Shown: one piece after another, positions 1-64,000 of the stretch
How positions within the stretch are numbered: the stretch's first letter is position 1
Layout: every line of letters starts with the position of its first letter
Virus record (IMG/VR): IMGVR_UViG_3300047157_000197
Span: 62,001 to 126,000 of that record
Length of the DNA stretch: 64,000 nt
Reading direction: 5' to 3' (one strand)
Notes under the pieces: model-generated
What the model saw: only the letters and a program-made list of their open reading frames with translations
Databases searched by the model: none
What the model was told of the DNA's origin: nothing
Translations under genes and position numbers: made by a program

Positions 1-1
1 G

Positions 2-451
2 TTTGGTAAATTTTATCCAGACCAAGGAATTATAATTCTTAATCCATCTGCAGTTGAATCATCAATTGGTTCATCAATAGATAAAGATTCTAGTGATGGT
101 GGTGTATTAGGATATGGAATTTCTGCAGAAGCAAAAAATCATTTCTTATTATACAATGCAATTAAAGGTGGTGGAGATTTTGAAGCAAGAAGAACAGAAA
201 ACGTTTCTACTTCACATTACTTTATAAGAGCAACAAATAGAGAATTTAACTTTTCTAATAATCCATCATTTGTAACTGGTTCAGATAATTCATTTGTTGA
301 ATCATCTTTTGAAAAAGACCCAAAAACATTTATTACAACTATTGGATTATATAGTGATTCTAATGAAATGTTAGCAGTGGCTAAAACATCTCAACCAATT
401 GCTAAATCGTTTGATAAAGAAGTATTAATCAAAGTAAAACTTGATTTTTAA
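2..451 (+). CDS. 3' end of a baseplate/tail structural protein (partial, starts before window)
   Basis: Open frame 2 (FGKFYPDQGIIILNP...FITTIGLYSDSNEMLAVAKTSQPIAKSFDKEVLIKVKLDF*), stop TAA 449-451; C-terminus paralogous to next ORF; resembles tail-collar/baseplate 'IGLYD.DG..IAVAK' module. Confidence 0.6.
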   Translation, partial: FGKFYPDQGIIILNPSAVESSIGSSIDKDSSDGGVLGYGISAEAKNHFLLYNAIKGGGDFEARRTENVSTSHYFIRATNREFNFSNNPSFVTGSDNSFVESSFEKDPKTFITTIGLYSDSNEMLAVAKTSQPIAKSFDKEVLIKVKLDF

Positions 452-526
452 TAAATAACACAGAACGTTTGAGGTTGCAAACTTGAATGTTCACGAAAAA
501 ATTTAAAGAATGATATCATTTTTTAT

Positions 527-552
527 ACCCCACCACAAAGTGGGGTTTTTTG
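527..552 (+). terminator. Rho-independent terminator
   Basis: ACCCCAC-CACAAA-GTGGGGT stem-loop followed by T run. Confidence 0.85.
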
Positions 553-559
553 TTTCCAT

Positions 560-568
560 ATATTTATA
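560..568 (+). promoter_or_regulatory. ATATTTATA putative phage (late) promoter
   Basis: Motif recurs in nearly every intergenic gap; followed by GAGGAG SD and ATG 587. Confidence 0.65.
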
Positions 569-586
569 TAGAGGAGTAACAATATT

Positions 587-1726
587 ATGTTAAAAACAAT
601 TCCAAAATCAAATATAAACCAAAGAACTTTTAAAGTTCACAAAAAGTTTGTACAAACTGAGGCTACTAACCCAATATATGTTGGGGAGTTAGCAAGTGAT
701 GGTGCGTTTGAATCTTCTTCTGCAGCCACTACAAATGGAATATCTAATCATTCTTTATATGCATCAATAAAACATAAGTATTATAGAAATGATGGTAATA
801 TTTTTAATACATTTGGTAAATACAATAATTTAGGTTTAATTTCATTTGAAAGACAACTTGAAAATAAAATAAGAGTTATCTCAATTCCACAATCTAAGAG
901 AGGTTTGGGAATCAAACCAGGTAGTATTGAATTATTAGATACTAATACGGATATAATATATAGAGATACTGCAGATGGTACGATTTCATCAGATACACCA
1001 CAATATACTATAACTGATTTAGATTTTGGTACGGGAGACATAACAATATTAGATTCCGATAACGAAACCTTTACAGGTACTATTACCTCATTGGATTTAG
1101 AATCGGGTATATCAACAATGACATTTGATGGAGATACTAATATAGTAGATATTGTTTTAATAGATTTAGAAAATGGTATTTTAAAAACAGCAGCACCTTT
1201 AGAGTTTGAGGGATTAGAAATTGATGAACCAAGATTCGGTAATATATTTTACTCAGATGGTTTAATCGTTTTAGGAGATTCTACAAACATTGTTTCATAC
1301 AATTTAGAATATCGTTCAACAGAAACTATAACAGAACAAGAAGTTTTAATTACGGCTAAAGCAGGTGAATTCAATTATTCACAAAACCCATCGGCGGTAG
1401 AAGTTCAAGTTAGTGGTTCTTATGATTTTGTAACAACTGCAATACCAAATGTTTCTCCTGCAAGAACAAGAAAAATAACAGAATACAATGATATTAAACG
1501 AAGAGAATTTTATTCTGGTTCGATTAATCACTCAATAAGTGGTAGTTGGAATGACTATCATGAATCATCATCGATTGATAAAATAGGTTCATATTTATCA
1601 ACATACATAAGTACAATAGGATTATATGATACAGATGGTGATATGATTGCAGTAGCAAAATTACCAAAACCAATAAAAAATCTACCTAATTATGATGTAA
1701 ACTTTATAGTTAGATTTGACGTATAA
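587..1726 (+). CDS. Baseplate/tail structural protein
   Basis: 379 aa; C-terminal YISTIGLYDTDGDMIAVAKLPKPIK module shared with upstream ORF; SGS-rich. Confidence 0.5.
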   Translation: MLKTIPKSNINQRTFKVHKKFVQTEATNPIYVGELASDGAFESSSAATTNGISNHSLYASIKHKYYRNDGNIFNTFGKYNNLGLISFERQLENKIRVISIPQSKRGLGIKPGSIELLDTNTDIIYRDTADGTISSDTPQYTITDLDFGTGDITILDSDNETFTGTITSLDLESGISTMTFDGDTNIVDIVLIDLENGILKTAAPLEFEGLEIDEPRFGNIFYSDGLIVLGDSTNIVSYNLEYRSTETITEQEVLITAKAGEFNYSQNPSAVEVQVSGSYDFVTTAIPNVSPARTRKITEYNDIKRREFYSGSINHSISGSWNDYHESSSIDKIGSYLSTYISTIGLYDTDGDMIAVAKLPKPIKNLPNYDVNFIVRFDV

Positions 1727-1738
1727 TTAAAAAAAGTT

Positions 1739-1747
1739 ATATTTATA
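1739..1747 (+). promoter_or_regulatory. ATATTTATA putative promoter
   Basis: Intergenic copy, followed by AGGAG and ATG 1767. Confidence 0.6.
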
Positions 1748-1766
1748 TAAAATAGGAGAAAACATT

Positions 1767-1982
1767 ATGGCATATCAAATTTTAAACATTGATAAAACAG
1801 TACAAGAGGATAATTTAGAATTATCAGAAGAGCAATTACAAGCATACCGCGATTCTGCAGAATTAAATTATTACATTTACGACAGTTATGAAGGAGAGAG
1901 TGACATCTTTTCCGTACTTTTAGAAGAAAAAGGTGAAGAAGGTTGTGCAGATATACGAATCATTAAATTAATAGAAGAATAA
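1767..1982 (+). CDS. Small acidic hypothetical protein
   Basis: 71 aa, about 19 D/E vs 5 K/R; SD AGGAG. Confidence 0.65.
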   Translation: MAYQILNIDKTVQEDNLELSEEQLQAYRDSAELNYYIYDSYEGESDIFSVLLEEKGEEGCADIRIIKLIEE

Positions 1983-1986
1983 AATT

Positions 1987-2193
1987 ATGGCAGCAATATA
2001 CAACATTAAAGACATAGACGGAAACATCATATCAGAGAATGTTTCAATAGAAGATATCAACGCTATTTTTGAAGGAGACCAAATAAATCTTTTTTGGGAT
2101 GACGAAGGTTTAGCTGAAAGATTAAAAGATTCAGAAGATGATACTTCAAACGTACAATTAATTTCAACAATTGTTGAAGAAGACGAAGAATAA
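1987..2193 (+). CDS. Small acidic hypothetical protein
   Basis: 68 aa, about 20 D/E vs 3 K/R; N-terminus resembles previous ORF. Confidence 0.65.
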   Translation: MAAIYNIKDIDGNIISENVSIEDINAIFEGDQINLFWDDEGLAERLKDSEDDTSNVQLISTIVEEDEE

Positions 2194-2198
2194 TCTAA

Positions 2199-2378
2199 AT
2201 GGCATCAATCGAAGATTTATACAAAGGTTCTGATTTTTCTAAACTACCAAACAAAAATGGAGATAAAACTCCTGTTGAATTGGATGGTGGTAAAGACCTA
2301 AGACAAGAATCAAAGTTAGAAAAAGCCAGAGGTGGTAAATTAAACCTTAAAAAATATTCAGATTCAATAGAACGATAA
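2199..2378 (+). CDS. Small hypothetical protein (not in ORF track)
   Basis: MASIEDLYKGSDFSKLPNKNGDKTPVELDGGKDLRQESKLEKARGGKLNLKKYSDSIER*, 59 aa, fills the gap with + strand codon bias. Confidence 0.65.
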   Translation: MASIEDLYKGSDFSKLPNKNGDKTPVELDGGKDLRQESKLEKARGGKLNLKKYSDSIER

Positions 2379-2388
2379 ATTTCTAAAT

Positions 2389-2970
2389 TTGAGTTTATTA
2401 ATAAATCACCAATTAAAATGGGCATTCGTGCACATTCCAAAAACAGGTGGAACTTCAATTACAAGTATTTTATTAAAGGATGAAAACACCGAACAAATTT
2501 CGGTGCATGATTCCTTGCGATTGTTGGATTGTGATAATTCTTATTATATTTTTTCAATGGTAAGAAATCCGTTTACACGAATTTGTAGTGCGTTTGAAGA
2601 TGAATATAGAAAAGGAAACACTAAACATGATTTTGGTTATTACTTAAAAAATGTAGACCCAACCAATGTTTGGTTGTTACCACAAAGTTATTTTATCACT
2701 GCGGGAGAAACACAACATAAAAAAGTTTCATTTATAGGTAGATATGAGAACTATGTAAACGATTGCAACAAAATTTTTAACAAACTAAATTATATAAATA
2801 AACTTCCGCATCTTAACCGAAATCCCATATACGATAGACATTCAAATTTAAATCAAGAACAGTATTATAGTAAAATATATTACACAGAAGATTGGATGAA
2901 GGAATGGGTAATAGAAAGGTATCAAGATGATTTCAAAATATTTAACTATGACATGGACTTACCAAGGTAG
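2389..2970 (+). CDS. Sulfotransferase (Sulfotransfer_2-like)
   Basis: 5'-PSB motif FVHIPKTGGTSI and 3'-PB motif FSMVRNPFTRICSAF. Confidence 0.8.
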   Translation: MSLLINHQLKWAFVHIPKTGGTSITSILLKDENTEQISVHDSLRLLDCDNSYYIFSMVRNPFTRICSAFEDEYRKGNTKHDFGYYLKNVDPTNVWLLPQSYFITAGETQHKKVSFIGRYENYVNDCNKIFNKLNYINKLPHLNRNPIYDRHSNLNQEQYYSKIYYTEDWMKEWVIERYQDDFKIFNYDMDLPR

Positions 2971-3409
2971 AGTAATAAATGAACTACATGATATGCCAGA
3001 AGGTACACATGGGTTTATATACAAAATAACAAATGGATTAACTGGTGAATATTACATCGGTAAAAAACAAGTAACATCTACTCGTAAGAGAAAGTTTGGT
3101 AAAAAAGAGATTGCTAAATTAACTGATAAGAGAATGAAGCGATATGAAATGGTTACCAAAGAATCTAAATGGCAAGATTATCGTTCTTCAAATAAAACTG
3201 TTAGTGGTTGGTTTGATAAAGATGGAAGACCGAATCCAACTTCTAATGATAAACTTGAATTAAAAATACTTAAATTTTGTGGAAATAAGAAATCTTTAAC
3301 TTATTATGAGTTACAAGAACAGTTTTCACATAATGTATTGGGGGATGAACTATCTCTGAACGATAATCTTTTAGGTAAATTTTTTAGAAAAGATTTGGAT
3401 ATTACATAA
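2948..3409 (+). CDS. GIY-YIG family nuclease
   Basis: GFIYKITNGLTGEYYIGKK motif; probable start ATG 2948 (MTWTYQG) within track ORF 2927-3409. Confidence 0.7.
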   Translation: MTWTYQGRVINELHDMPEGTHGFIYKITNGLTGEYYIGKKQVTSTRKRKFGKKEIAKLTDKRMKRYEMVTKESKWQDYRSSNKTVSGWFDKDGRPNPTSNDKLELKILKFCGNKKSLTYYELQEQFSHNVLGDELSLNDNLLGKFFRKDLDIT

Positions 3410-3425
3410 ATTTTTCGTATATTTA
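3394..3425 (+). promoter_or_regulatory. Bacteroidota-type sigma70 (early) promoter upstream of primase
   Basis: TTTG (3394-97), 20-nt spacer, TATATTTA (3418-25), close to Bacteroidota -33 TTTG / -7 TAnnTTTG; near-identical copy at 18825-18856. Confidence 0.6.
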
Positions 3426-3445
3426 CAATGTTTTATAGGTAAATT

Positions 3446-4390
3446 ATGCTTTCACATCACGAGAAACAACAAGTTATAACAATATTAGATGAGGTATTAG
3501 GACCAGGTACATCTATGAAAAATGATGAACAGGCACACTTCTGTCCATTTTGTCATCATCATAAGAAAAAGTTACAAGTTAATATTAAAACACAATATTG
3601 GCATTGTTGGGTATGTGATGCAAAAGGTAGAAAGATACAGAGATTATTAAAAAGACTTCATGTAGATTCTCGTAAACAGAAAAAGTTATTTGAAATCTAT
3701 GGTGATGATTATATAGTTTACAATAAAGATACTGTTGATGAAAGAGTAGAGTTACGATTACCGAGTGAATTTAAATCACTTTTAAAAGTACCAACAGGTA
3801 AAGTAAAACCTGTTTATAGAAAGGCTCTCAAGTATGTTGAAGAAAGGGGTATTACTAAAGAAGATATTACGAGATATAATATCGGTTATTGTGATACTGG
3901 TATGTATTCCAATCGTATTATTATTCCTTCCTATGATTTGGATAATAGACTTAATTACTTCATTGCACGTTCTATACACGCTGAAGAAAAGTTTAAATAC
4001 AAGAATCCACCAGTTTCAAAAAATGTTATTATGTTTGAAAATCAAATAAATTGGAATGAACCAATAACCTTAGTAGAGGGTGCATTTGATGCAATTGCAG
4101 TAAAACGAAACGTAATACCAATATTAGGTAAATTTATTCCTAACAAATTAAATAATGCTATATTTAAAAATGAAGTAAAAAGTATCAATATCTTACTAGA
4201 TGAAGATGCTCAACAACAAGCGTTACGTTATACTATGCAATTTAGTAATCAAGGTATTTCTACAAAAAATATAATTCCAACAGATAAAGATGCATCTGAA
4301 ATGGGTTTCTCTAAAATTAATTCAAAATTAAAAAAAACAGAGGAAACTGATTTTGGTGACATCATATCACAAAAATTAAAAGGCATATGA
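3446..4390 (+). CDS. DNA primase (DnaG/T4 gp61-like)
   Basis: Zn finger CPFC...HCWVC, TOPRIM LVEGAFD and LLDEDA. Confidence 0.9.
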   Translation: MLSHHEKQQVITILDEVLGPGTSMKNDEQAHFCPFCHHHKKKLQVNIKTQYWHCWVCDAKGRKIQRLLKRLHVDSRKQKKLFEIYGDDYIVYNKDTVDERVELRLPSEFKSLLKVPTGKVKPVYRKALKYVEERGITKEDITRYNIGYCDTGMYSNRIIIPSYDLDNRLNYFIARSIHAEEKFKYKNPPVSKNVIMFENQINWNEPITLVEGAFDAIAVKRNVIPILGKFIPNKLNNAIFKNEVKSINILLDEDAQQQALRYTMQFSNQGISTKNIIPTDKDASEMGFSKINSKLKKTEETDFGDIISQKLKGI

Positions 4391-5529
4391 TTCATGTAAT
4401 ACCACATCATATTGGAAAGGGTTCATACGCTGCTTGGTATGATATTATTGATTTTCAATCATCAACTCAAGAAGTTACTTTTCATAAGTTTGATACTAAA
4501 AATTTAATTGAAGATAAAAATATTATAGATGAACAACCACCTAATGATAATTATTTTAAATTATTACAATCTCATATAGAAGAAATAAAACCAAATATAA
4601 ACGATTGGATTGTATGTGATTTTCAGTATTTAAATTATGAAAACTTTCCAGATGCAGAGGTAACTGAGTTAGCAAAAAAATATCAAGTTAAGTTAGTGTT
4701 TATAGATGATGATAATTATCAGTCGTATAAAGATACTGAATATTTTACATATCATTCTAATAAATTTTATTTATTAGATGAAACTAAGGTTTTTAATTAT
4801 TACAGATATAGAATTTCTCATACTGAATTTTATAAAAATTTAGATAACATATTAACACCTTATGTAGAAAATATAAGAGAAAAAAAATTAAATATGTTTA
4901 TAGGAGTTGACAAACCAGAACGATTTGAGGTATTTAAACATACATATAATATTGGATTAGATAAAGATTCATATTTGGCATATAGTGGGTTTTCAAGTAC
5001 ATATTCTGATAATGATATATCGAGTGATTTGTTAAAATGGAAAAAACAACATATACCAAAAATATTAGATACACCATTTGAAGTAAGTTGTCATGGTGGA
5101 GTAAATCCAGATATACCACCATTACCATATTGTATGAATAGTTATGTTTCTTGTGTATTGGAAACACAACTCTTAATTGATATAGATGAAACAGAAATTC
5201 ATTTAAGTGAAAAAAGTTGGAATCCTTTTGCTTCTTTTAATATTCCTCTTTTATTATGTGCATATGGAACTCGAAAATATTTAAAAAGAAGAGGATTTTG
5301 GCTTGCAGATGATTTATTTGATGTAAGTGAAAAAACAACACAAAGAGGCATAATTGAACAATTTAAATCCAATTTAGATATTGTAAATAATATGTCTAAC
5401 TTAGAATTAAGAGAATACTATATGAAGCACATAACTCATTTAGATAGAAATTATAATAAATTAATGAATCAATCTTTTACATTTAATAAATTAAATTACA
5501 TTCAACCTAAATTTAAAAGTAATATTTAA
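4387..5529 (+). CDS. Putative glycosyltransferase-like protein (ET...SEK..P family, paralog 1 of 4)
   Basis: VLETQ...LSEKSWNPFASFNIPL...LKRRGF motif shared with 27461, 31031, 34725. Confidence 0.45.
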   Translation: MIHVIPHHIGKGSYAAWYDIIDFQSSTQEVTFHKFDTKNLIEDKNIIDEQPPNDNYFKLLQSHIEEIKPNINDWIVCDFQYLNYENFPDAEVTELAKKYQVKLVFIDDDNYQSYKDTEYFTYHSNKFYLLDETKVFNYYRYRISHTEFYKNLDNILTPYVENIREKKLNMFIGVDKPERFEVFKHTYNIGLDKDSYLAYSGFSSTYSDNDISSDLLKWKKQHIPKILDTPFEVSCHGGVNPDIPPLPYCMNSYVSCVLETQLLIDIDETEIHLSEKSWNPFASFNIPLLLCAYGTRKYLKRRGFWLADDLFDVSEKTTQRGIIEQFKSNLDIVNNMSNLELREYYMKHITHLDRNYNKLMNQSFTFNKLNYIQPKFKSNI

Positions 5530-5538
5530 AATCATTTT

Positions 5539-8500
5539 ATGGTTATAAACAAAGTTTACCACCTTGCAGATTTACACATTAGAAATCTACAAAGACATAA
5601 AGAATACAAATTGGTATTCAAAAAATTCCTAAAAAAAGTTAAAGAAGATAAAATTGAGGATTCCCTCATTTATATTGCTGGTGATATTGCTCATGCTAAA
5701 ACTGAGATGTCACCCGAACTTGTACACGAAATAAGTTGGTTTCTCACCGAGTGTGCAAAGTTAAGAGAAACTGTGTTAATCACAGGTAACCACGATTGTA
5801 ATTTAAATAATTCCCACAGACTCGATGTTCTTACACCTATTATCGAAAATCTTGGAAATGATAGAATTCATTATCTTCGTGATACTGGTATTTACAATAT
5901 CCATAATCTTACTTTCTGTGTCTATTCTATATTGGATGATAAAGAAAATTGGCCTAAAGGAAATACCGTTGATGGAGAAAATACAATCTGTCTTTTTCAT
6001 GGACCAGTAAACAAAGCTCAAACAGATATTGGCTATACCGTTTCTTCAAATTCATTTCAAGTAAATATGTTTGATGGATTCGATATGGCCATGTTGGGTG
6101 ATATTCACAAACGACAAACGTTTGGAGATGGGTACGAACAAGTTGCTTATGCGGGTTCTATGATTCAACAAAATCATGGAGAGTTGTTAGAAAATCATGG
6201 TTATTTACTTTGGGATATACCAACACGAACTTTTACAGAACATCATATTCATAACGATTATGGATTCCTAACAGTTGATGTTGTTGATGGTAAAATACCT
6301 CAATGGGTTTATGATGAAGTTGGTGTAAAACTTCCAAAACACCCAAGATTAAGATTACGATTTACAAGGACTGAAGCTTCTGACATGAAAAGAAGAATAA
6401 CTGAACTAAAGAAGTTATTCAAAGTTGCTGAAGTTACTGTAACTAGAACTGATACAATTGGACAATTAAAAACAAATCAAAAGGTAAACAAAAACATTGT
6501 TGGTAACGTTAAAGATGAAACGTTTCAAAACCAATTAATCAGAGATTACTTAGAAAGACAATATCTTTTAGAAGATGAGGAATTAGATAAGATAGCAGAA
6601 ATAAATAAAGAACTTAACGGACATATTGATGATTCCGATTCAATGGGTAATATTTTATGGACACCAAAAGAATTTAAGTTTTCTAATATGTTTTCATATG
6701 GTGAAGATAATTTGATTAGATTCGATAAAGCACAAGGTGTTATGGGTATCTTTGCTCCAAACGCAAGTGGTAAATCATCTTTATTTGATGCATTATCTTT
6801 TTGTATATACGATAAAACTTCTCGTACCAATTCTTCAAAAAACATATTAAACAATAGAAAAGAAAACTTTTATTGTAAGTTTCATTTTGAAATAGATGGG
6901 GTTTCATATTTCATCGAGAGAACTGCTAAATGGACAAGAAAGAAATCTAACCTCAAAGTAGATGTAAACTTCTGGAAAGAGGATGCTGGCGTGATACAAT
7001 CACTTAATGGTGAACAACGTAGAGAAACTAATAAAAACGTTGAAAAATACTTAGGTAAATTTGAAGATTTTGTTTTAACTACTCTTTCTTTACAAGGAAA
7101 CAATGCACTCTTTATAGATAAATCACAATCTGAACGAAAGGAAATCTTATCTCAATTTATTGGAGTAGATATCTTTGATAAATTATATCAGAAGGCAGCA
7201 GATGAAAATAGAGATAATGCAACACTCATCAGAAAATTCAAGTCCGATGATTTTACTCAAAAACTAGCGGACATCGACGTTGATTTAAAAGAAAATAAAA
7301 ACCTCTACAAATTAACGGATTTAAATCAAAAAACATTAAAAGATGAAGAAGAAGTTTTTAATAAAAAGATTATATCCCTAAATGAAAAGATTGTAAAGTT
7401 AAATGCAGATAGTGGAGTATCTATCGAAGAACTTGAAAAACGATTAAAATTACTCGAAACGAAACGAGATACAATTCAATCGGATAAAAAATCTACACAA
7501 GATAGAATTACCCATAGAGAAGAATTACAAATCACTTTAGATGAAATCGTTGATAAATTTGATGAAGAAGAATTAGAAGATGGTATTGGTAAATTAAAAG
7601 ATTCGAAGGATAAACTAAGAGATATTGAATCTACAATTGATAAAATCAATATCAAAAAAGAATCTTTATATGAAAGAAAAGACCACTTAGATAAACACAA
7701 ATATAATGAAGAGTGTGATATTTGTATGGAAAATTCAGAAACGATTCTACAACAAAAAGAAAAGGTAGAAGCTGATATATCTCAATATCAAGAATTATTT
7801 TCAGATAATGATAAGACAAGATTACAATTGATGTTGGTGATTGATTCTTTAAAAGGATATGAAGATGAATGGAAAAATTACTTAGATGCAAAAGATAAAG
7901 AAGATAAGATTGATAGAGAGATATCACAACTTATTAACAAGTTATCAACAATTGAAACTGAGGAATTACGAAATAAACAACAAATTGCCCAACAAGACCA
8001 ACTTATAAAGGAATATTATAAGAATGAAAAACAAATTATAAAGAATAAAGAGATACGAACCGAAATACAATCGGTTAGAGAAAACTTGAATGTTACTAAA
8101 GATGATTTAAGAAAAGTAAATACTGATGTTCTTAAATTAAACGGTAAAGTATCAGCATTACAGAACCAAAAGGAAACTATTGAAGATAGAATTCACGAAG
8201 TAAAAGGGTTAGAAGAACAATCTAAATTATTTGATTTCTATCTAAACGCATTATCTAAAGATGGTGTATCATATGAGTTGATTGAAAAATCTCTACCAAT
8301 GATTGAAGGTGAGGTAAACAATATCCTTGCACAAATCGTTGAATTTGGAATGCAGTTAGAAATGGAAGGTAAAAACATTAACGCTTATTTAGTGTATGGA
8401 GACCAGAGATGGAGTTTAGAAATGTGTAGTGGAATGGAAAGATTCATTAGTGGATTGGCAATTCGAGTTGCACTTATAAATGTATGTAACCTACCAAGAC

Positions 8501-8697
8501 CCAATTTCCTTGTGATAGATGAAGGATTTGGTACTTTAGATAGTGAGAACTTACAATCCCTTTTTATGTTGTTCACATACCTTAAAACTCAATTTGATTT
8601 CGTAATGGTGATATCACACATTGACTCGATGAGAGATGTTTCAGATGGATTGATTGAGATTAAAAAAGAAAATGGATTCTCAAATGTTAAGTTTTAG
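5539..8697 (+). CDS. Mre11/SbcD nuclease - Rad50/SbcC ATPase fusion (gp47-gp46-like)
   Basis: DLHI, GD, GNHD, HG, GDIH phosphoesterase motifs; Walker A APNASGKSS, zinc hook CDIC, signature CSGME, Walker B LVIDEG, H-loop ISH. Confidence 0.92.
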   Translation: MVINKVYHLADLHIRNLQRHKEYKLVFKKFLKKVKEDKIEDSLIYIAGDIAHAKTEMSPELVHEISWFLTECAKLRETVLITGNHDCNLNNSHRLDVLTPIIENLGNDRIHYLRDTGIYNIHNLTFCVYSILDDKENWPKGNTVDGENTICLFHGPVNKAQTDIGYTVSSNSFQVNMFDGFDMAMLGDIHKRQTFGDGYEQVAYAGSMIQQNHGELLENHGYLLWDIPTRTFTEHHIHNDYGFLTVDVVDGKIPQWVYDEVGVKLPKHPRLRLRFTRTEASDMKRRITELKKLFKVAEVTVTRTDTIGQLKTNQKVNKNIVGNVKDETFQNQLIRDYLERQYLLEDEELDKIAEINKELNGHIDDSDSMGNILWTPKEFKFSNMFSYGEDNLIRFDKAQGVMGIFAPNASGKSSLFDALSFCIYDKTSRTNSSKNILNNRKENFYCKFHFEIDGVSYFIERTAKWTRKKSNLKVDVNFWKEDAGVIQSLNGEQRRETNKNVEKYLGKFEDFVLTTLSLQGNNALFIDKSQSERKEILSQFIGVDIFDKLYQKAADENRDNATLIRKFKSDDFTQKLADIDVDLKENKNLYKLTDLNQKTLKDEEEVFNKKIISLNEKIVKLNADSGVSIEELEKRLKLLETKRDTIQSDKKSTQDRITHREELQITLDEIVDKFDEEELEDGIGKLKDSKDKLRDIESTIDKINIKKESLYERKDHLDKHKYNEECDICMENSETILQQKEKVEADISQYQELFSDNDKTRLQLMLVIDSLKGYEDEWKNYLDAKDKEDKIDREISQLINKLSTIETEELRNKQQIAQQDQLIKEYYKNEKQIIKNKEIRTEIQSVRENLNVTKDDLRKVNTDVLKLNGKVSALQNQKETIEDRIHEVKGLEEQSKLFDFYLNALSKDGVSYELIEKSLPMIEGEVNNILAQIVEFGMQLEMEGKNINAYLVYGDQRWSLEMCSGMERFISGLAIRVALINVCNLPRPNFLVIDEGFGTLDSENLQSLFMLFTYLKTQFDFVMVISHIDSMRDVSDGLIEIKKENGFSNVKF

Positions 8698-8851
8698 AAA
8701 CTCTTAAAACATTTTTAGGTTTAGGTTGATTAATTCTTTGTTTTATCAATCGTTCAATTAATCCTGCTTTAGAATACCCATTCTCACAACAGTAATCGTG
8801 TAATTCCTTATATAACTCTCGTTTAACTTGTATTGTAGTGTATTTTCCCAT
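8687..8851 (-). CDS. Ribbon-helix-helix DNA-binding protein (not in ORF track)
   Basis: MGKYTTIQVKRELYKELHDYCCENGYSKAGLIERLIKQRINQPKPKNVLRVSKT*, 54 aa; alternating TTIQV strand, helix, G-x-S, helix pattern. Confidence 0.7.
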   Translation of the reverse strand: MGKYTTIQVKRELYKELHDYCCENGYSKAGLIERLIKQRINQPKPKNVLRVSKT

Positions 8852-8874
8852 AATCTATATAATTCTATATAATA

Positions 8875-8907
8875 TATATTTATAAATATATTTAGATAAT
8901 ATTTATA
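8875..8907. promoter_or_regulatory. Bidirectional ATATTTATA promoter region
   Basis: Perfect palindrome TATATTTATAAATATA (8875-8890) holds the motif on both strands; further + copy at 8899-8907. Confidence 0.6.
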
Positions 8908-8928
8908 TAAGAAAACAAGGAATCTTAT

Positions 8929-11900
8929 ATGGCTATTATTAAAAAATTCGCACCCTTTCAGAACCTATCAAACTTTGAAGTATTTGAAAATGATACTTTA
9001 CCAAATTCTGAATACTTCAAAATCACAGAATTAAAAGAAACATTTACAGGTGGTAAAAATGGGTTTTTAATCGAAGGGTCTGAATATCTAAAAGAAACAT
9101 CAGAAGTAAAAATAGAAATTCTTGATGTTGATGGAAATCCAATATATTTTGAACCAGGTAAAGGTGCACCTGAATATTATGAAGGAAACTCTACTTTAGT
9201 TTCTATTCATGTATATGATGATACTCCAATTGGTATTGGTAAAATTACTATATTAGGAGAATTAAAAAACTTTATTGGCCAAGATGAGGTTTCAACACCA
9301 ATTCCTTTAGATTGGGATGGTATTTACAATGTTAAGTGGGAAAGAGAGATACAGGTAAATAAAAATATTGCAAACGAAACAATTGTAAGATTTTATAAAA
9401 GACCAACTGTAACCATATCAGAAATTGTAAAACCAATATTTAGTAAAACAATAAATGATACAACAGATACTGGTAATGTAAATGGATTCCCACTACAACC
9501 ACCATTGGGTCAAAATTTATCACAATGGAGAGCAGGAACAAATTATTTATTACAAAGAACTTCTGGTACATGGGATGCTGATGTTGATGAAAATGTTATA
9601 TCTATTCCATCACTAAATTATAATTCAACAATTATTGAAGTTTTAAACGATACGGATGTAATAGTTGATATACCCCACACCGATACAAATGGTAATGTTG
9701 CAAAGTTTTCATCAGAAGCATTTTCAGTATCATATCAAGATATAGAAAACGAAACAATAGGAGAAACTTCAATAACAGGTTCTTTTGCTAAGATAGATAT
9801 TAAACAATTAAAAACTTTTGTTGGTGATGTTGCCAGAGTTAAAATATTTAGAAAATCTAGAAATGCTGTTGGTGATTTTTCATTTGTTCAAGAAGCTAAA
9901 TTAGAATCACAAGAATTATTAAGAGATGTAACTACAACAACAGATACAGAAGTTTTTTATGGAAAACTAACAAATGATAATATTTCAAACTATTGGATTA
10001 CTTCAAATAATGACCATCCAATATCAGTAGATTCATCTGTATTATTTAAAGCAGTACATATTGATTATAATAACGATAGTGGAAGTGTTCAACAATTTAT
10101 AACATCTCGTTCACTAGAAATATCAAATGATGTAGAATATACATTAAATTTTAAAACTCTATTAAGTGGTTCAATAGATGATACAAATAAATCTGTAAGA
10201 GCATTTTTCAGCTCATCAGATTTTACACAAGATTTCCTAACAGTAAGTGGTTCGGCAATATATCAATCAAAACAAGATATATCTCAAAACATAATATCAA
10301 CAAATACTGGTAGTGCTAAATTGGTGTTTGAAGTTCAAGGTGATGATTGGTATATTTCAAATATATCTTTAAGAAACGCACAAGATACATCATTCTCACC
10401 AGATGAGTTTACTATTATACAAGATATACCAAGAAAAACAGCAACAGAAACATTTGATTTCAGATTTGAATTTTATGATGTAAATAATAATTTTATACCC
10501 GTCAATGTAGTTGCTACAAAAGAATTTGATGGTGGTAATGATTTTCCAACGAGTGGTAAATTATTCACCTTTGAATCAGATAGAAATGCATTTAGATTTT
10601 CAAGTGGTTCTATTGGAAATCCACCATTCCAACAAATACAATTTAAAACATCACAACAAAACTTAACAGGTTCAGTAACATTCGCATCTTCCGCATTTGA
10701 TGAAGATGGTAATTATATAGACCCAAGTTCTTATGGTGGTGATTATCCTGGTGGTTTAACGAGTATTACTCCCGCAGGTTCTATAATTACAATAGCAAAC
10801 TTTAGTGGTAGTGAAGATGATGTTGTAGTTGGTTCTATTATTTATACTGCATCTTTGGGTTCACTAGAAGAATTTGAAACAGTATATAGATTAGAAGATG
10901 GTGATAATGCACCTCAACTTATAGTAACTTCTAATGCAAATCAATTTATATACGAACCAACAACTCTTTCACCAAAACCAAGTGGACAAAGTATAACCGT
11001 AAGAGCACAGAGAAAAAACTTGGCTTCATTGATAACACCAATTGAAGTAAATAGTGGAAGTAATAGACCACCACTTAATTTTGTAGAAACTGTAAATGGT
11101 ATAGATACCTATACAATATCTGCAACAGATTTTTCAGAATCATTTTCAGCTAATTCTTTTGATGATGTAACTTATTCATTTACTGGTTCAGATGTTTTTG
11201 GAAATGAACAATCAGATGAAATAACTTTATCTAAAGTAATTAACTTTGATGCAGTTTCACTTGTACTTTCAAATGAATCAACATCTTTTCCAGCAAAATC
11301 AACTGGTGAAGTTTTAGGAAATTTAGTACCATCAAGTGGTTCGGTACAAATGTTCATTGGTTCTAATCAAATTACACACGATGATGAGTTGGGTGGTAGA
11401 ACTAAAAATACATTTAATATAACTTCATCTATTGGAGATAATGTAACACCAACAGATACAACACCAAATACCTCAAATTATTCTATATCAGCTTTTGAAA
11501 CAAGTAAAGATAGTGGTTCATTAACACTTACAATAGATTATTTAGCAGGAGATAATTCTACAACACAATCATTTGAAAAGATTGTATCTTATACAAAATC
11601 TAAAAAGGCAGTACCAACTGTTTTAACTAAAATATCTCCATCAACACAAACAATTAATTCAAGTTCAATAGGATATGATGCTCCACAAACAATGGAGGTG
11701 ATAGTACAAGAAGGTGGAGATGAATATACATTTGATACACAATCATTAAGTGGTGGTGGTGATGCACTTGCACAAAAATTTAACATTAATGGTTTATTTG
11801 TAGATTCTGGTTCAATCAGTAATTCAAATACAAAGACATTAACATTTGGTTCACTAACCTCATCTTTCAATAGTATAATAGGTTCTGCATCACTAGATTA

Positions 11901-14313
11901 TGTAGATTCAGAAGGAACATATGTAACTGGTAAAAAAGTAAGATTTGATTTAGCAGTATCTAAAATTGGTGTTGATGGTATAAATGGTGCAAGTGGTTCT
12001 AATGCAAGAGCAGTATCTTTATCTTCAACAAAATATGCAGTAGTATATGATGGTGATGGGGTTTTATTTCCAACATCACAACCATTTACATTAAGTGGTT
12101 CTGCACAAAACTTTTCAAATCCACAATTTCAATTTTTACAAAATGGAAGTGATATATCAGATGGATTTGGTTCAGTATCAGAATTGATAATACCAACTGA
12201 TACAGGTTCATTACCAACTGCAGGTGGAACAAATTTATATGAAGTAAGAGTTAGAGAAACAGGAGGAAGTTGGGATGATTTTAATGTACTTGATAATATC
12301 GATGTATTCGGAGTACAATCGGGTTCAGATGCATTTACAGTATTCTTAACAAATGAAGCTCATGTATTCTCTGCAACATCTGAATCAGTAGTAACAAGTG
12401 ATTTAGAAGATGGAGCATTTGAAGTAAGATTCTTTAGAGGAGCTGAACAATACAACTTTGGTACAACAGGTAAAACATATAGTATATCTGCAACTTCATC
12501 AAATATAGTATTAACACAATCTACAAACAGTAATCAAAGATTATTTACCCCATCATCAATAACTGCAGATAGTGGTAGTGCAACAATTGTAGTAACAGAT
12601 AACAATACAAGTCAAACATTTGATAAAAAATATTCATTTACATTATCCAAAGAAGGATTAGTTGGTGAAAGAGGTGCTGATGGGGCAAATGGAGCAACTG
12701 GTGTTGATGCTAAAGTGGTATCACTATCATCAACGAAATATGCAGTAGTATATGATGGAGATGGAACATTGTTCCCAACAGACCAAGATTTTAATTTATC
12801 TGGTTCTGCACAGAACTTTACAAACCCAGAATTTCAATTCTTAAGTGCGAGTGCAGTATTACACGATTTCGCATCAACATCAGAAGTTACTATTTCAAGT
12901 TCTGGTTATCCTGAAGCAGGAAATGCTACTTTATACGAAGTACGAGTTAGAGAAAATGGTGAATCGTATGATGGTGTATTTGATAACATTGATGTATTTG
13001 GTGTTCAATCAGGTTCAGATTCATTCACAACGTTTTTAACAAATGAAGCTCATGTATTTTCAGCAAACTCAGATGGAGTAGTAACATCTACATTATCAGA
13101 TGGTTCATTTGAAGTAAGATTCTTTAGAGGAGCAGACCAATATGATTTCGGTACAAGTGGTAAAACATATAGTGTTTCGGCTACATCATCAAGTATTGAA
13201 TTAATACAATCAACAAATAGTAATCAACGAAAATTCACACCAAGTTCTGTATCTGCAGATAGTGGAACTGCATCTATTATATTAACTGATAACAATACAG
13301 GACAAACTTTTCCAAAAACTTATACATTTACCAAATCTAAAAAAGGTGCACCTGTAACAACGATTGCAGCATCACCACAATCACAAACAATTACAAGTGG
13401 TAGTGGAGGTATAGGAACACCAACAGATATAACAATAACAGTAAATGAGGGTGGAAGTGATTATGGATATGATACTGGAGGAGCAATACCTGCAAATAAA
13501 TTTAGAATTACTGGTGTAACAAATGCTACAAATAATAATGATGGAACAATTTCACCAGATACTCCAACAAGTTCAACTCCAGTTGTTGGTGATGCTACTA
13601 TTAGTTACACCAATTCAGAGGGAACTGCATTTACAAGTAAAACAATTCCATTTGATGTAGGTGTTGCAGGATTAGGAGATACAGGTGCAGCAGGTTCAGC
13701 GGGTTCTGATTCTTTATCTATAAAATTAACTGCATCTCAATATGCTGTTTTATATAATGGAGAAGGAACTAAAACTGCAGTAGCAATTGTATTAACTGGT
13801 ACTCATCAAAACTTTAGTTCACCCCAATATAGATTTTTAGAAAATGGTACAGAAAGACAAGCATGGAGTACAACAAGTACATATACAATACCAAATTCAC
13901 AAGAAGCAGCTGCAAATACAACTGACCTTTGGAGAGTAGAAGTAAGAGAAGGTGGTAGTGGTACTTATGATGCATTTGATGAAGTAAATATTTATGGATT
14001 AAAACAAGGAACTGATGGTGACCAAGGAGACCCTGGTACTAATGGTGCAGATTCATATACTGTAATTTTAACAAATGAATCACATACACTTCCAACTACA
14101 AACACAGGTACAGTAACTTATACAGGTTCAGGTACATCAATTATTGTTTATAAAGGTTCGACTGAACTTAATAGTGTAACAAGTACACCATCTACAAATG
14201 AATTTAAAGTTACAGTTACATCAGATACTAATATAACAGTAGGTGCACAAACTGTAACTGGTAATCCAGCCGTATTTGCAGTTGCAAGTGCGTGTAATGC
14301 AAATGCTGGCTAA
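8929..14313 (+). CDS. Large tail fibre/baseplate-associated protein, N-terminal part
   Basis: 1794 aa, S/T-rich beta repeats, duplicated ~225-aa units, short collagen G-X-Y linkers; last repeat continues in +1 frame into 14276-16291. Confidence 0.75.
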   Translation: MAIIKKFAPFQNLSNFEVFENDTLPNSEYFKITELKETFTGGKNGFLIEGSEYLKETSEVKIEILDVDGNPIYFEPGKGAPEYYEGNSTLVSIHVYDDTPIGIGKITILGELKNFIGQDEVSTPIPLDWDGIYNVKWEREIQVNKNIANETIVRFYKRPTVTISEIVKPIFSKTINDTTDTGNVNGFPLQPPLGQNLSQWRAGTNYLLQRTSGTWDADVDENVISIPSLNYNSTIIEVLNDTDVIVDIPHTDTNGNVAKFSSEAFSVSYQDIENETIGETSITGSFAKIDIKQLKTFVGDVARVKIFRKSRNAVGDFSFVQEAKLESQELLRDVTTTTDTEVFYGKLTNDNISNYWITSNNDHPISVDSSVLFKAVHIDYNNDSGSVQQFITSRSLEISNDVEYTLNFKTLLSGSIDDTNKSVRAFFSSSDFTQDFLTVSGSAIYQSKQDISQNIISTNTGSAKLVFEVQGDDWYISNISLRNAQDTSFSPDEFTIIQDIPRKTATETFDFRFEFYDVNNNFIPVNVVATKEFDGGNDFPTSGKLFTFESDRNAFRFSSGSIGNPPFQQIQFKTSQQNLTGSVTFASSAFDEDGNYIDPSSYGGDYPGGLTSITPAGSIITIANFSGSEDDVVVGSIIYTASLGSLEEFETVYRLEDGDNAPQLIVTSNANQFIYEPTTLSPKPSGQSITVRAQRKNLASLITPIEVNSGSNRPPLNFVETVNGIDTYTISATDFSESFSANSFDDVTYSFTGSDVFGNEQSDEITLSKVINFDAVSLVLSNESTSFPAKSTGEVLGNLVPSSGSVQMFIGSNQITHDDELGGRTKNTFNITSSIGDNVTPTDTTPNTSNYSISAFETSKDSGSLTLTIDYLAGDNSTTQSFEKIVSYTKSKKAVPTVLTKISPSTQTINSSSIGYDAPQTMEVIVQEGGDEYTFDTQSLSGGGDALAQKFNINGLFVDSGSISNSNTKTLTFGSLTSSFNSIIGSASLDYVDSEGTYVTGKKVRFDLAVSKIGVDGINGASGSNARAVSLSSTKYAVVYDGDGVLFPTSQPFTLSGSAQNFSNPQFQFLQNGSDISDGFGSVSELIIPTDTGSLPTAGGTNLYEVRVRETGGSWDDFNVLDNIDVFGVQSGSDAFTVFLTNEAHVFSATSESVVTSDLEDGAFEVRFFRGAEQYNFGTTGKTYSISATSSNIVLTQSTNSNQRLFTPSSITADSGSATIVVTDNNTSQTFDKKYSFTLSKEGLVGERGADGANGATGVDAKVVSLSSTKYAVVYDGDGTLFPTDQDFNLSGSAQNFTNPEFQFLSASAVLHDFASTSEVTISSSGYPEAGNATLYEVRVRENGESYDGVFDNIDVFGVQSGSDSFTTFLTNEAHVFSANSDGVVTSTLSDGSFEVRFFRGADQYDFGTSGKTYSVSATSSSIELIQSTNSNQRKFTPSSVSADSGTASIILTDNNTGQTFPKTYTFTKSKKGAPVTTIAASPQSQTITSGSGGIGTPTDITITVNEGGSDYGYDTGGAIPANKFRITGVTNATNNNDGTISPDTPTSSTPVVGDATISYTNSEGTAFTSKTIPFDVGVAGLGDTGAAGSAGSDSLSIKLTASQYAVLYNGEGTKTAVAIVLTGTHQNFSSPQYRFLENGTERQAWSTTSTYTIPNSQEAAANTTDLWRVEVREGGSGTYDAFDEVNIYGLKQGTDGDQGDPGTNGADSYTVILTNESHTLPTTNTGTVTYTGSGTSIIVYKGSTELNSVTSTPSTNEFKVTVTSDTNITVGAQTVTGNPAVFAVASACNANAG

Positions 14314-16291
14314 TATTGTATTTAGTGTTAATATCGAAAATGAAGTAACTATTCCTAAAATACAAAGTTTTAGTAAATCAATAGAAGGTGCTGATGGAGA
14401 CCCAGGAGACCCAGGAGACCCAGGAGATAATGGAAGAAGAACTGCAACTGGTATGGTTCATTACAATGCTGCATCCTCTACTGCTCCAACTGGTCCTGAT
14501 GATGGTTCAACTACCTTTACATTTAGTACTGGTGTAATGAGTGGTATGAGAAATGGTTGGCAAATGGGAGCACCAACTTATGCATCTGGTAATAGTAACA
14601 AATATTGGTACGCAACTTTTAGTTCCTTAGAAGAAACAAGTTTAAATGGTACTGCACTTAATAGTAATAATGATTTTGGTTCAGTAACCCAAGCAATTGG
14701 ATTTAGTGGTTTGGTAACATTTACTGGAGGAAATTCTGAATCAATTGATAATGGTTCAGATTACTTAACATTTGGTACTGCAGGTACAACTAAAATTCAT
14801 GGAGATAATATTGCAACAGGTAAAATTATTTCAACAAATTATGTAACTGGTTCTGGTGATGGATTTACTGCAACTGGTTCATTATTTGATTTAGATGAAA
14901 GTACATTGGCAGCTCCAAAATTTAAGATAACAAAGAGTGGTGATGCAGTTTTTCAAGGAACAATTGATGGTGGAAATATAACAATAGGAACTGGAAGTTT
15001 TACAGTAAGTCCCGATGGAGCTGTGAATGCAACCAACGCAACCATACAAGGTAACGTTACTGCTACTGTTGGAACAATTGGTGGATTTGTAATAGGTACT
15101 AATTCATTAACAAATACAGCTGAAACAATACAACTTGTAAGTTCGGCTAATCCAGTTATTAAATTACAAAATAGTTCTAATGAAGATAAATTGGTTCTAA
15201 GTACCGCATCGGGTCTAACTCCTATTGGTACAACATTTACCACTCCTGCAATTGCAAATAATACAACTACTATAAATTCACAAACAACTCTAGCAACTGT
15301 TTCTGGAACAACTGGTGGTGCAACAAATACTAATACAAATCTTAGTAGTGGAACTGCTACAAGATTTCCAAACACTGGTACTTTGGATGCAGCTGCAGAT
15401 GGCCTTTCTGCATCAGGTACAATTACAGTAAATAACTGGACAGGTACCAATCAAGAAATTGCTAGAGTCACTATAACCATGGGGGCTGGTAATTATTTAA
15501 ATTATGCAGCTTTAACATATAGATATGGTATTCAAATATTTAAAAATGGTAGTACATTAATTCAAACAAAATCTACTCCAATAGAAACTGTAACATTTGG
15601 ACCTGGTTCGACTGAATTACAAACAGTACTAAAACATCCTGCTGGTGCTGAAGCCTTTGCATATTCATTTACAGCTGAAGGTGGTGCATATTATGAATTT
15701 AAAACATTTGTTGATTATTTAAATGTTTATGCTGACTTTAATCCAGACCTACTTTTGAATCGTAGTAATACCATTAAAATGAGACTTAATACTCCTAAAA
15801 TAACTGGTCAGGCTACTGCTAATTTAGCATCTGGTGGTAGTGTATCATTTGCAGAGATAAATCAAGGAGGACTTCAAGTAGTAACAACAGCTACTAAACT
15901 TGTAAGAAGTGATTTTAATAGTCTCGATGCATTTTCAGTAACAGGTTCACTTTCAGCAACTGGTAATATTACTGCATTCGCTTCTTCAGATAAAAGGTTA
16001 AAAGATAATATAGAACTTATACAAAATCCTCTTACTAAGGTAAATAAATTAAATGGTGTTACTTTTGATTGGAAAGATGGGTTTGATGATGTTCATGGTT
16101 TCAAAGGAAATGATATTGGGGTAATTGCACAAGATGTAGTACCTATAATACCAGAGATTACAAAATTAAATGAAATTAATGGTTACTATGGGGTAAAATA
16201 CGAAAAACTAACTCCTTTATTAATTGAAGCAGTAAAAGAACTTGCAAATAAAATTGAAAAATTAGAAAACAAATTAAAAGATAAAGAATAA
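14276..16291 (+). CDS. Tail fibre C-terminal part with peptidase S74 intramolecular chaperone
   Basis: GDPGDPGDP linker, SSDKRLKDNI autocleavage motif (~15986) and terminal coiled coil; probably continuous with 8929-14313. Confidence 0.8.
   Translation: MQLQVRVMQMLANIVFSVNIENEVTIPKIQSFSKSIEGADGDPGDPGDPGDNGRRTATGMVHYNAASSTAPTGPDDGSTTFTFSTGVMSGMRNGWQMGAPTYASGNSNKYWYATFSSLEETSLNGTALNSNNDFGSVTQAIGFSGLVTFTGGNSESIDNGSDYLTFGTAGTTKIHGDNIATGKIISTNYVTGSGDGFTATGSLFDLDESTLAAPKFKITKSGDAVFQGTIDGGNITIGTGSFTVSPDGAVNATNATIQGNVTATVGTIGGFVIGTNSLTNTAETIQLVSSANPVIKLQNSSNEDKLVLSTASGLTPIGTTFTTPAIANNTTTINSQTTLATVSGTTGGATNTNTNLSSGTATRFPNTGTLDAAADGLSASGTITVNNWTGTNQEIARVTITMGAGNYLNYAALTYRYGIQIFKNGSTLIQTKSTPIETVTFGPGSTELQTVLKHPAGAEAFAYSFTAEGGAYYEFKTFVDYLNVYADFNPDLLLNRSNTIKMRLNTPKITGQATANLASGGSVSFAEINQGGLQVVTTATKLVRSDFNSLDAFSVTGSLSATGNITAFASSDKRLKDNIELIQNPLTKVNKLNGVTFDWKDGFDDVHGFKGNDIGVIAQDVVPIIPEITKLNEINGYYGVKYEKLTPLLIEAVKELANKIEKLENKLKDKE
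14396..14428 (+). repeat. 9-bp tandem repeat (GGAGACCCA x3 + partial) encoding collagen-like GDP
   Basis: Seen directly. Confidence 0.85.
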
Positions 16292-18804
16292 TGGCATTAC
16301 CAGCATCAGGAGAAATATCAATGTCAATGATTAACCTAGAAATAGGGAATAGTGCAATTACTCAGATAGATTTTGAAGCAATTGCTCTTGAATATAATTT
16401 AGAAGGACCCAATTATAGTGATGGTGTAGCTGGTCTTTCATTGGGCGAATTATATGGATTAAATCCTGCAGCTGGAGATTTTATTTTTTCTGATGCATAT
16501 GGAATACCAAGTAACACAGGTTGGACTATCTATAATTATGGAGCTATTGATTTAAGCCCAACACCAGATGAAGGTACCAATAATACTATTGATGGTCTTA
16601 ATCCATTCACTTGGCGTAGCACAACATATACAAAAGTATTTAGTCCTATTACACGAACGGCAACTGTTGTTGTTGATATTCCCCAATATGATACTTTAAA
16701 TCAAGGATATAATAACTATCCAGGAACAGTAAGTGGTACAATTTCCACAATACAACCAGCGTATAATTTAACAACTGCTGATGTATCTACACAACTTACT
16801 AGTGTACGTTCTCAAACGGGAGAGGTTATTTGGTATGCAGGTAATGATTCAAATGGACCAGGTTCAGTAACTCAAAATTTTACGAAATCAAGTCCAAATA
16901 TAACAACAAATTTACCCGCGGGACAGGTAGGAATATCCGCAACAAATTATGGCATATTATCAACAACAGATAGTGTCCAATCAAGAACAGTAAATTTTTC
17001 AATAGGAGTTCCATCAGGTGCACCAGATGGTGTGAGTGGAAATGAATATGGAAACGTAGGAAGTACTCTTACAAAACCATCTGCTACGGTATCTCAATAT
17101 TCATCTGCTTCAATAGAAGTTGGACTTCAATCAAATGGTAATGTAATCGAGACTGCAGCTGGATTAGGTTCTATGACTTTTGAGTACAATGAATTTGGTT
17201 GGAGTAATAAAAAAAAATTAGATGTAGATATTCTTACCGGCTATAGTCCAAGTACTATGACTTGGGGGATTGCAATATCTGAAGGTAATGTTTCCAACGA
17301 TGGTACGGGTGGAGGTGGACCAGGACCTGGTACGTTTAAAGTTGCTACAGCAGACGCAAACCCTCAGTCGATGTTTTTGTCAGGAACTGGTCCAGTTGCT
17401 TACTACAATTCTAATATTTATGCACACCCAACTACGGAAAATACAACTAGTGCTCAAATTCAACATTACCTTATGTGTACAACAAATAATAATGGTGATT
17501 CACCTGGTGGAATATTTTACATCAATGTAAATCAAAATCCTAATATCACATTTAATACATCTCCCGTATCTAATACTACTATTACACTTGCTAATACGGC
17601 TGATAATTCTAATGTAATACTTGAAACTCCATTAGGATATCAAGCAGAAATTACAGGTAGTGGATTTAGTGTATATGATGGTGATAATGTTCAATCAGCT
17701 ACACCTGGTAATGAAATTACAGGAAATGTATCAGCTCCATCTAATACATTTACAGTTAATGCAACTGCAAATACAGGACCTGCAAGAAGTGGAACATTTA
17801 ATTTATGGGCAACATCATATGATTATCTTATTAAAACATTTATTATTCAACAAGCAGCAGGTCCTCTTAATGAAAAATTATATACGAATATTGGTGGTAG
17901 TTGGTCTCCACTTTTGTTTAGTACGTTCCCATACACAATTCAACAATCAGCAACTAGTCCATTTGCATTCCCAATAACCTCTTTTGGATTTGCACTCAAA
18001 ACAGATTATGTAGAATCATATTCTGTTAGTATAGATAGTGATGATTATTTAGATATTGGATTAACTAGTACAGGTGGTAGTACATCTCTTAGCAACATTG
18101 ATTCACAAACAACTACTCCAAGTTCAGAACAATTTTTTGTAAGTATTGGTGATAGTGGTGGACAATATTCTAATACTGTATTTAGAGAAACAGTAATAAG
18201 TGTTACCTTTGGGTTTGAAACCCATGTAGCATTCTCTCCTCTTACAATAAGATTACAAGGAAGTGGAACAAGTACACCACCTTCACCACCAGGTCCTGGT
18301 GACCCTGGAGTTCCAGATGGGCCATGTTTAATCTATGGAACTCAAGTTTCAATGATAGATGGAACTACAAAAGAAATACAAAACTTAGTAATCGGTGATA
18401 TTGTTAAAAGTATAAACATCGATACAATGCCTGATGGTGAAAGTGAATCACTAAATTGGAGTTCAGATACATTATCATATACATCAGCACAATCTGAGGT
18501 AGTAGGTACTACTGAATATAGTGTTGATACGATATATTCTTTCAACGCAGGATTAATAGAAGCATCAACGGAACATAATCACTTTATAAAAAGAAACAAT
18601 ACACATATGTTCTTGAGTTCTAATAATATTCAAGTAGGAGATTACTTCTTAAATGATGAAAATGTATTTGTAGAAATAACTTCAATAGAACAAAATTCTG
18701 ATTCAAATAACTTTGTTTATAAGATAGATGTTGAATCAAAAGATTTATTCTTTGCAAATGGAATAGTTACTCACAATGCTAAAGGAGGTGCACCTCCAGG
18801 ATAA
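16291..18804 (+). CDS. Tail-fibre-associated/adhesin-like protein with C-terminal Hint domain
   Basis: N-terminal MALPASGEIS...LYG module typical of genes after S74 fibres; Pro-rich linker; Hint 18325-18777 (CLIYGTQV.MIDG...STEH...VYKIDVE...FFANGIVTHN). Confidence 0.75.
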   Translation: MALPASGEISMSMINLEIGNSAITQIDFEAIALEYNLEGPNYSDGVAGLSLGELYGLNPAAGDFIFSDAYGIPSNTGWTIYNYGAIDLSPTPDEGTNNTIDGLNPFTWRSTTYTKVFSPITRTATVVVDIPQYDTLNQGYNNYPGTVSGTISTIQPAYNLTTADVSTQLTSVRSQTGEVIWYAGNDSNGPGSVTQNFTKSSPNITTNLPAGQVGISATNYGILSTTDSVQSRTVNFSIGVPSGAPDGVSGNEYGNVGSTLTKPSATVSQYSSASIEVGLQSNGNVIETAAGLGSMTFEYNEFGWSNKKKLDVDILTGYSPSTMTWGIAISEGNVSNDGTGGGGPGPGTFKVATADANPQSMFLSGTGPVAYYNSNIYAHPTTENTTSAQIQHYLMCTTNNNGDSPGGIFYINVNQNPNITFNTSPVSNTTITLANTADNSNVILETPLGYQAEITGSGFSVYDGDNVQSATPGNEITGNVSAPSNTFTVNATANTGPARSGTFNLWATSYDYLIKTFIIQQAAGPLNEKLYTNIGGSWSPLLFSTFPYTIQQSATSPFAFPITSFGFALKTDYVESYSVSIDSDDYLDIGLTSTGGSTSLSNIDSQTTTPSSEQFFVSIGDSGGQYSNTVFRETVISVTFGFETHVAFSPLTIRLQGSGTSTPPSPPGPGDPGVPDGPCLIYGTQVSMIDGTTKEIQNLVIGDIVKSINIDTMPDGESESLNWSSDTLSYTSAQSEVVGTTEYSVDTIYSFNAGLIEASTEHNHFIKRNNTHMFLSSNNIQVGDYFLNDENVFVEITSIEQNSDSNNFVYKIDVESKDLFFANGIVTHNAKGGAPPG

Positions 18805-18824
18805 CCCATAAAAATACAAATAAA

Positions 18825-18856
18825 TTAGGATATATGAAATAATTTTCGTATATTTA
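18825..18856 (+). promoter_or_regulatory. Bacteroidota-type sigma70 promoter, second copy
   Basis: TTAGGATAT...ATTTTCGTATATTTACA matches 3394-3426, same 20-nt spacer. Confidence 0.6.
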
Positions 18857-18876
18857 CACAAGTAAAGTTATAAAAA

Positions 18877-20067
18877 ATGGCTATATTAAAAAATAAAGAT
18901 AAAGATGATATCAAAAGTGGTATTGTCAATTATTTGTTACATTGTAATGAAACCGTAGATACTAATATTTTAGTAAATAAAATAAATAGTTATTTACCTT
19001 TCGAAGAACGATTAAAAGACCCTAGTATGTTTGAAACTAGTTTAAATATTTTAGTTACTACTGGTGCAGGTAATACAATTCAAGGTGGGGCTGATATATG
19101 GACAAATCATTTTTTAAAATTAATCTGGCCAGAATTGCCAAAAAGAAAAAACTGGAAATTATTAATAGATTCTAAACGACCAACGAACTTTGATACAAAA
19201 TCTTTACCAGAGGGATTAGACTTCCATTTTCATGGAGATGACCCAAGCAAAACAGAAAAGTGGTTATCGGAGTGTATGGGGATTTATTATCTACACTCTC
19301 ATTATCATAAAAGAGAATATATATGGAAATGGGAACGTAAATTTAAAACTATTTTTGTTCATGCATACCCAACAGAAATGGAAGAAGTTATAAATAAAGT
19401 ACCTGAATTAAAAAGATTACAATTTAATACAAAGGTTGATAGTGCATTTTACAATGAGTTTGTACAAAGTTTTAATAAAAGAATTTGGATAGGTAATAAT
19501 CCAAGTAAACTATTAGATGATTTTCCAAACTACACATATACTATACCAAATTTTTATAAATTTAAACATAATATAAGACCAAACGATGAAATTAATAATA
19601 AAATTGGATTTGCATCAAGAGCAGAATCAAGAAAATGTTTGCATTGGGTTCATGGTCATTCAGGCTTTGTTTTAACAGGTAAATATGATTTTGAAAACTT
19701 AAAAGAGAGTACCGGCTACTCATTCCCAGGTGTTAAATTTTATCAATGGAATCCCTCTATTCATGATAAGTTTATGAGAAAAGATTTTGATATATTTCAT
19801 GGAGCTTATTTTAAAGAACCATTTGGTTATTCTATATTTCAAGCAGTTGATTATGGAAAAATTCCAATTATTCATACTGATTGGGCAAAAGAAATAGATT
19901 ACAAATATAGAGCAAGTTCTAAAAATGAATTTGATAAGATGGTTAAAAAAATAATTGGTGATGATAAAAATACACGATTTCAAGAATTTTTTAAGCTAAA
20001 AACTTATATGATGACTTTTGATAATGTAGAAAATTGGTCTACAAAAATATTAGAAAAATTTATTTAA
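18877..20067 (+). CDS. GT-B (GT4-like) glycosyltransferase
   Basis: N-terminal TTGAG...GGA loop; C-terminal EPFGYSIFQAVDYGKIPI motif. Confidence 0.65.
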   Translation: MAILKNKDKDDIKSGIVNYLLHCNETVDTNILVNKINSYLPFEERLKDPSMFETSLNILVTTGAGNTIQGGADIWTNHFLKLIWPELPKRKNWKLLIDSKRPTNFDTKSLPEGLDFHFHGDDPSKTEKWLSECMGIYYLHSHYHKREYIWKWERKFKTIFVHAYPTEMEEVINKVPELKRLQFNTKVDSAFYNEFVQSFNKRIWIGNNPSKLLDDFPNYTYTIPNFYKFKHNIRPNDEINNKIGFASRAESRKCLHWVHGHSGFVLTGKYDFENLKESTGYSFPGVKFYQWNPSIHDKFMRKDFDIFHGAYFKEPFGYSIFQAVDYGKIPIIHTDWAKEIDYKYRASSKNEFDKMVKKIIGDDKNTRFQEFFKLKTYMMTFDNVENWSTKILEKFI

Positions 20068-20068
20068 T

Positions 20069-20077
20069 ATATTTATA
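20069..20077 (+). promoter_or_regulatory. ATATTTATA putative promoter
   Basis: Intergenic copy. Confidence 0.55.
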
Positions 20078-20094
20078 TATACACAAAAGATACT

Positions 20095-20871
20095 ATGTCT
20101 ATTATTAACTATGTCTTAGTTAAAGAGTTTTTTACAAATAACTTCAAAATAAAAAAAGACACAAACGAAAAAGAGTTCAAAGAATTATCACCTGTTAAAT
20201 ACAGATGGACACATGGTGCAACTGATTTGCATCTTGGAGATGGTTTATTGATATATTCTGCTATCCAATACATGAGAGCAAAAATTTGTGTATGTTTAGG
20301 AAGTGGTGGTGGATTTATTCCAAGAATAATGTCACAAGCAAGAATGGATTTACATGACCAAAAAATATTTGACGGAGAAAAGTTAATGGAATGGGGTAAT
20401 GTAGGAACAACTATTTTAGTAGATGCATCAAATGGAGTTGGGGGATATACTGATTGGATAGAAAAAGATTCATTTTATAGAACACATTTTCCAAGTAGAG
20501 TAATATTAGATACAACAGAAAATGCATATTACAACTTTTTTGTTAAAGAAGATATAAAAATAGATTATCTTCATATAGATGCAGGACATTCATATGATGA
20601 TGTAAAGAAAGATTTTGAATTATACAGTAAAATACTAAACCCTAATGGTATTATATCTATTCATGATACTGATGAATCATTTGAAAAAGAACATATCATT
20701 ACAGATGATATATTAGATGATTTTCATCAAGAATATGCAAATGGACCAGCAAGGTTTGTTAAAGAGTTAAAAGAAAACAAAGAATGGGAAGTTTTTAATT
20801 TTTTTAATAATGGTATATTAAGAGATAAACCTTCTTCTACTGGTTTAACATTTATAAGAAGAAATGCATAA
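20095..20871 (+). CDS. Class I SAM-dependent methyltransferase (Methyltransf_24-like)
   Basis: VCLGSGGGF and IDYLHIDAGHSYDDVKKDF...GIISIHD. Confidence 0.85.
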   Translation: MSIINYVLVKEFFTNNFKIKKDTNEKEFKELSPVKYRWTHGATDLHLGDGLLIYSAIQYMRAKICVCLGSGGGFIPRIMSQARMDLHDQKIFDGEKLMEWGNVGTTILVDASNGVGGYTDWIEKDSFYRTHFPSRVILDTTENAYYNFFVKEDIKIDYLHIDAGHSYDDVKKDFELYSKILNPNGIISIHDTDESFEKEHIITDDILDDFHQEYANGPARFVKELKENKEWEVFNFFNNGILRDKPSSTGLTFIRRNA

Positions 20872-21712
20872 AATAAATTTAGTTACAGTTGTTGGACACA
20901 ACACTACACTTCTACCACATATGATAAATCACTACAAAGATATTGTAGATGAGATTTATGTAGTAGTTTACAGACAACATACCTTAGATGGTATTTTAGA
21001 AGATGTAATTAATCTTGGTATCAAACCTTATAAGATAGTAACTGAAGAAAAATTTAATTGGGAAAGAGTAACTCAATTATATAATGAAGTCAAACAAACC
21101 AAACCAAACGAATGGTGGGTGGTTTCAGATGATGATGAATTTCATATATATCCAAAACCTTTACAAGAAATGATAAATGATTGTGAGGATAATGGGTGGG
21201 AATTTATCACAGGAGGATTCCTCGATAGGATAGGAGAGGAAGGAGAGTTTCCTTTGGTAACAAAAGAAACAAATATTTGGAAATCGTTTCCACTTGCAGG
21301 ATTTTTTAGATATCCGATGAGTGGGGCGATGCCAAACAAATGTTGTGTAATGAAAGGTTCGGTGGATGTAACACCTGGTCAACATTTCGCAGTAATTGGT
21401 GATACTGATACTTGGAGAGAACGAGGGTGGAATCACCCTAAAAGATACCCAATGGGTAGAGGTGAGGGATTTATACAAGTTCATCATTTCAAATGGGATT
21501 CAACCGTTCTTGAAAGATTAAAAGAAGTATCAGAAACAAAAAAAGATTATTCTTATTGGAAAGAATATAAAAAAATGTATAAAGCTATAGAAATAAATGA
21601 TTGGAAAATTGACATTAATAATCCTGAATTTATGTTTGAAAAAATGATTGATAATAATCATTGGGATTATATAAAATGGAATAGATTATTTAAGAAAATA
21701 ATTTCCGTTTAA
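20864..21712 (+). CDS. GT-A glycosyltransferase (GT2/GT92-like)
   Basis: LLPHMINHY, WWVVSDDDEFH (DxD), IQVHHFKW. Confidence 0.7.
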   Translation: MHKINLVTVVGHNTTLLPHMINHYKDIVDEIYVVVYRQHTLDGILEDVINLGIKPYKIVTEEKFNWERVTQLYNEVKQTKPNEWWVVSDDDEFHIYPKPLQEMINDCEDNGWEFITGGFLDRIGEEGEFPLVTKETNIWKSFPLAGFFRYPMSGAMPNKCCVMKGSVDVTPGQHFAVIGDTDTWRERGWNHPKRYPMGRGEGFIQVHHFKWDSTVLERLKEVSETKKDYSYWKEYKKMYKAIEINDWKIDINNPEFMFEKMIDNNHWDYIKWNRLFKKIISV

Positions 21713-21723
21713 TCAATTTCTAT

Positions 21724-21732
21724 ATATTTATA
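21724..21732 (+). promoter_or_regulatory. ATATTTATA putative promoter
   Basis: Intergenic copy. Confidence 0.55.
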
Positions 21733-21766
21733 TATATTAACATTAATAATTAAAAATACAAACGTT

Positions 21767-21949
21767 ATGCCTGCAAAAAAAGATGAAACTGCACAACTTC
21801 TTGAAGAAAGAAAAGTTAAAGCTCTTGAAAAAATAGGGAATTCAATAGATGCACTTACTTTATGGTTTGAAGAAATTGATAAAGAGGAATGGGGACCAAG
21901 AATGGAATGGTACCTATCAGAGTGGTACGAAAACAAAATCAAAAAATAG
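21767..21949 (+). CDS. Small hypothetical protein
   Basis: 60-aa helical ORF after promoter motif. Confidence 0.6.
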   Translation: MPAKKDETAQLLEERKVKALEKIGNSIDALTLWFEEIDKEEWGPRMEWYLSEWYENKIKK

Positions 21950-21952
21950 TAT

Positions 21953-23374
21953 ATGCCTAAACTCGGTATCATTGTTCCATATAGAAACCGAAGAACTCAT
22001 TTAAATCATTTTACTACTGCAATTAAAAACTATTTCAATAATTCAAATATTGATTATGAATTAGTAATAGTTGAACAAGCAGATAAAAAATCATTTAATC
22101 GTGGTGCATTATTAAACATTGGTGTAAAAAAAGCACAAGAATTAGAATGTACTTATGTTGCTTTACATGATGTTGATATGTTACCCGAAGATGTTGATTA
22201 TTCTGATGTAAGAGTTCCAACACACTTAGCAACAAATTTCATTTCAGAAAACAAAGAAATGAAACGAATTGTATTTGATGAGTATTTTGGTGGAGTAACC
22301 CTATTTCCAATAAATGATTACTTTCATGTAAATGGGTATTCTAATAAATATTGGGGATGGGGGTACGAGGATGATGATTTACTTTGGAGATGTAAAGAAA
22401 ATTTTATTGATTTTAACACAAAACAATTACCATCAAAAGCACATAGTAGTACAGCACTAAAATTCAATGGTCATACGAGTCAAGTAACAATTCCAAAACC
22501 ATTTAAATTAAAAAACTATACATTATTTTGCTCATTTAATCCAGCAGAGATTGAGTGTAATGAAGGATATATGTTTGATGAATACAATATTCTTGCTATA
22601 CCAGGTATGGATACTGGATTTACGTTTAATTCATATAAAAGATACAAATTTGAAACTTGGACAGCAGATAAAAGATGTATAAGTTTAAAATCAAATATTT
22701 CATCTCCAAAGCAAACTATATTATGTGCATCAATAAATCAAGATGAAGGTAAAGTAAAATTTTACCAAGATGGTGAACTTGTTGATGAGGCTGAATATGA
22801 GGGAAGAATATTACATTATAATAATGAAAAAAAAATATATTTAGGAAATTCACCATCTCTTGAACATAATAAAAGGAGACCGTTTAAAGGAACAATTGAC
22901 TATTTTGCATTATTTAATCATTCACTAGAACCCACACAGATAAAAGAAATATCTACTAACACAGGTCTTGGATTGACAGAATCATTTGGAGCTTATGTTG
23001 CACCACATACTTTAGAAATGTGTTATGATATGAGAAATTCTAGTCTTTCAACAATCATAGATACCTCACATAGAAAAAAGATAGCAGAAGTGAAAGATTG
23101 TGATAGGGTTTTTGTAAATCAAGTAGCTGATTTTGTTGAAATACCAATACCATATCGTAGAGAAAGTACTTTTAAACTTTTATATCATAAAGAAAATGGA
23201 TTTTATGAAAATAAATGGACATGGACCGAAACAAGAAAAAATCAGCTTTATTTTTATAACAAAGTTTTAAAAGGAAAATCTGATTACAAAAGAGATGGAG
23301 TTGATAATGTAAGATTTGAATTATTATCAGATACAAAAATGGATAATTATTATTTTATATCAGTTGAATTATGA
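21953..23374 (+). CDS. GT7 galactosyltransferase-like enzyme with inserted LamG/ConA domain
   Basis: IIVPYRNR, FNRGALLN, HDVD, YFGGV, YWGWGYEDDDL; LamG insert (FYQDG, IYLG, GTIDYFALFNHSL); GT7 C-tail (YHKENG...YKRDG). Confidence 0.85.
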   Translation: MPKLGIIVPYRNRRTHLNHFTTAIKNYFNNSNIDYELVIVEQADKKSFNRGALLNIGVKKAQELECTYVALHDVDMLPEDVDYSDVRVPTHLATNFISENKEMKRIVFDEYFGGVTLFPINDYFHVNGYSNKYWGWGYEDDDLLWRCKENFIDFNTKQLPSKAHSSTALKFNGHTSQVTIPKPFKLKNYTLFCSFNPAEIECNEGYMFDEYNILAIPGMDTGFTFNSYKRYKFETWTADKRCISLKSNISSPKQTILCASINQDEGKVKFYQDGELVDEAEYEGRILHYNNEKKIYLGNSPSLEHNKRRPFKGTIDYFALFNHSLEPTQIKEISTNTGLGLTESFGAYVAPHTLEMCYDMRNSSLSTIIDTSHRKKIAEVKDCDRVFVNQVADFVEIPIPYRRESTFKLLYHKENGFYENKWTWTETRKNQLYFYNKVLKGKSDYKRDGVDNVRFELLSDTKMDNYYFISVEL

Positions 23375-23784
23375 TAGCAGAAAAATATGATGTAGGTATA
23401 ATTGCTGGAAACTTTGATGTAATACATCCAGGTTATATAAAAATGTTTAAAGAATGTAAATCATATTGTAAACAATTTATAGTTTTATTACATACAGACC
23501 CATCAATAGAAAGACCACATAAACTAAAACCAATTCTCACTAAAGAAGAACGAACTGAAATTTTAACTTCAATAAAGTATATAGATGGAATTGCATATTA
23601 TACTTATGAAAAAGAATTGGTAGATTTGATAGAAAGGTTATCACCCGATATCAGATTTTTAGGAGATGATTATCGTGGTAAAACATATACAGGGTTTGAA
23701 TTAGATGTACCAGTTCATTATTTAAACAGAGACCATGGTTGGAGTACAACTAAATTTAAAAAGTTAATAGCAGATACAATATGA
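23371..23784 (+). CDS. Cytidylyltransferase (TagD/HldE-like HIGH family)
   Basis: GNFDVIHPGY, GDDY, WSTT motifs. Confidence 0.85.
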   Translation: MIAEKYDVGIIAGNFDVIHPGYIKMFKECKSYCKQFIVLLHTDPSIERPHKLKPILTKEERTEILTSIKYIDGIAYYTYEKELVDLIERLSPDIRFLGDDYRGKTYTGFELDVPVHYLNRDHGWSTTKFKKLIADTI

Positions 23785-25250
23785 AGTTAGGAGTTTGTGT
23801 TCCGTATAGAAATAGAGAAGCTCACTTAAAAGAGTTTATACCAAAAGTTGGAAAATATTTAGATGCACAAGGCATTGATTACTGTATTTATTTTGCACAC
23901 CAAGTTGATGATAAATTATTCAACAGAGGGGCAACAAAAAATGTTGCAGCAAAACACGCATTTGAAGATGGATGTGATTATATAGTTTGGCATGATATAG
24001 ATATGATACCAGAAGAAGGGTGTGATTATTCATTTCCTAAAAAAACACCAATACATATTGCAACTTCAATATCACAAATGGATTACAAATTAAAGTATGA
24101 AGAATACTTTGGTGGTGCGGTTTTATTTTCAAAAGAACAGGTAGAAAAAACCAATGGATATTCAAATGATTATTGGGATTGGGGAATGGAAGATGATGAT
24201 TTATTTTGGAGATGTGTATTAGAAGGATATGCAGATGATACCTATATGGATTATCCAACTGATGACCAAACCTATTTAAATTTTAATGGTTTAAATTCTT
24301 TTATTAAAATAGATAAAGATGCTAAATTAAGAAACGTAACATCTCGTTCTCACACAGTTTCAATATTAGTTCGAGCATATCAACAAGAAGATAAAGTTAA
24401 TATTTGGTTGGTAGGTGATGATGAACGAAGATTTTGTGAATATCCAATAATTCGTAGACCAGGATATGATTGGGGATTGAGTTATAATAATTCAAGAGCA
24501 TATACTGCACAACTTTGGGATAATGAAAAAAATCATTTATATCAATGGATAAAAAGATATGAAGGCCAATGGACTTGGATAACTTTAAAAGTAGATTCTG
24601 CAACTCAAAAAATACATTTTTATTTAAATGGAAAAGAATCAGATGCAAGACATGGTCATGGTACACAATCTCCATTGTCATATGAGAATAGATTAAAATC
24701 TTATGGAATGGGTGATTGGTATATTGGAACTACTACATCTGCAAGAAAGAATGATATCAATCGTTGGTTAAAGGGAGATATTGGAAAAGTTTATGTATGG
24801 AATCGTAATTTAAGTGATGAGGAAATAAAAGATATTCATAAAAATGTACCTGAAAATAAATTGGTACTTCATTATGATTTTAATTCAGAACAACAAAAAA
24901 ACTCACCCTATACTGCAGTTGATTTAACTGGCAATGGATTACATGGTAGTATAAGAAATGCAGAATTAAAAAAAGGAAAAATTAAAATTCCTTATACAAT
25001 AATCCCACATAGAATACCTGGAAAACTAAAATGTTTACCTCACAAAGATGAGGGGTTGGTAAAAAACAAAGATGGAAAAGAAGTTTGGGCAAAAGGAGAA
25101 ACAACTGCAAGAAACGAAAGACGATATGTTCTTCAAATGCAACAAGGTACTTGGGATTATAAATCTGATGGTATTAAACAATTAAAATATGAATTAGTTG
25201 GAATTGAGGAAATAACTCCAAAAGCAAAACTAATAAATGTTAAATTCTAA
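23781..25250 (+). CDS. GT7 galactosyltransferase-like enzyme with inserted LamG domain (paralog)
   Basis: VPYRNRE, FNRG, WHDID, YFGG, YWDWGMEDDDL; LamG insert. Confidence 0.85.
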   Translation: MKLGVCVPYRNREAHLKEFIPKVGKYLDAQGIDYCIYFAHQVDDKLFNRGATKNVAAKHAFEDGCDYIVWHDIDMIPEEGCDYSFPKKTPIHIATSISQMDYKLKYEEYFGGAVLFSKEQVEKTNGYSNDYWDWGMEDDDLFWRCVLEGYADDTYMDYPTDDQTYLNFNGLNSFIKIDKDAKLRNVTSRSHTVSILVRAYQQEDKVNIWLVGDDERRFCEYPIIRRPGYDWGLSYNNSRAYTAQLWDNEKNHLYQWIKRYEGQWTWITLKVDSATQKIHFYLNGKESDARHGHGTQSPLSYENRLKSYGMGDWYIGTTTSARKNDINRWLKGDIGKVYVWNRNLSDEEIKDIHKNVPENKLVLHYDFNSEQQKNSPYTAVDLTGNGLHGSIRNAELKKGKIKIPYTIIPHRIPGKLKCLPHKDEGLVKNKDGKEVWAKGETTARNERRYVLQMQQGTWDYKSDGIKQLKYELVGIEEITPKAKLINVKF

Positions 25251-25275
25251 TATATATTAATATACAAGAAATTCA

Positions 25276-26724
25276 ATGGCAGAATTAATAGCAAAACAAG
25301 AAGAAAAAAAGAGAAAAATTAACATAGATGACGATAGTCCATTTTACGTTGATATACGAACTTCACTAAACGATACAGGATCTGGTTTTTGTTTAGCTAA
25401 ATGGACACAAGTTACAATGCATTTGCAACTTGGACATACGCATTCTTGTCATCACCCAAAAACACACCAAATTCCATTAAGGGAATTAAAAAGAAATCCA
25501 ACTGCTCTTCACAATACAATGTATAAAAAGAGAAGAAGAAAAGAAATGTTGGAAGGACAACGACCTGAAGAATGTGATTATTGTTGGAATGTAGAAGATA
25601 GTTCTAATAGATTTTCAGATAGAACTTTTAAATCTGCTGAGAATTGGTCTTATCCGTATATGGATGAAATAAAACAATTAGGTTGGAGAGATGATTATAA
25701 TCCAAAATACGTTGAAGTTTCTTTTTCAAATGCATGTAATTTCAAATGTTCATATTGTGGACCTGCATTTTCAACTCAATGGATGGTAGAGGCTGAAAAA
25801 TATGGTGCATATCCAACAACAGATGGATTTAATGATATAGAGTATCTCAAGCTAGAAGGAAAAATGCCAATGCCAGTTACACAAGCAAATCCTTATGTAG
25901 ATGCTTTTTGGAATTGGTGGCCAAACCTTTACACCGATTTACATACTTTTAGAATTACAGGTGGAGAACCTTTAATGTCACAAGATACTTGGAAAGTTTT
26001 AGATTATATCTTAGAACACCCAAATCCAAATAAAAATTTAAATTTAGCAATTAACTCTAACTTAGGAGTACCTGATAAATTAGTTGATAGATTTATAGAA
26101 AAAGTACAAAAAATATGTGAGGAGGATAGAGTTAAAGAATTCGTAATCTTCACATCAGTAGATAGTTGGGGAGCACAAGCAGAATATATTAGAAATGGTT
26201 TAGAATTTAATAGATTTTGGGATAACTGTCATAAAGTTTTAGAAAAGTGTCCAAAGGTTATTTTAACTTATATGGTTACTTATAATGCATTATCAGTTCC
26301 AAACTATGACAAACTTATTAGAGGTGTTTATGATTTAAAAACACAATATGGTTCTGATGATAGATATTGGAATTCTGCTACATTTTTAGATACATCTTAT
26401 TTAAGACATCCAAAACATCAAACAGTTCAAGTATTAGAACCACATTGGGCAGATAAAATTTATGCAGATGCTCAGTTAGTAGATTTCTTAGGTGTTCCTT
26501 TATTTGAAAAAGAATATATCGGTTATTCTGATGTAGAGATTCAAAAATTAAAAAGAACATTTGATTGGATGAAATCACCAATACCGGAAAAACAACTTGA
26601 AACACAGAGAAGAAATTTTGGATATTATTTTAGAGCACACGATGAACGAAGAGGAACTGATTTTTGTGCAACATTCCCAGAATTAGAAGAATTTTATAGA
26701 AAATGCTTAGAAATTAAGATATGA
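25276..26724 (+). CDS. Radical SAM protein with N-terminal Twitch/SPASM-like domain
   Basis: CLAKW...HSCHH...CDYCW then CNFKCSYC, ITGGEP, INSN. Confidence 0.85.
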   Translation: MAELIAKQEEKKRKINIDDDSPFYVDIRTSLNDTGSGFCLAKWTQVTMHLQLGHTHSCHHPKTHQIPLRELKRNPTALHNTMYKKRRRKEMLEGQRPEECDYCWNVEDSSNRFSDRTFKSAENWSYPYMDEIKQLGWRDDYNPKYVEVSFSNACNFKCSYCGPAFSTQWMVEAEKYGAYPTTDGFNDIEYLKLEGKMPMPVTQANPYVDAFWNWWPNLYTDLHTFRITGGEPLMSQDTWKVLDYILEHPNPNKNLNLAINSNLGVPDKLVDRFIEKVQKICEEDRVKEFVIFTSVDSWGAQAEYIRNGLEFNRFWDNCHKVLEKCPKVILTYMVTYNALSVPNYDKLIRGVYDLKTQYGSDDRYWNSATFLDTSYLRHPKHQTVQVLEPHWADKIYADAQLVDFLGVPLFEKEYIGYSDVEIQKLKRTFDWMKSPIPEKQLETQRRNFGYYFRAHDERRGTDFCATFPELEEFYRKCLEIKI

Positions 26725-27455
26725 TAGAACTTACAGGAGACAACGCATTCTTTGTCCCACCAAAAAATAGATACGGATTATCTAAAAAAGAAACATTTGA
26801 TTTAACGGAAAAAGATTTTACATTTACTGTTAAAGTAAAAATTAATTGGAAATCAATGATACCTGGAACTGCAACTCACGAAGGTGGTATTGTTGCAAAA
26901 AACGGTAGACATTGTGGATTAAGTGCAATTAAAACTGGTGATAATCAATGTTACATAAAAGCACAATTTTGGACATGGGTGAGTAGAGAAGTGGGAGTTG
27001 AATTTCACGATACATGGATTGATGTAAAGGAAAATGAAGATTGGATGTCCATTGCAATGATTCATGATAAAAGTAAAAAAATAGTAACTTGTTATGTTGA
27101 TGGTCAAGAATCAAAAATTTCATATTCAGGTGAAATAATTGATTATAGAGATTCTTGGATTTGGATTGGGTGTAATAATTCACTTGATAGTTGTTCACCA
27201 GAACATAGAGGATTTCTTTCAGGCTCCATTAAACACCTATCTATTTTTGATAGTGCATTAAATATATCCGATATTGAAGAAACTTTTAAAATCGAAGAAT
27301 TTTCAGATATAGATTTTAGTAAATCTCCTTGTGGTATTTATTCTTTTAATCCAAAATGGCAAACACCTTATAAAGTTATGGATATTACAAATAATGGTAA
27401 TTCTATGATATTATTTGATAAAAAGTGGATGGCAACAGAAACACAATTATTATAA
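26721..27455 (+). CDS. Stand-alone LamG/ConA-like lectin-domain protein
   Basis: DFTFTVKVK, CYVDG, IWIG, GSIKHLSIFDSAL pattern. Confidence 0.7.
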   Translation: MIELTGDNAFFVPPKNRYGLSKKETFDLTEKDFTFTVKVKINWKSMIPGTATHEGGIVAKNGRHCGLSAIKTGDNQCYIKAQFWTWVSREVGVEFHDTWIDVKENEDWMSIAMIHDKSKKIVTCYVDGQESKISYSGEIIDYRDSWIWIGCNNSLDSCSPEHRGFLSGSIKHLSIFDSALNISDIEETFKIEEFSDIDFSKSPCGIYSFNPKWQTPYKVMDITNNGNSMILFDKKWMATETQLL

Positions 27456-27460
27456 CTCAA

Positions 27461-28888
27461 ATGAAAAAGTATATTCATTTTGTATATGATTTTAAATTTC
27501 CAAATGGTTACTTACAATTTGGATACACTAAAAGTACGATAAAAGATAATTTTTTTTATCAAACAGAAAATACTCAAGAAGATGTTGTTCTTTTAGCAAG
27601 TCCACATGCTCCCTCTAATTTACGACCACAAGTTGGTATGTTTGCTGATGAGTATGTTAGTACAAACAAAAATTGGAACAAATTGGGTGTAAATCAAATT
27701 CAAGATATTATCGATAGAAAACATTACGATTCTAAGAAAACTTATTTTTTTATCACTTTAGAAGCAACAACAATATCAAATTTTTTTGAATATTATTTAA
27801 ATCCTAATTTGAATTTTGATGATATAATATCTCCAAAACTTTTAAATTATTTTAAAACAAGAGATGAGTTTAAAATAATTTTAATGGATAATAGAGAAGG
27901 TAGTTATCCCCATGATGTAAAGTTATTTACTAAATTTAGTAAATGGTTGGATAAACATAATGTAAATGCTAATAATAAAATTATTATTTCAACTTGTAAT
28001 GAAAAAATAAATAATATCAAATTAAATGACAAAAGAATAGTTGTTTACAATAATGATTATTATGTTTATTATGCAGGTAAATTCATACAAGAATGTGAAG
28101 AACAAAATAATATAATTAGAGAACATGGTAAAGAGTATCAGTATTCATTACAAGAAAATTTAAAATTTAATAAAAAAGAAAAATATTTTTTAAATTATAA
28201 TAGAAATTCTGCAAGGTGGCATAGACCCTTTTTAGTAAATGAATTATATAAACATAATATTTTAGAGAAAGGTATAGTTTCATTATTAAAAACAGATGAT
28301 TTTGACAAGAATCTTGGTGAAATTAAAAATGATTTTGAAAACTATGATTTAAAAAATGGTTTAAAATTAAATAATACTGATTATAAAGAATTATATTCCA
28401 ATCATAAAAAATGGTATCCTTTAGTTATTGAAAATGCAAACGAAGAAGAAGTTGCGTGGTATCATAATTTTTTAAGTAGAAAGGATGAATATGAAAAAAC
28501 ATATTTTTCAATAGTTTCTGAAACAAATGCAACTAGTTGGTATCTATTTATAACAGAAAAAACATTAAAACCAATAATGAATTTACATCCATTTTTAATA
28601 AATGGAAATCCATATACAATAAAACATCTAAAAAAATTAGGATTTCAAACTTTTGATAAATGGTGGGATGAAAGTTATGATAATGAAACAAATTATAAAA
28701 AAAGAACAGAGTTGTTAGTAAAACAAATTGAAATTCTTTGTAATAAAACACATGAAGAATGGATAGTAATGTTACAAGAAATGCAACCAATTTTACATTA
28801 TAATAAAAATCTTTTAAAAGAAAAATATACTAGTAAATCTTATGAAAAAAATTTACTAAATCAATTTAATAAAAATACAATGCTATGA
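27461..28888 (+). CDS. Putative glycosyltransferase-like protein (ET...TEK..KP family, paralog 2)
   Basis: IVSET...FITEKTLKPIMNLHPF...GFQTFDKWWDESYD; likely start 27461 (track 27425). Confidence 0.5.
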   Translation: MKKYIHFVYDFKFPNGYLQFGYTKSTIKDNFFYQTENTQEDVVLLASPHAPSNLRPQVGMFADEYVSTNKNWNKLGVNQIQDIIDRKHYDSKKTYFFITLEATTISNFFEYYLNPNLNFDDIISPKLLNYFKTRDEFKIILMDNREGSYPHDVKLFTKFSKWLDKHNVNANNKIIISTCNEKINNIKLNDKRIVVYNNDYYVYYAGKFIQECEEQNNIIREHGKEYQYSLQENLKFNKKEKYFLNYNRNSARWHRPFLVNELYKHNILEKGIVSLLKTDDFDKNLGEIKNDFENYDLKNGLKLNNTDYKELYSNHKKWYPLVIENANEEEVAWYHNFLSRKDEYEKTYFSIVSETNATSWYLFITEKTLKPIMNLHPFLINGNPYTIKHLKKLGFQTFDKWWDESYDNETNYKKRTELLVKQIEILCNKTHEEWIVMLQEMQPILHYNKNLLKEKYTSKSYEKNLLNQFNKNTML

Positions 28889-29850
28889 AAATTCTAATCA
28901 CAGGTGGTTCAGGTTATTTAGGTTCAGTTATTACAGAGAAGTTATTAAATAAAAACTATGAAGTTACAATCTTAGATAACTTAATGTATAATCAAACATC
29001 ATCAATTACATTTACACATAACCCCAATTTTAATTTTATTTATGGAGATGTTAGAGATAAATCATTACTAAAATCATTAGTAAATACTTTTGATGTAATT
29101 ATACCACTTGCAGCGATTGTAGGATTTCCCGCATGTGATAGAGATAAAGATTTAGCAACTGCAATTAATTACGAGCACGTAAGATATATTTGTGAGTTAG
29201 TAAATGGAACAAAAATAAGGGTGGTTTATCCGAACACGAATAGTGGATATGGGATAGGAGAGAGTGGTGAGTGTACTGAAGAAAGTCCACTTAACCCAAT
29301 ATCACATTATGGTGTAACGAAAGTAAAAGCTGAAGGAGAGGTTCTTGGGATAGGAGGGATTTCTGTTAGATTAGCAACTGTATTTGGTACATCACCAAGA
29401 ATGAGAATGGATTTATTAGTAAACGAATTTGTTTACAAAGCCCTAACAGATAAATACATTACAATATTCGAAAAAGATTTTGTAAGAAATTACATTCATA
29501 TTAGAGATGTTGCAAATGTATTTTTATTTATGATTGAAAACTATGAAAAACATAGTGGAGAAGTTTTCAATGTAGGATTATCAGATGCCAATTTATCAAA
29601 AGAACAATTGGTAGAAAAAATAAAAGGATATGTACCTGATTTTGCAATAACATATTCAGATTATTATTCAGACCCTGATAAAAGAGATTATATAGTATCT
29701 AATGAAAAAATCGAATCAGTAGGTTGGGTTGCAGAGCATTCATTGGATAATGGAATAGAAGAATTAATTAAAACATATACCATTCTTATACAAGATTTAA
29801 GCTCTAAGTATAGAAATGGTTTCCCATTAGGTTATGGCAAAAGGACGTAG
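28885..29850 (+). CDS. NAD-dependent NDP-sugar epimerase/dehydratase (SDR)
   Basis: TGGSGYLG, YGVTK (YxxxK), RLATVFG, RNYIHIRD. Confidence 0.9.
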   Translation: MKILITGGSGYLGSVITEKLLNKNYEVTILDNLMYNQTSSITFTHNPNFNFIYGDVRDKSLLKSLVNTFDVIIPLAAIVGFPACDRDKDLATAINYEHVRYICELVNGTKIRVVYPNTNSGYGIGESGECTEESPLNPISHYGVTKVKAEGEVLGIGGISVRLATVFGTSPRMRMDLLVNEFVYKALTDKYITIFEKDFVRNYIHIRDVANVFLFMIENYEKHSGEVFNVGLSDANLSKEQLVEKIKGYVPDFAITYSDYYSDPDKRDYIVSNEKIESVGWVAEHSLDNGIEELIKTYTILIQDLSSKYRNGFPLGYGKRT

Positions 29851-30418
29851 TATATTTTATAAACAAAGAGATTGGGATGATTTTCATTTTTATCATGGGT
29901 CAACTTTAAATGAAGTTAAAGTAGTACAACCATCGATATATTATGAACAACGAGGTTCAATATCTACAACATATCATTCGGATTATTATGATAGAATCTT
30001 ACCAGCAAACGATAGAAATAATGGTTTAAAATTTAAACACGATAGATTTTCAAAATCAAAAAAGAATGTGTTGAGAGGATTACATTATGATGATAAAACT
30101 TGGAAACTTGTTAATTGCTTACATGGTAAGATTTATTTAGTTGTATTAGATTTAAGACCTAAACAAGATAACTATGGTAAATGGGAATCATTTATCCTCT
30201 CACCAGAAACAGCAACACAAGTTTTAATTCCACCAATGTTTGCAAACGGTCATTATGTATTTGAAGATGATTCTATCTTTAGTTATAAATTGGCATACCA
30301 AGGGGAATTTAACGATGTAGATAAACAACAAACAATAAAATGGAATAGTACAAAGTTCAACATCGATTGGCCGTGTACAACTCCTATAATATCAAAAAGA
30401 GATGCAAATGGAAATTAA
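29834..30418 (+). CDS. rmlC: dTDP-4-dehydrorhamnose 3,5-epimerase-like cupin
   Basis: EQRG, SKSKKNVLRGLHY, KLV.C..G.IY.V..DLR, IPPMFANG, ISKRD. Confidence 0.85.
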   Translation: MAKGRSIFYKQRDWDDFHFYHGSTLNEVKVVQPSIYYEQRGSISTTYHSDYYDRILPANDRNNGLKFKHDRFSKSKKNVLRGLHYDDKTWKLVNCLHGKIYLVVLDLRPKQDNYGKWESFILSPETATQVLIPPMFANGHYVFEDDSIFSYKLAYQGEFNDVDKQQTIKWNSTKFNIDWPCTTPIISKRDANGN

Positions 30419-31046
30419 AAATTTAGATTATCACAAAGATAGATGGGTAGATGGCAACTGGTCAAAACAAGATTTAATTGATTTTGAGGATGATATTATT
30501 TCTCATTGGGAAAATGGAGAAATCACAGGCCCTATACATTTATCAAATGGTAATGAAGAACAACTTATAAAAATATTTAACAAAATTGGTATTAATGATT
30601 GGGTATTTTCAACTTGGAGGTCTCATTATCATGCACTACTACATGGTGTAGAACCACAAGTGTTAAAACAAAAAATATTAGAAGGAAAATCTATTACAAT
30701 AATTGATAAGGAATCTAATTTCTACTCATCAGCAATTGTAACAGGTATTTTACCTATTGCATTAGGTGTTGCAAAAGGAATAAAAGAAAAAGGTAGTGAT
30801 GAAAAGGTATGGTGTTTTATTGGAGATATGACATTTGAAACTGGTATATTCTATGAAGTACACAAGTACGCTAGAAATTTTAATTTACCACTTTATTTTG
30901 TAGTAGAAGATAATGAAGTTTCTACCAATACACCAACTTCACATACTTGGAATGAAATTCAAAGAGAAATTCCAGAAGATGTAATTTATTACAAATATAA
31001 ATCTAAATATCCTCACTATGGGACAGGAAAATGGGTAGTATTTTAA
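30402..31046 (+). CDS. TPP-dependent E1-alpha-like subunit (short)
   Basis: GPIHLSNGNE, STWRSHYH, GDMTFETG...VEDN TPP motif. Confidence 0.85.
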   Translation: MQMEIKNLDYHKDRWVDGNWSKQDLIDFEDDIISHWENGEITGPIHLSNGNEEQLIKIFNKIGINDWVFSTWRSHYHALLHGVEPQVLKQKILEGKSITIIDKESNFYSSAIVTGILPIALGVAKGIKEKGSDEKVWCFIGDMTFETGIFYEVHKYARNFNLPLYFVVEDNEVSTNTPTSHTWNEIQREIPEDVIYYKYKSKYPHYGTGKWVVF

Positions 31047-32233
31047 ATTTTGTTTTTTTGTTTGATGAAGTCTCTCAACCTAGTTGGTATATGAATGGGC
31101 CATTTTCTGATTATATTTCAATAAACTATAATTACACAGTTGGTATTGAGTTTGATAGTAATCTTAATAACATTATTGTATTAGAAACACACGAACATTT
31201 CAAAGGAACTCATCAAAATTTAGAAACACAAATTTTTGGAACAACAATACTTGAAATATTGAAAAACAATGACGTAAAAATAATATTTGCTTCAATCGCA
31301 GACCCACCTGATGATAGAGAAACTGTTAAATTAAAAAATAAAATTGAAAAAGCAGGATTAACTAATAAAGTTTATTATATAGAAAGTTCTATAAACAATC
31401 GAAATAAAAAGAATACATTTTGTTATCACCATTTCTTAGAAGAACCAGTTGTTCATAAATTAAAGAATGGAGAATGGAACTTTTTTAATAATTATACCAA
31501 TGAATTGGGATATAAAAGTACAGATATTCAAGAAACTGAAATAAATGAATATAGAGAAAAGAAATTTTTATCCTTTAATAGAACAATAGATAAGTTTAAT
31601 AGATGGAGTTTATTACACACTTACTTAGAAAATGATTTTTCGGATTCATATTTTAGTTTTTTAAACTTTTCAAATGATTACTCATCAAAAATAACTCATG
31701 AAAATGCACCAATATATTGTAAAACTCCTAGATTAGCATTTGAAGAATATACTAGTAGAATACCAATAGAACTTGATACACAAAATATAAAATCAAATAC
31801 TGATTTATCAAGATTTAAAACAAGTGATACTTTTAAAAAGAATTTGTTTTTAAACTCATGTATCAATATTGTAACTGAAACAACATTTAGAGAAAATGAA
31901 GTGTTCCTATCAGAAAAAATTATAAAGCCTCTTATAGGATATCAACCATTTATTGTTCTAGGCCCATATCAATATCTTAAAGAATTAAAAAATTTAGGAT
32001 ATAAAACTTTTTCTGAATTTTGGGATGAAAGTTATGATGAAATAGAAAACGCAGAAGAACGATATTTTGCAGTAGAAAAAATAATATTAGAATTAAATAA
32101 AAAAAATATTGATGAAATAAACGAAATTTATCAAAAAATTAAAAATATATGTATATATAATAGAAAGGTATTTGATAATTACGATATAGATTCGATTCCA
32201 AATATAATAAAACAAATAGAAAATGAAAAATAA
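31031..32233 (+). CDS. Putative glycosyltransferase-like protein (paralog 3)
   Basis: FLSFNR...IVTETTF...FLSEKIIKPLIGYQPF...GYKTFSEFWDESYD. Confidence 0.5.
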   Translation: MGSILNFVFLFDEVSQPSWYMNGPFSDYISINYNYTVGIEFDSNLNNIIVLETHEHFKGTHQNLETQIFGTTILEILKNNDVKIIFASIADPPDDRETVKLKNKIEKAGLTNKVYYIESSINNRNKKNTFCYHHFLEEPVVHKLKNGEWNFFNNYTNELGYKSTDIQETEINEYREKKFLSFNRTIDKFNRWSLLHTYLENDFSDSYFSFLNFSNDYSSKITHENAPIYCKTPRLAFEEYTSRIPIELDTQNIKSNTDLSRFKTSDTFKKNLFLNSCINIVTETTFRENEVFLSEKIIKPLIGYQPFIVLGPYQYLKELKNLGYKTFSEFWDESYDEIENAEERYFAVEKIILELNKKNIDEINEIYQKIKNICIYNRKVFDNYDIDSIPNIIKQIENEK

Positions 32234-33188
32234 AAAGGTTTTGATAACAGGTGCCAACGGATTGGTTGGTAATTACATGGTTCAAAAATGTATCGATAGA
32301 GGTGCATTTGTAACGGCGGTTGATATAAGACAACCAGACAATCAACTAGAAAAATATAAAGATGAAAATTACCAATTCATTAATGCAGATTTAAGAGAGT
32401 TCTCCTCGTGTAAAAGAGTTGTAGAGGGTCAAGATATCATATTTCATATTGCAGGTGTTAAGGGTTCTCCTAAGAGGGCAATGGAACAACCTGCTGATTA
32501 CTTTGTACCTATGTTACAATTTAATACCAATATGATGGAAGCAGCAAGATTAGAAGATGTAGAATGGTATGTGTACACTTCAACTGTTGGAGTATATCAA
32601 CCAGCTGAGGTATTTTATGAAGATGATGTATGGAAAACATTCCCATCAGAAAAAGATAAGTATGCTGGATGGGCAAAGAGATTAGGTGAATTACAAGCTG
32701 AAGTTTATTCTGTATCATTTGATTGGAATAAGGCATCGGTTGTAAGACCAGCAAACATTTATGGTAGACATGATAACTTCGGACCAGAATCAACAGTAAT
32801 TGCATCACTTATTAAAAGATTATTTGGTGAAAAGGAACATCCACTAATTTGTTGGGGAGATGGTTCACCAATCAGAGATTTTATTTATGCTGGTGATGTT
32901 GCTGATGGTATCATAAAATCATACGAACAAAAATTAACACAACCAATCAACTTAGGTAGTGGTACTGGTGTTACCATTAGAGAACTTGCTGAAACTCTTG
33001 TAGATATTTACGAAGAAATGTATGGAGTTAAGGTTGGTATCGAATGGGATAGTACAAAACCAAATGGAGATGCTAAAAGATTGATGAGTACAGAAAGAGC
33101 AGAATCTTTCGGAGTTATTCAACAAGTATCTTTAAGAGAAGGATTAAAAGAAACAATAGATTATTATTTAAACGAATTTACAAAATAA
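32223..33188 (+). CDS. NAD-dependent NDP-sugar epimerase/reductase (GDP-fucose-synthase-like SDR)
   Basis: TGANGLVG, RPANIYG, WGDGSPIRDFIY, NLGSG. Confidence 0.85.
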   Translation: MKNKKVLITGANGLVGNYMVQKCIDRGAFVTAVDIRQPDNQLEKYKDENYQFINADLREFSSCKRVVEGQDIIFHIAGVKGSPKRAMEQPADYFVPMLQFNTNMMEAARLEDVEWYVYTSTVGVYQPAEVFYEDDVWKTFPSEKDKYAGWAKRLGELQAEVYSVSFDWNKASVVRPANIYGRHDNFGPESTVIASLIKRLFGEKEHPLICWGDGSPIRDFIYAGDVADGIIKSYEQKLTQPINLGSGTGVTIRELAETLVDIYEEMYGVKVGIEWDSTKPNGDAKRLMSTERAESFGVIQQVSLREGLKETIDYYLNEFTK

Positions 33189-33194
33189 AAAGTT

Positions 33195-34187
33195 ATGAAA
33201 AAAACAGACAAAATATTAGTTACAGGAGCAAGTGGATTTATAGGTTCACGATTAGTTAAATCACTTTATGAAGGTGGATTTACAGATATAAGAGCAACAT
33301 CTTGGAGTAGAGATTTAAGAAATGATTTCGAAGGATGTGAAAATGTAGAATTTTTAAAAGGAAATTTACAAGATGCAGATTTTTGTGAAATCGTATCAAA
33401 AGATATTGATGTAATTTTTCATTGTGCAGCTAACACTTCAAATGCTTTGGATACAAAATTTAATCCATTACTTCATGTTACACCAAATATTGAAATGAAT
33501 GTAAATCTTATGGAACAAAGTTGGAGAAACAAAGTTCGTAAGTTTATGTTTATATCATCTAATACAACATATCCTGATATGGGAGATGTTCCTTGTACTG
33601 AAGATATAGAAGTTCAAACACCAGATATTGTACCTGTATATAAAGCAGTGGGTAATATGAAAAGATATTGTGAAACACTTTGTGATTTCTTTTCAAATCA
33701 GATTCACGACCCAATGCAGTGTATTATTATCAGACCTTCTAATGCATTTGGACCAAATGATAAATTTGATTTTGAAAAATGTCATGTTACACCAGCAAAC
33801 ATTAGAAAAGTAGCAGATAATTTAAATCCTATTCCTGTATGGGGAGATGGAACTGAAGTAAGAGATGTTATTCATGTTGATGATATGGTAGGTGGGTTTA
33901 TTACAGTTGCAGAAAAAGTTGATACATACGATATTTACAATGTATCCTATGGTTCAGGTTATACTGTAATGGAAGTACTTGATAAAATTAAAGAAATAGA
34001 AGGAAACACAAATCCGGTAGAATTTGTTAATAACAAAGCACCGATGATACCTGTAAGACTTCTTGGTAACGATAAACTTGTTGCACTTGGATGGAAACCT
34101 AAATATGATTTAGATAGTGGATTGAGAGATGCACTTAAGTGGTATAAAGCAAACAAAGACCAGTTTAATCCAAATTCAAGACCATAA
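33195..34187 (+). CDS. NAD-dependent NDP-sugar epimerase/reductase (SDR)
   Basis: TGASGFIG, RPSNAFG, WGDGTEVRDVIHVDD. Confidence 0.85.
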   Translation: MKKTDKILVTGASGFIGSRLVKSLYEGGFTDIRATSWSRDLRNDFEGCENVEFLKGNLQDADFCEIVSKDIDVIFHCAANTSNALDTKFNPLLHVTPNIEMNVNLMEQSWRNKVRKFMFISSNTTYPDMGDVPCTEDIEVQTPDIVPVYKAVGNMKRYCETLCDFFSNQIHDPMQCIIIRPSNAFGPNDKFDFEKCHVTPANIRKVADNLNPIPVWGDGTEVRDVIHVDDMVGGFITVAEKVDTYDIYNVSYGSGYTVMEVLDKIKEIEGNTNPVEFVNNKAPMIPVRLLGNDKLVALGWKPKYDLDSGLRDALKWYKANKDQFNPNSRP

Positions 34188-34738
34188 TGGCAGAACCAAA
34201 ATTTACACCATATTTAGATGCTTTAACAGAAGCAATGAAATTAAGTATGGAAAATGATAACACAATATTCATCGGACAGCAGATAGTTTATTATGGCAAC
34301 CCAATGAGTAAAACCATTGAAGGATTGCCAAAAGAACGAATGATTGAAACTCCTGTAATGGAAGAAGTTCAAATGGGAATGACTTTAGGGTTAGCAATGT
34401 ATGGTCATTCAGTAATTAGTTTTTATCCAAGATGGGATTTTGTTATATGTGCTGCAAATCAATTAGTAAATCATTTAGATAAAATAAATGTAATGTCTGA
34501 TGGTGCATGGAATCCAAATATAATTATTCGAGTTGGTAAGGGAAGTGATACACCACTTGACCCTGGTCATCAACACAAAGCAGATTATACAGAAGAATTT
34601 TCATCTATGTTAAAACATACAAATGTAGTAAAACTTGATACTCATGAAAAAATACTTCCAGCTTATAAAGAAGCATTAACAAATGGTGGTATTTGGGTGA
34701 TGGTTGAATATCCTCAATTATACTATGAAGATAAATAG
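34187..34738 (+). CDS. TPP-dependent E1-beta/transketolase pyrimidine-binding subunit (short)
   Basis: ETPVMEE.QMG..LGLA, CAANQLVNH, PGHQH. Confidence 0.85.
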   Translation: MAEPKFTPYLDALTEAMKLSMENDNTIFIGQQIVYYGNPMSKTIEGLPKERMIETPVMEEVQMGMTLGLAMYGHSVISFYPRWDFVICAANQLVNHLDKINVMSDGAWNPNIIIRVGKGSDTPLDPGHQHKADYTEEFSSMLKHTNVVKLDTHEKILPAYKEALTNGGIWVMVEYPQLYYEDK

Positions 34739-36179
34739 AGTATTTGATATTATTGGACCACGAGGACCAGTGCCAAATGGTTTAAATTGGAATTTTACTG
34801 ATACGTTTTGGGATTACGATTTTTATATCTATCATAAACTTATTGATAAATTTAATGAATCATATACACAAATATCTGTTTATGATTGTAATTTAAATTT
34901 ACCACAAGATATTATAAAAAACTATCATATAAGTGATTTACATTTTGATGAAAATGCAAAAGAAATCACAAACAAAAAAGAAAATTATTTTTTTACCATA
35001 CATCCATTTGGTAACATTCACATTTCTACTGGATTAGATACGAGCTATCACGAAGGTAGACATAGTTTTGATTTTATATCAAAGAAAACAAAATCATATT
35101 CTAAAGCTTCAAATTTTTGGTTTATATATGATTATAGTAGTGAAGGTGATATTAACGAATATATATTTGAATCATTACATCTTGCGTGTGAACGAAACAA
35201 TATAAATCCCTCAAAAATTATTGTAATAACTGCATCTGAAAATACTTTTGATATTTACAAAAAATATTTAGATAAAAATCCACAAGATAATTTATTATAT
35301 ACAGCATTTTATCCATGGTCACTTCTTGGAAAAGCAAAAGATACAAATTCCATTTTGTTTGAAAATAAAATAATAAATTTTCATGGGTTTAAAAATAAAA
35401 ATTCTGTAATGTTAGATGAAGAATTTGATAATCTAACTCAACGAGAATCTCATGCACTTTGTTTAAATAGAAGATTGGCACCTCATAGAATAATATTAAT
35501 AAGTTGGTTACTTGAAACTAAACTTTTTGATAAAACAAAAACTTCTTTTGATATAAATCTGTTACACTCACATGATGCCGGATTAGATTTAATATCAGGC
35601 AGTGGACATGATGAAGAGGGCTATATTAAAACACAGCCTATTAAAAATCTAATAATGGGTGGTTATCGAAAAATGATAAAGAAAGAAAAAAGTATTATAG
35701 ATTTTGAAGATATAGAAAATGTTTGGGGATTTGCATTTGAAAACTCAGAAAACTATAAATCAACCTATTTTTCAATTGTAACAGAAACTCTTTTTTATGA
35801 GTTTGGAAATTATTTATCTGAAAAAACTTGGAAACCAATTGCACACTTACATCCATTTATTTTTGTTGGTAGACCTGGTATGTTGAAGTTTTTACATAGT
35901 TTAGGATTTAAAACTTTTAGTGAGTATTGGGATGAAAGTTATGATACTGTCGAATCAAACTCATTAAGAATGGAAAAGATATTTGAAGTTACTACAACAC
36001 TATTATCTAAAAGTAAAGATGAGTGGGATTTATTAAATAAAAAATTAAAACCTATACTTATTTATAACAGAAATTTACTTTTATCATTTCAAGAAGAAAA
36101 GGTAGGTAATGCTTATAAAAATAAATTATTTAATTTAATTAAACATGAACCTAATCAAGAAAATTATTACTTACTTTAA
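34725..36179 (+). CDS. Putative glycosyltransferase-like protein (paralog 4)
   Basis: LCLNRR...IVTETLF...YLSEKTWKPIAHLHPF...GFKTFSEYWDESYD; likely start 34725 (track 34704). Confidence 0.5.
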   Translation: MKINRVFDIIGPRGPVPNGLNWNFTDTFWDYDFYIYHKLIDKFNESYTQISVYDCNLNLPQDIIKNYHISDLHFDENAKEITNKKENYFFTIHPFGNIHISTGLDTSYHEGRHSFDFISKKTKSYSKASNFWFIYDYSSEGDINEYIFESLHLACERNNINPSKIIVITASENTFDIYKKYLDKNPQDNLLYTAFYPWSLLGKAKDTNSILFENKIINFHGFKNKNSVMLDEEFDNLTQRESHALCLNRRLAPHRIILISWLLETKLFDKTKTSFDINLLHSHDAGLDLISGSGHDEEGYIKTQPIKNLIMGGYRKMIKKEKSIIDFEDIENVWGFAFENSENYKSTYFSIVTETLFYEFGNYLSEKTWKPIAHLHPFIFVGRPGMLKFLHSLGFKTFSEYWDESYDTVESNSLRMEKIFEVTTTLLSKSKDEWDLLNKKLKPILIYNRNLLLSFQEEKVGNAYKNKLFNLIKHEPNQENYYLL

Positions 36180-36261
36180 AAATAGAAAAAGAGAAAAAAT
36201 CTATAAAAAAAAGTTAGAAGAACTTAGAAAAAGAGACCCCTTTATCTATAAGAATCATTAA
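36145..36261 (+). CDS. Very small basic protein (not in ORF track)
   Basis: MNLIKKIITYFKNRKREKIYKKKLEELRKRDPFIYKNH*, 38 aa. Confidence 0.5.
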   Translation: MNLIKKIITYFKNRKREKIYKKKLEELRKRDPFIYKNH

Positions 36262-36275
36262 TTATAAATTCTACC

Positions 36276-36284
36276 ATATTTATA
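36276..36284 (+). promoter_or_regulatory. ATATTTATA putative promoter
   Basis: Followed by TAAGGT SD (36291) and ATG 36306. Confidence 0.6.
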
Positions 36285-36305
36285 TACTGATAAGGTGTAC
36301 CGAAT

Positions 36306-39300
36306 ATGAATAAACTTTCCAAATTTCTCGTAGAGAGTATAATGGAGGATGCGAATCCTATTAAAAAAACCGTAGTTGTCTATGTGGGTAGGTTTCAACC
36401 TATGCATAAAGGACATGCTGGTACTTACCAACACCTTGTCAAAAAGTTCGGTAAGGATAATGTTTATGTTGGTACATCTGATAAGGTACAATTACCTAAA
36501 TCACCTTTTAACTTTAAAGAAAAGGTAAAAATTATGACTACTATGTTTGGAATTCCAAAATCCAAAATACATAAAGTCAAGAATCCATACAAACCCACAG
36601 AAATTCTTAAAAAGTTTGATGAAGAAACAACTGCATTCGTAACTGTTGTTGGTGAGAAAGATAAAAACCGATTAGGTGGTAAATACTTTCAACCATATAA
36701 GGGAGAACCATCTGTGGGATATAGAGATGGTGGGTATGTTTATGCAGCTCCAATGACTGGTGGTTCAGTAAGTGGTACAGAAGTACGAAATGGATTATCA
36801 GTTGGTTCTGATGAACAGAAAAAGAATTTCTTTAAGAAACGAGCATATGGAAAGTTTAATGCAACTATTTTTAGTATGATTACTGATAAACTCGATGAGG
36901 GAATTGAAATTTCTAAAGAGATGATTGAGGAGTGGTTGTTAAACGAGGGTTCTAAGATGGGAAGTGGTCAAGCAGATGACGGACCTAACTTTATGTTTCC
37001 AAATTATGATGTTTTCTCTAAGATAAATGTAGATAGAGCAAAAAGAATTGGTTATGAAGTGGTAAATATGATTACTAACAAAGAGTTAGAAGATTACTAT
37101 GACCATCCAACATACCCAAATGGACCTGTTAAAGCAGTAACTCCATTTCCAGCAGGTGTACTTGGTACAACAACTGCAACTAACCAAGTTGATATCTATT
37201 CATCAGATGCTTATTCTAAATGGTTTAAGCACGTAACTCGTAAAGCAGCATTAGTTGGTTACGAATTAGTAAAAGGATTAGATACTAATAAAGATGAAAA
37301 AGAACAATCATTAGATTCTCAAAAAGGTGATAAAAAATCACAAGAAGAATACGAAGCATCTTTAAATGAAAATATAGTACTACCAATTAAAGTTGGCGAT
37401 ACCATTATGACTGGTAGATTTAAGAACAAGAAAACAGTTGTTAAATCAATCGGTAAAGATGAACATGGAATGCCAACAATCAATGGTAGAAAAGTAGTTA
37501 CCTTTAGAATGGTTAAAGAAGGATTCATTTCAGAACTTGCAGGAACAGAAGTAAAGTGTGAAAAATGTAATCACCAATGGGAAATCGAATCTGATGATAG
37601 TGAAAAGTATTTATGTCATTCATGTGGATGGGATTCTCAAAAAGGAGAATACGATTTTGATGCATTTGATTCGTGGCAAGAGAAAATGGGTATATCCGAA
37701 GATGTAGATGTAGAAGAAAGTAAAGGTAGATTAAGACCCGCCGCATTACTTAGAAGAAAAGCAGCGATGGCTGGAAAACGAGCTCAAATTGCAAGAAGGA
37801 GAGCAAGAACAATGAAGAGAAGAAAACCTCTTTCTAAACTTAAAAAGATTGCATACAAAAAAGCATACCTACAAGTTTATGATGAGTTTATGAAAGATTT
37901 GTTTCCTGGTAAAAAGAAAAATGAATTATCTATCGCACAGGCTAAAGTAGTTCATAAGAATGTATTAAGAAAAAAAGGTAGAGTTAGGAAAAGAGCCAAG
38001 TTTAGATTCTTGCCAGCATTAAGAGATGCAGAAGTACAGAAGTTTGGTAAAAAAGATGATACTAATGAATTGATGATTGGATATGCTGGACCTGAAGATA
38101 TGAAAAGGTTCGATAAAAGAAATAAGGAATATAGAAAAGATTCTGATTCTAATAAAGAATATCAATACGATACTATAAAGGAAGTTAATGAATTCTTTTA
38201 TATGGATTTCAAAAAGTATGTTTACAAAAACAGAAAACAAATCAATCAAAAACTAAAAGGATTATCTTATAGAAAAAAGGCAGAGTTCTTAGAGTTACTT
38301 TGGAAAAAACAAGTTGGTAAAGGATTCGGTAAAGATGCTGATGGTAGAGATATACATTACAAACTTAAATCAGATAAAGTAATTAAGGAATCGTTACCAA
38401 CAAAGGTAACAGATAAGTTTAAATCTGTAAAGAGTAGTAAACCTTCATCAGAAGCTGAAAAGGATTTTAATAAACATCATACATATTCATCATATGCAAA
38501 AAGAGGTTCAATAGCTGAACCAGATACAATTGATTTTGATGATGATGATAAAAAAGGTGGACATCAAGAGAAAGAAAAGGATACTAAGAAAAGAGGATAT
38601 GAACCAATTGAAGAAAGTTTAAAAGATTTAGGAATAAAAGATTTTAAATCGTTATTTAAGAAAATGCCTTCTGATTTACAAAAGAGAGTTTACAATCTAA
38701 AAAACTTTGGACAGAGAGTAGATAAACATCCTGAAGGAAATGTTCTTAAACACACAATCGTAGTTGTAAATCGTTCAATCAAAGAAGATGATATTGATAT
38801 TGCAATAGCAGCAATGTTCCATGATATAGGAAAAGATGAAACTGCAGGTATTCATCCAAAGAAAGGACACATTACACACTTTGGACATGAGAAAGTATCG
38901 GCATCTTTAGTAAAGAAGTATAAAAAGTTTATAGAATCAGTTGGTGGTAATCCAGCAAATGTATTTTACATTGTTAAAAACCATATGAGATACAAACAAC
39001 TATCTGTAATGACTCCTAAAAAAGTAAATAAACTAAAATCATTCAGAGCATTTGATAAATTAGGTAAATTCTCAAAACACGATAGAAGTGGATTAGATGA
39101 GAACAAAGCAACAAGAACTAAATTTAGTTTATCTGTACCATCTGATATTAAAAAACTTCAAAAGGCATTTAAAAAGAATAAAAAACAACTTTATGTTGTA
39201 GGTGGAGCAGTTAGAGATGCACTTATGGGTAATTCCCCAAAAGATTTCGATTTAACAACAGATGCAACACCAGAAGAAATGATTAAGATTGCTAAACAAG

Positions 39301-41513
39301 GTAATTTTAAACATTCAACAAATAACGTAAACTCAAATCTTGGATTGGGTAGTATAATCATAAATGGACACGAGGTAACTACATTTAGAGAAGATATTGG
39401 TAAAGGTAGAAGGCCTGATAAAGTAAAGTGGTGTGATATTTCAACTGATTCTAAAAGAAGAGATTTAACTTGTAACTCATTATACTATGATATTGATAAA
39501 AAAGAGATTATTGATTTTCATGGTGGAGTAGAAGATTTAAAAAAGGGTGTTGTTAAAACAGTTGGTAAAGCATCAGAACGATTTGATGAAGACCCATTAA
39601 GAAAATTAAGAGCAGTAAGGTTTGAAACTAGATTAGGTGGTAAACTTGATAAAGAAACATTAACTGCACTTAAAAAAGATAACAACATATCACAACTTTC
39701 AGGTGAAAGAATCATGAGAGAGTTTAGAAGTGCAATCAAACAATCAAAAAACACTAAAGTTTATTTAGAAAGATGTGATGAGATTGGATTTACTAAACAA
39801 ATCCTACCAGGTCTTAAAGTAAGTAAACCATATCCACACGATAATAACTATCTTACATTTATTGCATTTATTTTAAGAGATAATGACCCGAGTAAAGTAG
39901 GAAACGTATTAAATAAAATTAATTATAGTAATAATGATAAAGATGATATTACATTTTTAATATCATTAAAGGATTTCACACCAGAAAAGATTATCCAATT
40001 TAAAAAACAACATGAAAATGTAAAATCAATATCTGATAAAGATATTTTAGAATTTGGTAAACGAATTGGTAAAAAACTTGATAAGTTTGTAAAATTTAAG
40101 TTATCTGTAAAGGGAAGTGATATACCAAAAGATATACCTAATGGACCAGAACGAGGTAATTGGATTAAAAATCAAGAAAAGGAAAAGTTTATGAATGAAA
40201 TAGAACAATTAATAAGTGATATTGATAATAAAATAGTTGAAATGTTTTTACCAAACACTAAAACACCACAACAACTAATCAAAGAAAACATAAACGAAAC
40301 CAAATTACTACAAGAGGGTGGTGCGTATGGACACATGTCTCATCCATTTGATACTGATATCAATTTAACCTTTGGACAACTTAAAGATATCGTAAATCGT
40401 GCTTTAGAAGGTACACTTGAGTTCACACGAGAGAAAACAGATGGTCAAGCACTAGCTATTTCATGGAGAGATGGTAGGTTAGTAGCCGCAAGAAACAAAG
40501 GACACCTTAAAAACAAAGGTGAGAACGCTTTAGATATCAAAGGTGTATCAGATAAGTTCCAAGGTAGAGGTGGATTGAGTGATGCTTACAATTATGCAAT
40601 GAAAGACTTATCGAATGCTATCAAATCCCTTTCAGATAAACAAAGAGATAAGATTTTTAAACAAGGTGCGTGTTTTATGAACCTTGAAGTGATATATCCA
40701 ACATCAGTAAACGTTATTCCTTATGGTCAAGCATTACTTGTGTTCCATGGTACTATGGAATTCAACATGGATGGTGTTGCAATTGGAGAGAATGGTGATG
40801 CGGCTAGAATATTAGCTGGTATGATTAAACAAGTTAACAAAGATGTACAAGATAATTACACTATTCAAGGACCTCCTATTGTAAAATTACCAAAATCACA
40901 AGATTTATCTACTAAACGTAGTAAATACTCATCAATGATATCCAAATTGCAGAGTGAGTTTAGTTTAAAAGATACTGATGGTGTTGCAAACTATCACCAA
41001 TCATGGTGGGAACAATGGGTTGATAAGAATTCTCCATCATCACTTGATAATAAAACCAAAATGGGGTTAGTTAAGAGATGGGCATTCATGGATAAGAAGT
41101 TTAGATTAGATAAAAAGAACATTACTGATGAAAAAACATTAGAATGGGCTAAGAAAATAGATAAAGAAGACCAAAAGAAGATTAGTAAAAAGAACTTAAT
41201 GAAGTTTGAACAAATATTCTTAGGTTTAGGTGCAGAAGTGTTAGAGTTTACCTCATCTGCACTAACAGTTAATGCTGATGGAGCAGTTCGTGATATGAAA
41301 AAACGAATTGATAAGACAATTAAAGATGTTAAGAAATCAGGTGACCCAAAAAAGATAGAAAAACTTAAATTAGAACTTGGTAGATTAAAATCTATCGGTG
41401 GTTCTAAAAAAATTGTACCGAATGAAGGTATTGTGTTCTTATATAAAGGAAATACTTTTAAACTTACAGGTACATTCGCATCCGTAAATCAGATACTAGG
41501 TATTTTCTTTTAA
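36306..41513 (+). CDS. Multi-domain polyprotein: HIGH nucleotidyltransferase + Zn ribbon + basic module + HD domain + CCA-adding enzyme + ligase-like domain
   Basis: GRFQPMHKGH (~36387); CEKC/CHSC; HPEG.V..HT...FHDIGK...FGHE (38620-39100); VGGAVRD, DFD, RRDLT, EDPLR (39110-40190); EKTDG...EGIVF...FKLTG (40320-41510). Confidence 0.88.
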   Translation: MNKLSKFLVESIMEDANPIKKTVVVYVGRFQPMHKGHAGTYQHLVKKFGKDNVYVGTSDKVQLPKSPFNFKEKVKIMTTMFGIPKSKIHKVKNPYKPTEILKKFDEETTAFVTVVGEKDKNRLGGKYFQPYKGEPSVGYRDGGYVYAAPMTGGSVSGTEVRNGLSVGSDEQKKNFFKKRAYGKFNATIFSMITDKLDEGIEISKEMIEEWLLNEGSKMGSGQADDGPNFMFPNYDVFSKINVDRAKRIGYEVVNMITNKELEDYYDHPTYPNGPVKAVTPFPAGVLGTTTATNQVDIYSSDAYSKWFKHVTRKAALVGYELVKGLDTNKDEKEQSLDSQKGDKKSQEEYEASLNENIVLPIKVGDTIMTGRFKNKKTVVKSIGKDEHGMPTINGRKVVTFRMVKEGFISELAGTEVKCEKCNHQWEIESDDSEKYLCHSCGWDSQKGEYDFDAFDSWQEKMGISEDVDVEESKGRLRPAALLRRKAAMAGKRAQIARRRARTMKRRKPLSKLKKIAYKKAYLQVYDEFMKDLFPGKKKNELSIAQAKVVHKNVLRKKGRVRKRAKFRFLPALRDAEVQKFGKKDDTNELMIGYAGPEDMKRFDKRNKEYRKDSDSNKEYQYDTIKEVNEFFYMDFKKYVYKNRKQINQKLKGLSYRKKAEFLELLWKKQVGKGFGKDADGRDIHYKLKSDKVIKESLPTKVTDKFKSVKSSKPSSEAEKDFNKHHTYSSYAKRGSIAEPDTIDFDDDDKKGGHQEKEKDTKKRGYEPIEESLKDLGIKDFKSLFKKMPSDLQKRVYNLKNFGQRVDKHPEGNVLKHTIVVVNRSIKEDDIDIAIAAMFHDIGKDETAGIHPKKGHITHFGHEKVSASLVKKYKKFIESVGGNPANVFYIVKNHMRYKQLSVMTPKKVNKLKSFRAFDKLGKFSKHDRSGLDENKATRTKFSLSVPSDIKKLQKAFKKNKKQLYVVGGAVRDALMGNSPKDFDLTTDATPEEMIKIAKQGNFKHSTNNVNSNLGLGSIIINGHEVTTFREDIGKGRRPDKVKWCDISTDSKRRDLTCNSLYYDIDKKEIIDFHGGVEDLKKGVVKTVGKASERFDEDPLRKLRAVRFETRLGGKLDKETLTALKKDNNISQLSGERIMREFRSAIKQSKNTKVYLERCDEIGFTKQILPGLKVSKPYPHDNNYLTFIAFILRDNDPSKVGNVLNKINYSNNDKDDITFLISLKDFTPEKIIQFKKQHENVKSISDKDILEFGKRIGKKLDKFVKFKLSVKGSDIPKDIPNGPERGNWIKNQEKEKFMNEIEQLISDIDNKIVEMFLPNTKTPQQLIKENINETKLLQEGGAYGHMSHPFDTDINLTFGQLKDIVNRALEGTLEFTREKTDGQALAISWRDGRLVAARNKGHLKNKGENALDIKGVSDKFQGRGGLSDAYNYAMKDLSNAIKSLSDKQRDKIFKQGACFMNLEVIYPTSVNVIPYGQALLVFHGTMEFNMDGVAIGENGDAARILAGMIKQVNKDVQDNYTIQGPPIVKLPKSQDLSTKRSKYSSMISKLQSEFSLKDTDGVANYHQSWWEQWVDKNSPSSLDNKTKMGLVKRWAFMDKKFRLDKKNITDEKTLEWAKKIDKEDQKKISKKNLMKFEQIFLGLGAEVLEFTSSALTVNADGAVRDMKKRIDKTIKDVKKSGDPKKIEKLKLELGRLKSIGGSKKIVPNEGIVFLYKGNTFKLTGTFASVNQILGIFF

Positions 41514-41536
41514 AATTTCGGTTTCTCTATTTTTAT

Positions 41537-41545
41537 ATATTTATA
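41537..41545 (+). promoter_or_regulatory. ATATTTATA putative promoter
   Basis: Intergenic copy. Confidence 0.6.
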
Positions 41546-41574
41546 TATGTAACAATATAACCTAATATGTAAAA

Positions 41575-42234
41575 ATGGGTAAAGAATTCAAGAAGAAGTA
41601 TATGCACCCAACTCGTAGAAAGTTGGTAGATATGGTACAAACTGGTGAGTATGATAAAAATACTACCATTGGGTATGATAAAATAAAAGAAACTCGTAAT
41701 GTTGGTGATGTTTGGGAAGATGAGCATAATAGATACGAGAAAAAAGAAGGATACATCCTAAAGACAGGAAAAAACTCTGAAGCTTTTCAAGAAATTAGAA
41801 ATTACCTTCAAGAAAAAACAAGTTGTAAAAATTCTGAATGTAAAACCATTAAGAAAACCGATAAAGATTTAAAATTTATCCAACGAGGTGGATTTTGTAT
41901 GGAATGTACTATTGATAAAGAACATCAAATACGAACTGCTGGTTTATGGGAAGAATATCAAAATTATAAAGTTTGGACAAAGATGATTGTGTATGGAAAA
42001 GCTAAATTAGATTCATATAAACAATCAATAGATGAACTTAAAGAAGAATATGAAATGATAGGTTCAGATGGTAAGGTTACCGAAACATGGAAGTTACCAA
42101 AACCAATTAGTGAAGTTAAAGCCGAGATACAAGAACTTATTGATTACGGCGAAAACGAAATTAAAGAATTAGAAGTCAAAAGAGAAGAAGCTTTTGATAA
42201 ATTAAGGGAAAAAAATTATGAGCATTATATTTAG
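41575..42234 (+). CDS. Hypothetical protein with Cys pairs, upstream of terminase
   Basis: CKNSEC and CMEC motifs, helical C-terminus. Confidence 0.6.
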   Translation: MGKEFKKKYMHPTRRKLVDMVQTGEYDKNTTIGYDKIKETRNVGDVWEDEHNRYEKKEGYILKTGKNSEAFQEIRNYLQEKTSCKNSECKTIKKTDKDLKFIQRGGFCMECTIDKEHQIRTAGLWEEYQNYKVWTKMIVYGKAKLDSYKQSIDELKEEYEMIGSDGKVTETWKLPKPISEVKAEIQELIDYGENEIKELEVKREEAFDKLREKNYEHYI

Positions 42235-42907
42235 TTTATTGATTAAACGATGGAGGGAAGTAGTAATCCTTCTTTTATTAGGAATTATTTTATTTTTAAG
42301 AGGGTGTGGAGAAGATTATGGAGATAAGACTCTTGTAGAAGTAGATGGAGAACAATATGAGTTATTAGAATCAAAAACTGATACGATATATGTAGAAAAA
42401 GAAGTTAAAGTAACAAAGTATGTACCGAAGTATATTACAAAAGAAGTAATTAAGGAAGTAGAGATACCAGTTGATGTAGATTCACTTGCAATTATTAAAG
42501 ATTACTTTTCAAAGGTAACAGTCAAAGATACATTAAGTTTAGCATATGATTTTCCTGATGTAGTTACTGATTCAGTAGGTAACAAACCAAGTGGAGATTT
42601 AGGATTTGGTATTCTTACTGATGTTATTTCACAAAACAGAATTGAATCAAGAGAAATCGATTGGTATTTCAAGATTCCAACAGTTTATAATACTACAATA
42701 GTAAAAGAATTACCAAAGAATGAATTTTATATTGGATTTGGAACAGGAATAGACCAAACCAATGGATTAAATAATCTTAGTGGTAATGTTTTATTTAAAA
42801 CAAAGAAATTAAACATCTATGGTTTAAATCTTGGTATATCAAATCAACTTGGTGAGTATAAACCATTTGTTGGTGGTTCTATGTATTGGAAACTAGGAAA
42901 AAAATAG
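42218..42907 (+). CDS. Membrane-anchored/lipoprotein-like protein, possible spanin-type lysis protein
   Basis: Basic N-terminus, hydrophobic helix, LRGC lipobox-like site, C-terminal amphipathic beta strands ending YWKL. Confidence 0.4.
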   Translation: MSIIFSLLIKRWREVVILLLLGIILFLRGCGEDYGDKTLVEVDGEQYELLESKTDTIYVEKEVKVTKYVPKYITKEVIKEVEIPVDVDSLAIIKDYFSKVTVKDTLSLAYDFPDVVTDSVGNKPSGDLGFGILTDVISQNRIESREIDWYFKIPTVYNTTIVKELPKNEFYIGFGTGIDQTNGLNNLSGNVLFKTKKLNIYGLNLGISNQLGEYKPFVGGSMYWKLGKK

Positions 42908-42908
42908 A

Positions 42909-44501
42909 ATGGCTAAACAAAGTTTAAAAGAAATAATAAAACTTGAGTATCAGAAATGTGCTCAAGACCCTATATACTTCATGAAGAAGTACTGTATGAT
43001 ACAACATCCAGTTAGGGGGAAAATTCCTTTTCACTTATATCAGTTTCAAGAAAGAACTTTAGACCAATTCGCAGAACACAGATACAACATCATTCTTAAA
43101 TCTCGACAAACGGGTATCTCAACCTTAACTGCGGGATTTTCACTTTGGAAGATGTTATTCAATCAAGATTTTAATGTATTGGTAATTGCAACTAAACAAG
43201 AAGTTGCCAAGAACCTTGTAACGAAGGTTCGTGTAATGAATCAATATTTACCATCATGGTTAAAACAAAATACAGTAGAGGATAACAAACTATCCTTAAG
43301 ATACTCGAATGGTTCTCAGATAAAAGCAACTTCAGCCGCTGGTGATGCTGGTCGTTCTGAAGCATTATCTTTATTAGTATTTGATGAGGCAGCATTTATT
43401 GATAAGATTGAAGATATTTGGGTATCGGCACAATCAACACTATCGACTGGGGGTAATGCAATTATCCTATCTACTCCAAATGGTGTAGGAAACTTTTTTC
43501 ACAAAACTTGGGTAGGTGCAGAAGAAGAAACAAATACTTTTAACACTATTAGATTACATTGGAGTGTACATCCAGAAAGAGACCAAGATTGGAGAGATGA
43601 ACAAGAAGTTTTATTAGGACCAAAAGGAGCAGCACAAGAATGTGATTGTGATTTTGTATCTTCGGGTGATACTGTGATAGACCCACAACTCCTTATGTTC
43701 TATAAAGAATCATTTATCCAAGAACCAGTTGAAAAGACTGGATTCGATGGAAATCTTTGGAAGTGGGAATATCCAAACTATCAGAAATCTTATATGGTAG
43801 TTGCCGATGTTGCTCGTGGTGATGCTGCCGATTTCTCGGCATGTCATGTTATTGATATAGAAGAATCATCTCAAGTTGCAGAATATAAAGGTAAATTAGA
43901 TACAAAAGATTTTGGAAATTTTCTTGTATCTCTTGCAACCGATTATAACAATGCATTACTAGTAGTTGAGAACGCAAATATTGGTTGGGCAGTAATTCAA
44001 CAAGTAATTGATAGAGGATATGGAAACCTTTTCTATATGAGTAAAGATTTAAAGTATGTAGATGTAGAGAATCAATTAACAAACAAATACAGAGCACAAG
44101 ATAGAGGGTTAACTGCAGGTTTTAGTACAACATCTAAAACAAGACCTCTAATCATATCTAAATTAGAACAATACATTAGAGAAAAATCCGTTACAATTCG
44201 TTCACAAAGAACAATAGATGAATTATTTACATTTATATGGAATGGTAATAGAGCAGAAGCAATGAGGGGTTATAATGATGATTTAACGATGTCCCTTGCA
44301 ATATCGTTGTGGGTTAGAGATACTGCTTTGAGATTAAGACAAGAAGGAATTGATTTAACAAAACAGGCATTAGGTGGAATTGGAGCACATCAATTGGATG
44401 TTGCTGGAATGGGATTTGGTGGTAATGCTTCTATGGATGAAAACCCATGGAAAATGCGGGTTGGGGATAGTAATGAAGATTTAACTTGGTTAATTAAATA
44501 A
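42909..44501 (+). CDS. Terminase large subunit (T4 gp17-like)
   Basis: YQFQ Q-motif, KSRQTGIST Walker A, LLVFDEAAFI Walker B, VADVARG and YNDDL nuclease motifs. Confidence 0.95.
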   Translation: MAKQSLKEIIKLEYQKCAQDPIYFMKKYCMIQHPVRGKIPFHLYQFQERTLDQFAEHRYNIILKSRQTGISTLTAGFSLWKMLFNQDFNVLVIATKQEVAKNLVTKVRVMNQYLPSWLKQNTVEDNKLSLRYSNGSQIKATSAAGDAGRSEALSLLVFDEAAFIDKIEDIWVSAQSTLSTGGNAIILSTPNGVGNFFHKTWVGAEEETNTFNTIRLHWSVHPERDQDWRDEQEVLLGPKGAAQECDCDFVSSGDTVIDPQLLMFYKESFIQEPVEKTGFDGNLWKWEYPNYQKSYMVVADVARGDAADFSACHVIDIEESSQVAEYKGKLDTKDFGNFLVSLATDYNNALLVVENANIGWAVIQQVIDRGYGNLFYMSKDLKYVDVENQLTNKYRAQDRGLTAGFSTTSKTRPLIISKLEQYIREKSVTIRSQRTIDELFTFIWNGNRAEAMRGYNDDLTMSLAISLWVRDTALRLRQEGIDLTKQALGGIGAHQLDVAGMGFGGNASMDENPWKMRVGDSNEDLTWLIK

Positions 44502-44505
44502 CTAT

Positions 44506-44514
44506 ATATTTATA
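44506..44514 (+). promoter_or_regulatory. ATATTTATA putative promoter
   Basis: Followed by TAAGGAG SD and ATG 44533. Confidence 0.65.
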
Positions 44515-44532
44515 ATATAAGGAGAAATAACT

Positions 44533-44922
44533 ATGATATCATTAAAAAATTTACTTAACGAAGAAATACACACAGAAGAATATACTGTGGAAAATTATCA
44601 CGATATAAAAGAATTCTGTGAATTCATGAAAGAATACAAATCTGATATGAATGAAGCTGAGTATCAAGGTAGAACAGTTAAACTTGGAAAACCAATGCAA
44701 GGTGATACTAAGAAATTCAAAGTATATGTCAAAAACCCCAAAGGTAATGTAGTAAAAGTAAACTTTGGACATGGAGGAAGTTCAGCAAAGAAATCAGGAG
44801 AAAAAACAATGTCTATTCGAAAGAATAATCCAGATGCAAGAAAAGCATTTAGAGCTAGACACAATTGTGATTCACCAGGTCCAAGACACAAAGCAAGATA
44901 CTGGTCTTGTAGAAAATGGTAA
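44533..44922 (+). CDS. Small basic head-associated protein with acidic leader
   Basis: MISLKNLLNE leader, DMNE/AEYQGRTVKLGKP...FRARHNCD...YWSCRKW. Confidence 0.6.
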   Translation: MISLKNLLNEEIHTEEYTVENYHDIKEFCEFMKEYKSDMNEAEYQGRTVKLGKPMQGDTKKFKVYVKNPKGNVVKVNFGHGGSSAKKSGEKTMSIRKNNPDARKAFRARHNCDSPGPRHKARYWSCRKW

Positions 44923-44963
44923 AACAAAAACAAATAAAGGTTATAATTTAAATTAGGAACAAA

Positions 44964-46700
44964 ATGGCAGATACTTCATTTTTTGGTAGATTAACGAAAC
45001 TCTTTCGTACTCAAGCAGTTGTTACTGTTGATAAAGAGGGTAAGAGAAAAGTAATTGATACCGATGAAAGACAACAAACTAACTTATCTTCTTTAAGAGA
45101 TAGGTACACGAAACTACAAAAAGGTTTCTATGAACAAGCAGGTGGTGCTCAATCAATGGCATACCAACAAGTTCGTAGAGAAGTTTTTAGAGATTTTGAT
45201 GCAATGGATAATGACCCAATATTAGCATCAGCTCTTGATATATACGCAGATGAATCAACACTAAAAAATGAATTTGGTGATACTCTTGGAATTGTATCTG
45301 ATAATCAACAAGTACAAGAAATATTAAGAAACTTATTTTATGATGTTCTTAATATTGAATTCAACTTATGGCCATGGGTAAGAAATATGTGTAAGTATGG
45401 AGATTTCTTCTTAGGTTTAGAAATCGCTGAAGGTAAAGGTATTGTTAACGTTACACCTCATTCAGTTTACAACACAGAAAGATTAGAAAGAACAGACCCA
45501 TCGAATCCAAACTCAGTAAAGTTTAAAATTACTGAAGACCCAAATGGAAAAGAACAATACGAAAACTTTGAAGTTGCTCACTTTAGATTATTAGCAGATA
45601 CAAACTGGTTACCATATGGTAAATCTATGATTGAGAATGGACGAAGATTGTGGAAACAATTATCTTTAATGGAAGATGCAATGTTAATCCATAGAATTAT
45701 GAGAGCACCTGAAAAGAGAGTTTTCAAAGTAGATATAGGAAACATACCTCCAACAGAAGTAGATAACTATATGCAAAGAATTATGAACAAGATGAAGAAA
45801 GTTCCTTTTGTTGATAGAAATACTGGTGATTACAACTTAAAGTACAATATGCAAAACCTAACAGAAGATTTTTATCTACCTGTTCGTGGTGGTGATAGTG
45901 GAACCAATATTGAAAATCTTGCTGGTTTAGAATATGCAAGTATTGAGGATATTGATTATCTAAAAAACAAATTATTTGCAGCTCTAAAGATTCCAAAAGC
46001 TTATTTAGGATATGAAGAAAATGTAGGTGGTAAAGCAACTCTTGCTGCAGAAGATGTTAGATTCGCAAGAACAATAGAAAGAATACAAAGAACCGTAGTA
46101 TCTGAATTAACTAAAATTGCAATAGTACATTTATATGCACAAGGAGTTACTGATTCAGAAATGACAAACTTTGAATTACAATTAGTAAATCCATCTTTTA
46201 TTTACGAACAAGAAAAATTAAATCTTTGGAGTGAAAAAATTAGATTAGCTCAAGATATACAAGGTCTTAATATGTTATCTAAAGATTGGGTATATGATAA
46301 TGTATTTAAATTATCAGATGGAGAATCCGATGAACAAAGAGTTCAGATGTTAGATGATTTAAAAGATAGATATAGATTCCGTTCTATTGAAGATGAGGGT
46401 AATGACCCTGCACAAGAAGATGAAGAGCCAGATGATATTGAGGAATCAATTGAAAAACTAAAACAAGAAATAAAAGATAAAGGTGGTAGACCGAAAGAAG
46501 GTGGAACATATGGAAAAGATAAACACCCATATGGAAGAGACCCTTTAGGAGATAAAGAAAGAAAAGATGCTAAAAGAAACACAACTTCTGAAGAAAAAGC
46601 TATACAATATATTAATGGTATTGCATCAAAAAGAAAATATTTACATGAATTAAAAGGTATGTTAGATGAGGAGAATATCCTCAAAGATACTGAAAATTAA
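44964..46700 (+). CDS. Portal protein (T4 gp20-like)
   Basis: LMEDAMLIHRIMRAPEKRVFKVDIGNIP, EDFYLPVRGG, ALKIPKAYL. Confidence 0.95.
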   Translation: MADTSFFGRLTKLFRTQAVVTVDKEGKRKVIDTDERQQTNLSSLRDRYTKLQKGFYEQAGGAQSMAYQQVRREVFRDFDAMDNDPILASALDIYADESTLKNEFGDTLGIVSDNQQVQEILRNLFYDVLNIEFNLWPWVRNMCKYGDFFLGLEIAEGKGIVNVTPHSVYNTERLERTDPSNPNSVKFKITEDPNGKEQYENFEVAHFRLLADTNWLPYGKSMIENGRRLWKQLSLMEDAMLIHRIMRAPEKRVFKVDIGNIPPTEVDNYMQRIMNKMKKVPFVDRNTGDYNLKYNMQNLTEDFYLPVRGGDSGTNIENLAGLEYASIEDIDYLKNKLFAALKIPKAYLGYEENVGGKATLAAEDVRFARTIERIQRTVVSELTKIAIVHLYAQGVTDSEMTNFELQLVNPSFIYEQEKLNLWSEKIRLAQDIQGLNMLSKDWVYDNVFKLSDGESDEQRVQMLDDLKDRYRFRSIEDEGNDPAQEDEEPDDIEESIEKLKQEIKDKGGRPKEGGTYGKDKHPYGRDPLGDKERKDAKRNTTSEEKAIQYINGIASKRKYLHELKGMLDEENILKDTEN

Positions 46701-46718
46701 TTAATCTTATATAATTTT

Positions 46719-46727
46719 ATATTTATA
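46719..46727 (+). promoter_or_regulatory. ATATTTATA putative promoter
   Basis: Intergenic copy. Confidence 0.6.
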
Positions 46728-46766
46728 TAAGGGAAATTTACTATATCATAATAGGAAAAAATAACG

Positions 46767-47639
46767 ATGAAAAAAATAAAACACTCAAAATTTAAGAATA
46801 CTGGTTTTCTTTTTGAGCTTTTAACTCGACAAATTACCATGGAAATACTAAATGGTAGTGAGGAAAAGGCTAAAGGAATAATTAAAGAATTCTATGGCAG
46901 AGGAACAGAATTATCTAAAGAACTTAGATTATTTAACCTTTTAATAAATGAAAGATATAATACAGAATCAAAGGCTGAAAAGTTTATTGATGCTATTTTA
47001 GAAGCACATACTAAAATAAATTATAAAACAATTCAACGAGAAAAATATAATCTTATTAAATCTATTAAAGAAAATTTTGAAATAAATAATTTTTTATCAT
47101 CTCCCGTAACAAATTATAAAATTTTAGCATCAATTCATAAATTATTTGAAGGTAAAAAGAATAATATTCTTGATGTTAAAGATGTATTTAATTCTAAAAT
47201 AACTATTGTAGAGCACATTTCATCGAATTCCCAAATTACAAAAAATGCTAAACAAGATAAATTAGTTGAAGAATACAAAAAACAAGAAAAAGACCTTAGA
47301 TTGTTGACATATAAGATTCTTGTTGAAACTTTTAACAAAAAATATACTACTTTAGATAAATCACAAAAAGGATTATTAAGAGAGTATATTAATAATGTTA
47401 CTAACACATCAAAGTTTAATGAATATTTTGAATCTCAGTTAATTGAAACAATCACATCTTTACATTCAATGTATAAAGGTATGAAAGATAAGATTACAAA
47501 AATAAAGTTGAGAGAAACAATAAATGTTTTGAAAAAACAGAAAATCGGTAAGAAAATTACAGATGAACAAGTTTCAGCTTTAATGATGTCTTATGAGTTG
47601 ATTAAGGAGATAAAAAATGTCAATGGAACAAAATCTTAA
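46767..47639 (+). CDS. Head-region helical protein (prohead core-like)
   Basis: KHSKFKNTGFLFELL N-terminus; position after portal. Confidence 0.5.
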   Translation: MKKIKHSKFKNTGFLFELLTRQITMEILNGSEEKAKGIIKEFYGRGTELSKELRLFNLLINERYNTESKAEKFIDAILEAHTKINYKTIQREKYNLIKSIKENFEINNFLSSPVTNYKILASIHKLFEGKKNNILDVKDVFNSKITIVEHISSNSQITKNAKQDKLVEEYKKQEKDLRLLTYKILVETFNKKYTTLDKSQKGLLREYINNVTNTSKFNEYFESQLIETITSLHSMYKGMKDKITKIKLRETINVLKKQKIGKKITDEQVSALMMSYELIKEIKNVNGTKS

Positions 47640-49164
47640 TAAATTTTTAGAAGAACTTATCCAAGAAGTTGAAAAAGAATTGGATGAGGCAACTGCAACA
47701 GGCAATGTAGCTGGGTATAATGTACCTGGTGCATTTTCTAATGGTGGTGCTAAAGATAAGAAGCGTAAGAAAAAGATTTCAACTCAATTCGGTATGAAGA
47801 TAGTTGGTAAGGTGGATGAAGATTCAGTAAACGAATCAATAATTACTGAAAAACAATTAAAAGGATTAGATGGAATTGATTCTAAAACTCATCTAAAAAA
47901 AATCTCAGATAAACAAAAATTAAAAATCATACAAGGGAATGGAAATATTATTTCATTTAAAGTTCCAAAGGGAAGTAGTAGAAATTTTTGGCAAGTAATA
48001 GTAAAAGGTAAAATTAAAAAAACAAGAAATCTTCAAGGATATGTAAGGTATATTGTACCTGGTAAAATGATAAATTCTCCTTTTTTTAAATCTGAGAAAG
48101 ATTTAATTAATGGTGTTGATTGGGATTCTGTTGAACAAACTCGTAGATTTAACGAATCAGTAAAAGAAGCAACATTCAGACCAAATTCAGGTACTATGAG
48201 TGGTGGTACATATGGTTTAGATAAAAGAAAGTATGAATTAAAAAGAGATGTTAAAGGTGTACAAATCGGTGATTATACAAATGTAACATTACCTAAAGGA
48301 ACTATTATATATAACTTACCAGGTGGAGTATTTGCACACCATCGTTCATTAAAAAGCTATGAAGCTGGAATGAATAAATATTTTAATAAACCTACATTCA
48401 GAGGAATATCAATTAGAAGAGAAAAAAATGTTATTCTTTCAATAGAAAAAAATTCAAAGATATTAGAATCAGTAAACGAAATATTAGTAATAGTAGATAA
48501 GTTTGATAAAAGGAAACAAGATTACGATAAAGTTTATTACCAAGATGGTGGTAAAAGACCAGGTGATGGAGATATCAACAAAGCACAAAAAGAATTTGCT
48601 AAGTTAAGTAAGAAACATAAAGGTTTAACTCTTATATCTGTTGATAGAAACAGTAAGATGTATGATGTAAATGAATCGGTAAACGAAGCAAAAAAAACTG
48701 ACCAATGGACACTTGATGTAATAGACCACTTAGAATACTTAAAATATCCAAAAAAAGATATAGATTATATAATGGATTTTGAGAAAAAGAAGATTAAAGG
48801 ATGGAAAAGAAAAAAAGTAAATCCAACTTCGGTGGGGCAACAATTAAATATTATTCTTAAAAAACTCAGAAGGAACGAAGCAATAGAATCAGTAAACGAA
48901 GCTAAAGTAAAAAGACCAGTAAATCGTTGGTTAGAATTAAAAAACGATGATTCAATGCATGCTCATAAGAAAATGGCTATGGGATTGAAAGAACTTAAAT
49001 ATCAACTTAGAGAAACAGAAAAATTCTTTAATTGGTATAATAAGATTAAAACAATGAATGAGTTAGATTCTGATAACTATTGGAAAAGAACAAACAAACA
49101 TATTTATAAGATAAAGGAGAGATTGATAAACATCGCTCGAACTATACAGGAGATAGAAAAATGA
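47617..49164 (+). CDS. Modular internal head polyprotein with five ESVNE-type linkers
   Basis: Linkers at 47821, 48154, 48466, 48673, 48886 separate unrelated 60-100 aa basic modules. Confidence 0.7.
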   Translation: MSMEQNLNKFLEELIQEVEKELDEATATGNVAGYNVPGAFSNGGAKDKKRKKKISTQFGMKIVGKVDEDSVNESIITEKQLKGLDGIDSKTHLKKISDKQKLKIIQGNGNIISFKVPKGSSRNFWQVIVKGKIKKTRNLQGYVRYIVPGKMINSPFFKSEKDLINGVDWDSVEQTRRFNESVKEATFRPNSGTMSGGTYGLDKRKYELKRDVKGVQIGDYTNVTLPKGTIIYNLPGGVFAHHRSLKSYEAGMNKYFNKPTFRGISIRREKNVILSIEKNSKILESVNEILVIVDKFDKRKQDYDKVYYQDGGKRPGDGDINKAQKEFAKLSKKHKGLTLISVDRNSKMYDVNESVNEAKKTDQWTLDVIDHLEYLKYPKKDIDYIMDFEKKKIKGWKRKKVNPTSVGQQLNIILKKLRRNEAIESVNEAKVKRPVNRWLELKNDDSMHAHKKMAMGLKELKYQLRETEKFFNWYNKIKTMNELDSDNYWKRTNKHIYKIKERLINIARTIQEIEK

Positions 49165-49442
49165 AAATAACAAGAGAAGCATTAAAAAACATAGTTAAAG
49201 AAACTATGATTGAAGAATCTGAATATCAAGAATTTTTCAAAAGAGCCTTAGAAAAAGCAGGTAAATCTATTCCTTCTATGTCTGATGAAGAAAAGAAGGC
49301 ATTCTTTAACAAGATTGAAAAAACTTGGAAAGGTAGAGGAGCAAAAAAAGAACAAGTTTCTGAATTAACAGATGCTCAGAAAAAACTACCACCAGCACTT
49401 CAAAAGGCAATAGAGAAAAAAGATAGTAAGAAGAAAGACTAA
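49161..49442 (+). CDS. Small prohead core-like protein
   Basis: MKITREALKNIVKE leader; YQEFFKRALEKAGKSIPSMSDEEKKAFF; upstream of protease as T4 gp67/68. Confidence 0.55.
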   Translation: MKITREALKNIVKETMIEESEYQEFFKRALEKAGKSIPSMSDEEKKAFFNKIEKTWKGRGAKKEQVSELTDAQKKLPPALQKAIEKKDSKKKD

Positions 49443-49443
49443 A

Positions 49444-49620
49444 GTGACTAAAAAAGAATTGTATGATATAATCAATGAGGAAATCGTTAACTTCAAAAAA
49501 GGAAAAATTAACGAAGACCTTAATGAGTCTGATAAAGATTTAATAAGAAAAATCATCAGACAAGAGGTATCAGCAATCTTTTTTGATTTATTTAAAAAAC
49601 GTAAAAGTTGGGGAGCATAA
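49444..49620 (+). CDS. Small prohead core-like protein (GTG start, not in ORF track)
   Basis: VTKKELYDIINEEIVNFKKGKINEDLNESDKDLIRKIIRQEVSAIFFDLFKKRKSWGA*, 58 aa; stop overlaps protease ATG. Confidence 0.65.
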   Translation: MTKKELYDIINEEIVNFKKGKINEDLNESDKDLIRKIIRQEVSAIFFDLFKKRKSWGA

Positions 49621-50201
49621 TGGCAAATTTATTAATAGAAACAAACCTATTCGAAGGTAGAGTAAACGAGGACGAGAGTGGAAGAACTATCGTTAAGGGT
49701 ATTTTACAAAGAGCAGGTGCAGAAAATCAAAATGGAAGGATATATCCTAAACCAATTTTGATGAGAGAAGCTAAGAAATACGAAACACTTATTAAAGAAA
49801 GAAGAGCACTTGGTGAATTAGACCATCCAGATTCTTCTGTAATCAATCTAAAGAATGTATCTCATAACGTAAGAGAGATTCATTGGGATAACGATGATTT
49901 AGTAGGAACAGTTGAGATATTACCTACCCCATCTGGTAACATCTTAAAAGAACTACTTAAAGCAGGAATCCTTTTAGGTATATCATCAAGAGGTATGGGT
50001 TCAGTAGAACCTCTATCAGGTGGTAAAGTACAAGTAGGTGAAGATTTTGAATTGATAGGTTGGGATTTTGTTTCTAATCCATCAACACATGGAGCATTTA
50101 TGACTCCGATGAACGAATCTGTTAACAAACAAGGTGAAGTTTGTAACGAGTGGTGTAAATCACAAGATTTAATGAGAGAAATTATAACAGAATTAAACTA
50201 A
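49620..50201 (+). CDS. Prohead protease (T4 gp21-like)
   Basis: NQNGRIYP, ALGELDHP, NVSH, GISSRGMGS, WDFVSNPST; likely start 49620 (track 49608). Confidence 0.95.
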   Translation: MANLLIETNLFEGRVNEDESGRTIVKGILQRAGAENQNGRIYPKPILMREAKKYETLIKERRALGELDHPDSSVINLKNVSHNVREIHWDNDDLVGTVEILPTPSGNILKELLKAGILLGISSRGMGSVEPLSGGKVQVGEDFELIGWDFVSNPSTHGAFMTPMNESVNKQGEVCNEWCKSQDLMREIITELN

Positions 50202-50204
50202 GTT

Positions 50205-50393
50205 ATGGCATTTGATATAAAAAAATATTTAGGTGATAATGATATTAAATTAGGAACAGTAACAAGAAACGTTGCAAGTGTTCCATTTAAAGGTGGTCAC
50301 AACGATATAAGAAAAACTAATTATGATGTTAAGATTACCGAAGATGGTAAACTTGATTTATATACTCTTAAAAAGGAGACAAAGAAATTATGA
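50205..50393 (+). CDS. Small head-region protein
   Basis: 62 aa, MAFDIKKYL N-terminus resembling capsid MANFDLSKL. Confidence 0.55.
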   Translation: MAFDIKKYLGDNDIKLGTVTRNVASVPFKGGHNDIRKTNYDVKITEDGKLDLYTLKKETKKL

Positions 50394-52204
50394 TTAAACT
50401 AACTGATTTATTACAAGAACAAGATTCATTTACTGCAATCAACAAAAGTAGTGGTAACGTAACTGCATTTAAATCAAAAGATGCAAGAGACTCTGCAGTT
50501 AAATCAGGTACTCATGATAAAAATAAAGATTCAGAAGATGATGATGATAAAAAAGATACTCCTAAAGTAAACATCTTTAAAAGGGATAATGATTCCGACT
50601 CAAAGAAAAATCTTCAGAAAATGAAAAAAGATAAAAGTGGAACTCAAAAATCTTTATTTCCTGATGAGAAACCAGATTCAAAACCAACTGGTGATTCTAA
50701 TAAAATAAAAGACCCAAAAGGAATGTCAAAGGTTGTTCCTAAAGATATTGGAACAGACCCTGATAAGATGGAAGCTTGGCTATTTGATGAAGATGGTGCA
50801 ATTGGAGATGGTCAAAGTTTCGGAATGAGTGATAAAAACGCAGATGAACTTTACAATTTACATGGTAAATATGATGATGCAAAAAAAGCTGGTGATAAAA
50901 AAGAAATTGAACGAACTAAGAAAGAGTACATTGAATTTGTTTATAACAATTTAGAAAAAAATCAAAACAAACCAAAAGAACCTGAAACAAACGATTATTG
51001 GAACAAGGATAAAGATGCACCTAAGAGAGATGATAACACCGATACACAGATAGATGATGTTCAAAATAATATTGGTGATTTAGATGGCGATGAAATGAGA
51101 GATTATGCAGAATCAGATATATTCCCATATCTTAAAGGGAAAGATTTAGAAATTGCAAAATCATTAGTAGATGATATTGAAGATTCTGGTTCAGATTTTG
51201 TTAGAAGTGCTGATGTAAGGGCAGATTTAAAAGATTTATTTGATAAGAAAATGACTTTAGATTCTCCAAAAATAAAACCTTTTGCTCCAAAACCATCTAA
51301 AATTGTACTAAAGAACCTTGATACATTAGGTGACATGGCGATTGGTGATAAACCAGCATTAAATCCAAAAGATATGGGTGATGCAGAATATGAAAGAACA
51401 ATGTTACGAATGATACATAATTCATTAGAAGATTCAAACTATCATACGGCTAACAGATTTATCTTTGCAGATTTAGAAGGTAATAAAGAAAAAAGAAAGA
51501 AAGCTGATTTCAGAAATGCTCCAGATTTAGGTTCGCCTGATTATAAAGATTGGACAGAAAAAAACACTATCTATACAAAAGATTTTAATGCAGGATTTAA
51601 TAGAAAAAATGAAAGAGATGATTTATTTGATAAAGTTTCAATTGAAGCTGCTCAAAAATCAGGACATGATGGTGGACAAATTCTTGCTGGTTATCTTGTA
51701 AAACTAAGAAAAGATGGTAAAGAAGATTTAGCAAATAGAATTCAAAAATCATTTGAAGATGCTGAAAAATCTATGGATGAGGGTAAACTTAGTATCACAT
51801 CTCTTGTTAAAGAATCTATATTTATAAAAAATTTAATCAACGAAGGAACTCGTTCTCAAGTTGGTGTGATTGGTAGAAATGGTAAGATTGTTTCTGCATA
51901 CGTTCATTTCGATGGTTATCCATCAAATATGAAACCAGGTTTAAAACATCACATGAAGAACGAAAAAGATGTTCTTAAACTAATCAAGATGGGTGGGGCA
52001 AGAGGAATCTTTGATGATAAAGAAATTGAATATTACAAAAAAAGTGGTCAACCATTAAAAGGTGATTCTAAAGATATTAAATCATATATTAACGATGCTG
52101 GAGTTGAGGCTGGAGCAGAATATGTATATTTATACAATATAAAGGATAAGAAATGGTATTTCGCCGATGTATATGGTAAAAAAGAACTAAAAAAATTATT
52201 TTAA
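50390..52204 (+). CDS. Internal head polyprotein with C-terminal TRS...HFDGYP domain
   Basis: MIKLTDLLQE leader; D/K-rich middle; LINE/GTRSQVG...YVHFDGYP...AEYVYLY C-terminal module. Confidence 0.65.
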   Translation: MIKLTDLLQEQDSFTAINKSSGNVTAFKSKDARDSAVKSGTHDKNKDSEDDDDKKDTPKVNIFKRDNDSDSKKNLQKMKKDKSGTQKSLFPDEKPDSKPTGDSNKIKDPKGMSKVVPKDIGTDPDKMEAWLFDEDGAIGDGQSFGMSDKNADELYNLHGKYDDAKKAGDKKEIERTKKEYIEFVYNNLEKNQNKPKEPETNDYWNKDKDAPKRDDNTDTQIDDVQNNIGDLDGDEMRDYAESDIFPYLKGKDLEIAKSLVDDIEDSGSDFVRSADVRADLKDLFDKKMTLDSPKIKPFAPKPSKIVLKNLDTLGDMAIGDKPALNPKDMGDAEYERTMLRMIHNSLEDSNYHTANRFIFADLEGNKEKRKKADFRNAPDLGSPDYKDWTEKNTIYTKDFNAGFNRKNERDDLFDKVSIEAAQKSGHDGGQILAGYLVKLRKDGKEDLANRIQKSFEDAEKSMDEGKLSITSLVKESIFIKNLINEGTRSQVGVIGRNGKIVSAYVHFDGYPSNMKPGLKHHMKNEKDVLKLIKMGGARGIFDDKEIEYYKKSGQPLKGDSKDIKSYINDAGVEAGAEYVYLYNIKDKKWYFADVYGKKELKKLF

Positions 52205-52214
52205 GGAGAGTACA

Positions 52215-52967
52215 ATGATTAAATTAACCCAACTAATGAACGAATCAGAAGAAAAGAGACCTCTTTCTAATGAAGTTAAAAAACACTTCTTAGAAATCGT
52301 TTCTACTTACAACAAGTACCAAGAATCAATGGATAGAAAATCTGATATTACTCAAGTAGCAGAAACACTTGGTGGTATTACAGAAGCAGCTAGAACATTA
52401 GCAATTCACGAAGGAGATGATTGGTTTGATAAACACACCATTAAAAGAAACATGAGTGAATTGGATAAGTTGGGTAAACAATTCGATAAAGTTGCTCTTG
52501 AAGCTAAGGCACTTGACCAAAGAATGGGTGGATTATATGAAGATATGGGACACATACTTTCAAGGTACTACAAGATTGGTGAGATTTCAGAAGACCAGAT
52601 GAAAGAACGTTTAGGAATGAACGAATCTAAAGAAGATTGTGGTTGTGGATGTAATGGAACAACTCCAGGTGGATGTAATGAATCTTTAAACGAAGAACCT
52701 GTTGCAGTATCAATGAGAAACGATGATGGTTCTATCACTACTACAATAAAAGAAGTAAATGAATTAAATGAACAAGAAACTGCATTATATGAGTTTGGCC
52801 AAAAGGTTGAAACTCTAATGGAGAAAAATTGTCCAACTGATTCAAGTAAATGGAGTTCTTACAAATCACAAGCAAAAAAGAAATTTGATGTTTATCCATC
52901 AGCATATGCTAATGGTTGGGCAGCTAAGAAATATAAAGCAGCAGGTGGAGGATGGAAGAAATGCTAA
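52215..52967 (+). CDS. Internal head protein with C-terminal YPSAYANGW module
   Basis: MIKLTQLMNE leader; helical domain; CGCGC; LME/KNCPTD...YPSAYANGWAAKKYK. Confidence 0.6.
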   Translation: MIKLTQLMNESEEKRPLSNEVKKHFLEIVSTYNKYQESMDRKSDITQVAETLGGITEAARTLAIHEGDDWFDKHTIKRNMSELDKLGKQFDKVALEAKALDQRMGGLYEDMGHILSRYYKIGEISEDQMKERLGMNESKEDCGCGCNGTTPGGCNESLNEEPVAVSMRNDDGSITTTIKEVNELNEQETALYEFGQKVETLMEKNCPTDSSKWSSYKSQAKKKFDVYPSAYANGWAAKKYKAAGGGWKKC

Positions 52968-53983
52968 TCAACGAAAGATTTAAATCTCCAAACAAAGAAT
53001 TTGAAAAAGTATTCAATCTTTTTAGAAAGAAAGATTACTTTGATGAAAAGAGTCAGGTCAAGAAAAAACAAGAAGAGTTTGTACGATTCTTGAAAAAAGG
53101 TGACCCTATGGCAACCAAAGTTTTCAAACAAAATAAAGAGGATATGAAATCTTCATTATCTTTTATTGAAGATATGGTAATGGACTATAATAAGAAAAAT
53201 CATTTTGAAGCTTTTCAAATATTTTCAAAAGCAGTAAATAATATTGAAATGAAAGATTCTAAATCAGCTGAAAAATCTGGTAACTTCATTAAAAGTAAAA
53301 TTCACAACAACTCACAAAAATACTCATTGGCAATTTATAGTGCAATTCGTAAACAAAAATTTAACAACTATAAAGATGTTCATAAAGATGTAGATGAATT
53401 GGTTTCTAAGAACGAATCAGTAAACGAAGGTAAAACAATATCTTCTTCTAAAATATCTATGATGGGTGCAAGAGTTCTTAATAAAATTAGCATCGGTACT
53501 ATATTTAATACAGAAGATGGAAAGTATGAAATTACGGATTATGGCCGACAGGCAAATGCATTTAAAGAATTTGAAGCAGAACATAATGGTAAAAAAGTAA
53601 AGGTAAAATTAACTGCAATGTATGGTGTTGAGTTAGAAGTAACTAACGATGTACGCAGCACTAGATTTAATAAAAAAGTAAAGCTAAATTCTATTATTTT
53701 AGAATCAGTAAACGAAGGTAAGAAAAGATTCAAAAGACAAGATGGTATTGGTAAAGCAAAATACACAATCTCTTTCCATGATGGAAAAAAGAAACATAAA
53801 GATGGTAGTGATTTCTTTGATATCAAAATTTTCAAAAACAAAAAAGATTTAAGTGATTTCGTTGGAACACTTGCAAAACAAGGATACAAACTAACAAGAG
53901 AATCAGTAGTTACTGAAGGTTATCAGTATTTCAAAGGCAAAATGGCTAGAGACCTTAAAGGTGACTCTGGTCGTCAAGTTTAA
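52952..53983 (+). CDS. Modular internal head polyprotein with three ESV(N/VT)E linkers
   Basis: Linkers at 53414, 53702, 53900; likely start 52961 after GGAGG; last module appears to continue in +1 frame. Confidence 0.7.
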   Translation: MEEMLINERFKSPNKEFEKVFNLFRKKDYFDEKSQVKKKQEEFVRFLKKGDPMATKVFKQNKEDMKSSLSFIEDMVMDYNKKNHFEAFQIFSKAVNNIEMKDSKSAEKSGNFIKSKIHNNSQKYSLAIYSAIRKQKFNNYKDVHKDVDELVSKNESVNEGKTISSSKISMMGARVLNKISIGTIFNTEDGKYEITDYGRQANAFKEFEAEHNGKKVKVKLTAMYGVELEVTNDVRSTRFNKKVKLNSIILESVNEGKKRFKRQDGIGKAKYTISFHDGKKKHKDGSDFFDIKIFKNKKDLSDFVGTLAKQGYKLTRESVVTEGYQYFKGKMARDLKGDSGRQV

Positions 53984-54368
53984 AAAAGGAACTAAGGTTA
54001 CTTTAGAAATTCAGCCCAACTATTATATTATTTATGGACCTAATAGAAAACAAATCAGTTTAGATAAACAAGATTTTGATTCAGAGACATTACAACAGTA
54101 TGTTATATATGAATCAGCAAACCAAGAAGTACCACAAGGATATAATCCAGTGGTAGAAGATAAAAAACAAATCAAAGATTTAGTAAAAAAAGTTAAACAC
54201 GAAAAACTATTTTACGATGTACTTGATACCATGGAAAAAAAGTATGGTAAAAACAAATACAGAATTTGGTTAGAAAAATCCCTAAAAGATTTTGGAGTAA
54301 ATCCAAAACATTACGATTACAGAACCAATGCTGGTGCAGAAGAAAAATTATTCCAATTAGGTAAGTAA
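53961..54368 (+). CDS. Probable frameshifted continuation of 52952-53983
   Basis: GTG start without SD; removing one T at ~53980 gives DSGRQVKKGTKVTLEI; contains IYE and VVE linker-like sites. Confidence 0.5.
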   Translation: MTLVVKFKKGTKVTLEIQPNYYIIYGPNRKQISLDKQDFDSETLQQYVIYESANQEVPQGYNPVVEDKKQIKDLVKKVKHEKLFYDVLDTMEKKYGKNKYRIWLEKSLKDFGVNPKHYDYRTNAGAEEKLFQLGK

Positions 54369-54712
54369 TGAGATTACAAAATATCATAGACGAGATATTT
54401 GAAGAAACCACAAATGAAGATTTGAGAAACTGGTTTAAATCCAAGTGGGTTAACATCGGTAAAAAAGATAAAAGTGGTAAACACCCCCCATGTGGTACAA
54501 GTGGTAAGAAAAAAGGATATGCAAAATGTGTTCCTGCCAAGAAAGCCGCATCTATGAGTAAGAAAGAAAAAGAATCTGCAACTCGTAGAAAAAGAGCAGC
54601 ACAAAACAAATCCAATAGAGGTGGTAAATCATCTGCAGGACAGGGTAAAAAACCTATCAATGTTTCTACACATACCAAAGGAAGAAAATCAGGAACTGGT
54701 AAAGGTTCTTAA
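54368..54712 (+). CDS. Small basic head-associated protein
   Basis: MRLQNIIDEIFEETTNE leader then DLRNWFKSKW...CG...KCVP...RRKR. Confidence 0.6.
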   Translation: MRLQNIIDEIFEETTNEDLRNWFKSKWVNIGKKDKSGKHPPCGTSGKKKGYAKCVPAKKAASMSKKEKESATRRKRAAQNKSNRGGKSSAGQGKKPINVSTHTKGRKSGTGKGS

Positions 54713-54763
54713 ATTAAAATTATATATACTTATATAAAATAACGTTACACTAAAATTAGGAGA

Positions 54764-55072
54764 ATGAGTAAAAAGAAATCAATTGTTTCTGTTAAGGTAA
54801 TCAAAGGAGATATCAACAGAGCATTAAAAAAATTAAAAAGAAGAACCATTGACTCTGGTCATCTTCTAGAACTAAGAGAAAGAAAATATTATATAAAACC
54901 CACAACAGTTCGTAGAAGAGAAAAACAATTAGCAGTTAGAGAACAAGAAAAGGAAACTATACTTGGTAAAATAGCAGATGGTGATACTAAATTAAGATTT
55001 TATACTAAAAAACCTAAAAGAAAAGGTAACAAAAACGATAAAAATAAGAATAATGAAAAAAAAGATAAGTAA
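54764..55072 (+). CDS. rpsU: Phage-encoded ribosomal protein bS21 with basic C-terminal extension
   Basis: VSVKVIKGDINRALKKLKRR...G.LLELRERKYYIKPTTVRRREK matches bS21 core. Confidence 0.85.
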   Translation: MSKKKSIVSVKVIKGDINRALKKLKRRTIDSGHLLELRERKYYIKPTTVRRREKQLAVREQEKETILGKIADGDTKLRFYTKKPKRKGNKNDKNKNNEKKDK

Positions 55073-55099
55073 AATTATCTTTTAAAATATATATTCTAT

Positions 55100-55108
55100 A
55101 TTTATATA
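55100..55108 (+). promoter_or_regulatory. ATATTTATA putative promoter of scaffold-capsid operon
   Basis: Intergenic copy ~150 nt upstream of ATG 55256. Confidence 0.65.
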
Positions 55109-55114
55109 CTGAAT

Positions 55115-55227
55115 AACCTACCCAATGTAGGTTCTTACTAAGGTTAATGAATACCCACGATTCTTATGTGAGGTGACTAAAAAACCGTTTTACAATAATC
55201 ATTATTGAAAATCCCTAAATATTTTCA
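55115..55227 (+). promoter_or_regulatory. Structured 5' leader of scaffold/capsid operon
   Basis: Hairpins AACCTAC/GTAGGTT (55115-33), ACCCAC/GTG-GGT (55153-74), CAATAA/TTATTG (55193-207), TGAAAAT/ATTTTCA (55206-27). Confidence 0.45.
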
Positions 55228-55255
55228 CGAACACAAAACGAAAAGGTAAACTATT

Positions 55256-56413
55256 ATGGCAAACTCAAATTTGTTAAAAGAAGCTATCGCTGATGCAAAA
55301 GCTGTTAGAGAAACTGCAATTGCAAATGCTAAAATAGCTTTGGAAGAAGCTTTTACACCTCGTTTACAATCTATTCTATCTCAGAAACTTCAACAAGAAA
55401 TTGAAGAAGGTGAAGAGGAAGAAGAAAAGGTTGAAGAAAACGAAGTAGTAGAAGAAACTGAAACAGTAGTAGAAGCTGAAGTAACTGAAGACGAAGATAA
55501 AGAAGAAGTTGAAGAATCAACTGAAACTGAAACTGTATCTGAAGAAGAAGTAACTGAAGGTGAAGACGCTGAAGAAGAAAAAGAAGTAAAAGAAGAAACT
55601 GAAGTTGTTGCTGAAGAAGAATCAGAAGAAGAATCGAAAGATGAAGTATCTGAGGAAGCTGAAGAAGAAGAACAAGAAGTATCTGAAGAAGAAGATGAAG
55701 ATGAACTTGACTTAGAATCAATCATTAAAGAATTAGAAGCTGAATTAGACGAAGACTCTCACGAGGAAGAAGCTGATGAAGTTGAAGAAGAACTTGATGG
55801 TGAGGAAGAAGAACAAGTATCTGACATCGCATCTGATGAAATCGAATCTCACGAAGATGAACATCACTCTGAAGAAGAAGTATCTGAAGAAGGTGAAGAA
55901 CACTCCGAAGAAGAAGATGACATAGATGAAGAAATCGACTTAGACGAAATCCTAAAAGAAATGGGATACGGAGAAGAAGATGAATCTGATGAAGAAGAAG
56001 TTTCTGAAGAAGTTGTAGAAGAAACTAACGAACTTGAAGAAGTAAAATCAGAGCTTACAGAAGCAATGAGTACAATCAAGGAACTTAAATCTACAATCAA
56101 CGAAGTAAATTTATTGAACGCTAAATTACTTTACACTAACAAACTATTCCGTTCTTATGATTTAAACAATGACCAGAAAATGAAAGTTGTTGAAACATTA
56201 GATAGAACTAAGAATGTTAGAGAAGTAAAATTAGTATTTAGTACATTAGCAGAATCACTAAAAATTGGTGGAACTGCAAAAAAACAAAAACAAGCTAAAA
56301 TCAACGAATCATTCGCATCTAAACCAGTTGCAAGTACTGCTCCTACAAAGGAAGTAATTACTGAATCAACTAACACGATGGCAGAAAGATTTAAGAAATT
56401 AGCAAATATTTAA
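55256..56413 (+). CDS. Prohead core scaffolding protein (T4 gp22-like)
   Basis: LLKEAIADAKAVRE N-terminus, long Glu-rich tract, EVNLLNAKLLY, RFKKLANI end; precedes capsid gene. Confidence 0.85.
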   Translation: MANSNLLKEAIADAKAVRETAIANAKIALEEAFTPRLQSILSQKLQQEIEEGEEEEEKVEENEVVEETETVVEAEVTEDEDKEEVEESTETETVSEEEVTEGEDAEEEKEVKEETEVVAEEESEEESKDEVSEEAEEEEQEVSEEEDEDELDLESIIKELEAELDEDSHEEEADEVEEELDGEEEEQVSDIASDEIESHEDEHHSEEEVSEEGEEHSEEEDDIDEEIDLDEILKEMGYGEEDESDEEEVSEEVVEETNELEEVKSELTEAMSTIKELKSTINEVNLLNAKLLYTNKLFRSYDLNNDQKMKVVETLDRTKNVREVKLVFSTLAESLKIGGTAKKQKQAKINESFASKPVASTAPTKEVITESTNTMAERFKKLANI

Positions 56414-56448
56414 AAATTTAATTAACCCAAAAAAAAGGAAAAATAAAA

Positions 56449-58056
56449 ATGGCAAATTTTGATTTATCTAAATTAATGGAAGGAAAGAACCCACAACAAG
56501 TGATGCTAGCTGAAACTAGAGAACTTAAAGGTAAATGGGAACAAACTGGACTTCTTGAAGGTTTAGGAGAGAGAGAACAATCACAGGTATCTGTATTGTT
56601 AGAAAACCAAGCAAAACAATTGCTTGATGAAGCTACTGCTACCGGTACAGGTGGTGGAAATGAAGAGTGGAGTGGAGTAGCTCTACCATTAGTAAGACGT
56701 ATCTTCGGTGAAATTGCATCGAAAGAATTCGTTAGTGTACAACCAATGAACTTACCATCTGGACTAATCTTTTATCTAGATTTCAAATACGGTTCAGCTC
56801 AACCAGGAAACCCATCATTCAGCGGAAATTCACTTTTCGGTGGTACAGGTGCAGACCTTGGTTCAACTGATTCTGCTGTAAATGGTCTTTATGGTGAAGG
56901 TAGATTTGCATATACTGCAAATGACGTATCTGATTCAGTAGGTAATAGTGATTTAACTATCGCTTCTGCTTCTTGGGCAGATGTAAATTATGATGCATCA
57001 TTATCAGCTTCAGTTGCTGATGGTTCATTAGCTAGTATTAAATTTAACGCATCTGAATTAGTAAGACCTGATTTAGACGGTGTAAGAAGTTTTTACATCT
57101 CATCTTCAGATTTCGCATCTGCAGATTCTTATTACCCAGCACACTCTAGTGTTTCTGGTGTTGTAGGTTCAGAAGTAATTACTACATTCGCAAAAATCTC
57201 ATCTTTAGGTGGTGATTTAGCAGTTAAACATTCACAACAACCAATCGCTGCAAACAGAGGAGACTTCGAAGATGCTTCTCCATCTGAACCTGCAACTGAT
57301 ATAGGTATTCCAGAAGTTGATTTAGAACTTAAGTCTGAAGCAATTGTTGCTAAGACAAGAAAACTAAAGGCTGTATGGACACCTGAATTGGCTCAAGATT
57401 TAAATGCATACCACAGTATTGATGCTGAGGCTGAATTAACTTCAATGTTATCTGAGTACATCTCATTAGAGATTGACCTAGAAATCCTTGATATGTTAAA
57501 GTCTAACGCGTTAACAACTGAATACTGGTCTGTATCTTTAGGTGAAGAGTATGATGCAAACACAAGTGGTTGGGTTGCTGGAAGTAATTCTGCAGCTTAT
57601 ACTAAAAACTCTTGGTTCCAAACTTTAGGAGCTAAGTTGAATAAAGTATCTAACAAGATACACCAATTAACTTTAAGAGGTGGAGCTAACTTCGTTGTTG
57701 CTTCTCCTGACGTATGTACAATTTTAGAATCTATTCCAGGATTTGCAGTTTCAGCTGATAAAGATGCTTCATCTTTCGCTGCAGGTGTAACTACTGTTGG
57801 TTCTTTATCAAACAGATATACAGTTTACAAGAACCCTTATATGACTTCTAACGAAATCTTATTAGGATTCAAAGGAAGTAATTTCCTTGAGACTGGAGCT
57901 GTTTATGCACCATATGTACCGTTAATTATGACTCCACTTGTATATGACCCAACTAACTTTACACCAAGAAGAGGTGTAATGACTAGATACGCTAAGAAAA
58001 TGGTAAGACCAGAATTCTATGGTAAAATCTATGTTAAAGATTTAAACAACTTATAG
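56449..58056 (+). CDS. Major capsid protein (T4 gp23-like)
   Basis: LLENQ, LPLVRR, VQPMNLPSGLIFYL, KTRKLKAVWT.ELAQDL.A.H.IDAEAEL, YAPYVPL, GVMTRYA. Confidence 0.97.
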   Translation: MANFDLSKLMEGKNPQQVMLAETRELKGKWEQTGLLEGLGEREQSQVSVLLENQAKQLLDEATATGTGGGNEEWSGVALPLVRRIFGEIASKEFVSVQPMNLPSGLIFYLDFKYGSAQPGNPSFSGNSLFGGTGADLGSTDSAVNGLYGEGRFAYTANDVSDSVGNSDLTIASASWADVNYDASLSASVADGSLASIKFNASELVRPDLDGVRSFYISSSDFASADSYYPAHSSVSGVVGSEVITTFAKISSLGGDLAVKHSQQPIAANRGDFEDASPSEPATDIGIPEVDLELKSEAIVAKTRKLKAVWTPELAQDLNAYHSIDAEAELTSMLSEYISLEIDLEILDMLKSNALTTEYWSVSLGEEYDANTSGWVAGSNSAAYTKNSWFQTLGAKLNKVSNKIHQLTLRGGANFVVASPDVCTILESIPGFAVSADKDASSFAAGVTTVGSLSNRYTVYKNPYMTSNEILLGFKGSNFLETGAVYAPYVPLIMTPLVYDPTNFTPRRGVMTRYAKKMVRPEFYGKIYVKDLNNL

Positions 58057-58107
58057 TAGTTGATTAAAACTTGTTAAATAGGTCATTACAAATGTGATGA
58101 TAAAACT

Positions 58108-58142
58108 AAGAGAGATTCCGAAAGGTTTCTCTCTTTTTTTTT
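58108..58142 (+). terminator. Rho-independent terminator after capsid gene
   Basis: AAGAGAGA-TTCC-GAAA-GGTT-TCTCTCTT followed by long T run. Confidence 0.9.
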
Positions 58143-58162
58143 ACTTCCTTTTGAATAAATTT

Positions 58163-58171
58163 ATATTTATA
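58163..58171 (+). promoter_or_regulatory. ATATTTATA putative promoter
   Basis: Followed by TAAGGAG SD and ATG 58206. Confidence 0.65.
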
Positions 58172-58205
58172 AGAGTATAATTGTATAATAAGGAGTTAAG
58201 AAAAT

Positions 58206-59357
58206 ATGTCACAAGCAAGAATTTGGACAGGTTCAGCTGATTTTTCATCAGGTTCCTCTACACCATTTGGTACTTATGATTCAGATATAGTATTTCAATC
58301 AGATGCACCTAAGATAGCATCATGGTGTGCTAAAAGATTAGGATATCCAATCATTGATATTGAATTAGAAGGTGAAAACTTTTTCGCAGTATTTGAAGAA
58401 GCAGTAAGTGAATATTCTTCACAAGTAAATCAATTTAATATAAGAAATAATCTTGGTTCGTTAGAAGGTCAACCAACCGGTGCTAATTATCAAGGTAGTT
58501 CGGTACAAGGTTCAGAACTAAATAATACAGTAACTATTGCAGAAACTTATGGTAACTTTGCAAACGTTGGTGGTAGAACTGATATCAAAAAAGGTTCAAT
58601 AGATGTAACTACTGCTTCCCAAACATATGATTTACAGGCTCTTTATGGAGATGTATCTGAAAGTGGTGAAAGAATTGATGTAACTAAAGTATTTTACGAA
58701 ACAACTCCAGCAATTAACAGATTCTTTGACCCATATTCAGTTAGTGGACAAGGAACACTTAACTTAGTTGATGAATTTGGATTTGGTTCATTCTCACCAG
58801 CGGCACAATTTATAATGATGCCAATTTATGAGGATATGTTAAGGATTCAACAGATTGAATTCAATGACCAAATGAGAAAATCTGCACATTCATTCAATAT
58901 AGTAAACAATAAAATAACAATTTTACCAAAACCTGCATCAGATTACAAACTTTGGTTTGAATATCAAGTTGTAAAAGATAGAAGAGAAAACTCTACTATT
59001 ATAGTTCCAAACGTAGTATCAGATTATTCAAATATTGGATATAACTTTGCAGAATATTCTAAAATAAATGATGTTGGTAAACAATGGGTTAGAAAATATA
59101 CTCTTGCACTTGCAAAAGAGATGTTAGGTGCAGTTAGAGAAAAATATAGTACAATTCCAATACCAGGTTCAGAAGTTTCTTTAGATGGTTCTGCATTAAG
59201 AGCTGAGGCACAAACAGAAAAAGATGCTCTTATAGAACAACTAAGAGAAAATCTTAATGAAGTAAGTAAAAAAGTAAGAATAGAGAACGAAGCTTCTATG
59301 GTTGACCAACAACAAACAATCATAAACAAAGTTCCACTAGCAATTTATATAGGATAA
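58206..59357 (+). CDS. Neck protein (T4 gp13-like)
   Basis: RLGYPIIDIEL, WVRKYTLALAKEMLG..R.KY..IP.PG..VSLDG..L..EA. Confidence 0.8.
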   Translation: MSQARIWTGSADFSSGSSTPFGTYDSDIVFQSDAPKIASWCAKRLGYPIIDIELEGENFFAVFEEAVSEYSSQVNQFNIRNNLGSLEGQPTGANYQGSSVQGSELNNTVTIAETYGNFANVGGRTDIKKGSIDVTTASQTYDLQALYGDVSESGERIDVTKVFYETTPAINRFFDPYSVSGQGTLNLVDEFGFGSFSPAAQFIMMPIYEDMLRIQQIEFNDQMRKSAHSFNIVNNKITILPKPASDYKLWFEYQVVKDRRENSTIIVPNVVSDYSNIGYNFAEYSKINDVGKQWVRKYTLALAKEMLGAVREKYSTIPIPGSEVSLDGSALRAEAQTEKDALIEQLRENLNEVSKKVRIENEASMVDQQQTIINKVPLAIYIG

Positions 59358-59361
59358 CGAT

Positions 59362-59925
59362 ATGCCGAAGTTTTTTAATTCACGAGATTTGGATTTCATA
59401 AAAACTATCTCCGAGGAGGTAGTAGATTATGTAGTAGAACAAGCAGTAACCTTGTTCAAGGTATCTGTGGGTGAAACTAAAACTAATTTATATGGTGAAT
59501 CTCTTGGTAAAGTATGGAGAGCACCTTCTACTATTATGGCGATAGTAGATAGAGAACCAATGAATGTAGTTTACGAAGGATTTGGTGCAGATAAACAACA
59601 AGCAGTTGAATTTAGGTTCAATAGAGAACGATTAAGAGAAACTTCACACTCAGTTCCTAAAATTAGAGATGTAAACGGTACATTAATACCAACAGAAGCA
59701 ATACAAAACTTATCAGTTGGTTATCCTGAGATTGGAGATGTTATTTTATTTGATGGTATCTATTATGAAATGGATAACATACGAGAAAACCAAAGAATTG
59801 GTGGACAACCTCAAATTTACGATAAAGAAACAAATACATTCCAAAATTCTAACAATACACTTATTGGTGTTGGATTTATGGTAAGAAGAAGTCAAATTCA
59901 AATAGATGAAAGGATATATCACTAA
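59362..59925 (+). CDS. Head completion/neck protein (T4 gp14-like)
   Basis: NLYGES, PEIGDVI...YYE; position after neck gene. Confidence 0.65.
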   Translation: MPKFFNSRDLDFIKTISEEVVDYVVEQAVTLFKVSVGETKTNLYGESLGKVWRAPSTIMAIVDREPMNVVYEGFGADKQQAVEFRFNRERLRETSHSVPKIRDVNGTLIPTEAIQNLSVGYPEIGDVILFDGIYYEMDNIRENQRIGGQPQIYDKETNTFQNSNNTLIGVGFMVRRSQIQIDERIYH

Positions 59926-61085
59926 TGGCAATCGACCCATTAAAAAATATAAAACAGAATAAAGCTCTTCAATATAAAAAAGAAAGTATTGAACAAGGAA
60001 AGGGTGTAAAATTATATGATGTGGATATGGCAATTGCCGAACACATGATAGATACCGTATTACCTACTGTTGAAATCTTCCAAGAGAAACAAAAGATACC
60101 AGTTGTGTATGGAAATCCTGAAAGATGGAAATCTGTACAAAAAGATGGGTATTTAAGAGATAAAAAAGGAGTATTACAAATTCCATTGGTAATGTTTAAA
60201 AGAAACTCTATTAATAGAGATGATGCGTTATCAAATACAATGAATAGACACGTTTCATACCCTTCAGTATCAAGATATTCAAAAAAACACAGATATGATA
60301 AGTTTTCAGCAATGACTGGAACACAAAAACCAGTTGAATTATATGATATTGTAATACCTGATTATGTAAACATTACATATGAAGTAATCATTTGGACTGA
60401 TTTTACAGAACACATGAATAAAATTGTTGAAGCCTTCCAATATGCAACAGATGAGTATTGGGGAGATAAGGGTGGATTTAAATTTAGAGTAAAAATAGAT
60501 TCATTTGATAATACAACCGAAGTAAGTGAAGGTTCTCAGAGAATAGTTAGAACTAATTTTACAATGGCAGTTTATGCTTATCTTTTACCAGAACAATTCG
60601 ATAATCAATCTACTCATAAAAAATCAATGAGTGCCAAAAAAGTAGTTTGGGGAATGGAAACCGATTTAACTGGTTTAAGTGGTGGTAATGTTACTAATTC
60701 TTCAATTAAACAGAATTTAGTTAATGAATATGCAGATGCAATAGATTTTTTATCAATTAGAGGTTCAAAACAAGGTTCATTTGTAGATGCAGATACTATG
60801 AAACTTACAAACGTAGAACTACCAAAACTTCCACCCGAATTAATTGGTACGTTTGATGAGGATGAGTGGTTTAGAGTTTACATCAATGGAGTATTTATTC
60901 CAAAAACAAAATACAATTTTGTACATGGGGATTCTGTTGATGAAATCGTATTTAATTTCGCAACAGGTTCACTTTCAGTAGGTGGAACATATCCTACTGA
61001 TTTACAATCAACTCAAACTGAGTTAGGATATATTTTAGAAAATACAGATGAATTTGGTATAACTGGTAAATTTATAGAATTATAA
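59925..61085 (+). CDS. Tail completion/terminator-like protein with extra C-terminal beta domain
   Basis: IPVVYGNPERW, IPLVMFKR, PDYVNITYEVIIWT..EHMNKIVE. Confidence 0.6.
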   Translation: MAIDPLKNIKQNKALQYKKESIEQGKGVKLYDVDMAIAEHMIDTVLPTVEIFQEKQKIPVVYGNPERWKSVQKDGYLRDKKGVLQIPLVMFKRNSINRDDALSNTMNRHVSYPSVSRYSKKHRYDKFSAMTGTQKPVELYDIVIPDYVNITYEVIIWTDFTEHMNKIVEAFQYATDEYWGDKGGFKFRVKIDSFDNTTEVSEGSQRIVRTNFTMAVYAYLLPEQFDNQSTHKKSMSAKKVVWGMETDLTGLSGGNVTNSSIKQNLVNEYADAIDFLSIRGSKQGSFVDADTMKLTNVELPKLPPELIGTFDEDEWFRVYINGVFIPKTKYNFVHGDSVDEIVFNFATGSLSVGGTYPTDLQSTQTELGYILENTDEFGITGKFIEL

Positions 61086-61414
61086 TGGCATTAAAAGATT
61101 TACAAAAAATATTACAACAAGTACATGAACCCGATGAATATCAGTTGGTTGCTCACGACCTGACTCACGAGTATTATTGGATATGGAAACTTGAAAATGG
61201 TAAGATGAAAGATTTAGATTTAAATTTAAGACAGTTTAGGCCGGAACATGCAAGATTTGATATATTTATTAATGGTCAATATATTTTAGAAGATGATTAT
61301 ATTCAAGAACATAGTGGAAAAAATCTACTTGTAAAGTTTAAAAAGTCAAATTTTGATTTTATTTTAGAAGAAGATGATGTTATAAAGATAGAAGGAGATA
61401 TACAAGTAGGATGA
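61085..61414 (+). CDS. Small structural protein
   Basis: FDIFINGQYI motif shared with neighbours. Confidence 0.5.
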   Translation: MALKDLQKILQQVHEPDEYQLVAHDLTHEYYWIWKLENGKMKDLDLNLRQFRPEHARFDIFINGQYILEDDYIQEHSGKNLLVKFKKSNFDFILEEDDVIKIEGDIQVG

Positions 61415-61779
61415 GTTCAAGAAAAAAACCAAATATTGTAACCCCATTTGATGATAAACAAAGGTTTAAAAATTTAATACAAGATGTATTTAATGATATG
61501 GAAATCTTCAGTCATGTACCAGATTCTATTAGTTTAAATGGTGTTTTATTTACATTAACTCTTAGTAATAAGAAATTTGTATATGAAGAGGTAAGTGTAG
61601 ACAACTTATCTGACTATATTGATATTTATTTACAAGGAATAAAGAAGATGGCAAGTACATATTCAGTTACAGATAATGGAACAGATATAGTAATTAATTT
61701 TACTGAAAATATAACACTTGTCCCTGCTGATATAGTGAATACAGATTTTTCAGTAAAAGGAAAGATAGTGAGTAGATAA
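61411..61779 (+). CDS. Small structural protein
   Basis: IDIYLQGIK...IVINF motif shared with neighbours. Confidence 0.5.
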   Translation: MSSRKKPNIVTPFDDKQRFKNLIQDVFNDMEIFSHVPDSISLNGVLFTLTLSNKKFVYEEVSVDNLSDYIDIYLQGIKKMASTYSVTDNGTDIVINFTENITLVPADIVNTDFSVKGKIVSR

Positions 61780-61781
61780 GA

Positions 61782-64000
61782 ATGGCAACATTAATTCAAA
61801 GTAAACAGGTACAAGGGGTAGTAACCGCATCGGTAATCGAGGGGGATTTCGCTGTAAACGCAGGTTCGGTTAACTTAGCAGCTGCAAGTGGTGTAACTGG
61901 TTCATTTAGTGGTTCATTCGTTGGTGATGGTAGTGGATTACAAGGAATAGATTATTCTCAAATAATTAATACACCTGTATTTCTACCAGGAAACAATATA
62001 ACAATCACATCTGGTAGTAATATCATTACTATAACTTCAACTGCAAGTGGTGGAGGTGGTTCAAACGAATCTTTAAACTCATTTACTGCATCATACTATA
62101 CAGATTCTTCATCATTTGATTCAAGAATTGTAGGTATTTCTGCAAGTGGTAGTGGTGCTGATTGGAATACTAATTTACAAAATATTCCAAATGGAATTAT
62201 TAGTGGTTCTATTCAAATTCTTGGTGGAACTGATATTATTAGTAGTTCTGCTCAAATATCATCTTTAGGATTTTTAACATCATCACATACAGATATATCA
62301 TCTTTAAATGATTATACTGCATCAAATGATTTAAGATTAACTAATTTAGAATCAACAACTTCTTCATTAGATACACGAATAACTCAATTATCAGATACGA
62401 CTGGTTCTTATGAAACAATAGGTAGAGGGATAATAAGTTCATCAGAACAATTCCCAAGTGGTATTGTTTCAAGTTCGGTTCAAATATTAGGTGGGACAGG
62501 AATCCTTAGTGGTTCACATAGTGATTTATCATCATTAAATACATACACATCATCTACTGATGAAAGATTATCAAATATAGAAGCTGCAACTGGTTCTTAC
62601 TTAACAAGTGATAGTGATTCTCAAACACTTTCTATAAGTGGAGACCAATTAACAATATCAAGTGGTAATGTTGTAACTATACCAACTGGTTCAAGTGCAG
62701 TAGAAGGAACTATTAGTGGTTCACAACAAATAACTGATTTAGGATTCATTTCTTCATCACATACAGATGTAACTCATTTAAATACGTTTACTTCATCAAT
62801 ACAAACCGAAGTAGATGCATTATCTGCAGCAACATCATCGTATTTAACAAGTGAAACTGATTCTCAAACACTTTCTATAAGTGGAGACCAACTTACAATA
62901 TCAAGTGGTAATACAATAACAATACCAAGTGGTAGTAGTGGTACAACAGATTATACTCAACTTACAAATGTTCCAAGTGGATTAGTAAGTGGTTCATCTC
63001 AAGTAGATTATGATGTTCTAACTGGTGGTAAAGGATTACTTAGTGGTTCTCATACAGATATAAGTTCATTAAATGATTATACATCATCAACCGATACACG
63101 ATTAAGTGGTATAGATTCAATAACTTCTTCTTTAGAACAAAGAGTTAGTGAAATTGAATCAAATACAGGTTCATATGATGATTTAACAAATATAACACAC
63201 TTAAATACATTTACATCTTCTTATTATACTGATTCTGCATCATTTGATACTCAGATATCAACTGAAAAGGGTAGAATAGATAATATACTAAGTGGTGCTA
63301 ATGCAGATTACGACCAATTCGTAGAAATTGTTAATTTAGTTAACTCAACTGATACAGAAAACGATACGGCATTTGCAAACCATTATACTTCAAGTAGACA
63401 AAGGTTAACTGCTCTTGAAACATTCACATCATCAATAGATACAAGTATAAAATCTAAATTAGATTCTGATGGTGTATTTAGTGGTTCATTAGTTGCAGGT
63501 GAAAATATAACAATAAATGTAGATGGTAGTAACTATATTATATCATCTTCTGCAAGTGGTGGTAGTTCAAGTGTAACTGTTTCAGATTCTGCACCAAGTT
63601 CTCCATCACAAGGAGATTTATGGTGGAAATCAGATGATGGTAATCTTTATGTTTACTATGATGGGTATTGGGTAATTTCACTTGATACTACATCTACTTT
63701 ACCAAGTGGTGTAATTAGTGGTTCATCTCAATTAACTTCTTCTTATGATACAAGATATTCTTTAAGTGGTTCAAGTGGTGTATCTGATTATACTGATTTA
63801 ACAAATATACCTACTAATATTATTAGTGGTTCACAACAAATTACTGATTTAGGATTTATATCCTCATCACATACTGTAATTGACTCGTTAAATACATTTA
63901 CTTCATCAATACAAACAGAAGTAAATGCTATATCTGCTCAAACATCATCTTACCTAACAGAACTTCCTGATGGATTAGTTTCTGGTTCTGTTCTTAGAAC
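61782..64000 (+). CDS. Ser/Gly/Thr-rich fibre-like structural protein (partial, runs off window)
   Basis: MATLIQSKQVQGVVTAS...; repeats ISGSQQITDLGFISSSH, LNTFTSS, DSQTLSISGDQLTISSG; PSSPSQGDLWWKSDDGNLYVYY module; frame read in part only. Confidence 0.7.
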   Translation, partial: MATLIQSKQVQGVVTASVIEGDFAVNAGSVNLAAASGVTGSFSGSFVGDGSGLQGIDYSQIINTPVFLPGNNITITSGSNIITITSTASGGGGSNESLNSFTASYYTDSSSFDSRIVGISASGSGADWNTNLQNIPNGIISGSIQILGGTDIISSSAQISSLGFLTSSHTDISSLNDYTASNDLRLTNLESTTSSLDTRITQLSDTTGSYETIGRGIISSSEQFPSGIVSSSVQILGGTGILSGSHSDLSSLNTYTSSTDERLSNIEAATGSYLTSDSDSQTLSISGDQLTISSGNVVTIPTGSSAVEGTISGSQQITDLGFISSSHTDVTHLNTFTSSIQTEVDALSAATSSYLTSETDSQTLSISGDQLTISSGNTITIPSGSSGTTDYTQLTNVPSGLVSGSSQVDYDVLTGGKGLLSGSHTDISSLNDYTSSTDTRLSGIDSITSSLEQRVSEIESNTGSYDDLTNITHLNTFTSSYYTDSASFDTQISTEKGRIDNILSGANADYDQFVEIVNLVNSTDTENDTAFANHYTSSRQRLTALETFTSSIDTSIKSKLDSDGVFSGSLVAGENITINVDGSNYIISSSASGGSSSVTVSDSAPSSPSQGDLWWKSDDGNLYVYYDGYWVISLDTTSTLPSGVISGSSQLTSSYDTRYSLSGSSGVSDYTDLTNIPTNIISGSQQITDLGFISSSHTVIDSLNTFTSSIQTEVNAISAQTSSYLTELPDGLVSGSVLR

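What the first reader, a model, noticed from the sequence alone, without database searches (positions are those of the whole stretch)
16291..18804. Cleavage-only Hint domain at the C-terminus of a fibre-tip protein
Residues 679-829 form a mini Hint domain (Cys1 in P/CLIYGT, SxxH block B, terminal THN) without an endonuclease. The +1 residue is Ala and only AKGGAPPG follows, so splicing is not possible. As in Hedgehog or bacterial intein-like domains, the N-S shift would leave the ~678-aa N-terminal protein as a reactive thioester. Inference: autoprocessing chaperone, or covalent coupling of the adhesin to another virion protein, a glycan or the host surface. It follows a fibre that already has an S74 autocleaving chaperone, and precedes the glycan cluster.
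Basis: partly seen in the sequence, partly recalled or inferred. Interest (0 to 1): 0.6.

Follow-up and report, generated by a model that had tools for sequence, protein, structure and literature searches.

The report
Self-removing Hint domain on phage adhesin
A large marine phage ends one of its surface-fibre-like proteins with a small intein-like "Hint" domain that most likely cuts itself off after translation, and it belongs to a large, undescribed group of such domains that sit at the ends of phage surface proteins and always carry a nearby lysine.

Summary
ORF 16291-18804 (837 aa) ends in a complete 151-residue Hint domain: Cys679, block B S759-x-x-H762, H828-N829, then Ala830 and an 8-residue tail. 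An AlphaFold model has pLDDT 93.9. Its closest solved relatives are BIL-type Hint domains (Tetrahymena BUBL BIL2, C. thermocellum BIL), ahead of true inteins and Hedgehog.

The domain is one of at least 882 protein clusters. Nearly all place this Hint at the extreme C-terminus of phage adhesin-like proteins, with Cys1, terminal His-Asn, almost never a +1 nucleophile, and a tail of median 6 residues. 126 of 131 short tails contain a Lys; 23 to 77 are expected by chance.

Orthologues without the Hint stop at the same Pro/Gly linker. The body is a hypervariable cassette, and nucleotide identity jumps from 45% to 98% at the Cys679 codon. The Hint is under purifying selection (dN/dS about 0.18).

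Best reading: a self-excising BIL-A-like module that leaves a mature protein of about 678 aa. "Splicing is not possible" is overstated, because type A BILs can ligate without a +1 nucleophile and BIL2 forms Lys isopeptides. "Fibre-tip" is not shown. No cleavage chemistry could be tested here. I rate it a new variant of a known kind, of moderate interest.

The parts
16291..18804 (+). Whole gene: 837-aa precursor (P0001). Its ATG overlaps the stop codon of the upstream fibre ORF by one base, an arrangement kept in relatives.
   Evidence: the same one-base overlap is seen in L005-L008
16291..16346 (+). Conserved N-terminal motif MALPASGxISMSMIN.E(L/I)G. It forms the 5' conserved edge of the variable cassette.
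   Evidence: alignment A1; nucleotide homology to L006/L005 ends at 16346; the same motif heads another Hint-bearing protein, P0045
16347..18276 (+). Hypervariable Thr/Ser/Gly/Asn-rich all-beta body. It is probably tandem Ig/BACON-like beta-sandwich domains and is the presumed functional adhesin part.
   Evidence: 37-63% nucleotide identity to relatives against 80-98% in the flanks; weak BACON hit at residues 479-521; Atlas neighbours are viral BACON clusters; Foldseek gives pilin, adhesin and cadherin-like strings on a low-confidence model; composition
18277..18324 (+). Pro/Gly-rich linker PPSPPGPGDPGVPDGP (residues 663-678), ending in Pro678 at the -1 position. Hint-less orthologues stop within this linker.
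18325..18777 (+). BIL-type Hint domain, residues 679-829.
18325..18327 (+). Cys679, the predicted nucleophile for the N-to-S acyl shift at Pro678-Cys679.
   Evidence: Cys is the first residue in 137 of 142 family domains
18565..18576 (+). Block B S759-T-E-H762. His762 aligns with the catalytic H69 of BIL2.
   Evidence: His at 90% or more in the family; PMC8616854 for the role of H69
18772..18777 (+). His828-Asn829, the terminal block G dipeptide and predicted site of Asn cyclisation.
   Evidence: HN present in 165 of 167 family domains; TIGR01443 hit
18778..18801 (+). Eight-residue tail AKGGAPPG. Ala830 is the +1 residue (not a nucleophile). Lys831 at +2 (18781-18783) is the family-wide conserved lysine.
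14276..16291 (+). Context: C-terminal part of the giant upstream fibre gene, with the Peptidase_S74 intramolecular chaperone domain at about 15986-16159.
18877..20067 (+). Context: syntenic 396-aa ORF of unknown function that always follows the gene, including in the Hint-less locus L008.
20095..21712 (+). Context: start of the glycan-modification cluster (Methyltransf_24, GT2-like), which continues with GT7-LamG fusions, a cytidylyltransferase and a radical SAM enzyme.

Best explanation
The gene encodes an 837-aa precursor of a surface (adhesin or fibre-accessory) protein of a 276-kb marine T4-like jumbo myophage. The last 159 residues are a self-contained autoprocessing module: a 151-aa BIL-type (type-A-like) Hint domain plus a minimal Lys-bearing tail.

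Proposed mechanism, all steps inferred:
1. After folding, Cys679 attacks the Pro678 carbonyl (N-to-S acyl shift, assisted by His762). The 678-aa body then hangs on the Hint as a thioester.
2. Because +1 is Ala, the canonical intein trans-esterification cannot occur. The thioester is resolved by water or a thiol (plain N-terminal cleavage) or by an amine of the tail. That amine could be the epsilon-amine of Lys831, or the alpha-amine of Ala830 once it is freed.
3. Asn829 cyclises and detaches the tail from the Hint.

Net result: the Hint is discarded, and the mature protein is residues 1-678 with a free C-terminus or a tiny amide-linked tail. This matches the natural Hint-less orthologues that end in the same Pro/Gly linker. 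Before removal, the Hint plausibly acts as a folding, assembly or timing module, in the way the S74 chaperone serves the neighbouring fibre. At DNA level, the Hint and the first ~18 codons form the conserved edges between which the variable body is swapped among related phages.
For: Shown by tools:
- Hint fold at high confidence, with BIL domains as closest relatives.
- Cys1, block B His and terminal His-Asn are conserved across 149 cluster representatives that are only 30-50% identical to this domain.
- Purifying selection on the Hint in recent divergence: dN 0.034-0.056 against dS 0.19-0.29, so omega is about 0.18-0.20.
- Placement at the very C-terminus, with a median tail of 6 aa, in proteins of 150-1763 aa. 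The N-terminal parts carry BACON, fn3, PKD, collagen, VWA and GP38 modules. Their contigs are phage-like, with gp32, UvsW and terminase genes.
- Orthologues P0012-P0017 lack the Hint and the tail, stop in the same linker, and keep the same synteny.
- Sharp mosaic boundary at the Cys679 codon: homology to L006 resumes at 18322, and identity jumps from 45% to 98%.
- Lys is present in 126 of 131 short tails, against 23-77 expected for Lys backgrounds of 3-15%. Arg is present in only 21.

From the literature:
- Type A BILs have His-Asn, lack the +1 nucleophile, mainly cleave, and can ligate by aminolysis (PMC4031507).
- BIL2 forms Lys isopeptides (PMC8616854).
Against: - No biochemical, proteomic or read-level evidence of cleavage exists for this protein or any family member.
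- The -1 residue here is Pro678. From my memory of intein expression work, not tested here, Pro at -1 can strongly slow the N-S acyl shift. Most family members have Gly at -1, and only 10 of 142 have Pro.
- Block F lacks the Asp and His of class 1 inteins (VYKIDVESKD), so the catalytic details may differ.
- Strict conservation of His-Asn plus Lys is not needed for plain Hedgehog-style cleavage. The simple 'cut and discard' version is therefore incomplete.
- Tandem arrays of these Hints with 1-6-residue linkers are hard to explain by a single removal step.
- Natural Hint-less orthologues show the module is dispensable, so a chaperone role is not obligatory.
- The full-length model is poor (pLDDT 51), so the nature of the body is only a lead.
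Confidence: 0.6

Rival explanations
1. Lys-directed isopeptide 'splicing'. The conserved tail lysine (Lys831) acts as the built-in nucleophile in place of the missing +1 Cys/Ser/Thr. Its epsilon-amine attacks the Cys679 thioester to give a branched amide intermediate. Asn829 cyclisation then releases the Hint and leaves the body capped by an isopeptide-linked AKGGAPPG. This refines the best explanation rather than replacing it.
For: - Lys is at +1 or +2 in 124 of 166 domains and somewhere in 126 of 131 short tails. Arg is rare.
- His-Asn is conserved in 165 of 167 domains although the tail is only 1-10 aa. That makes sense only if C-terminal junction chemistry matters.
- The closest solved relative, BIL2, forms a Lys(epsilon)-to-C-terminus isopeptide (PMC8616854).
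- The internal Hint of the 439-aa protein in the same genome has an invariant +1 Lys followed by a real FN3-like C-extein.
Against: - This is purely sequence statistics, and the cluster representatives are not phylogenetically independent.
- Lys could instead be structural or electrostatic, for example pairing with block F acidic residues.
- No model coordinates were available, so the Lys-to-carbonyl geometry could not be measured, and the tail has low pLDDT.
- A branched 8-residue cap has no obvious benefit.
Confidence: 0.25
2. Thioester-driven covalent coupling in trans. The activated Pro678 carbonyl is transferred to a nucleophile on another molecule: a lysine of a virion protein such as the neighbouring fibre, a glycan made by the adjacent cluster, or a host surface group. 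This would resemble Hedgehog cholesterolysis or BUBL conjugation.
For: - The Hint chemistry allows it.
- BIL2 conjugates its N-extein to lysines of other proteins (PMC8616854).
- The gene sits between a fibre gene and a large glycan-modification cluster.
Against: - There is no adduct-recognition region after the Hint, unlike Hedgehog.
- The conserved nucleophile candidate (Lys) lies in cis.
- Hint-less orthologues with the same synteny function without any activated C-terminus.
- The family occurs on very diverse N-terminal proteins. This argues against one specific acceptor.
Confidence: 0.1
3. A largely selfish or neutral intein-derived add-on. A Hint-plus-tail cassette propagates by recombination onto the 3' ends of phage surface-protein genes and removes itself harmlessly, without giving the phage a benefit.
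For: - Sporadic presence and absence among orthologues.
- The Hint DNA is far more conserved than the adjoining body, with a breakpoint exactly at its 5' edge.
- Tandem arrays resemble repeated insertion.
- The same domain appears on unrelated N-terminal proteins.
Against: - No homing endonuclease lies in or beside it.
- Flanking genes are similarly conserved (80-99%), so the contrast mainly reflects a hypervariable body.
- In the 439-aa tail-sheath-adjacent protein, the Hint is kept in all 120 listed homologues, of more than 645 clusters. That is the pattern of an integrated functional part.
- The three Hint-bearing genes of this genome share only 26-35% identity, so they are not recent copies.
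Confidence: 0.12
4. The Hint is not cleaved and stays on the virion as a structural or binding domain, as a catalytically silent relic.
For: - Pro at -1 may hinder the acyl shift (my memory of intein work, untested).
- Block F lacks the usual Asp and His.
- Tandem arrays could be structural.
Against: Near-universal retention of exactly the catalytic residues (Cys1, block B His, His-Asn) across hundreds of divergent clusters, while surface positions vary. Purifying selection.
Confidence: 0.06
5. A canonical class 1 mini-intein that splices the body to the C-terminal octapeptide.
For: Weak Pfam and TIGRFAM intein hits, and a His-Asn terminus.
Against: - The +1 residue is Ala. In the family, +1 is Ser in only 6-9 cases and never Cys or Thr.
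- Hint-less orthologues lack the 'C-extein' as well, so the Hint does not interrupt a host sequence.
- BIL domains score 5-9 orders of magnitude better than inteins.
Confidence: 0.02

Closest known systems
BIL2 domain of the Tetrahymena thermophila BUBL1 polyubiquitin-like locus (PDB 6Y75/6TMM)
   Same: It is the best sequence and structure match: phmmer 5e-6, profile 2.5e-17, Foldseek 1.4e-10 with TM 0.75-0.82. Both have Cys1, a block B His (H69 aligns with His762), terminal His-Asn and no canonical +1 nucleophile. BIL2 resolves its thioester with a lysine amine (PMC8616854), and the phage family carries a conserved Lys.
   Different: BIL2 is eukaryotic and flanked by ubiquitin-like domains. 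Here the N-flank is a 678-aa phage adhesin-like body and the C-flank is 8 residues. Identity is only about 23%. The phage clade has an extra insert (about residues 713-735, with a conserved Trp-Ser). Block F residues differ.
Type A bacterial intein-like (BIL) domains, e.g. the Clostridium thermocellum BIL (PDB 2LWY)
   Same: Hint fold, N-terminal Cys, C-terminal His-Asn, no +1 nucleophile, no endonuclease, and residence in variable, non-housekeeping proteins. It is the second-best PDB match (profile 1.2e-14; Foldseek 2e-8). The described chemistry is N- and C-terminal cleavage with minor ligation by aminolysis (PMC4031507).
   Different: Those domains were described in bacterial proteins, usually internal. 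This clade is phage-borne, almost always at the extreme C-terminus, with a 1-10-residue tail and a near-universal Lys. I did not find these features described in the searchable literature.
Hedgehog/Hog C-terminal autoprocessing domain (PDB 1AT0)
   Same: A C-terminally placed Hint that releases an N-terminal functional protein through a Cys thioester. The fold matches (Foldseek 3.5e-5).
   Different: Hedgehog has a sterol/adduct-recognition region after the Hint and lacks the terminal His-Asn. Here the Hint ends in His-Asn plus a Lys tail, and nothing that could recruit an adduct follows.
Peptidase S74 intramolecular chaperone domain of phage fibres and endosialidases
   Same: A C-terminal, self-cleaving, discarded module on phage fibre proteins. 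One is encoded by the gene immediately upstream.
   Different: The fold and chemistry are unrelated (a Ser-Lys dyad protease that drives trimer folding). P0001 has no S74 match. A chaperone function for the Hint is only an analogy.
Pretoxin HINT (PT-HINT, PF07591) of polymorphic toxins and umbrella toxin UmbC (PDB 8W20)
   Same: A Hint used as a releasing peptidase in modular, recombining surface or secreted proteins (PMC3482391). 8W20 is hit at 3.4e-9 by the family profile.
   Different: PT-HINT precedes a C-terminal toxin cassette. Here nothing but 8 residues follows, and it is the N-terminal part that varies.
Phage NCTB 'large intein domain protein' BN7874_132 (LT598654.1) and UniProt 'Hint domain containing protein [uncultured Caudovirales phage]'
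   Same: Same clade and architecture. The NCTB protein is 1304 aa, lies in a tail-fibre cluster, and ends GGG|CVAL...LVHN|APVDQKH. BFVD models match with TM 0.85-0.90.
   Different: These carry automatic annotations only. I found no functional or comparative description. Identity to P0001 is about 26%.

Membership tests
HINT superfamily (Hedgehog/intein fold) | Horseshoe-like all-beta Hint fold | tested here: met
   AlphaFold model pLDDT 93.9. All 65 Foldseek PDB hits with E <= 0.001 that were listed are Hint domains; the top TM is 0.75-0.84.
Type A BIL domain | N-terminal Cys (or Ser) nucleophile and block B His | tested here: met
   Cys679 and S759-x-x-H762. In the family, Cys1 occurs in 137 of 142 domains and the block B His in at least 90%.
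Type A BIL domain | C-terminal His-Asn as in inteins | tested here: met
   H828-N829. HN occurs in 165 of 167 family domains. The definition is taken from PMC4031507.
Type A BIL domain | No nucleophilic residue at the C'-flank (+1) | tested here: met
   +1 is Ala830. In the family, +1 is K, A, I, V, L, F, R or D, with Ser in only 6-9 cases and no Cys or Thr.
Type A BIL domain | Closer to known BILs than to inteins or Hedgehog | tested here: met
   The family profile scores BIL2 at 2.5e-17 and 2LWY at 1.2e-14, against 1.7e-8 or weaker for inteins. Foldseek gives the same order.
Type A BIL domain | Autocatalytic N- and C-terminal cleavage, with minor ligation | not testable with these tools
   This needs expression and mass spectrometry.
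Class 1 intein | Cys/Ser/Thr at +1 for trans-esterification | tested here: not met
   Ala830.
Class 1 intein | Interrupts a host protein whose intein-less alleles have contiguous exteins; often carries a homing endonuclease | tested here: not met
   Hint-less orthologues stop at the junction and lack the AK... tail. The 151-aa domain has no endonuclease insert.
Hedgehog/Hog autoprocessing domain | Hint followed by an adduct (sterol) recognition region; no terminal His-Asn requirement | tested here: not met
   Only 8 residues follow the Hint, and HN is conserved. PF01079 does not hit P0001.
Pretoxin HINT (PF07591) | Hint immediately upstream of a C-terminal toxin domain | tested here: not met
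   There is no domain after the Hint, and no PF07591 hit for P0001.
Peptidase S74 intramolecular chaperone | S74 Ser-Lys autoprotease domain at the C-terminus | tested here: not met
   P0001 has no PF13884 match. The domain is in the upstream ORF instead.
BUBL-type isopeptide-forming BIL | Thioester resolved by a lysine epsilon-amine | tested here: inconclusive
   A conserved Lys sits at +1 or +2, and 126 of 131 short tails contain Lys. This is consistent with the feature, but the chemistry is untested and no flanking ubiquitin-like domains exist.
Phage tail-fibre tip / receptor-binding protein | Recognisable fibre or RBP domain, or demonstrated virion location | tested here: inconclusive
   There is no PHROG and no fibre Pfam hit. 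The supporting points are position after a fibre gene, hypervariability, BACON/Ig-like leads and fibre-like composition.

The most novel reading that the evidence does not exclude
This is the type example of a phage-specific Hint clade in which a lysine in a minimal C-terminal tail replaces the intein +1 nucleophile. The domain would then perform amide (isopeptide) 'splicing' or Lys-directed conjugation during virion assembly. That would be a naturally occurring, ATP-independent, self-contained protein-ligation chemistry, used widely by marine and freshwater tailed phages on their adhesins and on a conserved tail-associated protein.
Probability: 0.22. Interest if true: 0.8.

Novelty: new variant of a known kind. 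Interest (0 to 1): 0.58.

Why it matters
Hint domains are known as inteins, Hedgehog processing domains and bacterial BILs. A role in building phage particles has not been described in the literature I could search.

Here a single gene leads to a family of at least 882 clusters in which surface proteins of tailed phages end in a catalytically intact BIL-like Hint with a conserved lysine. If these domains self-excise, they are a second, chemically different counterpart to the S74 self-cleaving chaperone. They would matter for annotating, expressing and engineering phage receptor-binding proteins, because the mature protein differs from the ORF.

If the lysine is the nucleophile, the family would offer compact natural modules of about 150 aa for isopeptide ligation, and would extend the BUBL mechanism from ciliates to viruses.

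The sharp mosaic boundary at the Hint also suggests that the discarded domain doubles as a conserved recombination handle for swapping host-range cassettes.

Tried and rejected
- Nucleotide search of the phage collection with 14000-20000 found nothing.
- tblastn of P0001 found only Phage NCTB.
- PHROGs gave no family for P0001.
- Full-length AlphaFold (18-sequence alignment) was poor, with pLDDT 51. Its Foldseek hits are generic Ig-like strings and are used only as a lead.
- The Atlas feature search scored 0.78-0.79, below the level that counts as evidence.
- A canonical intein was rejected (+1 Ala; Hint-less orthologues lack the tail). Hedgehog, PT-HINT and S74 memberships were rejected (see the membership test).
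- 'Recent horizontal spread of the Hint' was considered as the explanation for its high DNA identity. It was rejected as the main explanation because flanking genes are similarly conserved. The contrast mainly reflects a hypervariable body.
- I looked for Hint-less homologues of the 439-aa internal-Hint protein, to see whether its exteins are contiguous elsewhere. None appeared among the best 120, and the two short hits are N-terminally truncated.
- Searching the genome for the N-terminal MALPASG motif in other ORFs found only P0001.
- Literature searches for BIL or Hint domains in phage fibres or virions found nothing relevant.
- Model coordinates are not exposed, so the Lys831-to-Pro678 carbonyl geometry could not be measured.
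- Complex prediction, the look-up of sequencing runs and read laying were not used. No binding claim is made, and reads cannot show protein processing.

Full report
**Setting**

The window is bases 62001-126000 of a 275,970-bp IMG/VR virus record. It has about 30% G+C, and all genes are on the + strand. Gene content marks a T4-like jumbo myophage:
- DNA primase, a fused SbcD-SbcC nuclease and a SegE-like GIY-YIG endonuclease.
- A tail sheath gene elsewhere in the genome.

Related contigs come from marine metagenomes, including Tara Oceans.

**1. The observation**

ORF 16291-18804 is open and encodes 837 aa. Its ATG overlaps the stop codon of the upstream fibre ORF by one base, and relatives keep this arrangement.

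- Cys679 (GP|CLIYGT).
- Block B S759-T-E-H762.
- Blocks F/G VYKIDVES...ANGIVTHN, ending in H828-N829.
- Then Ala830, Lys831 and six more residues.

Library matches are weak. Pfam Intein_splicing gives E 5.5e-6, below its gathering score. TIGR01443 scores just above its cutoff. Independent evidence is strong:
- phmmer aligns the whole domain with the BIL2 Hint of Tetrahymena (E 5e-6).
- An exhaustive HMMER search finds 882 clusters at E <= 1e-3 and 293 at E <= 1e-10.
- An AlphaFold model built on 45 diverse homologues has pLDDT 93.9.
- Foldseek returns only Hint folds. The order is BIL2 (6Y75, E 1.4e-10, TM 0.75-0.82), the C. thermocellum BIL (2LWY), mini-inteins, then Hedgehog 1AT0.
- A profile of the family ranks PDB sequences the same way: BIL2 2.5e-17, 2LWY 1.2e-14, inteins 1e-8 or weaker.

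The stated context also holds: an S74-bearing fibre gene lies upstream and a glycan cluster lies downstream.

**2. What the protein is**

The 678-aa body is 43% Thr/Ser/Gly/Asn, with 1.5% Lys and one Cys. It is predicted to be all-beta. It has only a weak BACON hit, and its Atlas neighbours are viral BACON clusters (a lead only). The low-confidence full-length model resembles strings of Ig-like domains, as in pilins and adhesins.

"Fibre-tip" is therefore not shown. "Adhesin-like surface protein encoded next to a fibre" is as far as the data go.

**3. The orthologue comparison**

This comparison is the most informative for this gene.
- Nine full-length relatives share a body only 40-86% identical, but a Hint 92-95% identical.
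- Six further relatives (642-644 aa) have the same body and the same synteny. They end in the Gly/Pro linker exactly where the Hint would begin, and they lack the AK... tail too.
- More distant members (P0018, P0019) keep ELG|CL(V/L)QGT...THN|AKIEF.

At DNA level:
- The body is 48-63% identical between the window and loci L006/L007, with dS 0.7-1.0.
- The Hint is 91-94% identical, with dS 0.19-0.29 and dN 0.03-0.06.
- Flanking genes are also 80-99% identical. The anomaly is therefore a hypervariable body, not an unusually young Hint.
- Against L006, homology resumes at 18322, three bases before the Cys679 codon, and identity jumps from 45% to 98%.

From this I infer three things. The Hint-plus-tail is an add-on module, not an interruption of a host sequence. 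It is under purifying selection (omega about 0.18). Together with the first ~18 codons, it frames a cassette that is exchanged among related phages.

**4. The family**

Among the best 150 representatives, the Hint almost always ends 1-10 residues before the stop codon, in proteins of 150-1763 aa. The median tail is 6 aa, and 107 of 144 tails are 10 aa or shorter.

Conserved features:
- Cys is the first residue in 137 of 142 domains.
- His-Asn is the terminus in 165 of 167.
- The +1 residue is K, A, I, V, L, F, R or D, with Ser in only 6-9 cases and never Cys or Thr.

- Lys is at +2 in 85 and at +1 in 39 of 166 domains.
- 126 of 131 short tails contain a Lys, against 23 expected from body composition and 77 even with a 15% Lys background. 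The maximum in 20,000 simulations was 97.
- Arg occurs in only 21 tails.

The N-terminal partners are BACON, fn3, PKD, collagen, VWA, DUF5977 and GP38 modules. The sampled contigs are phage-like.

The same architecture is present in the complete genome of Phage NCTB. There it is annotated as 'large intein domain protein' inside a tail-fibre cluster and ends LVHN|APVDQKH. It also appears in UniProt 'Hint domain containing protein [uncultured Caudovirales phage]' entries, which match with TM 0.85-0.90.

The genome under study has two more carriers:
- A 764-aa ORF ending in three tandem Hints.
- A 439-aa ORF next to the tail sheath gene, with an internal Hint, an invariant +1 Lys and an FN3-like C-extein. 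All 120 listed homologues, of more than 645 clusters, retain the Hint.

**5. Mechanism**

Shown here: the fold, the catalytic signature, its conservation and purifying selection, the terminal placement, and the natural Hint-less form.

Inferred:
1. An N-to-S acyl shift occurs at Pro678-Cys679.
2. The thioester is resolved without the canonical trans-esterification, because +1 is Ala.
3. Asn829 cyclises.
4. The Hint is released, leaving a mature protein of about 678 aa.

Type A BILs share exactly these features. They mostly cleave but can ligate their flanks by aminolysis (PMC4031507). BIL2, the closest solved relative, forms a Lys isopeptide (PMC8616854). "Splicing is not possible" is therefore too strong.

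The joint conservation of His-Asn and a tail Lys, on tails too short to have a function of their own, is best explained if the C-terminal junction takes part in resolving the thioester. I rate Lys-directed amide formation as a serious refinement (about 0.25), but it is unproven.

What the Hint is for before removal is unknown. It could be a folding or assembly aid, a timing device, a recombination handle, or nothing. The S74 analogy is only an analogy.

Caveats:
- Pro at -1 may slow the first step (my memory of intein work, untested).
- Block F lacks the class 1 Asp and His.
- Tandem arrays remain unexplained.

**6. Comparison and novelty**

The domain passes every sequence and structure test for a type-A-like BIL. 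It fails the defining tests for class 1 inteins, Hedgehog, PT-HINT and S74 (see the membership table).

Literature searches for BIL or Hint domains in phage fibres or virions returned nothing relevant. Subscription papers, such as the original BIL papers, are not in the library. From memory, a C-type BIL exists in Bdellovibrio.

I rate it a new variant of a known kind: a phage-borne, C-terminal, Lys-tailed BIL clade. Interest is moderate (0.58). The chemistry is plausible and easily tested, and the family is large, but nothing here shows activity.

**Limits**

Noticed in passing
window 8929-16291 (frame change at about 14305-14313): ORFs 8929-14313 (1794 aa) and 14276-16291 (671 aa, S74 end) align end to end with a single 2675-aa protein of relative L007 (its residues 2007 then 2009). 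In this genome the giant fibre gene is therefore split by a one-base frame change. It could be an assembly error, a real mutation or a programmed shift.
   Followed up: partly
L002:970-2289 (G000:C1:147044-148363, outside the window): A 439-aa protein just upstream of the tail sheath gene carries an internal Hint of the same clade (ALC|L...YITHN|KGGNSHTD), followed by an FN3-like domain. More than 645 clusters of full-length homologues exist, and all 120 listed keep the Hint with an invariant +1 Lys. It looks like an integral part of a conserved tail-associated protein.
   Followed up: partly
L003:1-1926 (G000:C1:20727-23021, outside the window): A 764-aa ORF ends in three tandem Hint domains joined by 2-6-residue linkers (...IVHN|AP|CFIAGT..., ...AHN|RESLPC|CFIAGT..., ...VVHN|K stop). 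Similar tandem arrays occur in metagenomic relatives (P0034, P0041, P0103, P0115, P0127, P0150, P0166). Their purpose is unexplained.
   Followed up: no
L012 (Phage NCTB, LT598654.1 91440-101901): A complete 258-kb phage genome has a 1304-aa 'large intein domain protein' with the same C-terminal Hint, plus at least one more 'intein domain protein', inside a tail-fibre gene cluster. This is a possible experimental entry point if the phage or a relative is cultivable.
   Followed up: partly
window 20095-36179: A long glycan-modification cluster follows: Methyltransf_24, a GT2-like enzyme, at least two GT7 (galactosyltransferase-like) plus Laminin_G_3 fusions, a cytidylyltransferase, a radical SAM enzyme and further ORFs. 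It is conserved in relatives L005-L007. A sulfotransferase lies at 2389-2970.
   Followed up: no
window 5539-8697: A single 1052-aa ORF combines a Metallophos (SbcD/gp47-like) domain and an AAA_23/SMC (SbcC/gp46-like) domain, which are normally two proteins. The same fusion appears in L008.
   Followed up: no
window 36306-41513: A 1735-aa ORF combines a cytidyltransferase-like N-terminus with a tRNA nucleotidyltransferase (CCA-adding-like) region at residues ~950-1240. This is an unusual giant fusion.
   Followed up: no
window 16291-16346 and P0045: The N-terminal motif MALP(A/S)SG.(I/L)SMS.I..E.G recurs on an unrelated short Hint-bearing protein (P0045). A looser form heads the 439-aa protein (MAISAGETLSLNNLAGATGN). 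It may be a shared virion-attachment or assembly signal.
   Followed up: partly

What the first reader, a model, noticed from the sequence alone, without database searches (positions are those of the whole stretch)
18877..36179. 17-kb phage glycan-synthesis island between tail and head genes
GT4-like, GT-A, two GT7, three GT-like paralogs, a methyltransferase, a cytidylyltransferase, a radical SAM enzyme, a lectin, three SDRs, RmlC and a TPP pair. This is far more than T4-type DNA glucosylation needs and resembles an O-antigen/capsule locus or the fibril-glycosylation clusters of giant eukaryotic viruses. I saw no Wzx/Wzy/ABC exporter or transmembrane segments, which favours cytoplasmic acceptors (virion proteins or DNA). 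Inference: an autonomous virion-glycosylation pathway.
Basis: partly seen in the sequence, partly recalled or inferred. Interest (0 to 1): 0.7.

Follow-up and report, generated by a model that had tools for sequence, protein, structure and literature searches.

The report
Conserved glycan-building module in marine jumbo phage
A common, uncultured marine jumbo phage carries an 18-gene sugar-tailoring and sugar-transfer cassette between its tail-fibre and head genes; relatives keep the same cassette, and it most likely coats a phage-made molecule, probably virion proteins, with a complex glycan.

Summary
Window 18877-36179 is one co-directional block of 18 ORFs between tail-fibre genes and TerL, portal and MCP.

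It holds about seven glycosyltransferases:
- a GT4-like GT-B;
- a GT-A-like protein;
- two GT7 enzymes fused to ConA-like domains;
- three paralogs of a phage-only GT-B family.

It also holds a methyltransferase, a small cytidylyltransferase-fold enzyme, an N-twitch radical SAM enzyme, a free ConA-like protein, three SDRs, a cupin epimerase and a split ThDP enzyme. None has a transmembrane segment. The closed ~274-kb genome has no Wzx, ABC exporter or initiating transferase.

- "RmlC" and one SDR belong to the Campylobacter NDP-heptose C4-oxidation/epimerisation type.
- The module is not an accessory island. It is syntenic in 78 IMG/VR loci, and GT7 is as conserved as the MCP.
- The pathway is only partly autonomous, because precursor supply is missing.

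A structural-gene (late-type) promoter motif sits inside the block and is conserved in relatives. Complete relatives that keep the cassette have no ThyA-type or C5-MT route to a hydroxylated DNA base.

The acceptor is unproven. My estimates: virion proteins about 0.45, DNA about 0.2. I rate it a new variant of a known kind.

The parts
18843..18857 (+). Early-type (host sigma-A-like, TAnnTTT[AG]) promoter-like motif TTTTCGTATATTTAC, 20 nt upstream of the o01 start codon
   Evidence: About 25 copies in the genome. All but one lie between genes (the last lies in the terminal repeat), 16-74 nt upstream of start codons, mostly before small early-region and nucleotide-metabolism genes.
18877..20067 (+). 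o01: GT4-like GT-B glycosyltransferase
   Evidence: No Pfam, NCBIfam or PHROG hit. The AF2 model is a GT-B fold whose best PDB hits are GT4 enzymes, and also T4 AGT/BGT. It has the motif EPFGYSIF[QED]A..GK[LI]PI. It is conserved directly upstream of o02 and downstream of fibre genes in 4 relatives.
20068..20077 (+). Late-type promoter-like motif TATATTTATA, 27 nt upstream of o02
   Evidence: 31 exact copies in the genome, 27 of them in the 5% non-coding DNA. They sit before terminase-region, portal-region, post-MCP and giant fibre genes.
20095..20871 (+). o02: SAM-dependent methyltransferase (Methyltransf_24)
   Evidence: Pfam 44.9 bits against a cut-off of 26.3. Conserved in relatives.
20864..21712 (+). 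o03: GT-A-like protein (weak GT2_4 match, SDDDE motif)
   Evidence: Pfam 22.8 bits, below the cut-off. Motif seen. Conserved in relatives.
21723..21732 (+). Late-type promoter-like motif upstream of o04/o05
   Evidence: The same motif lies 32-35 nt upstream of the o04 homolog in loci L048, L020 and L038, where o14 is 43-44% identical.
21767..21949 (+). o04: conserved 60-aa ORF of unknown function
   Evidence: A BLASTP homolog lies at the same position in most related loci.
21953..23374 (+). o05: GT7 (beta-4-galactosyltransferase-like GT-A) fused to a ConA-like (Laminin_G_3) domain
   Evidence: Pfam 7N 68 bits, 7C 59 bits, LamG3 45.8 bits. DVD and WGYEDDD motifs.
23371..23784 (+). o06: small cytidylyltransferase-fold nucleotidyltransferase (TagD-like or HldE-domain-II-like); a variable member of the cassette
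   Evidence: Pfam CTP_transf_like. NCBIfam rfaE_dom_II 65 bits and g3p_cytidyltrns 56 bits, both below cut-off. Best PDB hit is TagD, 1coz. Present in only 5 of the related loci.
23781..25250 (+). o07: second GT7 + ConA-like glycosyltransferase, the most conserved gene of the block
   Evidence: Pfam. DID and WGMEDDD motifs. 1679 relatives; the best 120 are all at least 67% identical with the same architecture.
25276..26724 (+). o08: N-terminal twitch-domain radical SAM enzyme
   Evidence: NF033640 349.8 bits against a cut-off of 170. CNFKCSYC motif plus 4 N-terminal Cys. It co-occurs with the GT-B family even in distant loci.
26721..27455 (+). o09: stand-alone ConA-like (Laminin_G_3) protein; variable member
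   Evidence: Pfam 36 bits against a cut-off of 27.6. Synteny.
27425..28888 (+). o10: phage-specific GT-B paralog with an N-terminal extension; variable member
   Evidence: Paralogous to o18 (30% over 333 aa) and to o14.
28885..29850 (+). o11: SDR, a close relative of PDB 6vo6/6vo8 (from memory, C. jejuni Cj1427, the NDP-heptose C4-dehydrogenase)
   Evidence: phmmer E 8e-106, 357 bits; the next hit scores 71 bits.
29834..30418 (+). o12: cupin 3,5-epimerase of the GDP-D-glycero-4-keto-D-lyxo-heptose type (not true RmlC)
   Evidence: PDB 8db5, 8dco and 7m14 score 152-159 bits; true RmlC scores at most 88 bits.
30402..31046 (+). o13: ThDP enzyme, PP-binding (E1 alpha-like) half
   Evidence: Pfam E1_dh 52.7 bits. 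PDB PDH E1 alpha.
31031..32233 (+). o14: phage-specific GT-B glycosyltransferase, shortest paralog
   Evidence: The AF2 model (pLDDT 90) is a GT-B fold with weak hits to the phage HY126 GT, LmbT, SenB, H. pylori FucT and T4 BGT/AGT. 462 IMG/VR stretches encode relatives. No hit in GenBank phages or in 185,579 species genomes.
32223..33188 (+). o15: SDR, GDP-fucose-synthase-like (candidate C4 ketoreductase)
   Evidence: NCBIfam Fcl 124 bits, below cut-off.
33195..34187 (+). o16: SDR, GDP-fucose-synthase-like or epimerase-like (candidate ketoreductase)
   Evidence: NCBIfam Fcl 138 bits. PDB GDP-fucose synthases, 7anh and 7m13.
34187..34738 (+). o17: ThDP enzyme, pyrimidine-binding (E1 beta-like) half
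   Evidence: NCBIfam PDH E1 beta 52.7 bits. Pfam Transket_pyr 23.6 bits, below cut-off.
34704..36179 (+). o18: phage-specific GT-B paralog; the true start is probably at residue 8 (34725)
   Evidence: Paralogy. The Atlas holds the sequence from residue 8 on, and its nearest clusters are all viral and without a Pfam family.

Best explanation
This is a cytoplasmic, phage-encoded glycan assembly line. It is expressed with the virion genes and decorates a phage-made macromolecule, most probably virion proteins such as the Ser/Thr-rich fibres and/or the capsid.

Proposed steps:
1. A host-supplied NDP-heptose or NDP-hexose is oxidised at C4 by the Cj1427-like SDR o11. In some relatives o06 may help to activate the sugar.
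2. The cupin o12 epimerises it at C3/C5.
3. The split ThDP enzyme o13+o17 probably adds a two-carbon branch from pyruvate.
4. The Fcl-like SDRs o15 and o16 reduce it.
5. The radical SAM enzyme o08 and the methyltransferase o02 add further tailoring.
6. Seven soluble transferases then build the glycan: the GT4-like o01, the GT-A-like o03, the two GT7-lectin fusions o05 and o07, and the three phage-specific GT-B paralogs o10, o14 and o18. The ConA-like domains hold the growing glycan or the acceptor.

Shown: gene identities, folds, motifs, synteny, promoter-like motifs, and the absence of exporters.
Inferred: the order of the steps, the identity of the sugar, the branching step, and the acceptor.
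For: Gene content and folds.

Precedent for E1 alpha/beta pairs adding a C2 branch to NDP-4-keto sugars: PMC4802897. Reference for the heptose pathway: PMC10680097.

Soluble enzymes only, and no Wzx, ABC or multi-TM exporter in the closed genome.

Position between fibre genes and TerL, portal and MCP.

Promoter-like motifs:
- The late-type motif TATATTTATA is shared with structural genes. It sits before o02 and o04/o05, and is conserved before o04 in relatives whose o14 is 43-44% identical.

Conservation:
- The cassette is a conserved core in 78 loci.
- o07 is as conserved as the MCP: at least 67% against 64-79%.

Link to fibres:
- Both GT4-like paralogs sit 3-72 nt behind hypervariable, Ser/Thr-rich fibre-like genes in all five genomes.

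Against a DNA acceptor:
- The complete relatives G004 and G005 keep the cassette but have no divergent ThyA-like gene and no C5-MT; G004 has no ThyA-family gene at all, G005 only a canonical-scoring one.
- o14 and o18 are acidic.

Metatranscriptomes:
- The core is present at the level of ordinary structural genes in libraries that clearly hold real RNA.
Against: - No acceptor was identified, and no glycosylation-site motif is known.
- Ser/Thr-rich fibres are ordinary in phages.
- Promoter classes are inferred from motifs only, and o01 itself has the early-type motif.
- The complex prediction of a fibre-like protein with the GT4-like paralog gave no answer.
- Phage DNA-glycan clusters with heptose, a cytidylyltransferase and a GT-B enzyme exist, and can lie beside structural genes (bioRxiv 10.1101/2023.12.21.572611).
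- The best fold hit of o14 is a phage DNA arabinosyltransferase-type GT, 9iqz.
- Metatranscriptome depth over the block is low, so DNA carry-over is not excluded.
- Completeness of G004 and G005 is a CheckV estimate.
Confidence: 0.45

Rival explanations
1. DNA hypermodification. The cassette makes activated unusual sugars and transfers a glycan onto a hydroxylated pyrimidine in phage DNA, protecting it from host nucleases. This would resemble T4 glucosyl-hmC, arabinosyl-5hoC, and the heptosyl-5hmC clusters found in metaviromes.
For: - Phage clusters with a HAD/kinase, a cytidylyltransferase and a GT-B enzyme put mono- and di-heptose on 5hmC, and such clusters occur beside structural genes.
- The genome has a divergent 232-aa ThyA-like gene. 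It keeps the catalytic Cys, has Asp at the N177-equivalent position (cytosine type), and its best hits are MilA CMP hydroxymethylase and the 9iqu/9iqc entries. G001 and G002 have it too.
- Fold hits of o14 and o01 include the HY126 GT and T4 BGT/AGT.
- o01 has an early-type promoter motif and a basic pI.
Against: - G004 (198.5 kb, 100% by CheckV) and G005 (95%) keep the cassette but lack the ThyA-like gene. G004 has no ThyA-family gene at all.
- None of 7 genomes has a C5-cytosine methyltransferase.
- The ThyA-like gene lies more than 100 kb away, in a nucleotide-metabolism block with its own amidotransferase and PLP enzyme.
- About seven GTs plus lectin domains exceed any known DNA glycan, which reach at most a trisaccharide.
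- o14 and o18 are acidic.
- Late-type promoters sit inside the block.
- A second cluster at genome 204.7-216 kb, with a HAD-NTP-transferase fusion, is the better candidate for DNA glycosylation.
Confidence: 0.2
2. Remodelling of the host envelope. The soluble phage transferases act on host undecaprenyl-linked or lipid A-core intermediates and change the O-antigen, capsule or glycoprotein glycans of the infected Bacteroidota cell. The host's own flippase and exporter move the product out. The benefit would be superinfection exclusion or less loss of progeny on cell debris, as proposed for cyanophage LPS gene clusters.
For: - The enzyme types are those of O-antigen and capsule loci; o11 and o12 are closest to Campylobacter capsule enzymes.
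- Many GTs that act on lipid-linked acceptors have no transmembrane segment (established knowledge of GT4 and GT2 enzymes).
- The host would have to supply the precursors anyway.
Against: - There is no initiating transferase, flippase, polymerase or exporter anywhere in the closed genome.
- The block sits in the structural-gene region and carries late-type promoter motifs, which leaves little time for surface change.
- It is strictly conserved as a core module with MCP-like conservation of o07 across phages that probably infect different hosts, whereas surface-glycan genes normally vary with the host.
- The GT-B family was found only in viruses.
Confidence: 0.12
3. Another cytoplasmic product. 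This could be a free or protein-primed polysaccharide, a teichoic-acid-like polymer, a glycosylated small molecule or nucleotide, or glycosylated RNA, used for example as packaging or ejection material, as an osmolyte, or as an anti-defence decoy.
For: - The acceptor is unknown.
- o06 resembles TagD as much as it resembles HldE domain II.
- The block is always followed by a giant NMNAT-like/HD/CCA-adding protein.
- Radical SAM and ThDP chemistry is typical of natural-product sugars.
Against: - There is no precedent in phages.
- No polymerase-type (processive GT2 or TagF) enzyme was recognised.
- The adjacency to the giant protein may only reflect conserved gene order.
Confidence: 0.1

Closest known systems
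Campylobacter jejuni capsular heptose modification pathway (Cj1427 C4-dehydrogenase, Cj1430 C3/C5-epimerase, Cj1428 C4-reductase; PMC10680097)
   Same: o11 matches PDB 6vo6/6vo8 at 357 bits. o12 matches the GDP-D-glycero-4-keto-D-lyxo-heptose 3,5-epimerases at 152-159 bits, far above true RmlC. o15 and o16 are Fcl-like reductases, like Cj1428, MlghC and DdahC. The genes are adjacent, as in the capsule locus.
   Different: The phage does not encode the GDP-heptose supply: no GmhA and no GHMP kinase. A split ThDP enzyme and GT-B genes are interleaved with the pathway genes. There is no Kps export. The nucleotide carrier and the sugar are unknown. The identity of 6vo6 as Cj1427 rests on my memory; the tool gives only 'putative sugar-nucleotide epimerase/dehydratease'.
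Autonomous glycosylation machineries of giant eukaryotic viruses (chlorovirus capsid glycans, mimivirus fibril glycans)
   Same: The virus encodes both the sugar-nucleotide tailoring enzymes and multiple soluble GTs and a methyltransferase. These act in the cytoplasm without host secretory machinery. The module is of comparable size.
   Different: The host is bacterial and the virus is a tailed phage of T4-like structural ancestry. The enzyme families differ: GT7-lectin fusions and a phage-only GT-B clade. The resemblance is recalled from established knowledge and was not tested here. Virion glycans have not been shown.
Mycobacteriophage virion glycosylation (Freeman et al. 2023, cited in PMC12619734)
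   Same: Phage-encoded GTs glycosylate capsid and tail-tube proteins in the cytoplasm. This is the only proven case of phage virion glycosylation.
   Different: Those systems use 1-4 GT genes and host sugar nucleotides. Here there are about 7 GTs plus an 8-10 gene sugar-tailoring pathway, in a Gram-negative (probably Bacteroidota) host. No sequence relationship was found: PHROGs gave no hit for the GTs.
Phage DNA glycan hypermodification clusters (T4 AGT/BGT; arabinosyl-5hoC in RB69, DLP3 and HY126, PMC13326640; MT/5mYOX-GT clusters, bioRxiv 10.1101/2023.12.21.572611)
   Same: These have GT-B transferases, phage-encoded NDP-sugar synthesis, heptose and cytidylyltransferase components, and occasional placement near structural genes. 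There are weak fold hits.
   Different: The enzyme that makes the base hydroxyl handle is not in or near the block, and is missing from complete relatives that keep the block. The block has many more GTs and also lectin domains.
PDH-E1 alpha/beta-like two-carbon branching enzymes of deoxysugar pathways (Plm8/Plm9 of paulomycin, AviB1/AviB2 of avilamycin; PMC4802897)
   Same: A separate PP-domain subunit (o13) and Pyr-domain subunit (o17) sit among enzymes that make and reduce an NDP-4-keto sugar.
   Different: The phage subunits are much shorter (214 and 183 aa). The two genes are separated by four others. Activity has not been tested.
'Moraphages', aquatic jumbo phages with four core putative GT orthogroups (PMC12619734)
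   Same: These are jumbo (200-307 kb) uncultured aquatic phages with predicted Bacteroidota hosts. Their MCP tree includes Rhodothermus phage RM378, which our MCP also hits. GTs are noted as core genes.
   Different: Membership could not be tested because their sequences are not held. Most moraphages are from freshwater, whereas this phage is marine. That paper does not describe the cassette.

Membership tests
Campylobacter-type NDP-heptose C4-oxidation / epimerisation / reduction pathway | Cj1427-like C4-dehydrogenase SDR | tested here: met
   o11 against PDB 6vo6/6vo8: E 8e-106, 357 bits; the next hit scores 71 bits. That this entry is Cj1427 rests on memory.
Campylobacter-type NDP-heptose C4-oxidation / epimerisation / reduction pathway | Cupin C3/C5-epimerase of the 4-keto-heptose type | tested here: met
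   o12 scores 152-159 bits against 8db5, 8dco and 7m14, and at most 88 bits against true RmlC.
Campylobacter-type NDP-heptose C4-oxidation / epimerisation / reduction pathway | Fcl-like C4-reductase | tested here: inconclusive
   o15 and o16 best match GDP-fucose synthase models (124 and 138 bits, below the cut-off of 500). They hit 7anh and 7m13 only weakly.
Campylobacter-type NDP-heptose C4-oxidation / epimerisation / reduction pathway | Supply of NDP-D-glycero-D-manno-heptose (GmhA, kinase, phosphatase, nucleotidyltransferase) | tested here: not met
   The phage genome has no SIS_2 and no GHMP kinase. It has one PfkB kinase far away, and o06 is variable. The host may supply the sugar.
CAZy GT7 (beta-4-galactosyltransferase-like GT-A) | Glyco_transf_7N and 7C domains above the Pfam cut-offs, with the DXD and WGxEDDD catalytic motifs | tested here: met
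   o05: 68 and 59 bits. o07: 62 and 69 bits. Motifs DVD/DID and WGYEDDD/WGMEDDD.
GT4 (retaining GT-B) | GT-B fold nearest to GT4 structures, with an E-x7-E motif | tested here: inconclusive
   The o01 model hits GT4 enzymes at E 1e-8, TM 0.55-0.6. The motif is E-x7-[Q/E/D]. There is no Pfam GT4/GT1 match.
GT10 fucosyltransferases (for o10, o14 and o18) | Pfam Glyco_transf_10 match or a close fold match | tested here: not met
   No Pfam hit. The Atlas GT10 lead scored only 0.79. H. pylori FucT gives TM 0.27-0.41. I file these as an unclassified phage-specific GT-B clade.
Wzx/Wzy- or ABC-dependent O-antigen / capsule locus | Initiating phosphoglycosyl transferase, flippase or ABC exporter, and polymerase | tested here: not met
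   No transmembrane segment in the block. No Polysacc_synt match, and no ABC_tran match above cut-off, in the genome. The few multi-TM ORFs have no exporter domain.
Phage DNA glycosyl-hypermodification cluster | An enzyme that makes the base hydroxyl handle (ThyA homolog, or C5-MT + 5mYOX), linked to the GTs and co-inherited with them | tested here: not met
   A ThyA-like gene is present in G000, G001 and G002 but lies more than 100 kb away. It is absent from G004 and G005, which keep the cassette. No genome has a C5-MT. The Tet_JBP search had no working control.
Phage DNA glycosyl-hypermodification cluster | Glycosylated bases in virion DNA | not testable with these tools
   This needs LC-MS or native-DNA signal data.
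Virion-protein glycosylation system (mycobacteriophage or giant-virus type) | Glycan covalently attached to virion proteins | not testable with these tools
   Only indirect evidence: late-type promoter motifs, position, and GT4-like genes behind fibre genes.
NF033640 N-twitch radical SAM | Score above the curated cut-off, a CxxxCxxC motif, and N-terminal auxiliary Cys residues | tested here: met
   349.8 bits against a cut-off of 170. C154, C158 and C161, plus C39, C58, C100 and C103.
PDH-E1-like two-carbon branching enzyme pair | Separate PP-binding and Pyr-binding ThDP subunits beside NDP-4-keto-sugar enzymes | tested here: inconclusive
   o13 matches E1_dh at 52.7 bits, above cut-off. o17 matches only below cut-offs. 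The context fits. Heterodimer formation and activity were not tested.

The most novel reading that the evidence does not exclude
A widespread lineage of marine jumbo phages builds, entirely in the host cytoplasm and with its own enzymes, a complex heteroglycan on its virion. The glycan probably contains an epimerised, C-branched, methylated heptose-type sugar. It would be a self-encoded 'glycocalyx' on a bacterial virus. The machinery includes a phage-only GT-B family and GT7-lectin fusions that are as conserved as the capsid protein.
Probability: 0.35. Interest if true: 0.85.

Novelty: new variant of a known kind. Interest (0 to 1): 0.7.

Why it matters
If the glycan is on the virion, this would be the most elaborate glycosylation system known in a bacteriophage, comparable with those of giant eukaryotic viruses. 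It would also sit in an abundant marine phage: near-identical sequence occurs in at least 14 seawater DNA runs from at least 13 samples. A glycan coat could affect host recognition, adsorption to particles, resistance to grazing or proteases, and virion stability.

Whatever the acceptor, the block offers:
- a new GT-B family, with 462 IMG/VR stretches and none found in cultured phages or cellular genomes;
- a GT7-lectin architecture outside eukaryotes;
- a compact split ThDP enzyme and an N-twitch radical SAM enzyme, set in a sugar pathway whose product is unknown.

It also shows that 'accessory-looking' sugar gene blocks in phages can be core, late-module functions.

Tried and rejected
- DNA megablast of the whole block against 50,697 GenBank phages gave no match. 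tblastn of o14 and o07 gave no match. o08 hit only Ralstonia phage RsoM2USA, where every neighbour is annotated 'hypothetical'.
- PHROGs gave nothing for the GTs.
- PDB sequence searches for o01 and o18 gave nothing.
- A pattern scan of 185,579 species genomes for the GT-B family found no relative. The method has limited sensitivity.
- I could not confirm from the held papers that 6vo6 is Cj1427.
- Complex prediction of the 572-aa fibre/baseplate-like protein with the GT4-like paralog gave 'no answer'. It is not evidence either way.
- The Tet_JBP search had no working control.
- Rejected: that this is a horizontally acquired island. GC matches the genome and the synteny is lineage-wide.
- Rejected: that o12 is RmlC.
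- Rejected: that o10, o14 and o18 are GT10 enzymes.
- Rejected: that the downstream 1735-aa ORF is a glycosylated structural protein. It has NMNAT-like, HD and CCA-adding domains.
- Ser/Thr-rich tracts in the fibres were found, but I judge them non-diagnostic.

Full report
**Where the window lies.** The window is bases 62001-126000 of a 275,970-bp IMG/VR virus record. GC is about 29% throughout, and the block shows no compositional break. 326 of 333 ORFs lie on the + strand. The first ~2 kb of the record repeats at its end at 96.6-99.3% identity, so the genome is closed at about 274 kb. TerL, portal and MCP are T4-like. The nearest MCPs in GenBank phages are an uncultured 484-kb phage (57%), Microcystis phage Mel-JY01 (53%) and Flavobacterium phage immuto (51%). 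Near-identical sequence occurs in at least 14 seawater or viral-fraction DNA runs from at least 13 samples, and in six seawater metatranscriptomes.

**The observation.** Window 18877-36179 holds 18 co-directional ORFs, mostly with overlapping stops and starts.
- Methyltransf_24 (o02);
- a weak GT2_4 match with an SDDDE motif (o03);
- two GT7N+GT7C+Laminin_G_3 fusions (o05 and o07, 31% identical), which keep the DVD/DID and WGxEDDD motifs of beta-4-galactosyltransferases;
- a small cytidylyltransferase-fold protein (o06);
- an N-twitch radical SAM protein (o08, NF033640, 350 bits against a cut-off of 170), with CNFKCSYC and four N-terminal Cys;
- a free Laminin_G_3 protein (o09);
- three SDRs (o11, o15, o16);
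- a cupin epimerase (o12);
- an E1-alpha-like (o13) and E1-beta-like (o17) ThDP pair.

The three 'GT-like paralogs' are real paralogs. An AF2 model of o14 (pLDDT 90) is a GT-B fold with only weak matches to many GT-B enzymes. o01 has no family hit, but its model (pLDDT 81) is a GT-B fold nearest to GT4 enzymes, and its family keeps an E-x7-E-like motif. No protein has a transmembrane-like segment.

**Corrections to the gene calls.**
- o12 scores 152-159 bits against the GDP-D-glycero-4-keto-D-lyxo-heptose 3,5- and 3-epimerases of C. jejuni, but at most 88 bits against true RmlC.
- o11 scores 357 bits against PDB 6vo6/6vo8, with the next hit at 71 bits. From memory this entry is Cj1427, the C4-dehydrogenase that starts the capsular heptose modification pathway described in PMC10680097. 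I could not confirm the PDB code in the held papers.
- o15 and o16 are GDP-fucose-synthase-like, as is the C4-reductase Cj1428.

The sugar chemistry is therefore of the 'oxidise C4, epimerise C3/C5, reduce C4' type known for heptoses, not a dTDP-rhamnose pathway. The ThDP pair is interleaved with these genes. It parallels the PDH-E1 alpha/beta-like pairs that add a two-carbon branch from pyruvate to C4 of NDP-4-keto sugars in the paulomycin and avilamycin pathways (PMC4802897), so a C-branched sugar is a reasonable inference.

The phage does not encode GmhA or a GHMP kinase. It has one distant PfkB kinase. o06 resembles TagD and HldE domain II equally. Precursor supply therefore depends on the host.

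**Not an island but a core module.**
- o14 has 368 relatives in the protein collection, and 462 stretches in IMG/VR encode relatives. No hit appeared in 50,697 GenBank phages, and a pattern scan of 185,579 species genomes found none. The nearest Atlas clusters are all viral and have no Pfam family.
- In 78 related loci the order o11-o12-o13-o14-o15-o16-o17-o18 is almost invariant, down to about 30% identity.
- o03-o04-o05-o07-o08 is common; o06, o09 and o10 are variable.
- The radical SAM gene travels with the GT-B family even in distant loci.
- The order block, then giant ORF, then p219, p229 and TerL is kept.
- o07 has 1679 relatives. The best 120 are all at least 67% identical with the same three-domain architecture. 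That matches the conservation of the MCP in the same lineage, 64-79%.

**Regulatory signals.** Two promoter-like motifs stand out.
- TTTTCGTATATTT[AG][CT] occurs about 25 times. All but one copy lie between genes (the last lies in the terminal repeat), 16-74 nt before start codons. They sit mostly before small genes in the first 41 kb and before nucleotide-metabolism genes. The motif fits the Bacteroidota sigma-A -7 box TAnnTTTG, so I read it as an early, host-polymerase class. One copy precedes o01.
- TATATTTATA occurs 31 times, 27 of them in the 5% non-coding DNA, 27-50 nt before start codons. It sits before the terminase-region, portal-region and post-MCP genes and before the giant fibre-like genes. 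I read it as the late, structural class.
- Copies of the late motif sit right after the o01 stop codon (before o02) and before o04/o05. A variant sits before o08.
- The copy before o04 is conserved in relatives whose o14 is only 43-44% identical.

In four metatranscriptomes the scaffold-like gene and the MCP reach depths of 100-900, with sharp steps at the gene boundaries. The libraries therefore hold real RNA. The block's core (depth 2-15) is at the level of the neighbouring structural genes (depth 2-11). DNA carry-over at that level cannot be excluded.

**Export.** The closed genome has no Polysacc_synt (Wzx) match and no ABC_tran match above cut-off. The few multi-TM ORFs have no exporter domains.

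**The DNA rival.** Phage clusters that put heptose on 5hmC, using a cytidylyltransferase and a GT-B enzyme, are known and can lie near structural genes (bioRxiv 10.1101/2023.12.21.572611). Arabinosyl-5hoC systems start from ThyA homologs (PMC13326640).

This genome has two ThyA-family genes:
- a canonical ThyA, with the D169 and N177 equivalents kept;
- a divergent 232-aa ThyA-like protein. It keeps the catalytic Cys and has Asp at the N177-equivalent position (cytosine type). Its best hits are MilA CMP hydroxymethylase and 9iqu/9iqc. It sits among RNR, an Asn-synthase-like amidotransferase and a PLP enzyme.

Some base modification is therefore likely in this phage. G001 and G002 share that gene at 78% identity. 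G004 (198.5 kb, CheckV 100%) and G005 (95%) keep the cassette but lack it, and G004 has no ThyA-family gene at all. None of seven genomes has a C5-cytosine methyltransferase, in a search whose control worked. The Tet_JBP search had no working control. The cassette is therefore inherited independently of every known route to a glycosylatable base.

A second glycan cluster lies at genome 204.7-216 kb. It holds two GT4 genes, a GT2, an SDR, a UDP-glucose dehydrogenase, a Glyco_trans_1_2, a HAD-NTP-transferase fusion and a DegT aminotransferase. It resembles the known DNA-sugar clusters more closely.

**Link to fibres.** o01 and its 331-aa paralog (genome 146036-147031) each lie directly behind a hypervariable, Ser/Thr-rich fibre-like gene. 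The gap is 3-12 nt in relatives and 72 nt for o01 here. This arrangement holds in all five genomes compared, although the fibre genes themselves share only short segments. A complex prediction for one such pair gave no answer.

**Conclusion.** The block is a conserved, apparently late-expressed, wholly soluble glycan assembly line. The weight of indirect evidence favours virion proteins as the acceptor (about 0.45). DNA (about 0.2), host envelope intermediates (about 0.12) and other cytoplasmic products (about 0.1) remain open.

Virus-encoded glycosylation is known in giant viruses, mycobacteriophages and DNA hypermodification. This one differs from those in several ways:
- its size;
- its enzyme families;
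- its probable branched heptose-type sugar;
- its status as a core module of an abundant marine jumbo-phage lineage.

I therefore rate it a new variant of a known kind. The moraphage paper notes four core GT orthogroups in aquatic jumbo phages of Bacteroidota but does not describe such a cassette. Whether this phage belongs to that lineage could not be tested.

Noticed in passing
genome 204,692-215,800 (outside the window; locus L012:6692-17799): A second glycan cluster: two GT4-like genes, a GT2, an SDR epimerase/dehydratase, a UDP-glucose dehydrogenase, a Glyco_trans_1_2, a HAD + NTP_transferase fusion (460 aa) and a DegT aminotransferase. A SPASM radical SAM enzyme and a PD-(D/E)XK nuclease lie just upstream. 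Both promoter-like motif classes occur in it.
   Followed up: partly
genome 186,572-187,270 (outside the window; L013:2572-3270): A divergent 232-aa ThyA-family protein. It keeps the catalytic Cys, has Asp at the N177-equivalent (cytosine-type) and Arg at the D169-equivalent position. Its best hits are MilA CMP 5-hydroxymethylase and 9iqu/9iqc. It sits next to an Asn-synthase-like amidotransferase and a PLP enzyme. This suggests a modified cytosine in this phage's DNA, independent of the block.
   Followed up: partly
whole genome; in the window e.g. 3410-3445, 18843-18857 (early type) and 559, 1738, 8875, 20068, 21723, 41536, 44505, 46718, 58162 (late type): Two sharply defined promoter-like motif classes. 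TTTTCGTATATTT[AG][CT] resembles the Bacteroidota sigma-A -7 box, which hints at a Bacteroidota host. TATATTTATA sits before structural genes and is analogous to the T4 late promoter TATAAATA.
   Followed up: partly
window 36306-41513: A 1735-aa ORF with a weak NMN-adenylyltransferase-like N-terminus, an HD domain and a CCA-adding (PolyA_pol head) domain. In relatives it always lies between the glycan block and the terminase region, and there it also carries DUF5661.
   Followed up: partly
window 55256-58056: In four seawater metatranscriptomes the scaffold-like gene and the MCP reach word depths of 100-900 with sharp steps at the gene boundaries. Flanking genes stay at 2-11. The phage is actively infecting in those samples.
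   Followed up: no
window 8929-18804 and 61782 onward; genome 131-146 kb: An unusual number of very large Ser/Thr-rich (22-31% against a median of 11.7%) fibre-like proteins: 2220, 1794, 1720, 1306, 837, 781 and 671 aa. They are hypervariable between relatives. The 837-aa protein has weak BACON-like and intein-splicing-like matches.
   Followed up: partly
genome 146,036-148,363 (outside the window; L011): The paralog of o01 (331 aa) is followed by a conserved 439-aa protein of unknown function. The pair lies behind a fibre-like gene in all five genomes.
   Followed up: partly
genome 1-2,024 and 273,871-275,970: An imperfect (96.6-99.3%) ~2-kb terminal redundancy. The record, classed 'linear' by IMG/VR, is therefore effectively a closed genome.
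   Followed up: yes
window 5539-8697: An SbcC-like nuclease subunit (PHROG 77) lies between structural-looking genes, and the 3446-4390 gene is preceded by an early-type motif. Replication and repair genes are thus interspersed in this part of the window.
   Followed up: no
genome 262,785-263,381 (outside the window): A lone PfkB-family sugar kinase (249-aa ORF). Together with o06 it could mimic a split HldE (heptose kinase plus adenylyltransferase). This was not examined further.
   Followed up: no

What the first reader, a model, noticed from the sequence alone, without database searches (positions are those of the whole stretch)
28885..34738. Likely pathway to a two-carbon-branched sugar
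A short E1-alpha (214 aa) and an E1-beta lacking its C-terminal domain (183 aa) are interleaved with RmlC and three SDRs, with no E2/E3 in the window. TPP enzymes are known to add a pyruvate-derived C2 unit to NDP-4-keto-deoxysugars (YerE in yersiniose; E1-like AviB1/B2 for avilamycin eurekanate). Inference: the phage makes a yersiniose/eurekanate-like branched octose rather than supplementing pyruvate dehydrogenase.
Basis: partly seen in the sequence, partly recalled or inferred. Interest (0 to 1): 0.6.

Follow-up and report, generated by a model that had tools for sequence, protein, structure and literature searches.

The report
Mini thiamine enzyme in phage heptose island
A very common 276-kb marine phage carries a stripped-down two-piece thiamine enzyme inside an operon that oxidises and reshapes a seven-carbon sugar, so it most likely builds an unusual carbon-branched sugar rather than feeding energy metabolism, though no one has yet tested this.

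Summary
Window 28885-34738 is one tightly overlapping + strand operon: SDR, RmlC-like cupin, short E1-alpha (214 aa), a 400-aa protein, two SDRs and an E1-beta with only its Pyr domain (183 aa). The complete 276-kb phage genome has no E2 or lipoyl domain.

- **Not pyruvate dehydrogenase: well supported.** Both subunits lack the parts that classical E1 uses with E2. They keep the ThDP/Mg motif and the catalytic Glu, and a complex model supports that they bind each other.
- **A distinct "mini-E1" family.** It has thousands of marine homologues. The two halves are adjacent in SAR11, SAR116, Verrucomicrobia and Gammaproteobacteria genomes, and fused in cyanophages S-SM2 and P-TIM68.
- **Constant company of a keto-sugar-forming enzyme.** All 55 fully flanked phage loci and 6 of 7 bacterial loci have one.
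- **The scaffold is probably a heptose, not a 6-deoxyhexose.** The first SDR is about 57% identical to PDB 6VO6, which I recall as C. jejuni Cj1427. The cupin best matches GDP-4-keto-heptose epimerases. Relatives sit beside GmhA and heptose kinase genes.

A pyruvate-derived C2 branch on a GDP-4-keto-heptose (a nonose, not a yersiniose-like octose) is the best reading, but it is inferred only. I rate it a new variant of a known kind.

The parts
20095..20871 (+). Methyltransferase, at the upstream edge of the glycan island
   Evidence: Pfam Methyltransf_24, E 2.3e-11. Conserved at the same relative position in most related phage loci.
20864..21712 (+). Possible GT2-like glycosyltransferase (weak)
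   Evidence: Pfam Glyco_tranf_2_4, E 1.3e-4, below the cut-off. Syntenic in relatives.
21953..23374 (+). GT7 (beta-1,4-galactosyltransferase-like) glycosyltransferase fused to a LamG lectin-like domain
   Evidence: Pfam Glyco_transf_7N E 8e-19, Glyco_transf_7C E 3.5e-16, Laminin_G_3 E 9e-12.
23371..23784 (+). Small cytidylyltransferase-like nucleotidyltransferase, resembling the HldE C-terminal domain or TagD
   Evidence: Pfam CTP_transf_like E 2.6e-11. NCBIfam rfaE_dom_II (heptose 1-phosphate adenylyltransferase) E 6e-18 and glycerol-3-phosphate cytidylyltransferase E 4e-15, both below cut-off. 35% identical to the S-SM2 nucleotidyltransferase.
23781..25250 (+). Second GT7 plus LamG glycosyltransferase
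   Evidence: Pfam Glyco_transf_7C E 2.3e-19, Glyco_transf_7N E 6.6e-17, Laminin_G_3 E 2.5e-9.
25276..26724 (+). Twitch-domain radical SAM protein; substrate unknown
   Evidence: NCBIfam NF033640 N_Twi_rSAM, 349.8 bits against a cut-off of 170. Syntenic in most relatives.
26721..27455 (+). LamG / concanavalin-like lectin-domain protein
   Evidence: Pfam Laminin_G_3, E 9e-9.
27425..28888 (+). Putative GT-B glycosyltransferase, a paralogue of the 400-aa protein in its C-terminal domain
   Evidence: BLASTP to 31031-32233: 33% identity over 113 residues, E 5e-15. No Pfam, NCBIfam or PHROG hit.
28885..29850 (+). SDR1: nucleotide-heptose C4 dehydrogenase (Cj1427-like). Inferred to make the 4-keto sugar.
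   Evidence: PDB 6vo6_A/6vo8: E 8e-106, 357 bits, about 57% identity over residues 2-301. The next best PDB hit is only E 1e-18. Orthologues at 47-54% identity lie next to the TPP pair in 5 of 7 bacterial loci and in 52 of 55 fully flanked phage loci.
29834..30418 (+). RmlC-fold cupin: 4-keto-heptose C3/C5 epimerase (Cj1430-like)
   Evidence: PDB 8db5/8dco GDP-D-glycero-4-keto-D-lyxo-heptose 3,5-epimerase, E 1.4e-45. True dTDP-4-dehydrorhamnose epimerases reach only E 8.5e-24 or weaker. It overlaps SDR1 and TPP-alpha by 17 nt each. It abuts TPP-alpha in 50 of 72 related loci.
30402..31046 (+). Mini-E1 alpha: the ThDP diphosphate-binding (PP) domain only, 214 aa
   Evidence: E1_dh 52.7 bits; PDH_E1_alph_y E 4.5e-23; phrog_34187 E 3e-55 at profile positions 5-198 of 405. 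G141-D142-M143 ... E169-D170-N171 is a ThDP/Mg motif. Across 30 diverse family members H46, D66, G122, G141, L162, N171, H205 and G207 are invariant. The protein ends 43 residues after the motif, whereas human E1 alpha continues for about 155 more.
31031..32233 (+). GT-B fold glycosyltransferase-like protein with a GT10-like C-terminal nucleotide-sugar domain
   Evidence: AlphaFold2 model: pLDDT 86.6, pTM 0.86. The top Foldseek PDB hits shown at E below 2.4e-3 are nearly all GT-B glycosyltransferases, including SenB, H. pylori alpha-1,3-fucosyltransferase, phage glycosyltransferases and TarM, but TM-scores are only about 0.3-0.45. The Atlas lead is Glyco_transf_10.
32223..33188 (+). SDR2: reductase or epimerase related to GDP-L-fucose synthase and GDP-4-keto-sugar reductases
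   Evidence: NCBIfam GDPFucSynFcl E 6.6e-36, below cut-off. PDB GDP-fucose synthetase 1e6u, E 6.5e-25.
33195..34187 (+). SDR3: a second GDP-fucose-synthase-like extended SDR
   Evidence: NCBIfam GDPFucSynFcl E 4.9e-40. PDB 8rdg E 3e-28 and GDP-fucose synthetase 1bsv E 1.6e-26.
34187..34738 (+). Mini-E1 beta: the pyrimidine-binding (Pyr) domain only, 183 aa, with no C-terminal domain
   Evidence: NF006667 PDH E1 beta E 2.9e-14, positions 7-139 of 327. phrog_34187 E 1.8e-23, positions 238-401. PDB 1ik6 E 2.4e-8. E59 (the catalytic Glu position) and Q129-H130 (the E1 beta His128 position) are at least 95% conserved in 64 distinct homologues of mostly 171-186 aa. The complex model with the alpha piece scores ipSAE 0.86 against a best control of 0.00.
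34704..36179 (+). Putative GT-B glycosyltransferase, a third paralogue
   Evidence: BLASTP to 31031-32233: 39% identity over 133 residues, E 4e-22. It follows TPP-beta in most related phage loci.

Best explanation
The region is the sugar-tailoring core of an 18-kb phage glycan island. The proposed pathway has five steps.

1. SDR1, a Cj1427-type dehydrogenase, oxidises C4 of a nucleotide-activated D-glycero-D-manno-heptose to the 4-keto sugar. The nucleotide is most likely GDP, and the sugar comes from the host or from dispersed phage genes.
2. The RmlC-fold cupin epimerises C3 and/or C5.
3. The two short proteins assemble into a minimal E1-like ThDP enzyme, with the PP domain on alpha, the Pyr domain on beta, and the active site at their interface. 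This enzyme decarboxylates a 2-oxo acid, most likely pyruvate, and adds the resulting C2 carbanion to the sugar's keto carbon. The product is a 4-C-acetyl tertiary alcohol.
4. One of the two GDP-fucose-synthase-like SDRs reduces the branch carbonyl. Alternatively it reduces unbranched 4-keto sugar to a second, epimeric heptose.
5. The interleaved GT-B-like proteins and the upstream GT7-LamG enzymes transfer the products to an unknown acceptor, which could be virion proteins or the host envelope.

Shown here: gene content, operon structure, conservation of catalytic residues, absence of E2, predicted alpha-beta binding, and co-occurrence with keto-sugar-forming enzymes across phages and bacteria.

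Inferred: the heptose substrate (by homology), the C2 transfer, its donor, the position attacked, and the fate of the sugar.
For: 1. **The pair looks catalytically competent and self-contained.**
   - The ThDP/Mg motif G141-D142...N171 is present, and H46, H205 and the near-invariant R73 and H75 are conserved in alpha.
   - Beta keeps the catalytic Glu E59 and Q129-H130.
   - The ESMFold2 complex scores ipSAE 0.86 against a best control of 0.00. That mark was reached by 51 of 78 solved complexes and 2 of 108 mismatched pairs. The runs agree in at least 98% of contacts and the partner pLDDT is at least 88. The interface includes beta residues 56-72, around E59.
2. **The two halves are one functional unit.** They are fused in S-SM2, P-TIM68 and metagenomic proteins and adjacent in 7 bacterial genomes.
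3. **It is not a PDH.** The genome has no E2 or lipoyl domain. Beta lacks the Transketolase_C domain and alpha lacks about 120 C-terminal residues.
4. **A keto-sugar-forming enzyme is always nearby.**
   - All 55 phage loci with at least 9 kb on both flanks carry a Cj1427-like C4 dehydrogenase (52) or a GDP-mannose-type 4,6-dehydratase (3).
   - Six of 7 bacterial loci do too; the seventh is a 6-kb contig.
   - RmlC overlaps TPP-alpha by 17 nt here and abuts it in 50 of 72 loci.
5. **There is a heptose link.** See SDR1 against 6VO6 and the cupin against GDP-4-keto-heptose epimerases. Neighbours in relatives include SIS (GmhA-like), GHMP or PfkB kinases, an HldD-like SDR and cytidylyltransferase-like genes.
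6. **There is precedent.** E1 alpha/beta-type (alphaKADH2) enzymes add a pyruvate-derived C2 branch to C3 or C4 of keto sugars. KbDH-alpha/beta was tested in vitro, and AviB1/B2, Pau11/12 and aldgamycin are further examples (PMC12247030, PMC4753412).
7. **The operon turns up in RNA libraries.** Contigs from four seawater metatranscriptome libraries cover it at 99% identity or more, including both TPP genes.
Against: - No biochemical data exist for any member of this short family.
In a quick tree the family is a separate clade from classical E1 alpha.
- The two GDP-fucose-synthase-like SDRs, SDR1 and the cupin already make a complete C. jejuni-type pathway (oxidise, epimerise, reduce). That pathway needs no ThDP enzyme, so the pair's step is not dictated by the pathway logic.
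- In bacteria and cyanophages the pair is also directly next to heptose kinase and isomerase genes. This fits equally well a role before nucleotide activation.
- The phage has no GmhA, GHMP kinase or obvious GmhB, so the heptose supply is unproven.
- The identity of 6VO6 as Cj1427 rests on my memory. The PDB title in the tool output says only 'putative sugar-nucleotide epimerase/dehydratase'.
- RNA-library contigs may include carried-over DNA.
Confidence: 0.5

Rival explanations
1. The pair acts on a nucleotide-activated keto sugar, but with different chemistry from a pyruvate-derived C2 branch at C4. Options include a different donor (hydroxypyruvate or a ketose giving a hydroxyacetyl branch, as proposed for split transketolases in miharamycin, or a longer 2-oxo acid), a different position (C3, or C6 via an HldD-like transient ketone), or a branch that is then transaminated or methylated.
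For: - Known alphaKADH2 enzymes branch at C3 or C4, and the branch is variously reduced, methylated or transaminated. Split transketolases are proposed to transfer hydroxyacetyl (PMC12247030).
- In 5 of 7 bacterial loci the pair is flanked by a DegT aminotransferase and a B12-radical SAM enzyme.
- In cyanophages the partner SDR is HldD-like, with C6 chemistry (E 1.5e-38), and a class III/P-like Zn alcohol dehydrogenase abuts the fused enzyme.
Against: - Characterised alphaKADH2 members appear restricted to C2 units from pyruvate.
- In this phage the adjacent enzymes are C4-specific by homology.
- Sequence alone cannot distinguish donors.
Confidence: 0.25
2. The pair acts before nucleotide activation, as a minimal transketolase- or DXS-like enzyme. 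It would make or extend a ketose phosphate (for example sedoheptulose 7-phosphate, or an octulose phosphate) that feeds the GmhA isomerase and the heptose kinase.
For: - The pair or the fused gene is directly next to a sugar kinase of two unrelated folds: PfkB in P-TIM68 and L086, and GHMP in L092, L094, L090, L093 and L095.
- In a SAR11 genome it sits between a SIS isomerase and the kinase.
- There are weak Pfam hits to DXP_synthase_N (26.9 bits).
- GenBank annotates the cyanophage gene as 'transketolase central region-containing protein'.
Against: - Both halves score best against E1 alpha/beta models, not transketolase. No characterised member of that superfamily uses ketose phosphates, to my knowledge.
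- The jumbo-phage lineage keeps the pair welded to the RmlC-like epimerase and the C4 dehydrogenase. It has no SIS isomerase, and its kinase lies about 170 kb away.
- Sedoheptulose 7-phosphate is already abundant in any host with a pentose phosphate or Calvin cycle.
Confidence: 0.15
3. The pair is an auxiliary metabolic gene that supplements host pyruvate, acetoin or branched-chain 2-oxo acid dehydrogenase by working with the host's E2 and E3.
For: JGI annotates homologues as 'pyruvate dehydrogenase E1 component alpha subunit'. The best named family hits are PDH E1 alpha and beta.
Against: - Beta lacks the whole C-terminal domain, and alpha lacks about 120 C-terminal residues.
- The genome has no E2 or lipoyl domain.
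- The genes are embedded in, and co-inherited with, nucleotide-sugar genes in phages and in five bacterial lineages.
- Bacterial genomes that carry the pair hold it in glycan loci, not next to E2/E3.
Confidence: 0.03

Closest known systems
alphaKADH2-type sugar-branching enzymes of actinomycete natural products (AviB1/AviB2 of avilamycin, Pau11/Pau12 of paulomycin, KbDH-alpha/beta of kibdelomycin, the aldgamycin E1 pair)
   Same: - A two-chain E1 alpha/beta-type ThDP enzyme encoded inside a deoxy/keto-sugar gene cluster with no E2.
- Proposed, and for KbDH shown on sugar analogues, to add a pyruvate-derived C2 unit to a sugar ketone. Reduction or other tailoring of the branch follows (PMC12247030, PMC4753412).
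   Different: - The known ones are described as E1/alphaKADH2 pairs in actinomycete antibiotic clusters and act on deoxy-keto hexoses or pentoses.
- Here alpha has 214 aa and beta 183 aa. The Transketolase_C domain and the C-terminal third of alpha are missing.
- The family forms its own clade, occurs in phages and marine Gram-negative bacteria, and is linked to heptose genes.
- Sequence relationship to AviB1 or KbDH was not tested.
YerE (yersiniose A) and YerE-like enzymes (ErwE, JanthE)
   Same: The same proposed chemistry: ThDP-dependent transfer of activated acetaldehyde from pyruvate to C4 of an NDP-4-keto sugar in a surface polysaccharide pathway.
   Different: YerE is a single-chain flavoprotein of the decarboxylase (AHAS-like) superfamily that acts on CDP-3,6-dideoxy-4-keto-glucose. 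The phage enzyme is an E1-type heteromer and has no such domains.
Campylobacter jejuni capsular heptose modification pathway (Cj1427 C4 dehydrogenase, Cj1430 C3/C5 epimerase, Cj1428 C4 reductase)
   Same: SDR1, the cupin and the two GDP-fucose-synthase-like SDRs match the three enzyme types. The matches are about 57% identity to 6VO6, E 1e-45 to the GDP-4-keto-heptose epimerases, and E 1e-24 to 1e-28 to GDP-fucose synthase-like reductases (pathway in PMC10680097).
   Different: - The C. jejuni clusters contain no ThDP enzyme; 'thiamine' occurs nowhere in PMC10680097.
- The phage lacks GmhA, HddA and an evident GmhB.
- The phage adds the mini-E1 pair and three GT-B-like genes inside the operon.
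phrog_34187, the 'transketolase central region-containing protein' of cyanophages S-SM2 (SSM2_198) and P-TIM68
   Same: A direct homologue: 43-44% identity to alpha and 27-35% to beta. It has the same two domains in the same order and also lies in a heptose/'LPS' gene cluster.
   Different: - It is fused into one polypeptide of about 400 aa.
- Its neighbours are an ADP-heptose-type set (SIS isomerase, PfkB kinase, small nucleotidyltransferase, HldD-like SDR) plus a Zn alcohol dehydrogenase. There is no Cj1427/RmlC pair.
- Its function is unknown, and the clusters were noted only as possible 'LPS genes' (PMC3037559).
Pyruvate dehydrogenase, acetoin dehydrogenase and branched-chain 2-oxo acid dehydrogenase E1 alpha2beta2
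   Same: Best-scoring named families; shared PP and Pyr domains, ThDP motif, catalytic Glu, and the beta His128-equivalent.
   Different: The phage pair has no beta C-terminal domain, a truncated alpha, no E2 or E3, and lies in a glycan-locus context.

Membership tests
E1 alpha/beta (alphaKADH2) ThDP enzyme superfamily | PP domain on the alpha chain with the GDG-X(24-30)-N ThDP/Mg2+ motif | tested here: met
   G141-D142-M143 ... E169-D170-N171. G141 and N171 are invariant and D142 at least 90% conserved in 30 diverse members. The third position is Met rather than Gly in this phage. E1_dh scores 52.7 bits against a cut-off of 22.
E1 alpha/beta (alphaKADH2) ThDP enzyme superfamily | Pyr domain on a separate beta chain with the cofactor-activating glutamate | tested here: met
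   E59 aligns with the Glu of the E1 beta 'TP..E' motif in 1ik6 and 6cer. It is at least 95% conserved in 64 distinct homologues.
E1 alpha/beta (alphaKADH2) ThDP enzyme superfamily | Alpha and beta form a complex with the active site at the interface | tested here: met
   This is a prediction only. ipSAE is 0.86 against a best control of 0.00; that mark was reached by 51 of 78 solved complexes and 2 of 108 mismatches. The runs agree in at least 98% of contacts and partner pLDDT is at least 88. Because solved E1 complexes exist, the pass may reflect likeness to them. Natural fusions of the two halves support it independently.
E1 alpha/beta (alphaKADH2) ThDP enzyme superfamily | Beta C-terminal (Transketolase_C) domain and a full-length alpha of about 320-370 aa | tested here: not met
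   Beta has 183 aa and matches only positions 7-139 of a 327-position E1 beta model. Alpha has 214 aa and matches positions 6-171 of 300. Family-wide lengths are about 195-255 aa for alpha and 171-186 aa for beta.
Sugar-branching alphaKADH2 enzymes (AviB1/B2, KbDH-alpha/beta type) | Encoded in a cluster with an enzyme that generates an NDP-keto sugar, with no E2 | tested here: met
   A C4 dehydrogenase or 4,6-dehydratase is present in all 55 fully flanked phage loci and in 6 of 7 bacterial loci. The genome has no E2 or lipoyl domain.
Sugar-branching alphaKADH2 enzymes (AviB1/B2, KbDH-alpha/beta type) | Transfers a pyruvate-derived C2 unit to a sugar ketone | not testable with these tools
   This needs enzymology (LC-MS and NMR with 13C-pyruvate).
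Sugar-branching alphaKADH2 enzymes (AviB1/B2, KbDH-alpha/beta type) | Sequence clade shared with characterised members | not tested
   No tool returned sequences of AviB1, Pau11 or KbDH. The short family is separated from 30 classical E1 alpha by a branch with SH-aLRT 99 in a quick tree. A classical-size E1 alpha from a bacterial sugar locus (L092) sits on a very long branch.
Pyruvate dehydrogenase complex E1 | Works with a lipoylated E2 (and E3), which docks on the beta C-terminal domains (established knowledge for heterotetrameric E1) | tested here: not met
   The complete genome has no PF00198 or PF00364 match, and the beta C-terminal domain is absent. Use of a host E2 cannot be formally excluded by sequence.
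Transketolase / DXS | Transketolase_N or DXP_synthase_N PP domain, Pyr domain and C-terminal domain in one chain (or a split pair of about 270 and 310 aa) | tested here: not met
   There is no Transketolase_N hit. DXP_synthase_N scores only 26.9 bits against 52.7 for E1_dh. No C-terminal domain is present.
YerE-like ThDP flavoenzymes | Single-chain enzyme of the decarboxylase (AHAS-like) ThDP superfamily (PMC12247030); the TPP_enzyme_N / middle / TPP_enzyme_C Pfam architecture is my own knowledge | tested here: not met
   There is only a weak TPP_enzyme_C hit on alpha (23.2 bits) and no TPP_enzyme_N or TPP_enzyme_M hit. The enzyme is a two-chain E1-type protein.
C. jejuni-type GDP-heptose modification pathway | Cj1427-type C4 dehydrogenase, Cj1430-type C3/C5 epimerase and GDP-fucose-synthase-like C4 reductase | tested here: met
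   Matches: 6vo6 E 8e-106; 8db5/8dco E 1e-45; GDP-fucose synthase-like E 1e-24 to 1e-28. That 6VO6 is Cj1427 is my recollection, not a tool statement.
C. jejuni-type GDP-heptose modification pathway | GDP-heptose supply genes (GmhA, HddA, GmhB, HddC) in the same genome | tested here: inconclusive
   The phage has no SIS isomerase and no GHMP kinase. It does have a PfkB kinase 44% identical to the cyanophage heptose-cluster kinase. It also has two HldE-C-like nucleotidyltransferases and a HAD-NTP_transferase fusion elsewhere. Supply by the host is possible.

The most novel reading that the evidence does not exclude
A previously unrecognised class of minimal two-domain ThDP carboligase may exist. 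It has the E1 PP and Pyr domains only and occurs either split or fused. It would add carbon branches to keto-heptose nucleotides and so produce C-branched nine-carbon sugars. Such sugars would decorate SAR11, SAR116 and other abundant marine bacteria, and the virions or infected cells of the jumbo phages and cyanophages that carry the same module. If so, genes now annotated as 'pyruvate dehydrogenase E1' in marine viromes are glycan-diversification genes in a phage-host surface arms race, not carbon-metabolism genes.
Probability: 0.4. Interest if true: 0.75.

Novelty: new variant of a known kind. Interest (0 to 1): 0.62.

Why it matters
- **Annotation.** Homologues are labelled 'pyruvate dehydrogenase E1 alpha' or 'transketolase' in public data, and 6299 90%-identity clusters match at E of 1e-5 or better. 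Read as central-carbon auxiliary metabolic genes, they would distort models of viral reprogramming in the ocean.
- **Enzymology.** This would be the smallest E1-type ThDP enzyme architecture known to me. It would also be the first link between ThDP carboligation and heptose (rather than deoxyhexose) nucleotide sugars. Tertiary-alcohol-forming ThDP enzymes are sought as biocatalysts (PMC12247030).
- **Ecology.** The same module sits in glycan loci of SAR11 and other dominant marine bacteria and in their likely phages. This points to an unexplored, chemically unusual surface sugar at the phage-host interface.
- **Testability.** Cultured systems exist for the fused form, namely cyanophages S-SM2 and P-TIM68.

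Tried and rejected
- **Megablast of the region against 50,697 phage records:** no match. Only protein-level relatives were found.
- **Phosphonate route rejected.** I considered a phosphonopyruvate/sulfopyruvate-decarboxylase-like minimal ThDP enzyme. The domain order is PP then Pyr, the models that match are E1-type, and the genome has no PEP mutase.
- **PDH supplementation rejected**.
- **Pathway genes sought in the phage genome:**
  - SIS/GmhA and GHMP kinase: absent.
  - PfkB kinase and an NTP_transferase fusion: found far from the operon.
- **Confirming in the literature that PDB 6VO6/6VO8 is Cj1427:**
  - PMC7509852 and PMC7500870 are not held.
  - Full-text searches for the codes returned only irrelevant papers.
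  - The identification therefore stays marked as recollection.
- **KbDH primary paper:** not in the library.
- **AviB1, Pau11 and KbDH sequences:** none could be obtained from the tools, so no direct comparison or joint tree was made.
- **Careful tree search:** did not finish in 300 s, so only the quick tree is reported.
- **Contexts of P0207 and P0256:** the contigs were too short to be informative.
- **Atlas search of the 400-aa protein:** gave only phage-specific unnamed clusters and a weak GT10 lead. The fold search then supported GT-B.

Full report
**What is there.** The window is bases 62001-126000 of a single 275,970-bp virus record that CheckV rates 100% complete. GC content is about 29% and nearly all coding is on one strand. 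The record is a T4-like jumbo myovirus. It has a primase, an SbcC/gp46-like nuclease, a long-tail-fibre protein (14276-16291), a large terminase (42909-44501) and a portal (44964-46700).

The finding's coordinates hold seven + strand ORFs whose starts and stops overlap by 1-17 nt or are 6 nt apart. They are an extended SDR, an RmlC-fold cupin, a 214-aa E1-alpha-like protein, a 400-aa protein, two more extended SDRs and a 183-aa E1-beta-like protein.

- The alpha piece covers only the ThDP diphosphate-binding domain. It matches E1_dh profile positions 6-171 of 300 and ends 43 residues after the Mg-binding Asn.
- The beta piece covers only the pyrimidine-binding domain. It matches positions 7-139 of a 327-position E1 beta model and has no Transketolase_C domain.
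- No E2 catalytic domain or lipoyl domain occurs in the whole genome, and there is no second E1.

**The two pieces are one enzyme.**
- PHROG family 34187 has 405 positions. It matches the alpha piece at 5-198 (E 3e-55) and the beta piece at 238-401 (E 2e-23).
- Its members include single 380-400-aa proteins of Synechococcus phage S-SM2 and Prochlorococcus phage P-TIM68, annotated 'transketolase central region-containing protein'.
- Further fused forms occur in metagenomes (P0134, P0191).
- Among 30 diverse alpha homologues, H46, D66, G122, G141, L162, N171, H205 and G207 are invariant. They define a G-D-x ... E-D-N ThDP/Mg motif and a C-terminal Y-P-H-x-G-x-G motif.
- In 64 distinct beta homologues of mostly 171-186 aa, the cofactor-activating Glu (E59) and Q129-H130 (the position of E1 beta His128) are at least 95% conserved.
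- A complex prediction gives ipSAE 0.86 against a best control of 0.00. That mark was reached by 51 of 78 solved complexes and 2 of 108 mismatched pairs. The runs agree in at least 98% of contacts and partner pLDDT is at least 88. The interface is centred on beta residues 56-72, around E59. Because E1 complexes have been solved, this shows likeness rather than proof.

**It is a large, distinct family.**
- The word search found 6299 90%-identity clusters at E of 1e-5 or better. The best 120 are all at least 82% identical, and many come from Tara and other marine samples. JGI names some of them 'pyruvate dehydrogenase E1 component alpha subunit'.
- The exhaustive search over 50%-identity representatives found 116 clusters at E of 1e-30 or better. 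Nearly all are 195-255 aa, with a few fusions.
- Some homologues carry an intein or a LAGLIDADG domain, and one is fused to an APH-type kinase.
- In a quick maximum-likelihood tree, the short and fused forms lie on one side of a branch with SH-aLRT 99, apart from 30 classical E1 alpha proteins. Fused forms are nested among split ones. The careful search did not finish.

**Context in related phages.** I fetched 80 IMG/VR loci whose alpha homologues are 65-89% identical.
- Beta is present in 69 of the 73 loci with at least 9 kb downstream. It lies 1-9 kb from alpha, with variable genes inserted between.
- The RmlC-like gene lies within 2.5 kb upstream in 69 of 72 loci and abuts or overlaps alpha in 50 of 72.
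- All 55 loci with at least 9 kb on both flanks contain an enzyme that makes a 4-keto sugar. It is an orthologue of SDR1 in 52 loci and a GDP-mannose-type 4,6-dehydratase in 3 (GDP_Man_Dehyd, 252 bits).

These phages are related to one another, so the counts show lineage-wide retention through much rearrangement. They are not independent events.

**Context in bacteria gives independent support.** A genome scan found seven bacterial records with alpha 45-53% identical and beta directly downstream. They are two Pelagibacteraceae single-cell genomes, a SAR116 single-cell genome, two Verrucomicrobia MAGs, a Gammaproteobacteria MAG and a 588-kb contig of an uncultured bacterium.
- Five have an SDR1 orthologue (47-54% identity) within about 6 kb.
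- One has a 4,6-dehydratase plus an RmlC-like gene.
- The seventh is only a 6-kb contig.
- All seven have a GHMP kinase within 2 kb, and five have a DegT aminotransferase and a B12-radical SAM gene beside the pair.

The SAR11 locus L094 is clearly cellular, because SufBD, SufS and glutamine synthetase flank it. Its gene order is GT4, SIS isomerase, alpha, beta, GHMP kinase, DegT, B12-rSAM, RmlC-like, C4 dehydrogenase, one unannotated gene on the opposite strand, then GT2.

The 588-kb contig (L092) adds a sugar C-methyltransferase, an aldo-keto reductase, and a second, classical-size E1 alpha/beta pair of 310 and 312 aa.

**Which sugar.**
- SDR1 matches PDB 6VO6/6VO8 at E 8e-106, with about 57% identity over 300 residues. 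The next PDB hit is only E 1e-18. The tool gives the title 'putative sugar-nucleotide epimerase/dehydratase'. [quoted passage not shown] I could not confirm this in the held literature. The enzyme's function is described in PMC10680097.
- Independently, the cupin's eight best PDB matches are C. jejuni capsular-heptose C3 or C3/C5 epimerases (E 1e-45 to 1e-40), five of them titled as GDP-D-glycero-heptose enzymes. True RmlC enzymes start at E 8.5e-24.
- SDR2 and SDR3 resemble GDP-L-fucose synthase and related GDP-4-keto-sugar reductases.
- This operon has no 4,6-dehydratase.
- The fused cyanophage genes sit in ADP-heptose-type sets: SIS isomerase, PfkB kinase, small cytidylyltransferase-like nucleotidyltransferase, and an HldD-like SDR (E 1.5e-38). 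A Zn alcohol dehydrogenase is also present.
- Elsewhere the window's own genome has a PfkB kinase 44% identical to the S-SM2 one, two HldE-C-like nucleotidyltransferases and a HAD-NTP_transferase fusion. It has no SIS isomerase and no GHMP kinase.

**The rest of the island.**
- The 400-aa protein between alpha and SDR2 models confidently (pLDDT 86.6). The top Foldseek PDB hits shown at E below 2.4e-3 are nearly all GT-B glycosyltransferases, including the GT10 alpha-1,3-fucosyltransferase that uses a GDP-sugar. TM-scores are only about 0.3-0.45.
- The 487-aa and 491-aa proteins that flank the operon share its C-terminal domain.
- Upstream lie two GT7-LamG fusions, a LamG protein, a twitch radical SAM protein, a small nucleotidyltransferase, a weak GT2-like protein and a methyltransferase.

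The whole island (about 20.1-36.2 kb) sits between tail-fibre genes and the terminase.

**Mechanism.** The best-supported reading has four steps:
1. C4 oxidation by SDR1.
2. C3/C5 epimerisation by the cupin.
3. ThDP-dependent addition of a 2-oxo-acid-derived C2 unit to the keto carbon by the mini-E1.
4. Reduction of the branch carbonyl, or of unbranched 4-keto sugar, by SDR2 and SDR3, followed by transfer by the GT-B and GT7 enzymes.

The precedent is solid. E1 alpha/beta-type (alphaKADH2) enzymes are the accepted C2-branching enzymes at C3 or C4 of keto sugars in avilamycin, paulomycin, aldgamycin, kosinostatin and kibdelomycin. KbDH-alpha/beta has been shown in vitro to use pyruvate and sugar-like ketones, and about 120 such gene clusters are known (PMC12247030, PMC4753412).

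Shown here: the architecture, conserved catalytic residues, absence of E2, and strict association with keto-sugar-forming enzymes.

Inferred: donor, position, product and acceptor of glycosylation.

I put this at 0.5. The main rivals are different carboligation chemistry on the nucleotide sugar (0.25), a transketolase/DXS-like role before nucleotide activation, suggested by the recurrent adjacency to kinases and an isomerase (0.15), and PDH supplementation (0.03).

**Occurrence and expression.** Near-identical copies of the 5.9-kb stretch occur in seawater metagenomes of at least 13 studies, some of which may be the source. Six seawater metatranscriptome runs hold 57-81% of its sampled words. 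Contigs from four RNA libraries cover most of the operon at 99% identity or more, including both ThDP genes. Contigs cannot show strand or exclude DNA carry-over.

**Novelty.** The chemistry proposed is known. Three things are new, if the proposal is right: the minimal two-domain architecture, the heptose context, and the distribution in abundant marine phages and SAR11-type bacteria. Cyanophage 'LPS clusters' containing the fused gene were noted in 2010 without functional assignment (PMC3037559). I found no paper describing this family. I therefore rate it a new variant of a known kind, with interest 0.62.

Noticed in passing
window 36306-41513 (+): A 1735-aa ORF directly downstream of the island combines an N-terminal cytidylyltransferase-like domain, an HD domain and a CCA-adding/poly(A) polymerase head domain (phrog_2244 tRNA nucleotidyltransferase, E 1e-53). 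This is an unusually large multi-domain nucleotidyltransferase.
   Followed up: no
window 21953-23374 and 23781-25250 (+): Two paralogous proteins fuse a GT7 (animal beta-1,4-galactosyltransferase-like) catalytic domain to a LamG lectin-like domain. A free LamG protein follows at 26721-27455. Their acceptor is unknown.
   Followed up: no
window 25276-26724 (+): A twitch-domain radical SAM protein (NF033640, 350 bits) is conserved within the island in most related phages. A weak paralogue lies near 201.7 kb of the genome. Its role in sugar tailoring is unexplained.
   Followed up: partly
proteins P0158, P0175, P0207 (metagenomic homologues of the alpha piece): One alpha homologue is interrupted by an intein, one carries a LAGLIDADG domain, and one is fused to an APH-type phosphotransferase domain. 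The contig holding the kinase fusion was too short to show any context.
   Followed up: partly
G000:C1 about 209,000-217,000 (locus L084): The same phage has a second nucleotide-sugar island. It holds an SDR (best hits HldD, LegB and RmlB-like), a UDP-glucose/GDP-mannose dehydrogenase-like protein, a GT1-like protein, a HAD(beta-PGM-like)-NTP_transferase fusion, a second small nucleotidyltransferase, a PseC-like DegT aminotransferase and a GNAT.
   Followed up: partly
loci L090, L091, L093, L094, L095 (bacterial genomes): A conserved bacterial module recurs in SAR11, SAR116, Verrucomicrobia and Gammaproteobacteria glycan loci. It comprises GHMP kinase, mini-E1 alpha, mini-E1 beta, DegT aminotransferase and a B12-radical SAM enzyme, with or without a Cj1427-like dehydrogenase, RmlC and a SIS isomerase. 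It suggests a heavily tailored heptose-derived sugar in these bacteria.
   Followed up: partly
locus L092:611-4723: The same sugar locus of a 588-kb bacterial contig also holds an NDP-sugar C-methyltransferase (Methyltransf_14/13) and a second, classical-size but very divergent E1 alpha/beta pair (310 and 312 aa, with Transketolase_C). One glycan cluster thus has two ThDP pairs.
   Followed up: partly
window 27425-28888, 31031-32233, 34704-36179; also G000:C1 about 13.9-14.7 kb, 67.1 kb and 242.3 kb: The GT-B-like C-terminal domain (about 130 aa) is a multi-copy family in this genome, with weaker matches outside the island.
   Followed up: partly
locus L040:1-12157 (related phage): A sub-lineage replaces the C4 dehydrogenase with a GDP-mannose-type 4,6-dehydratase. 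It carries a PfkB kinase, a 2OG-Fe(II) oxygenase, DUF5672 and a GDSL-like protein next to RmlC, alpha, one SDR and beta. This is a more compact version of the module.
   Followed up: partly
window 8929-18804 (+): Very large ORFs (1794, 671 and 837 aa), including a long-tail-fibre distal-subunit-like protein, lie immediately upstream of the glycan island. The position between fibre genes and the terminase may hint that virion proteins are the glycosylation target.
   Followed up: no
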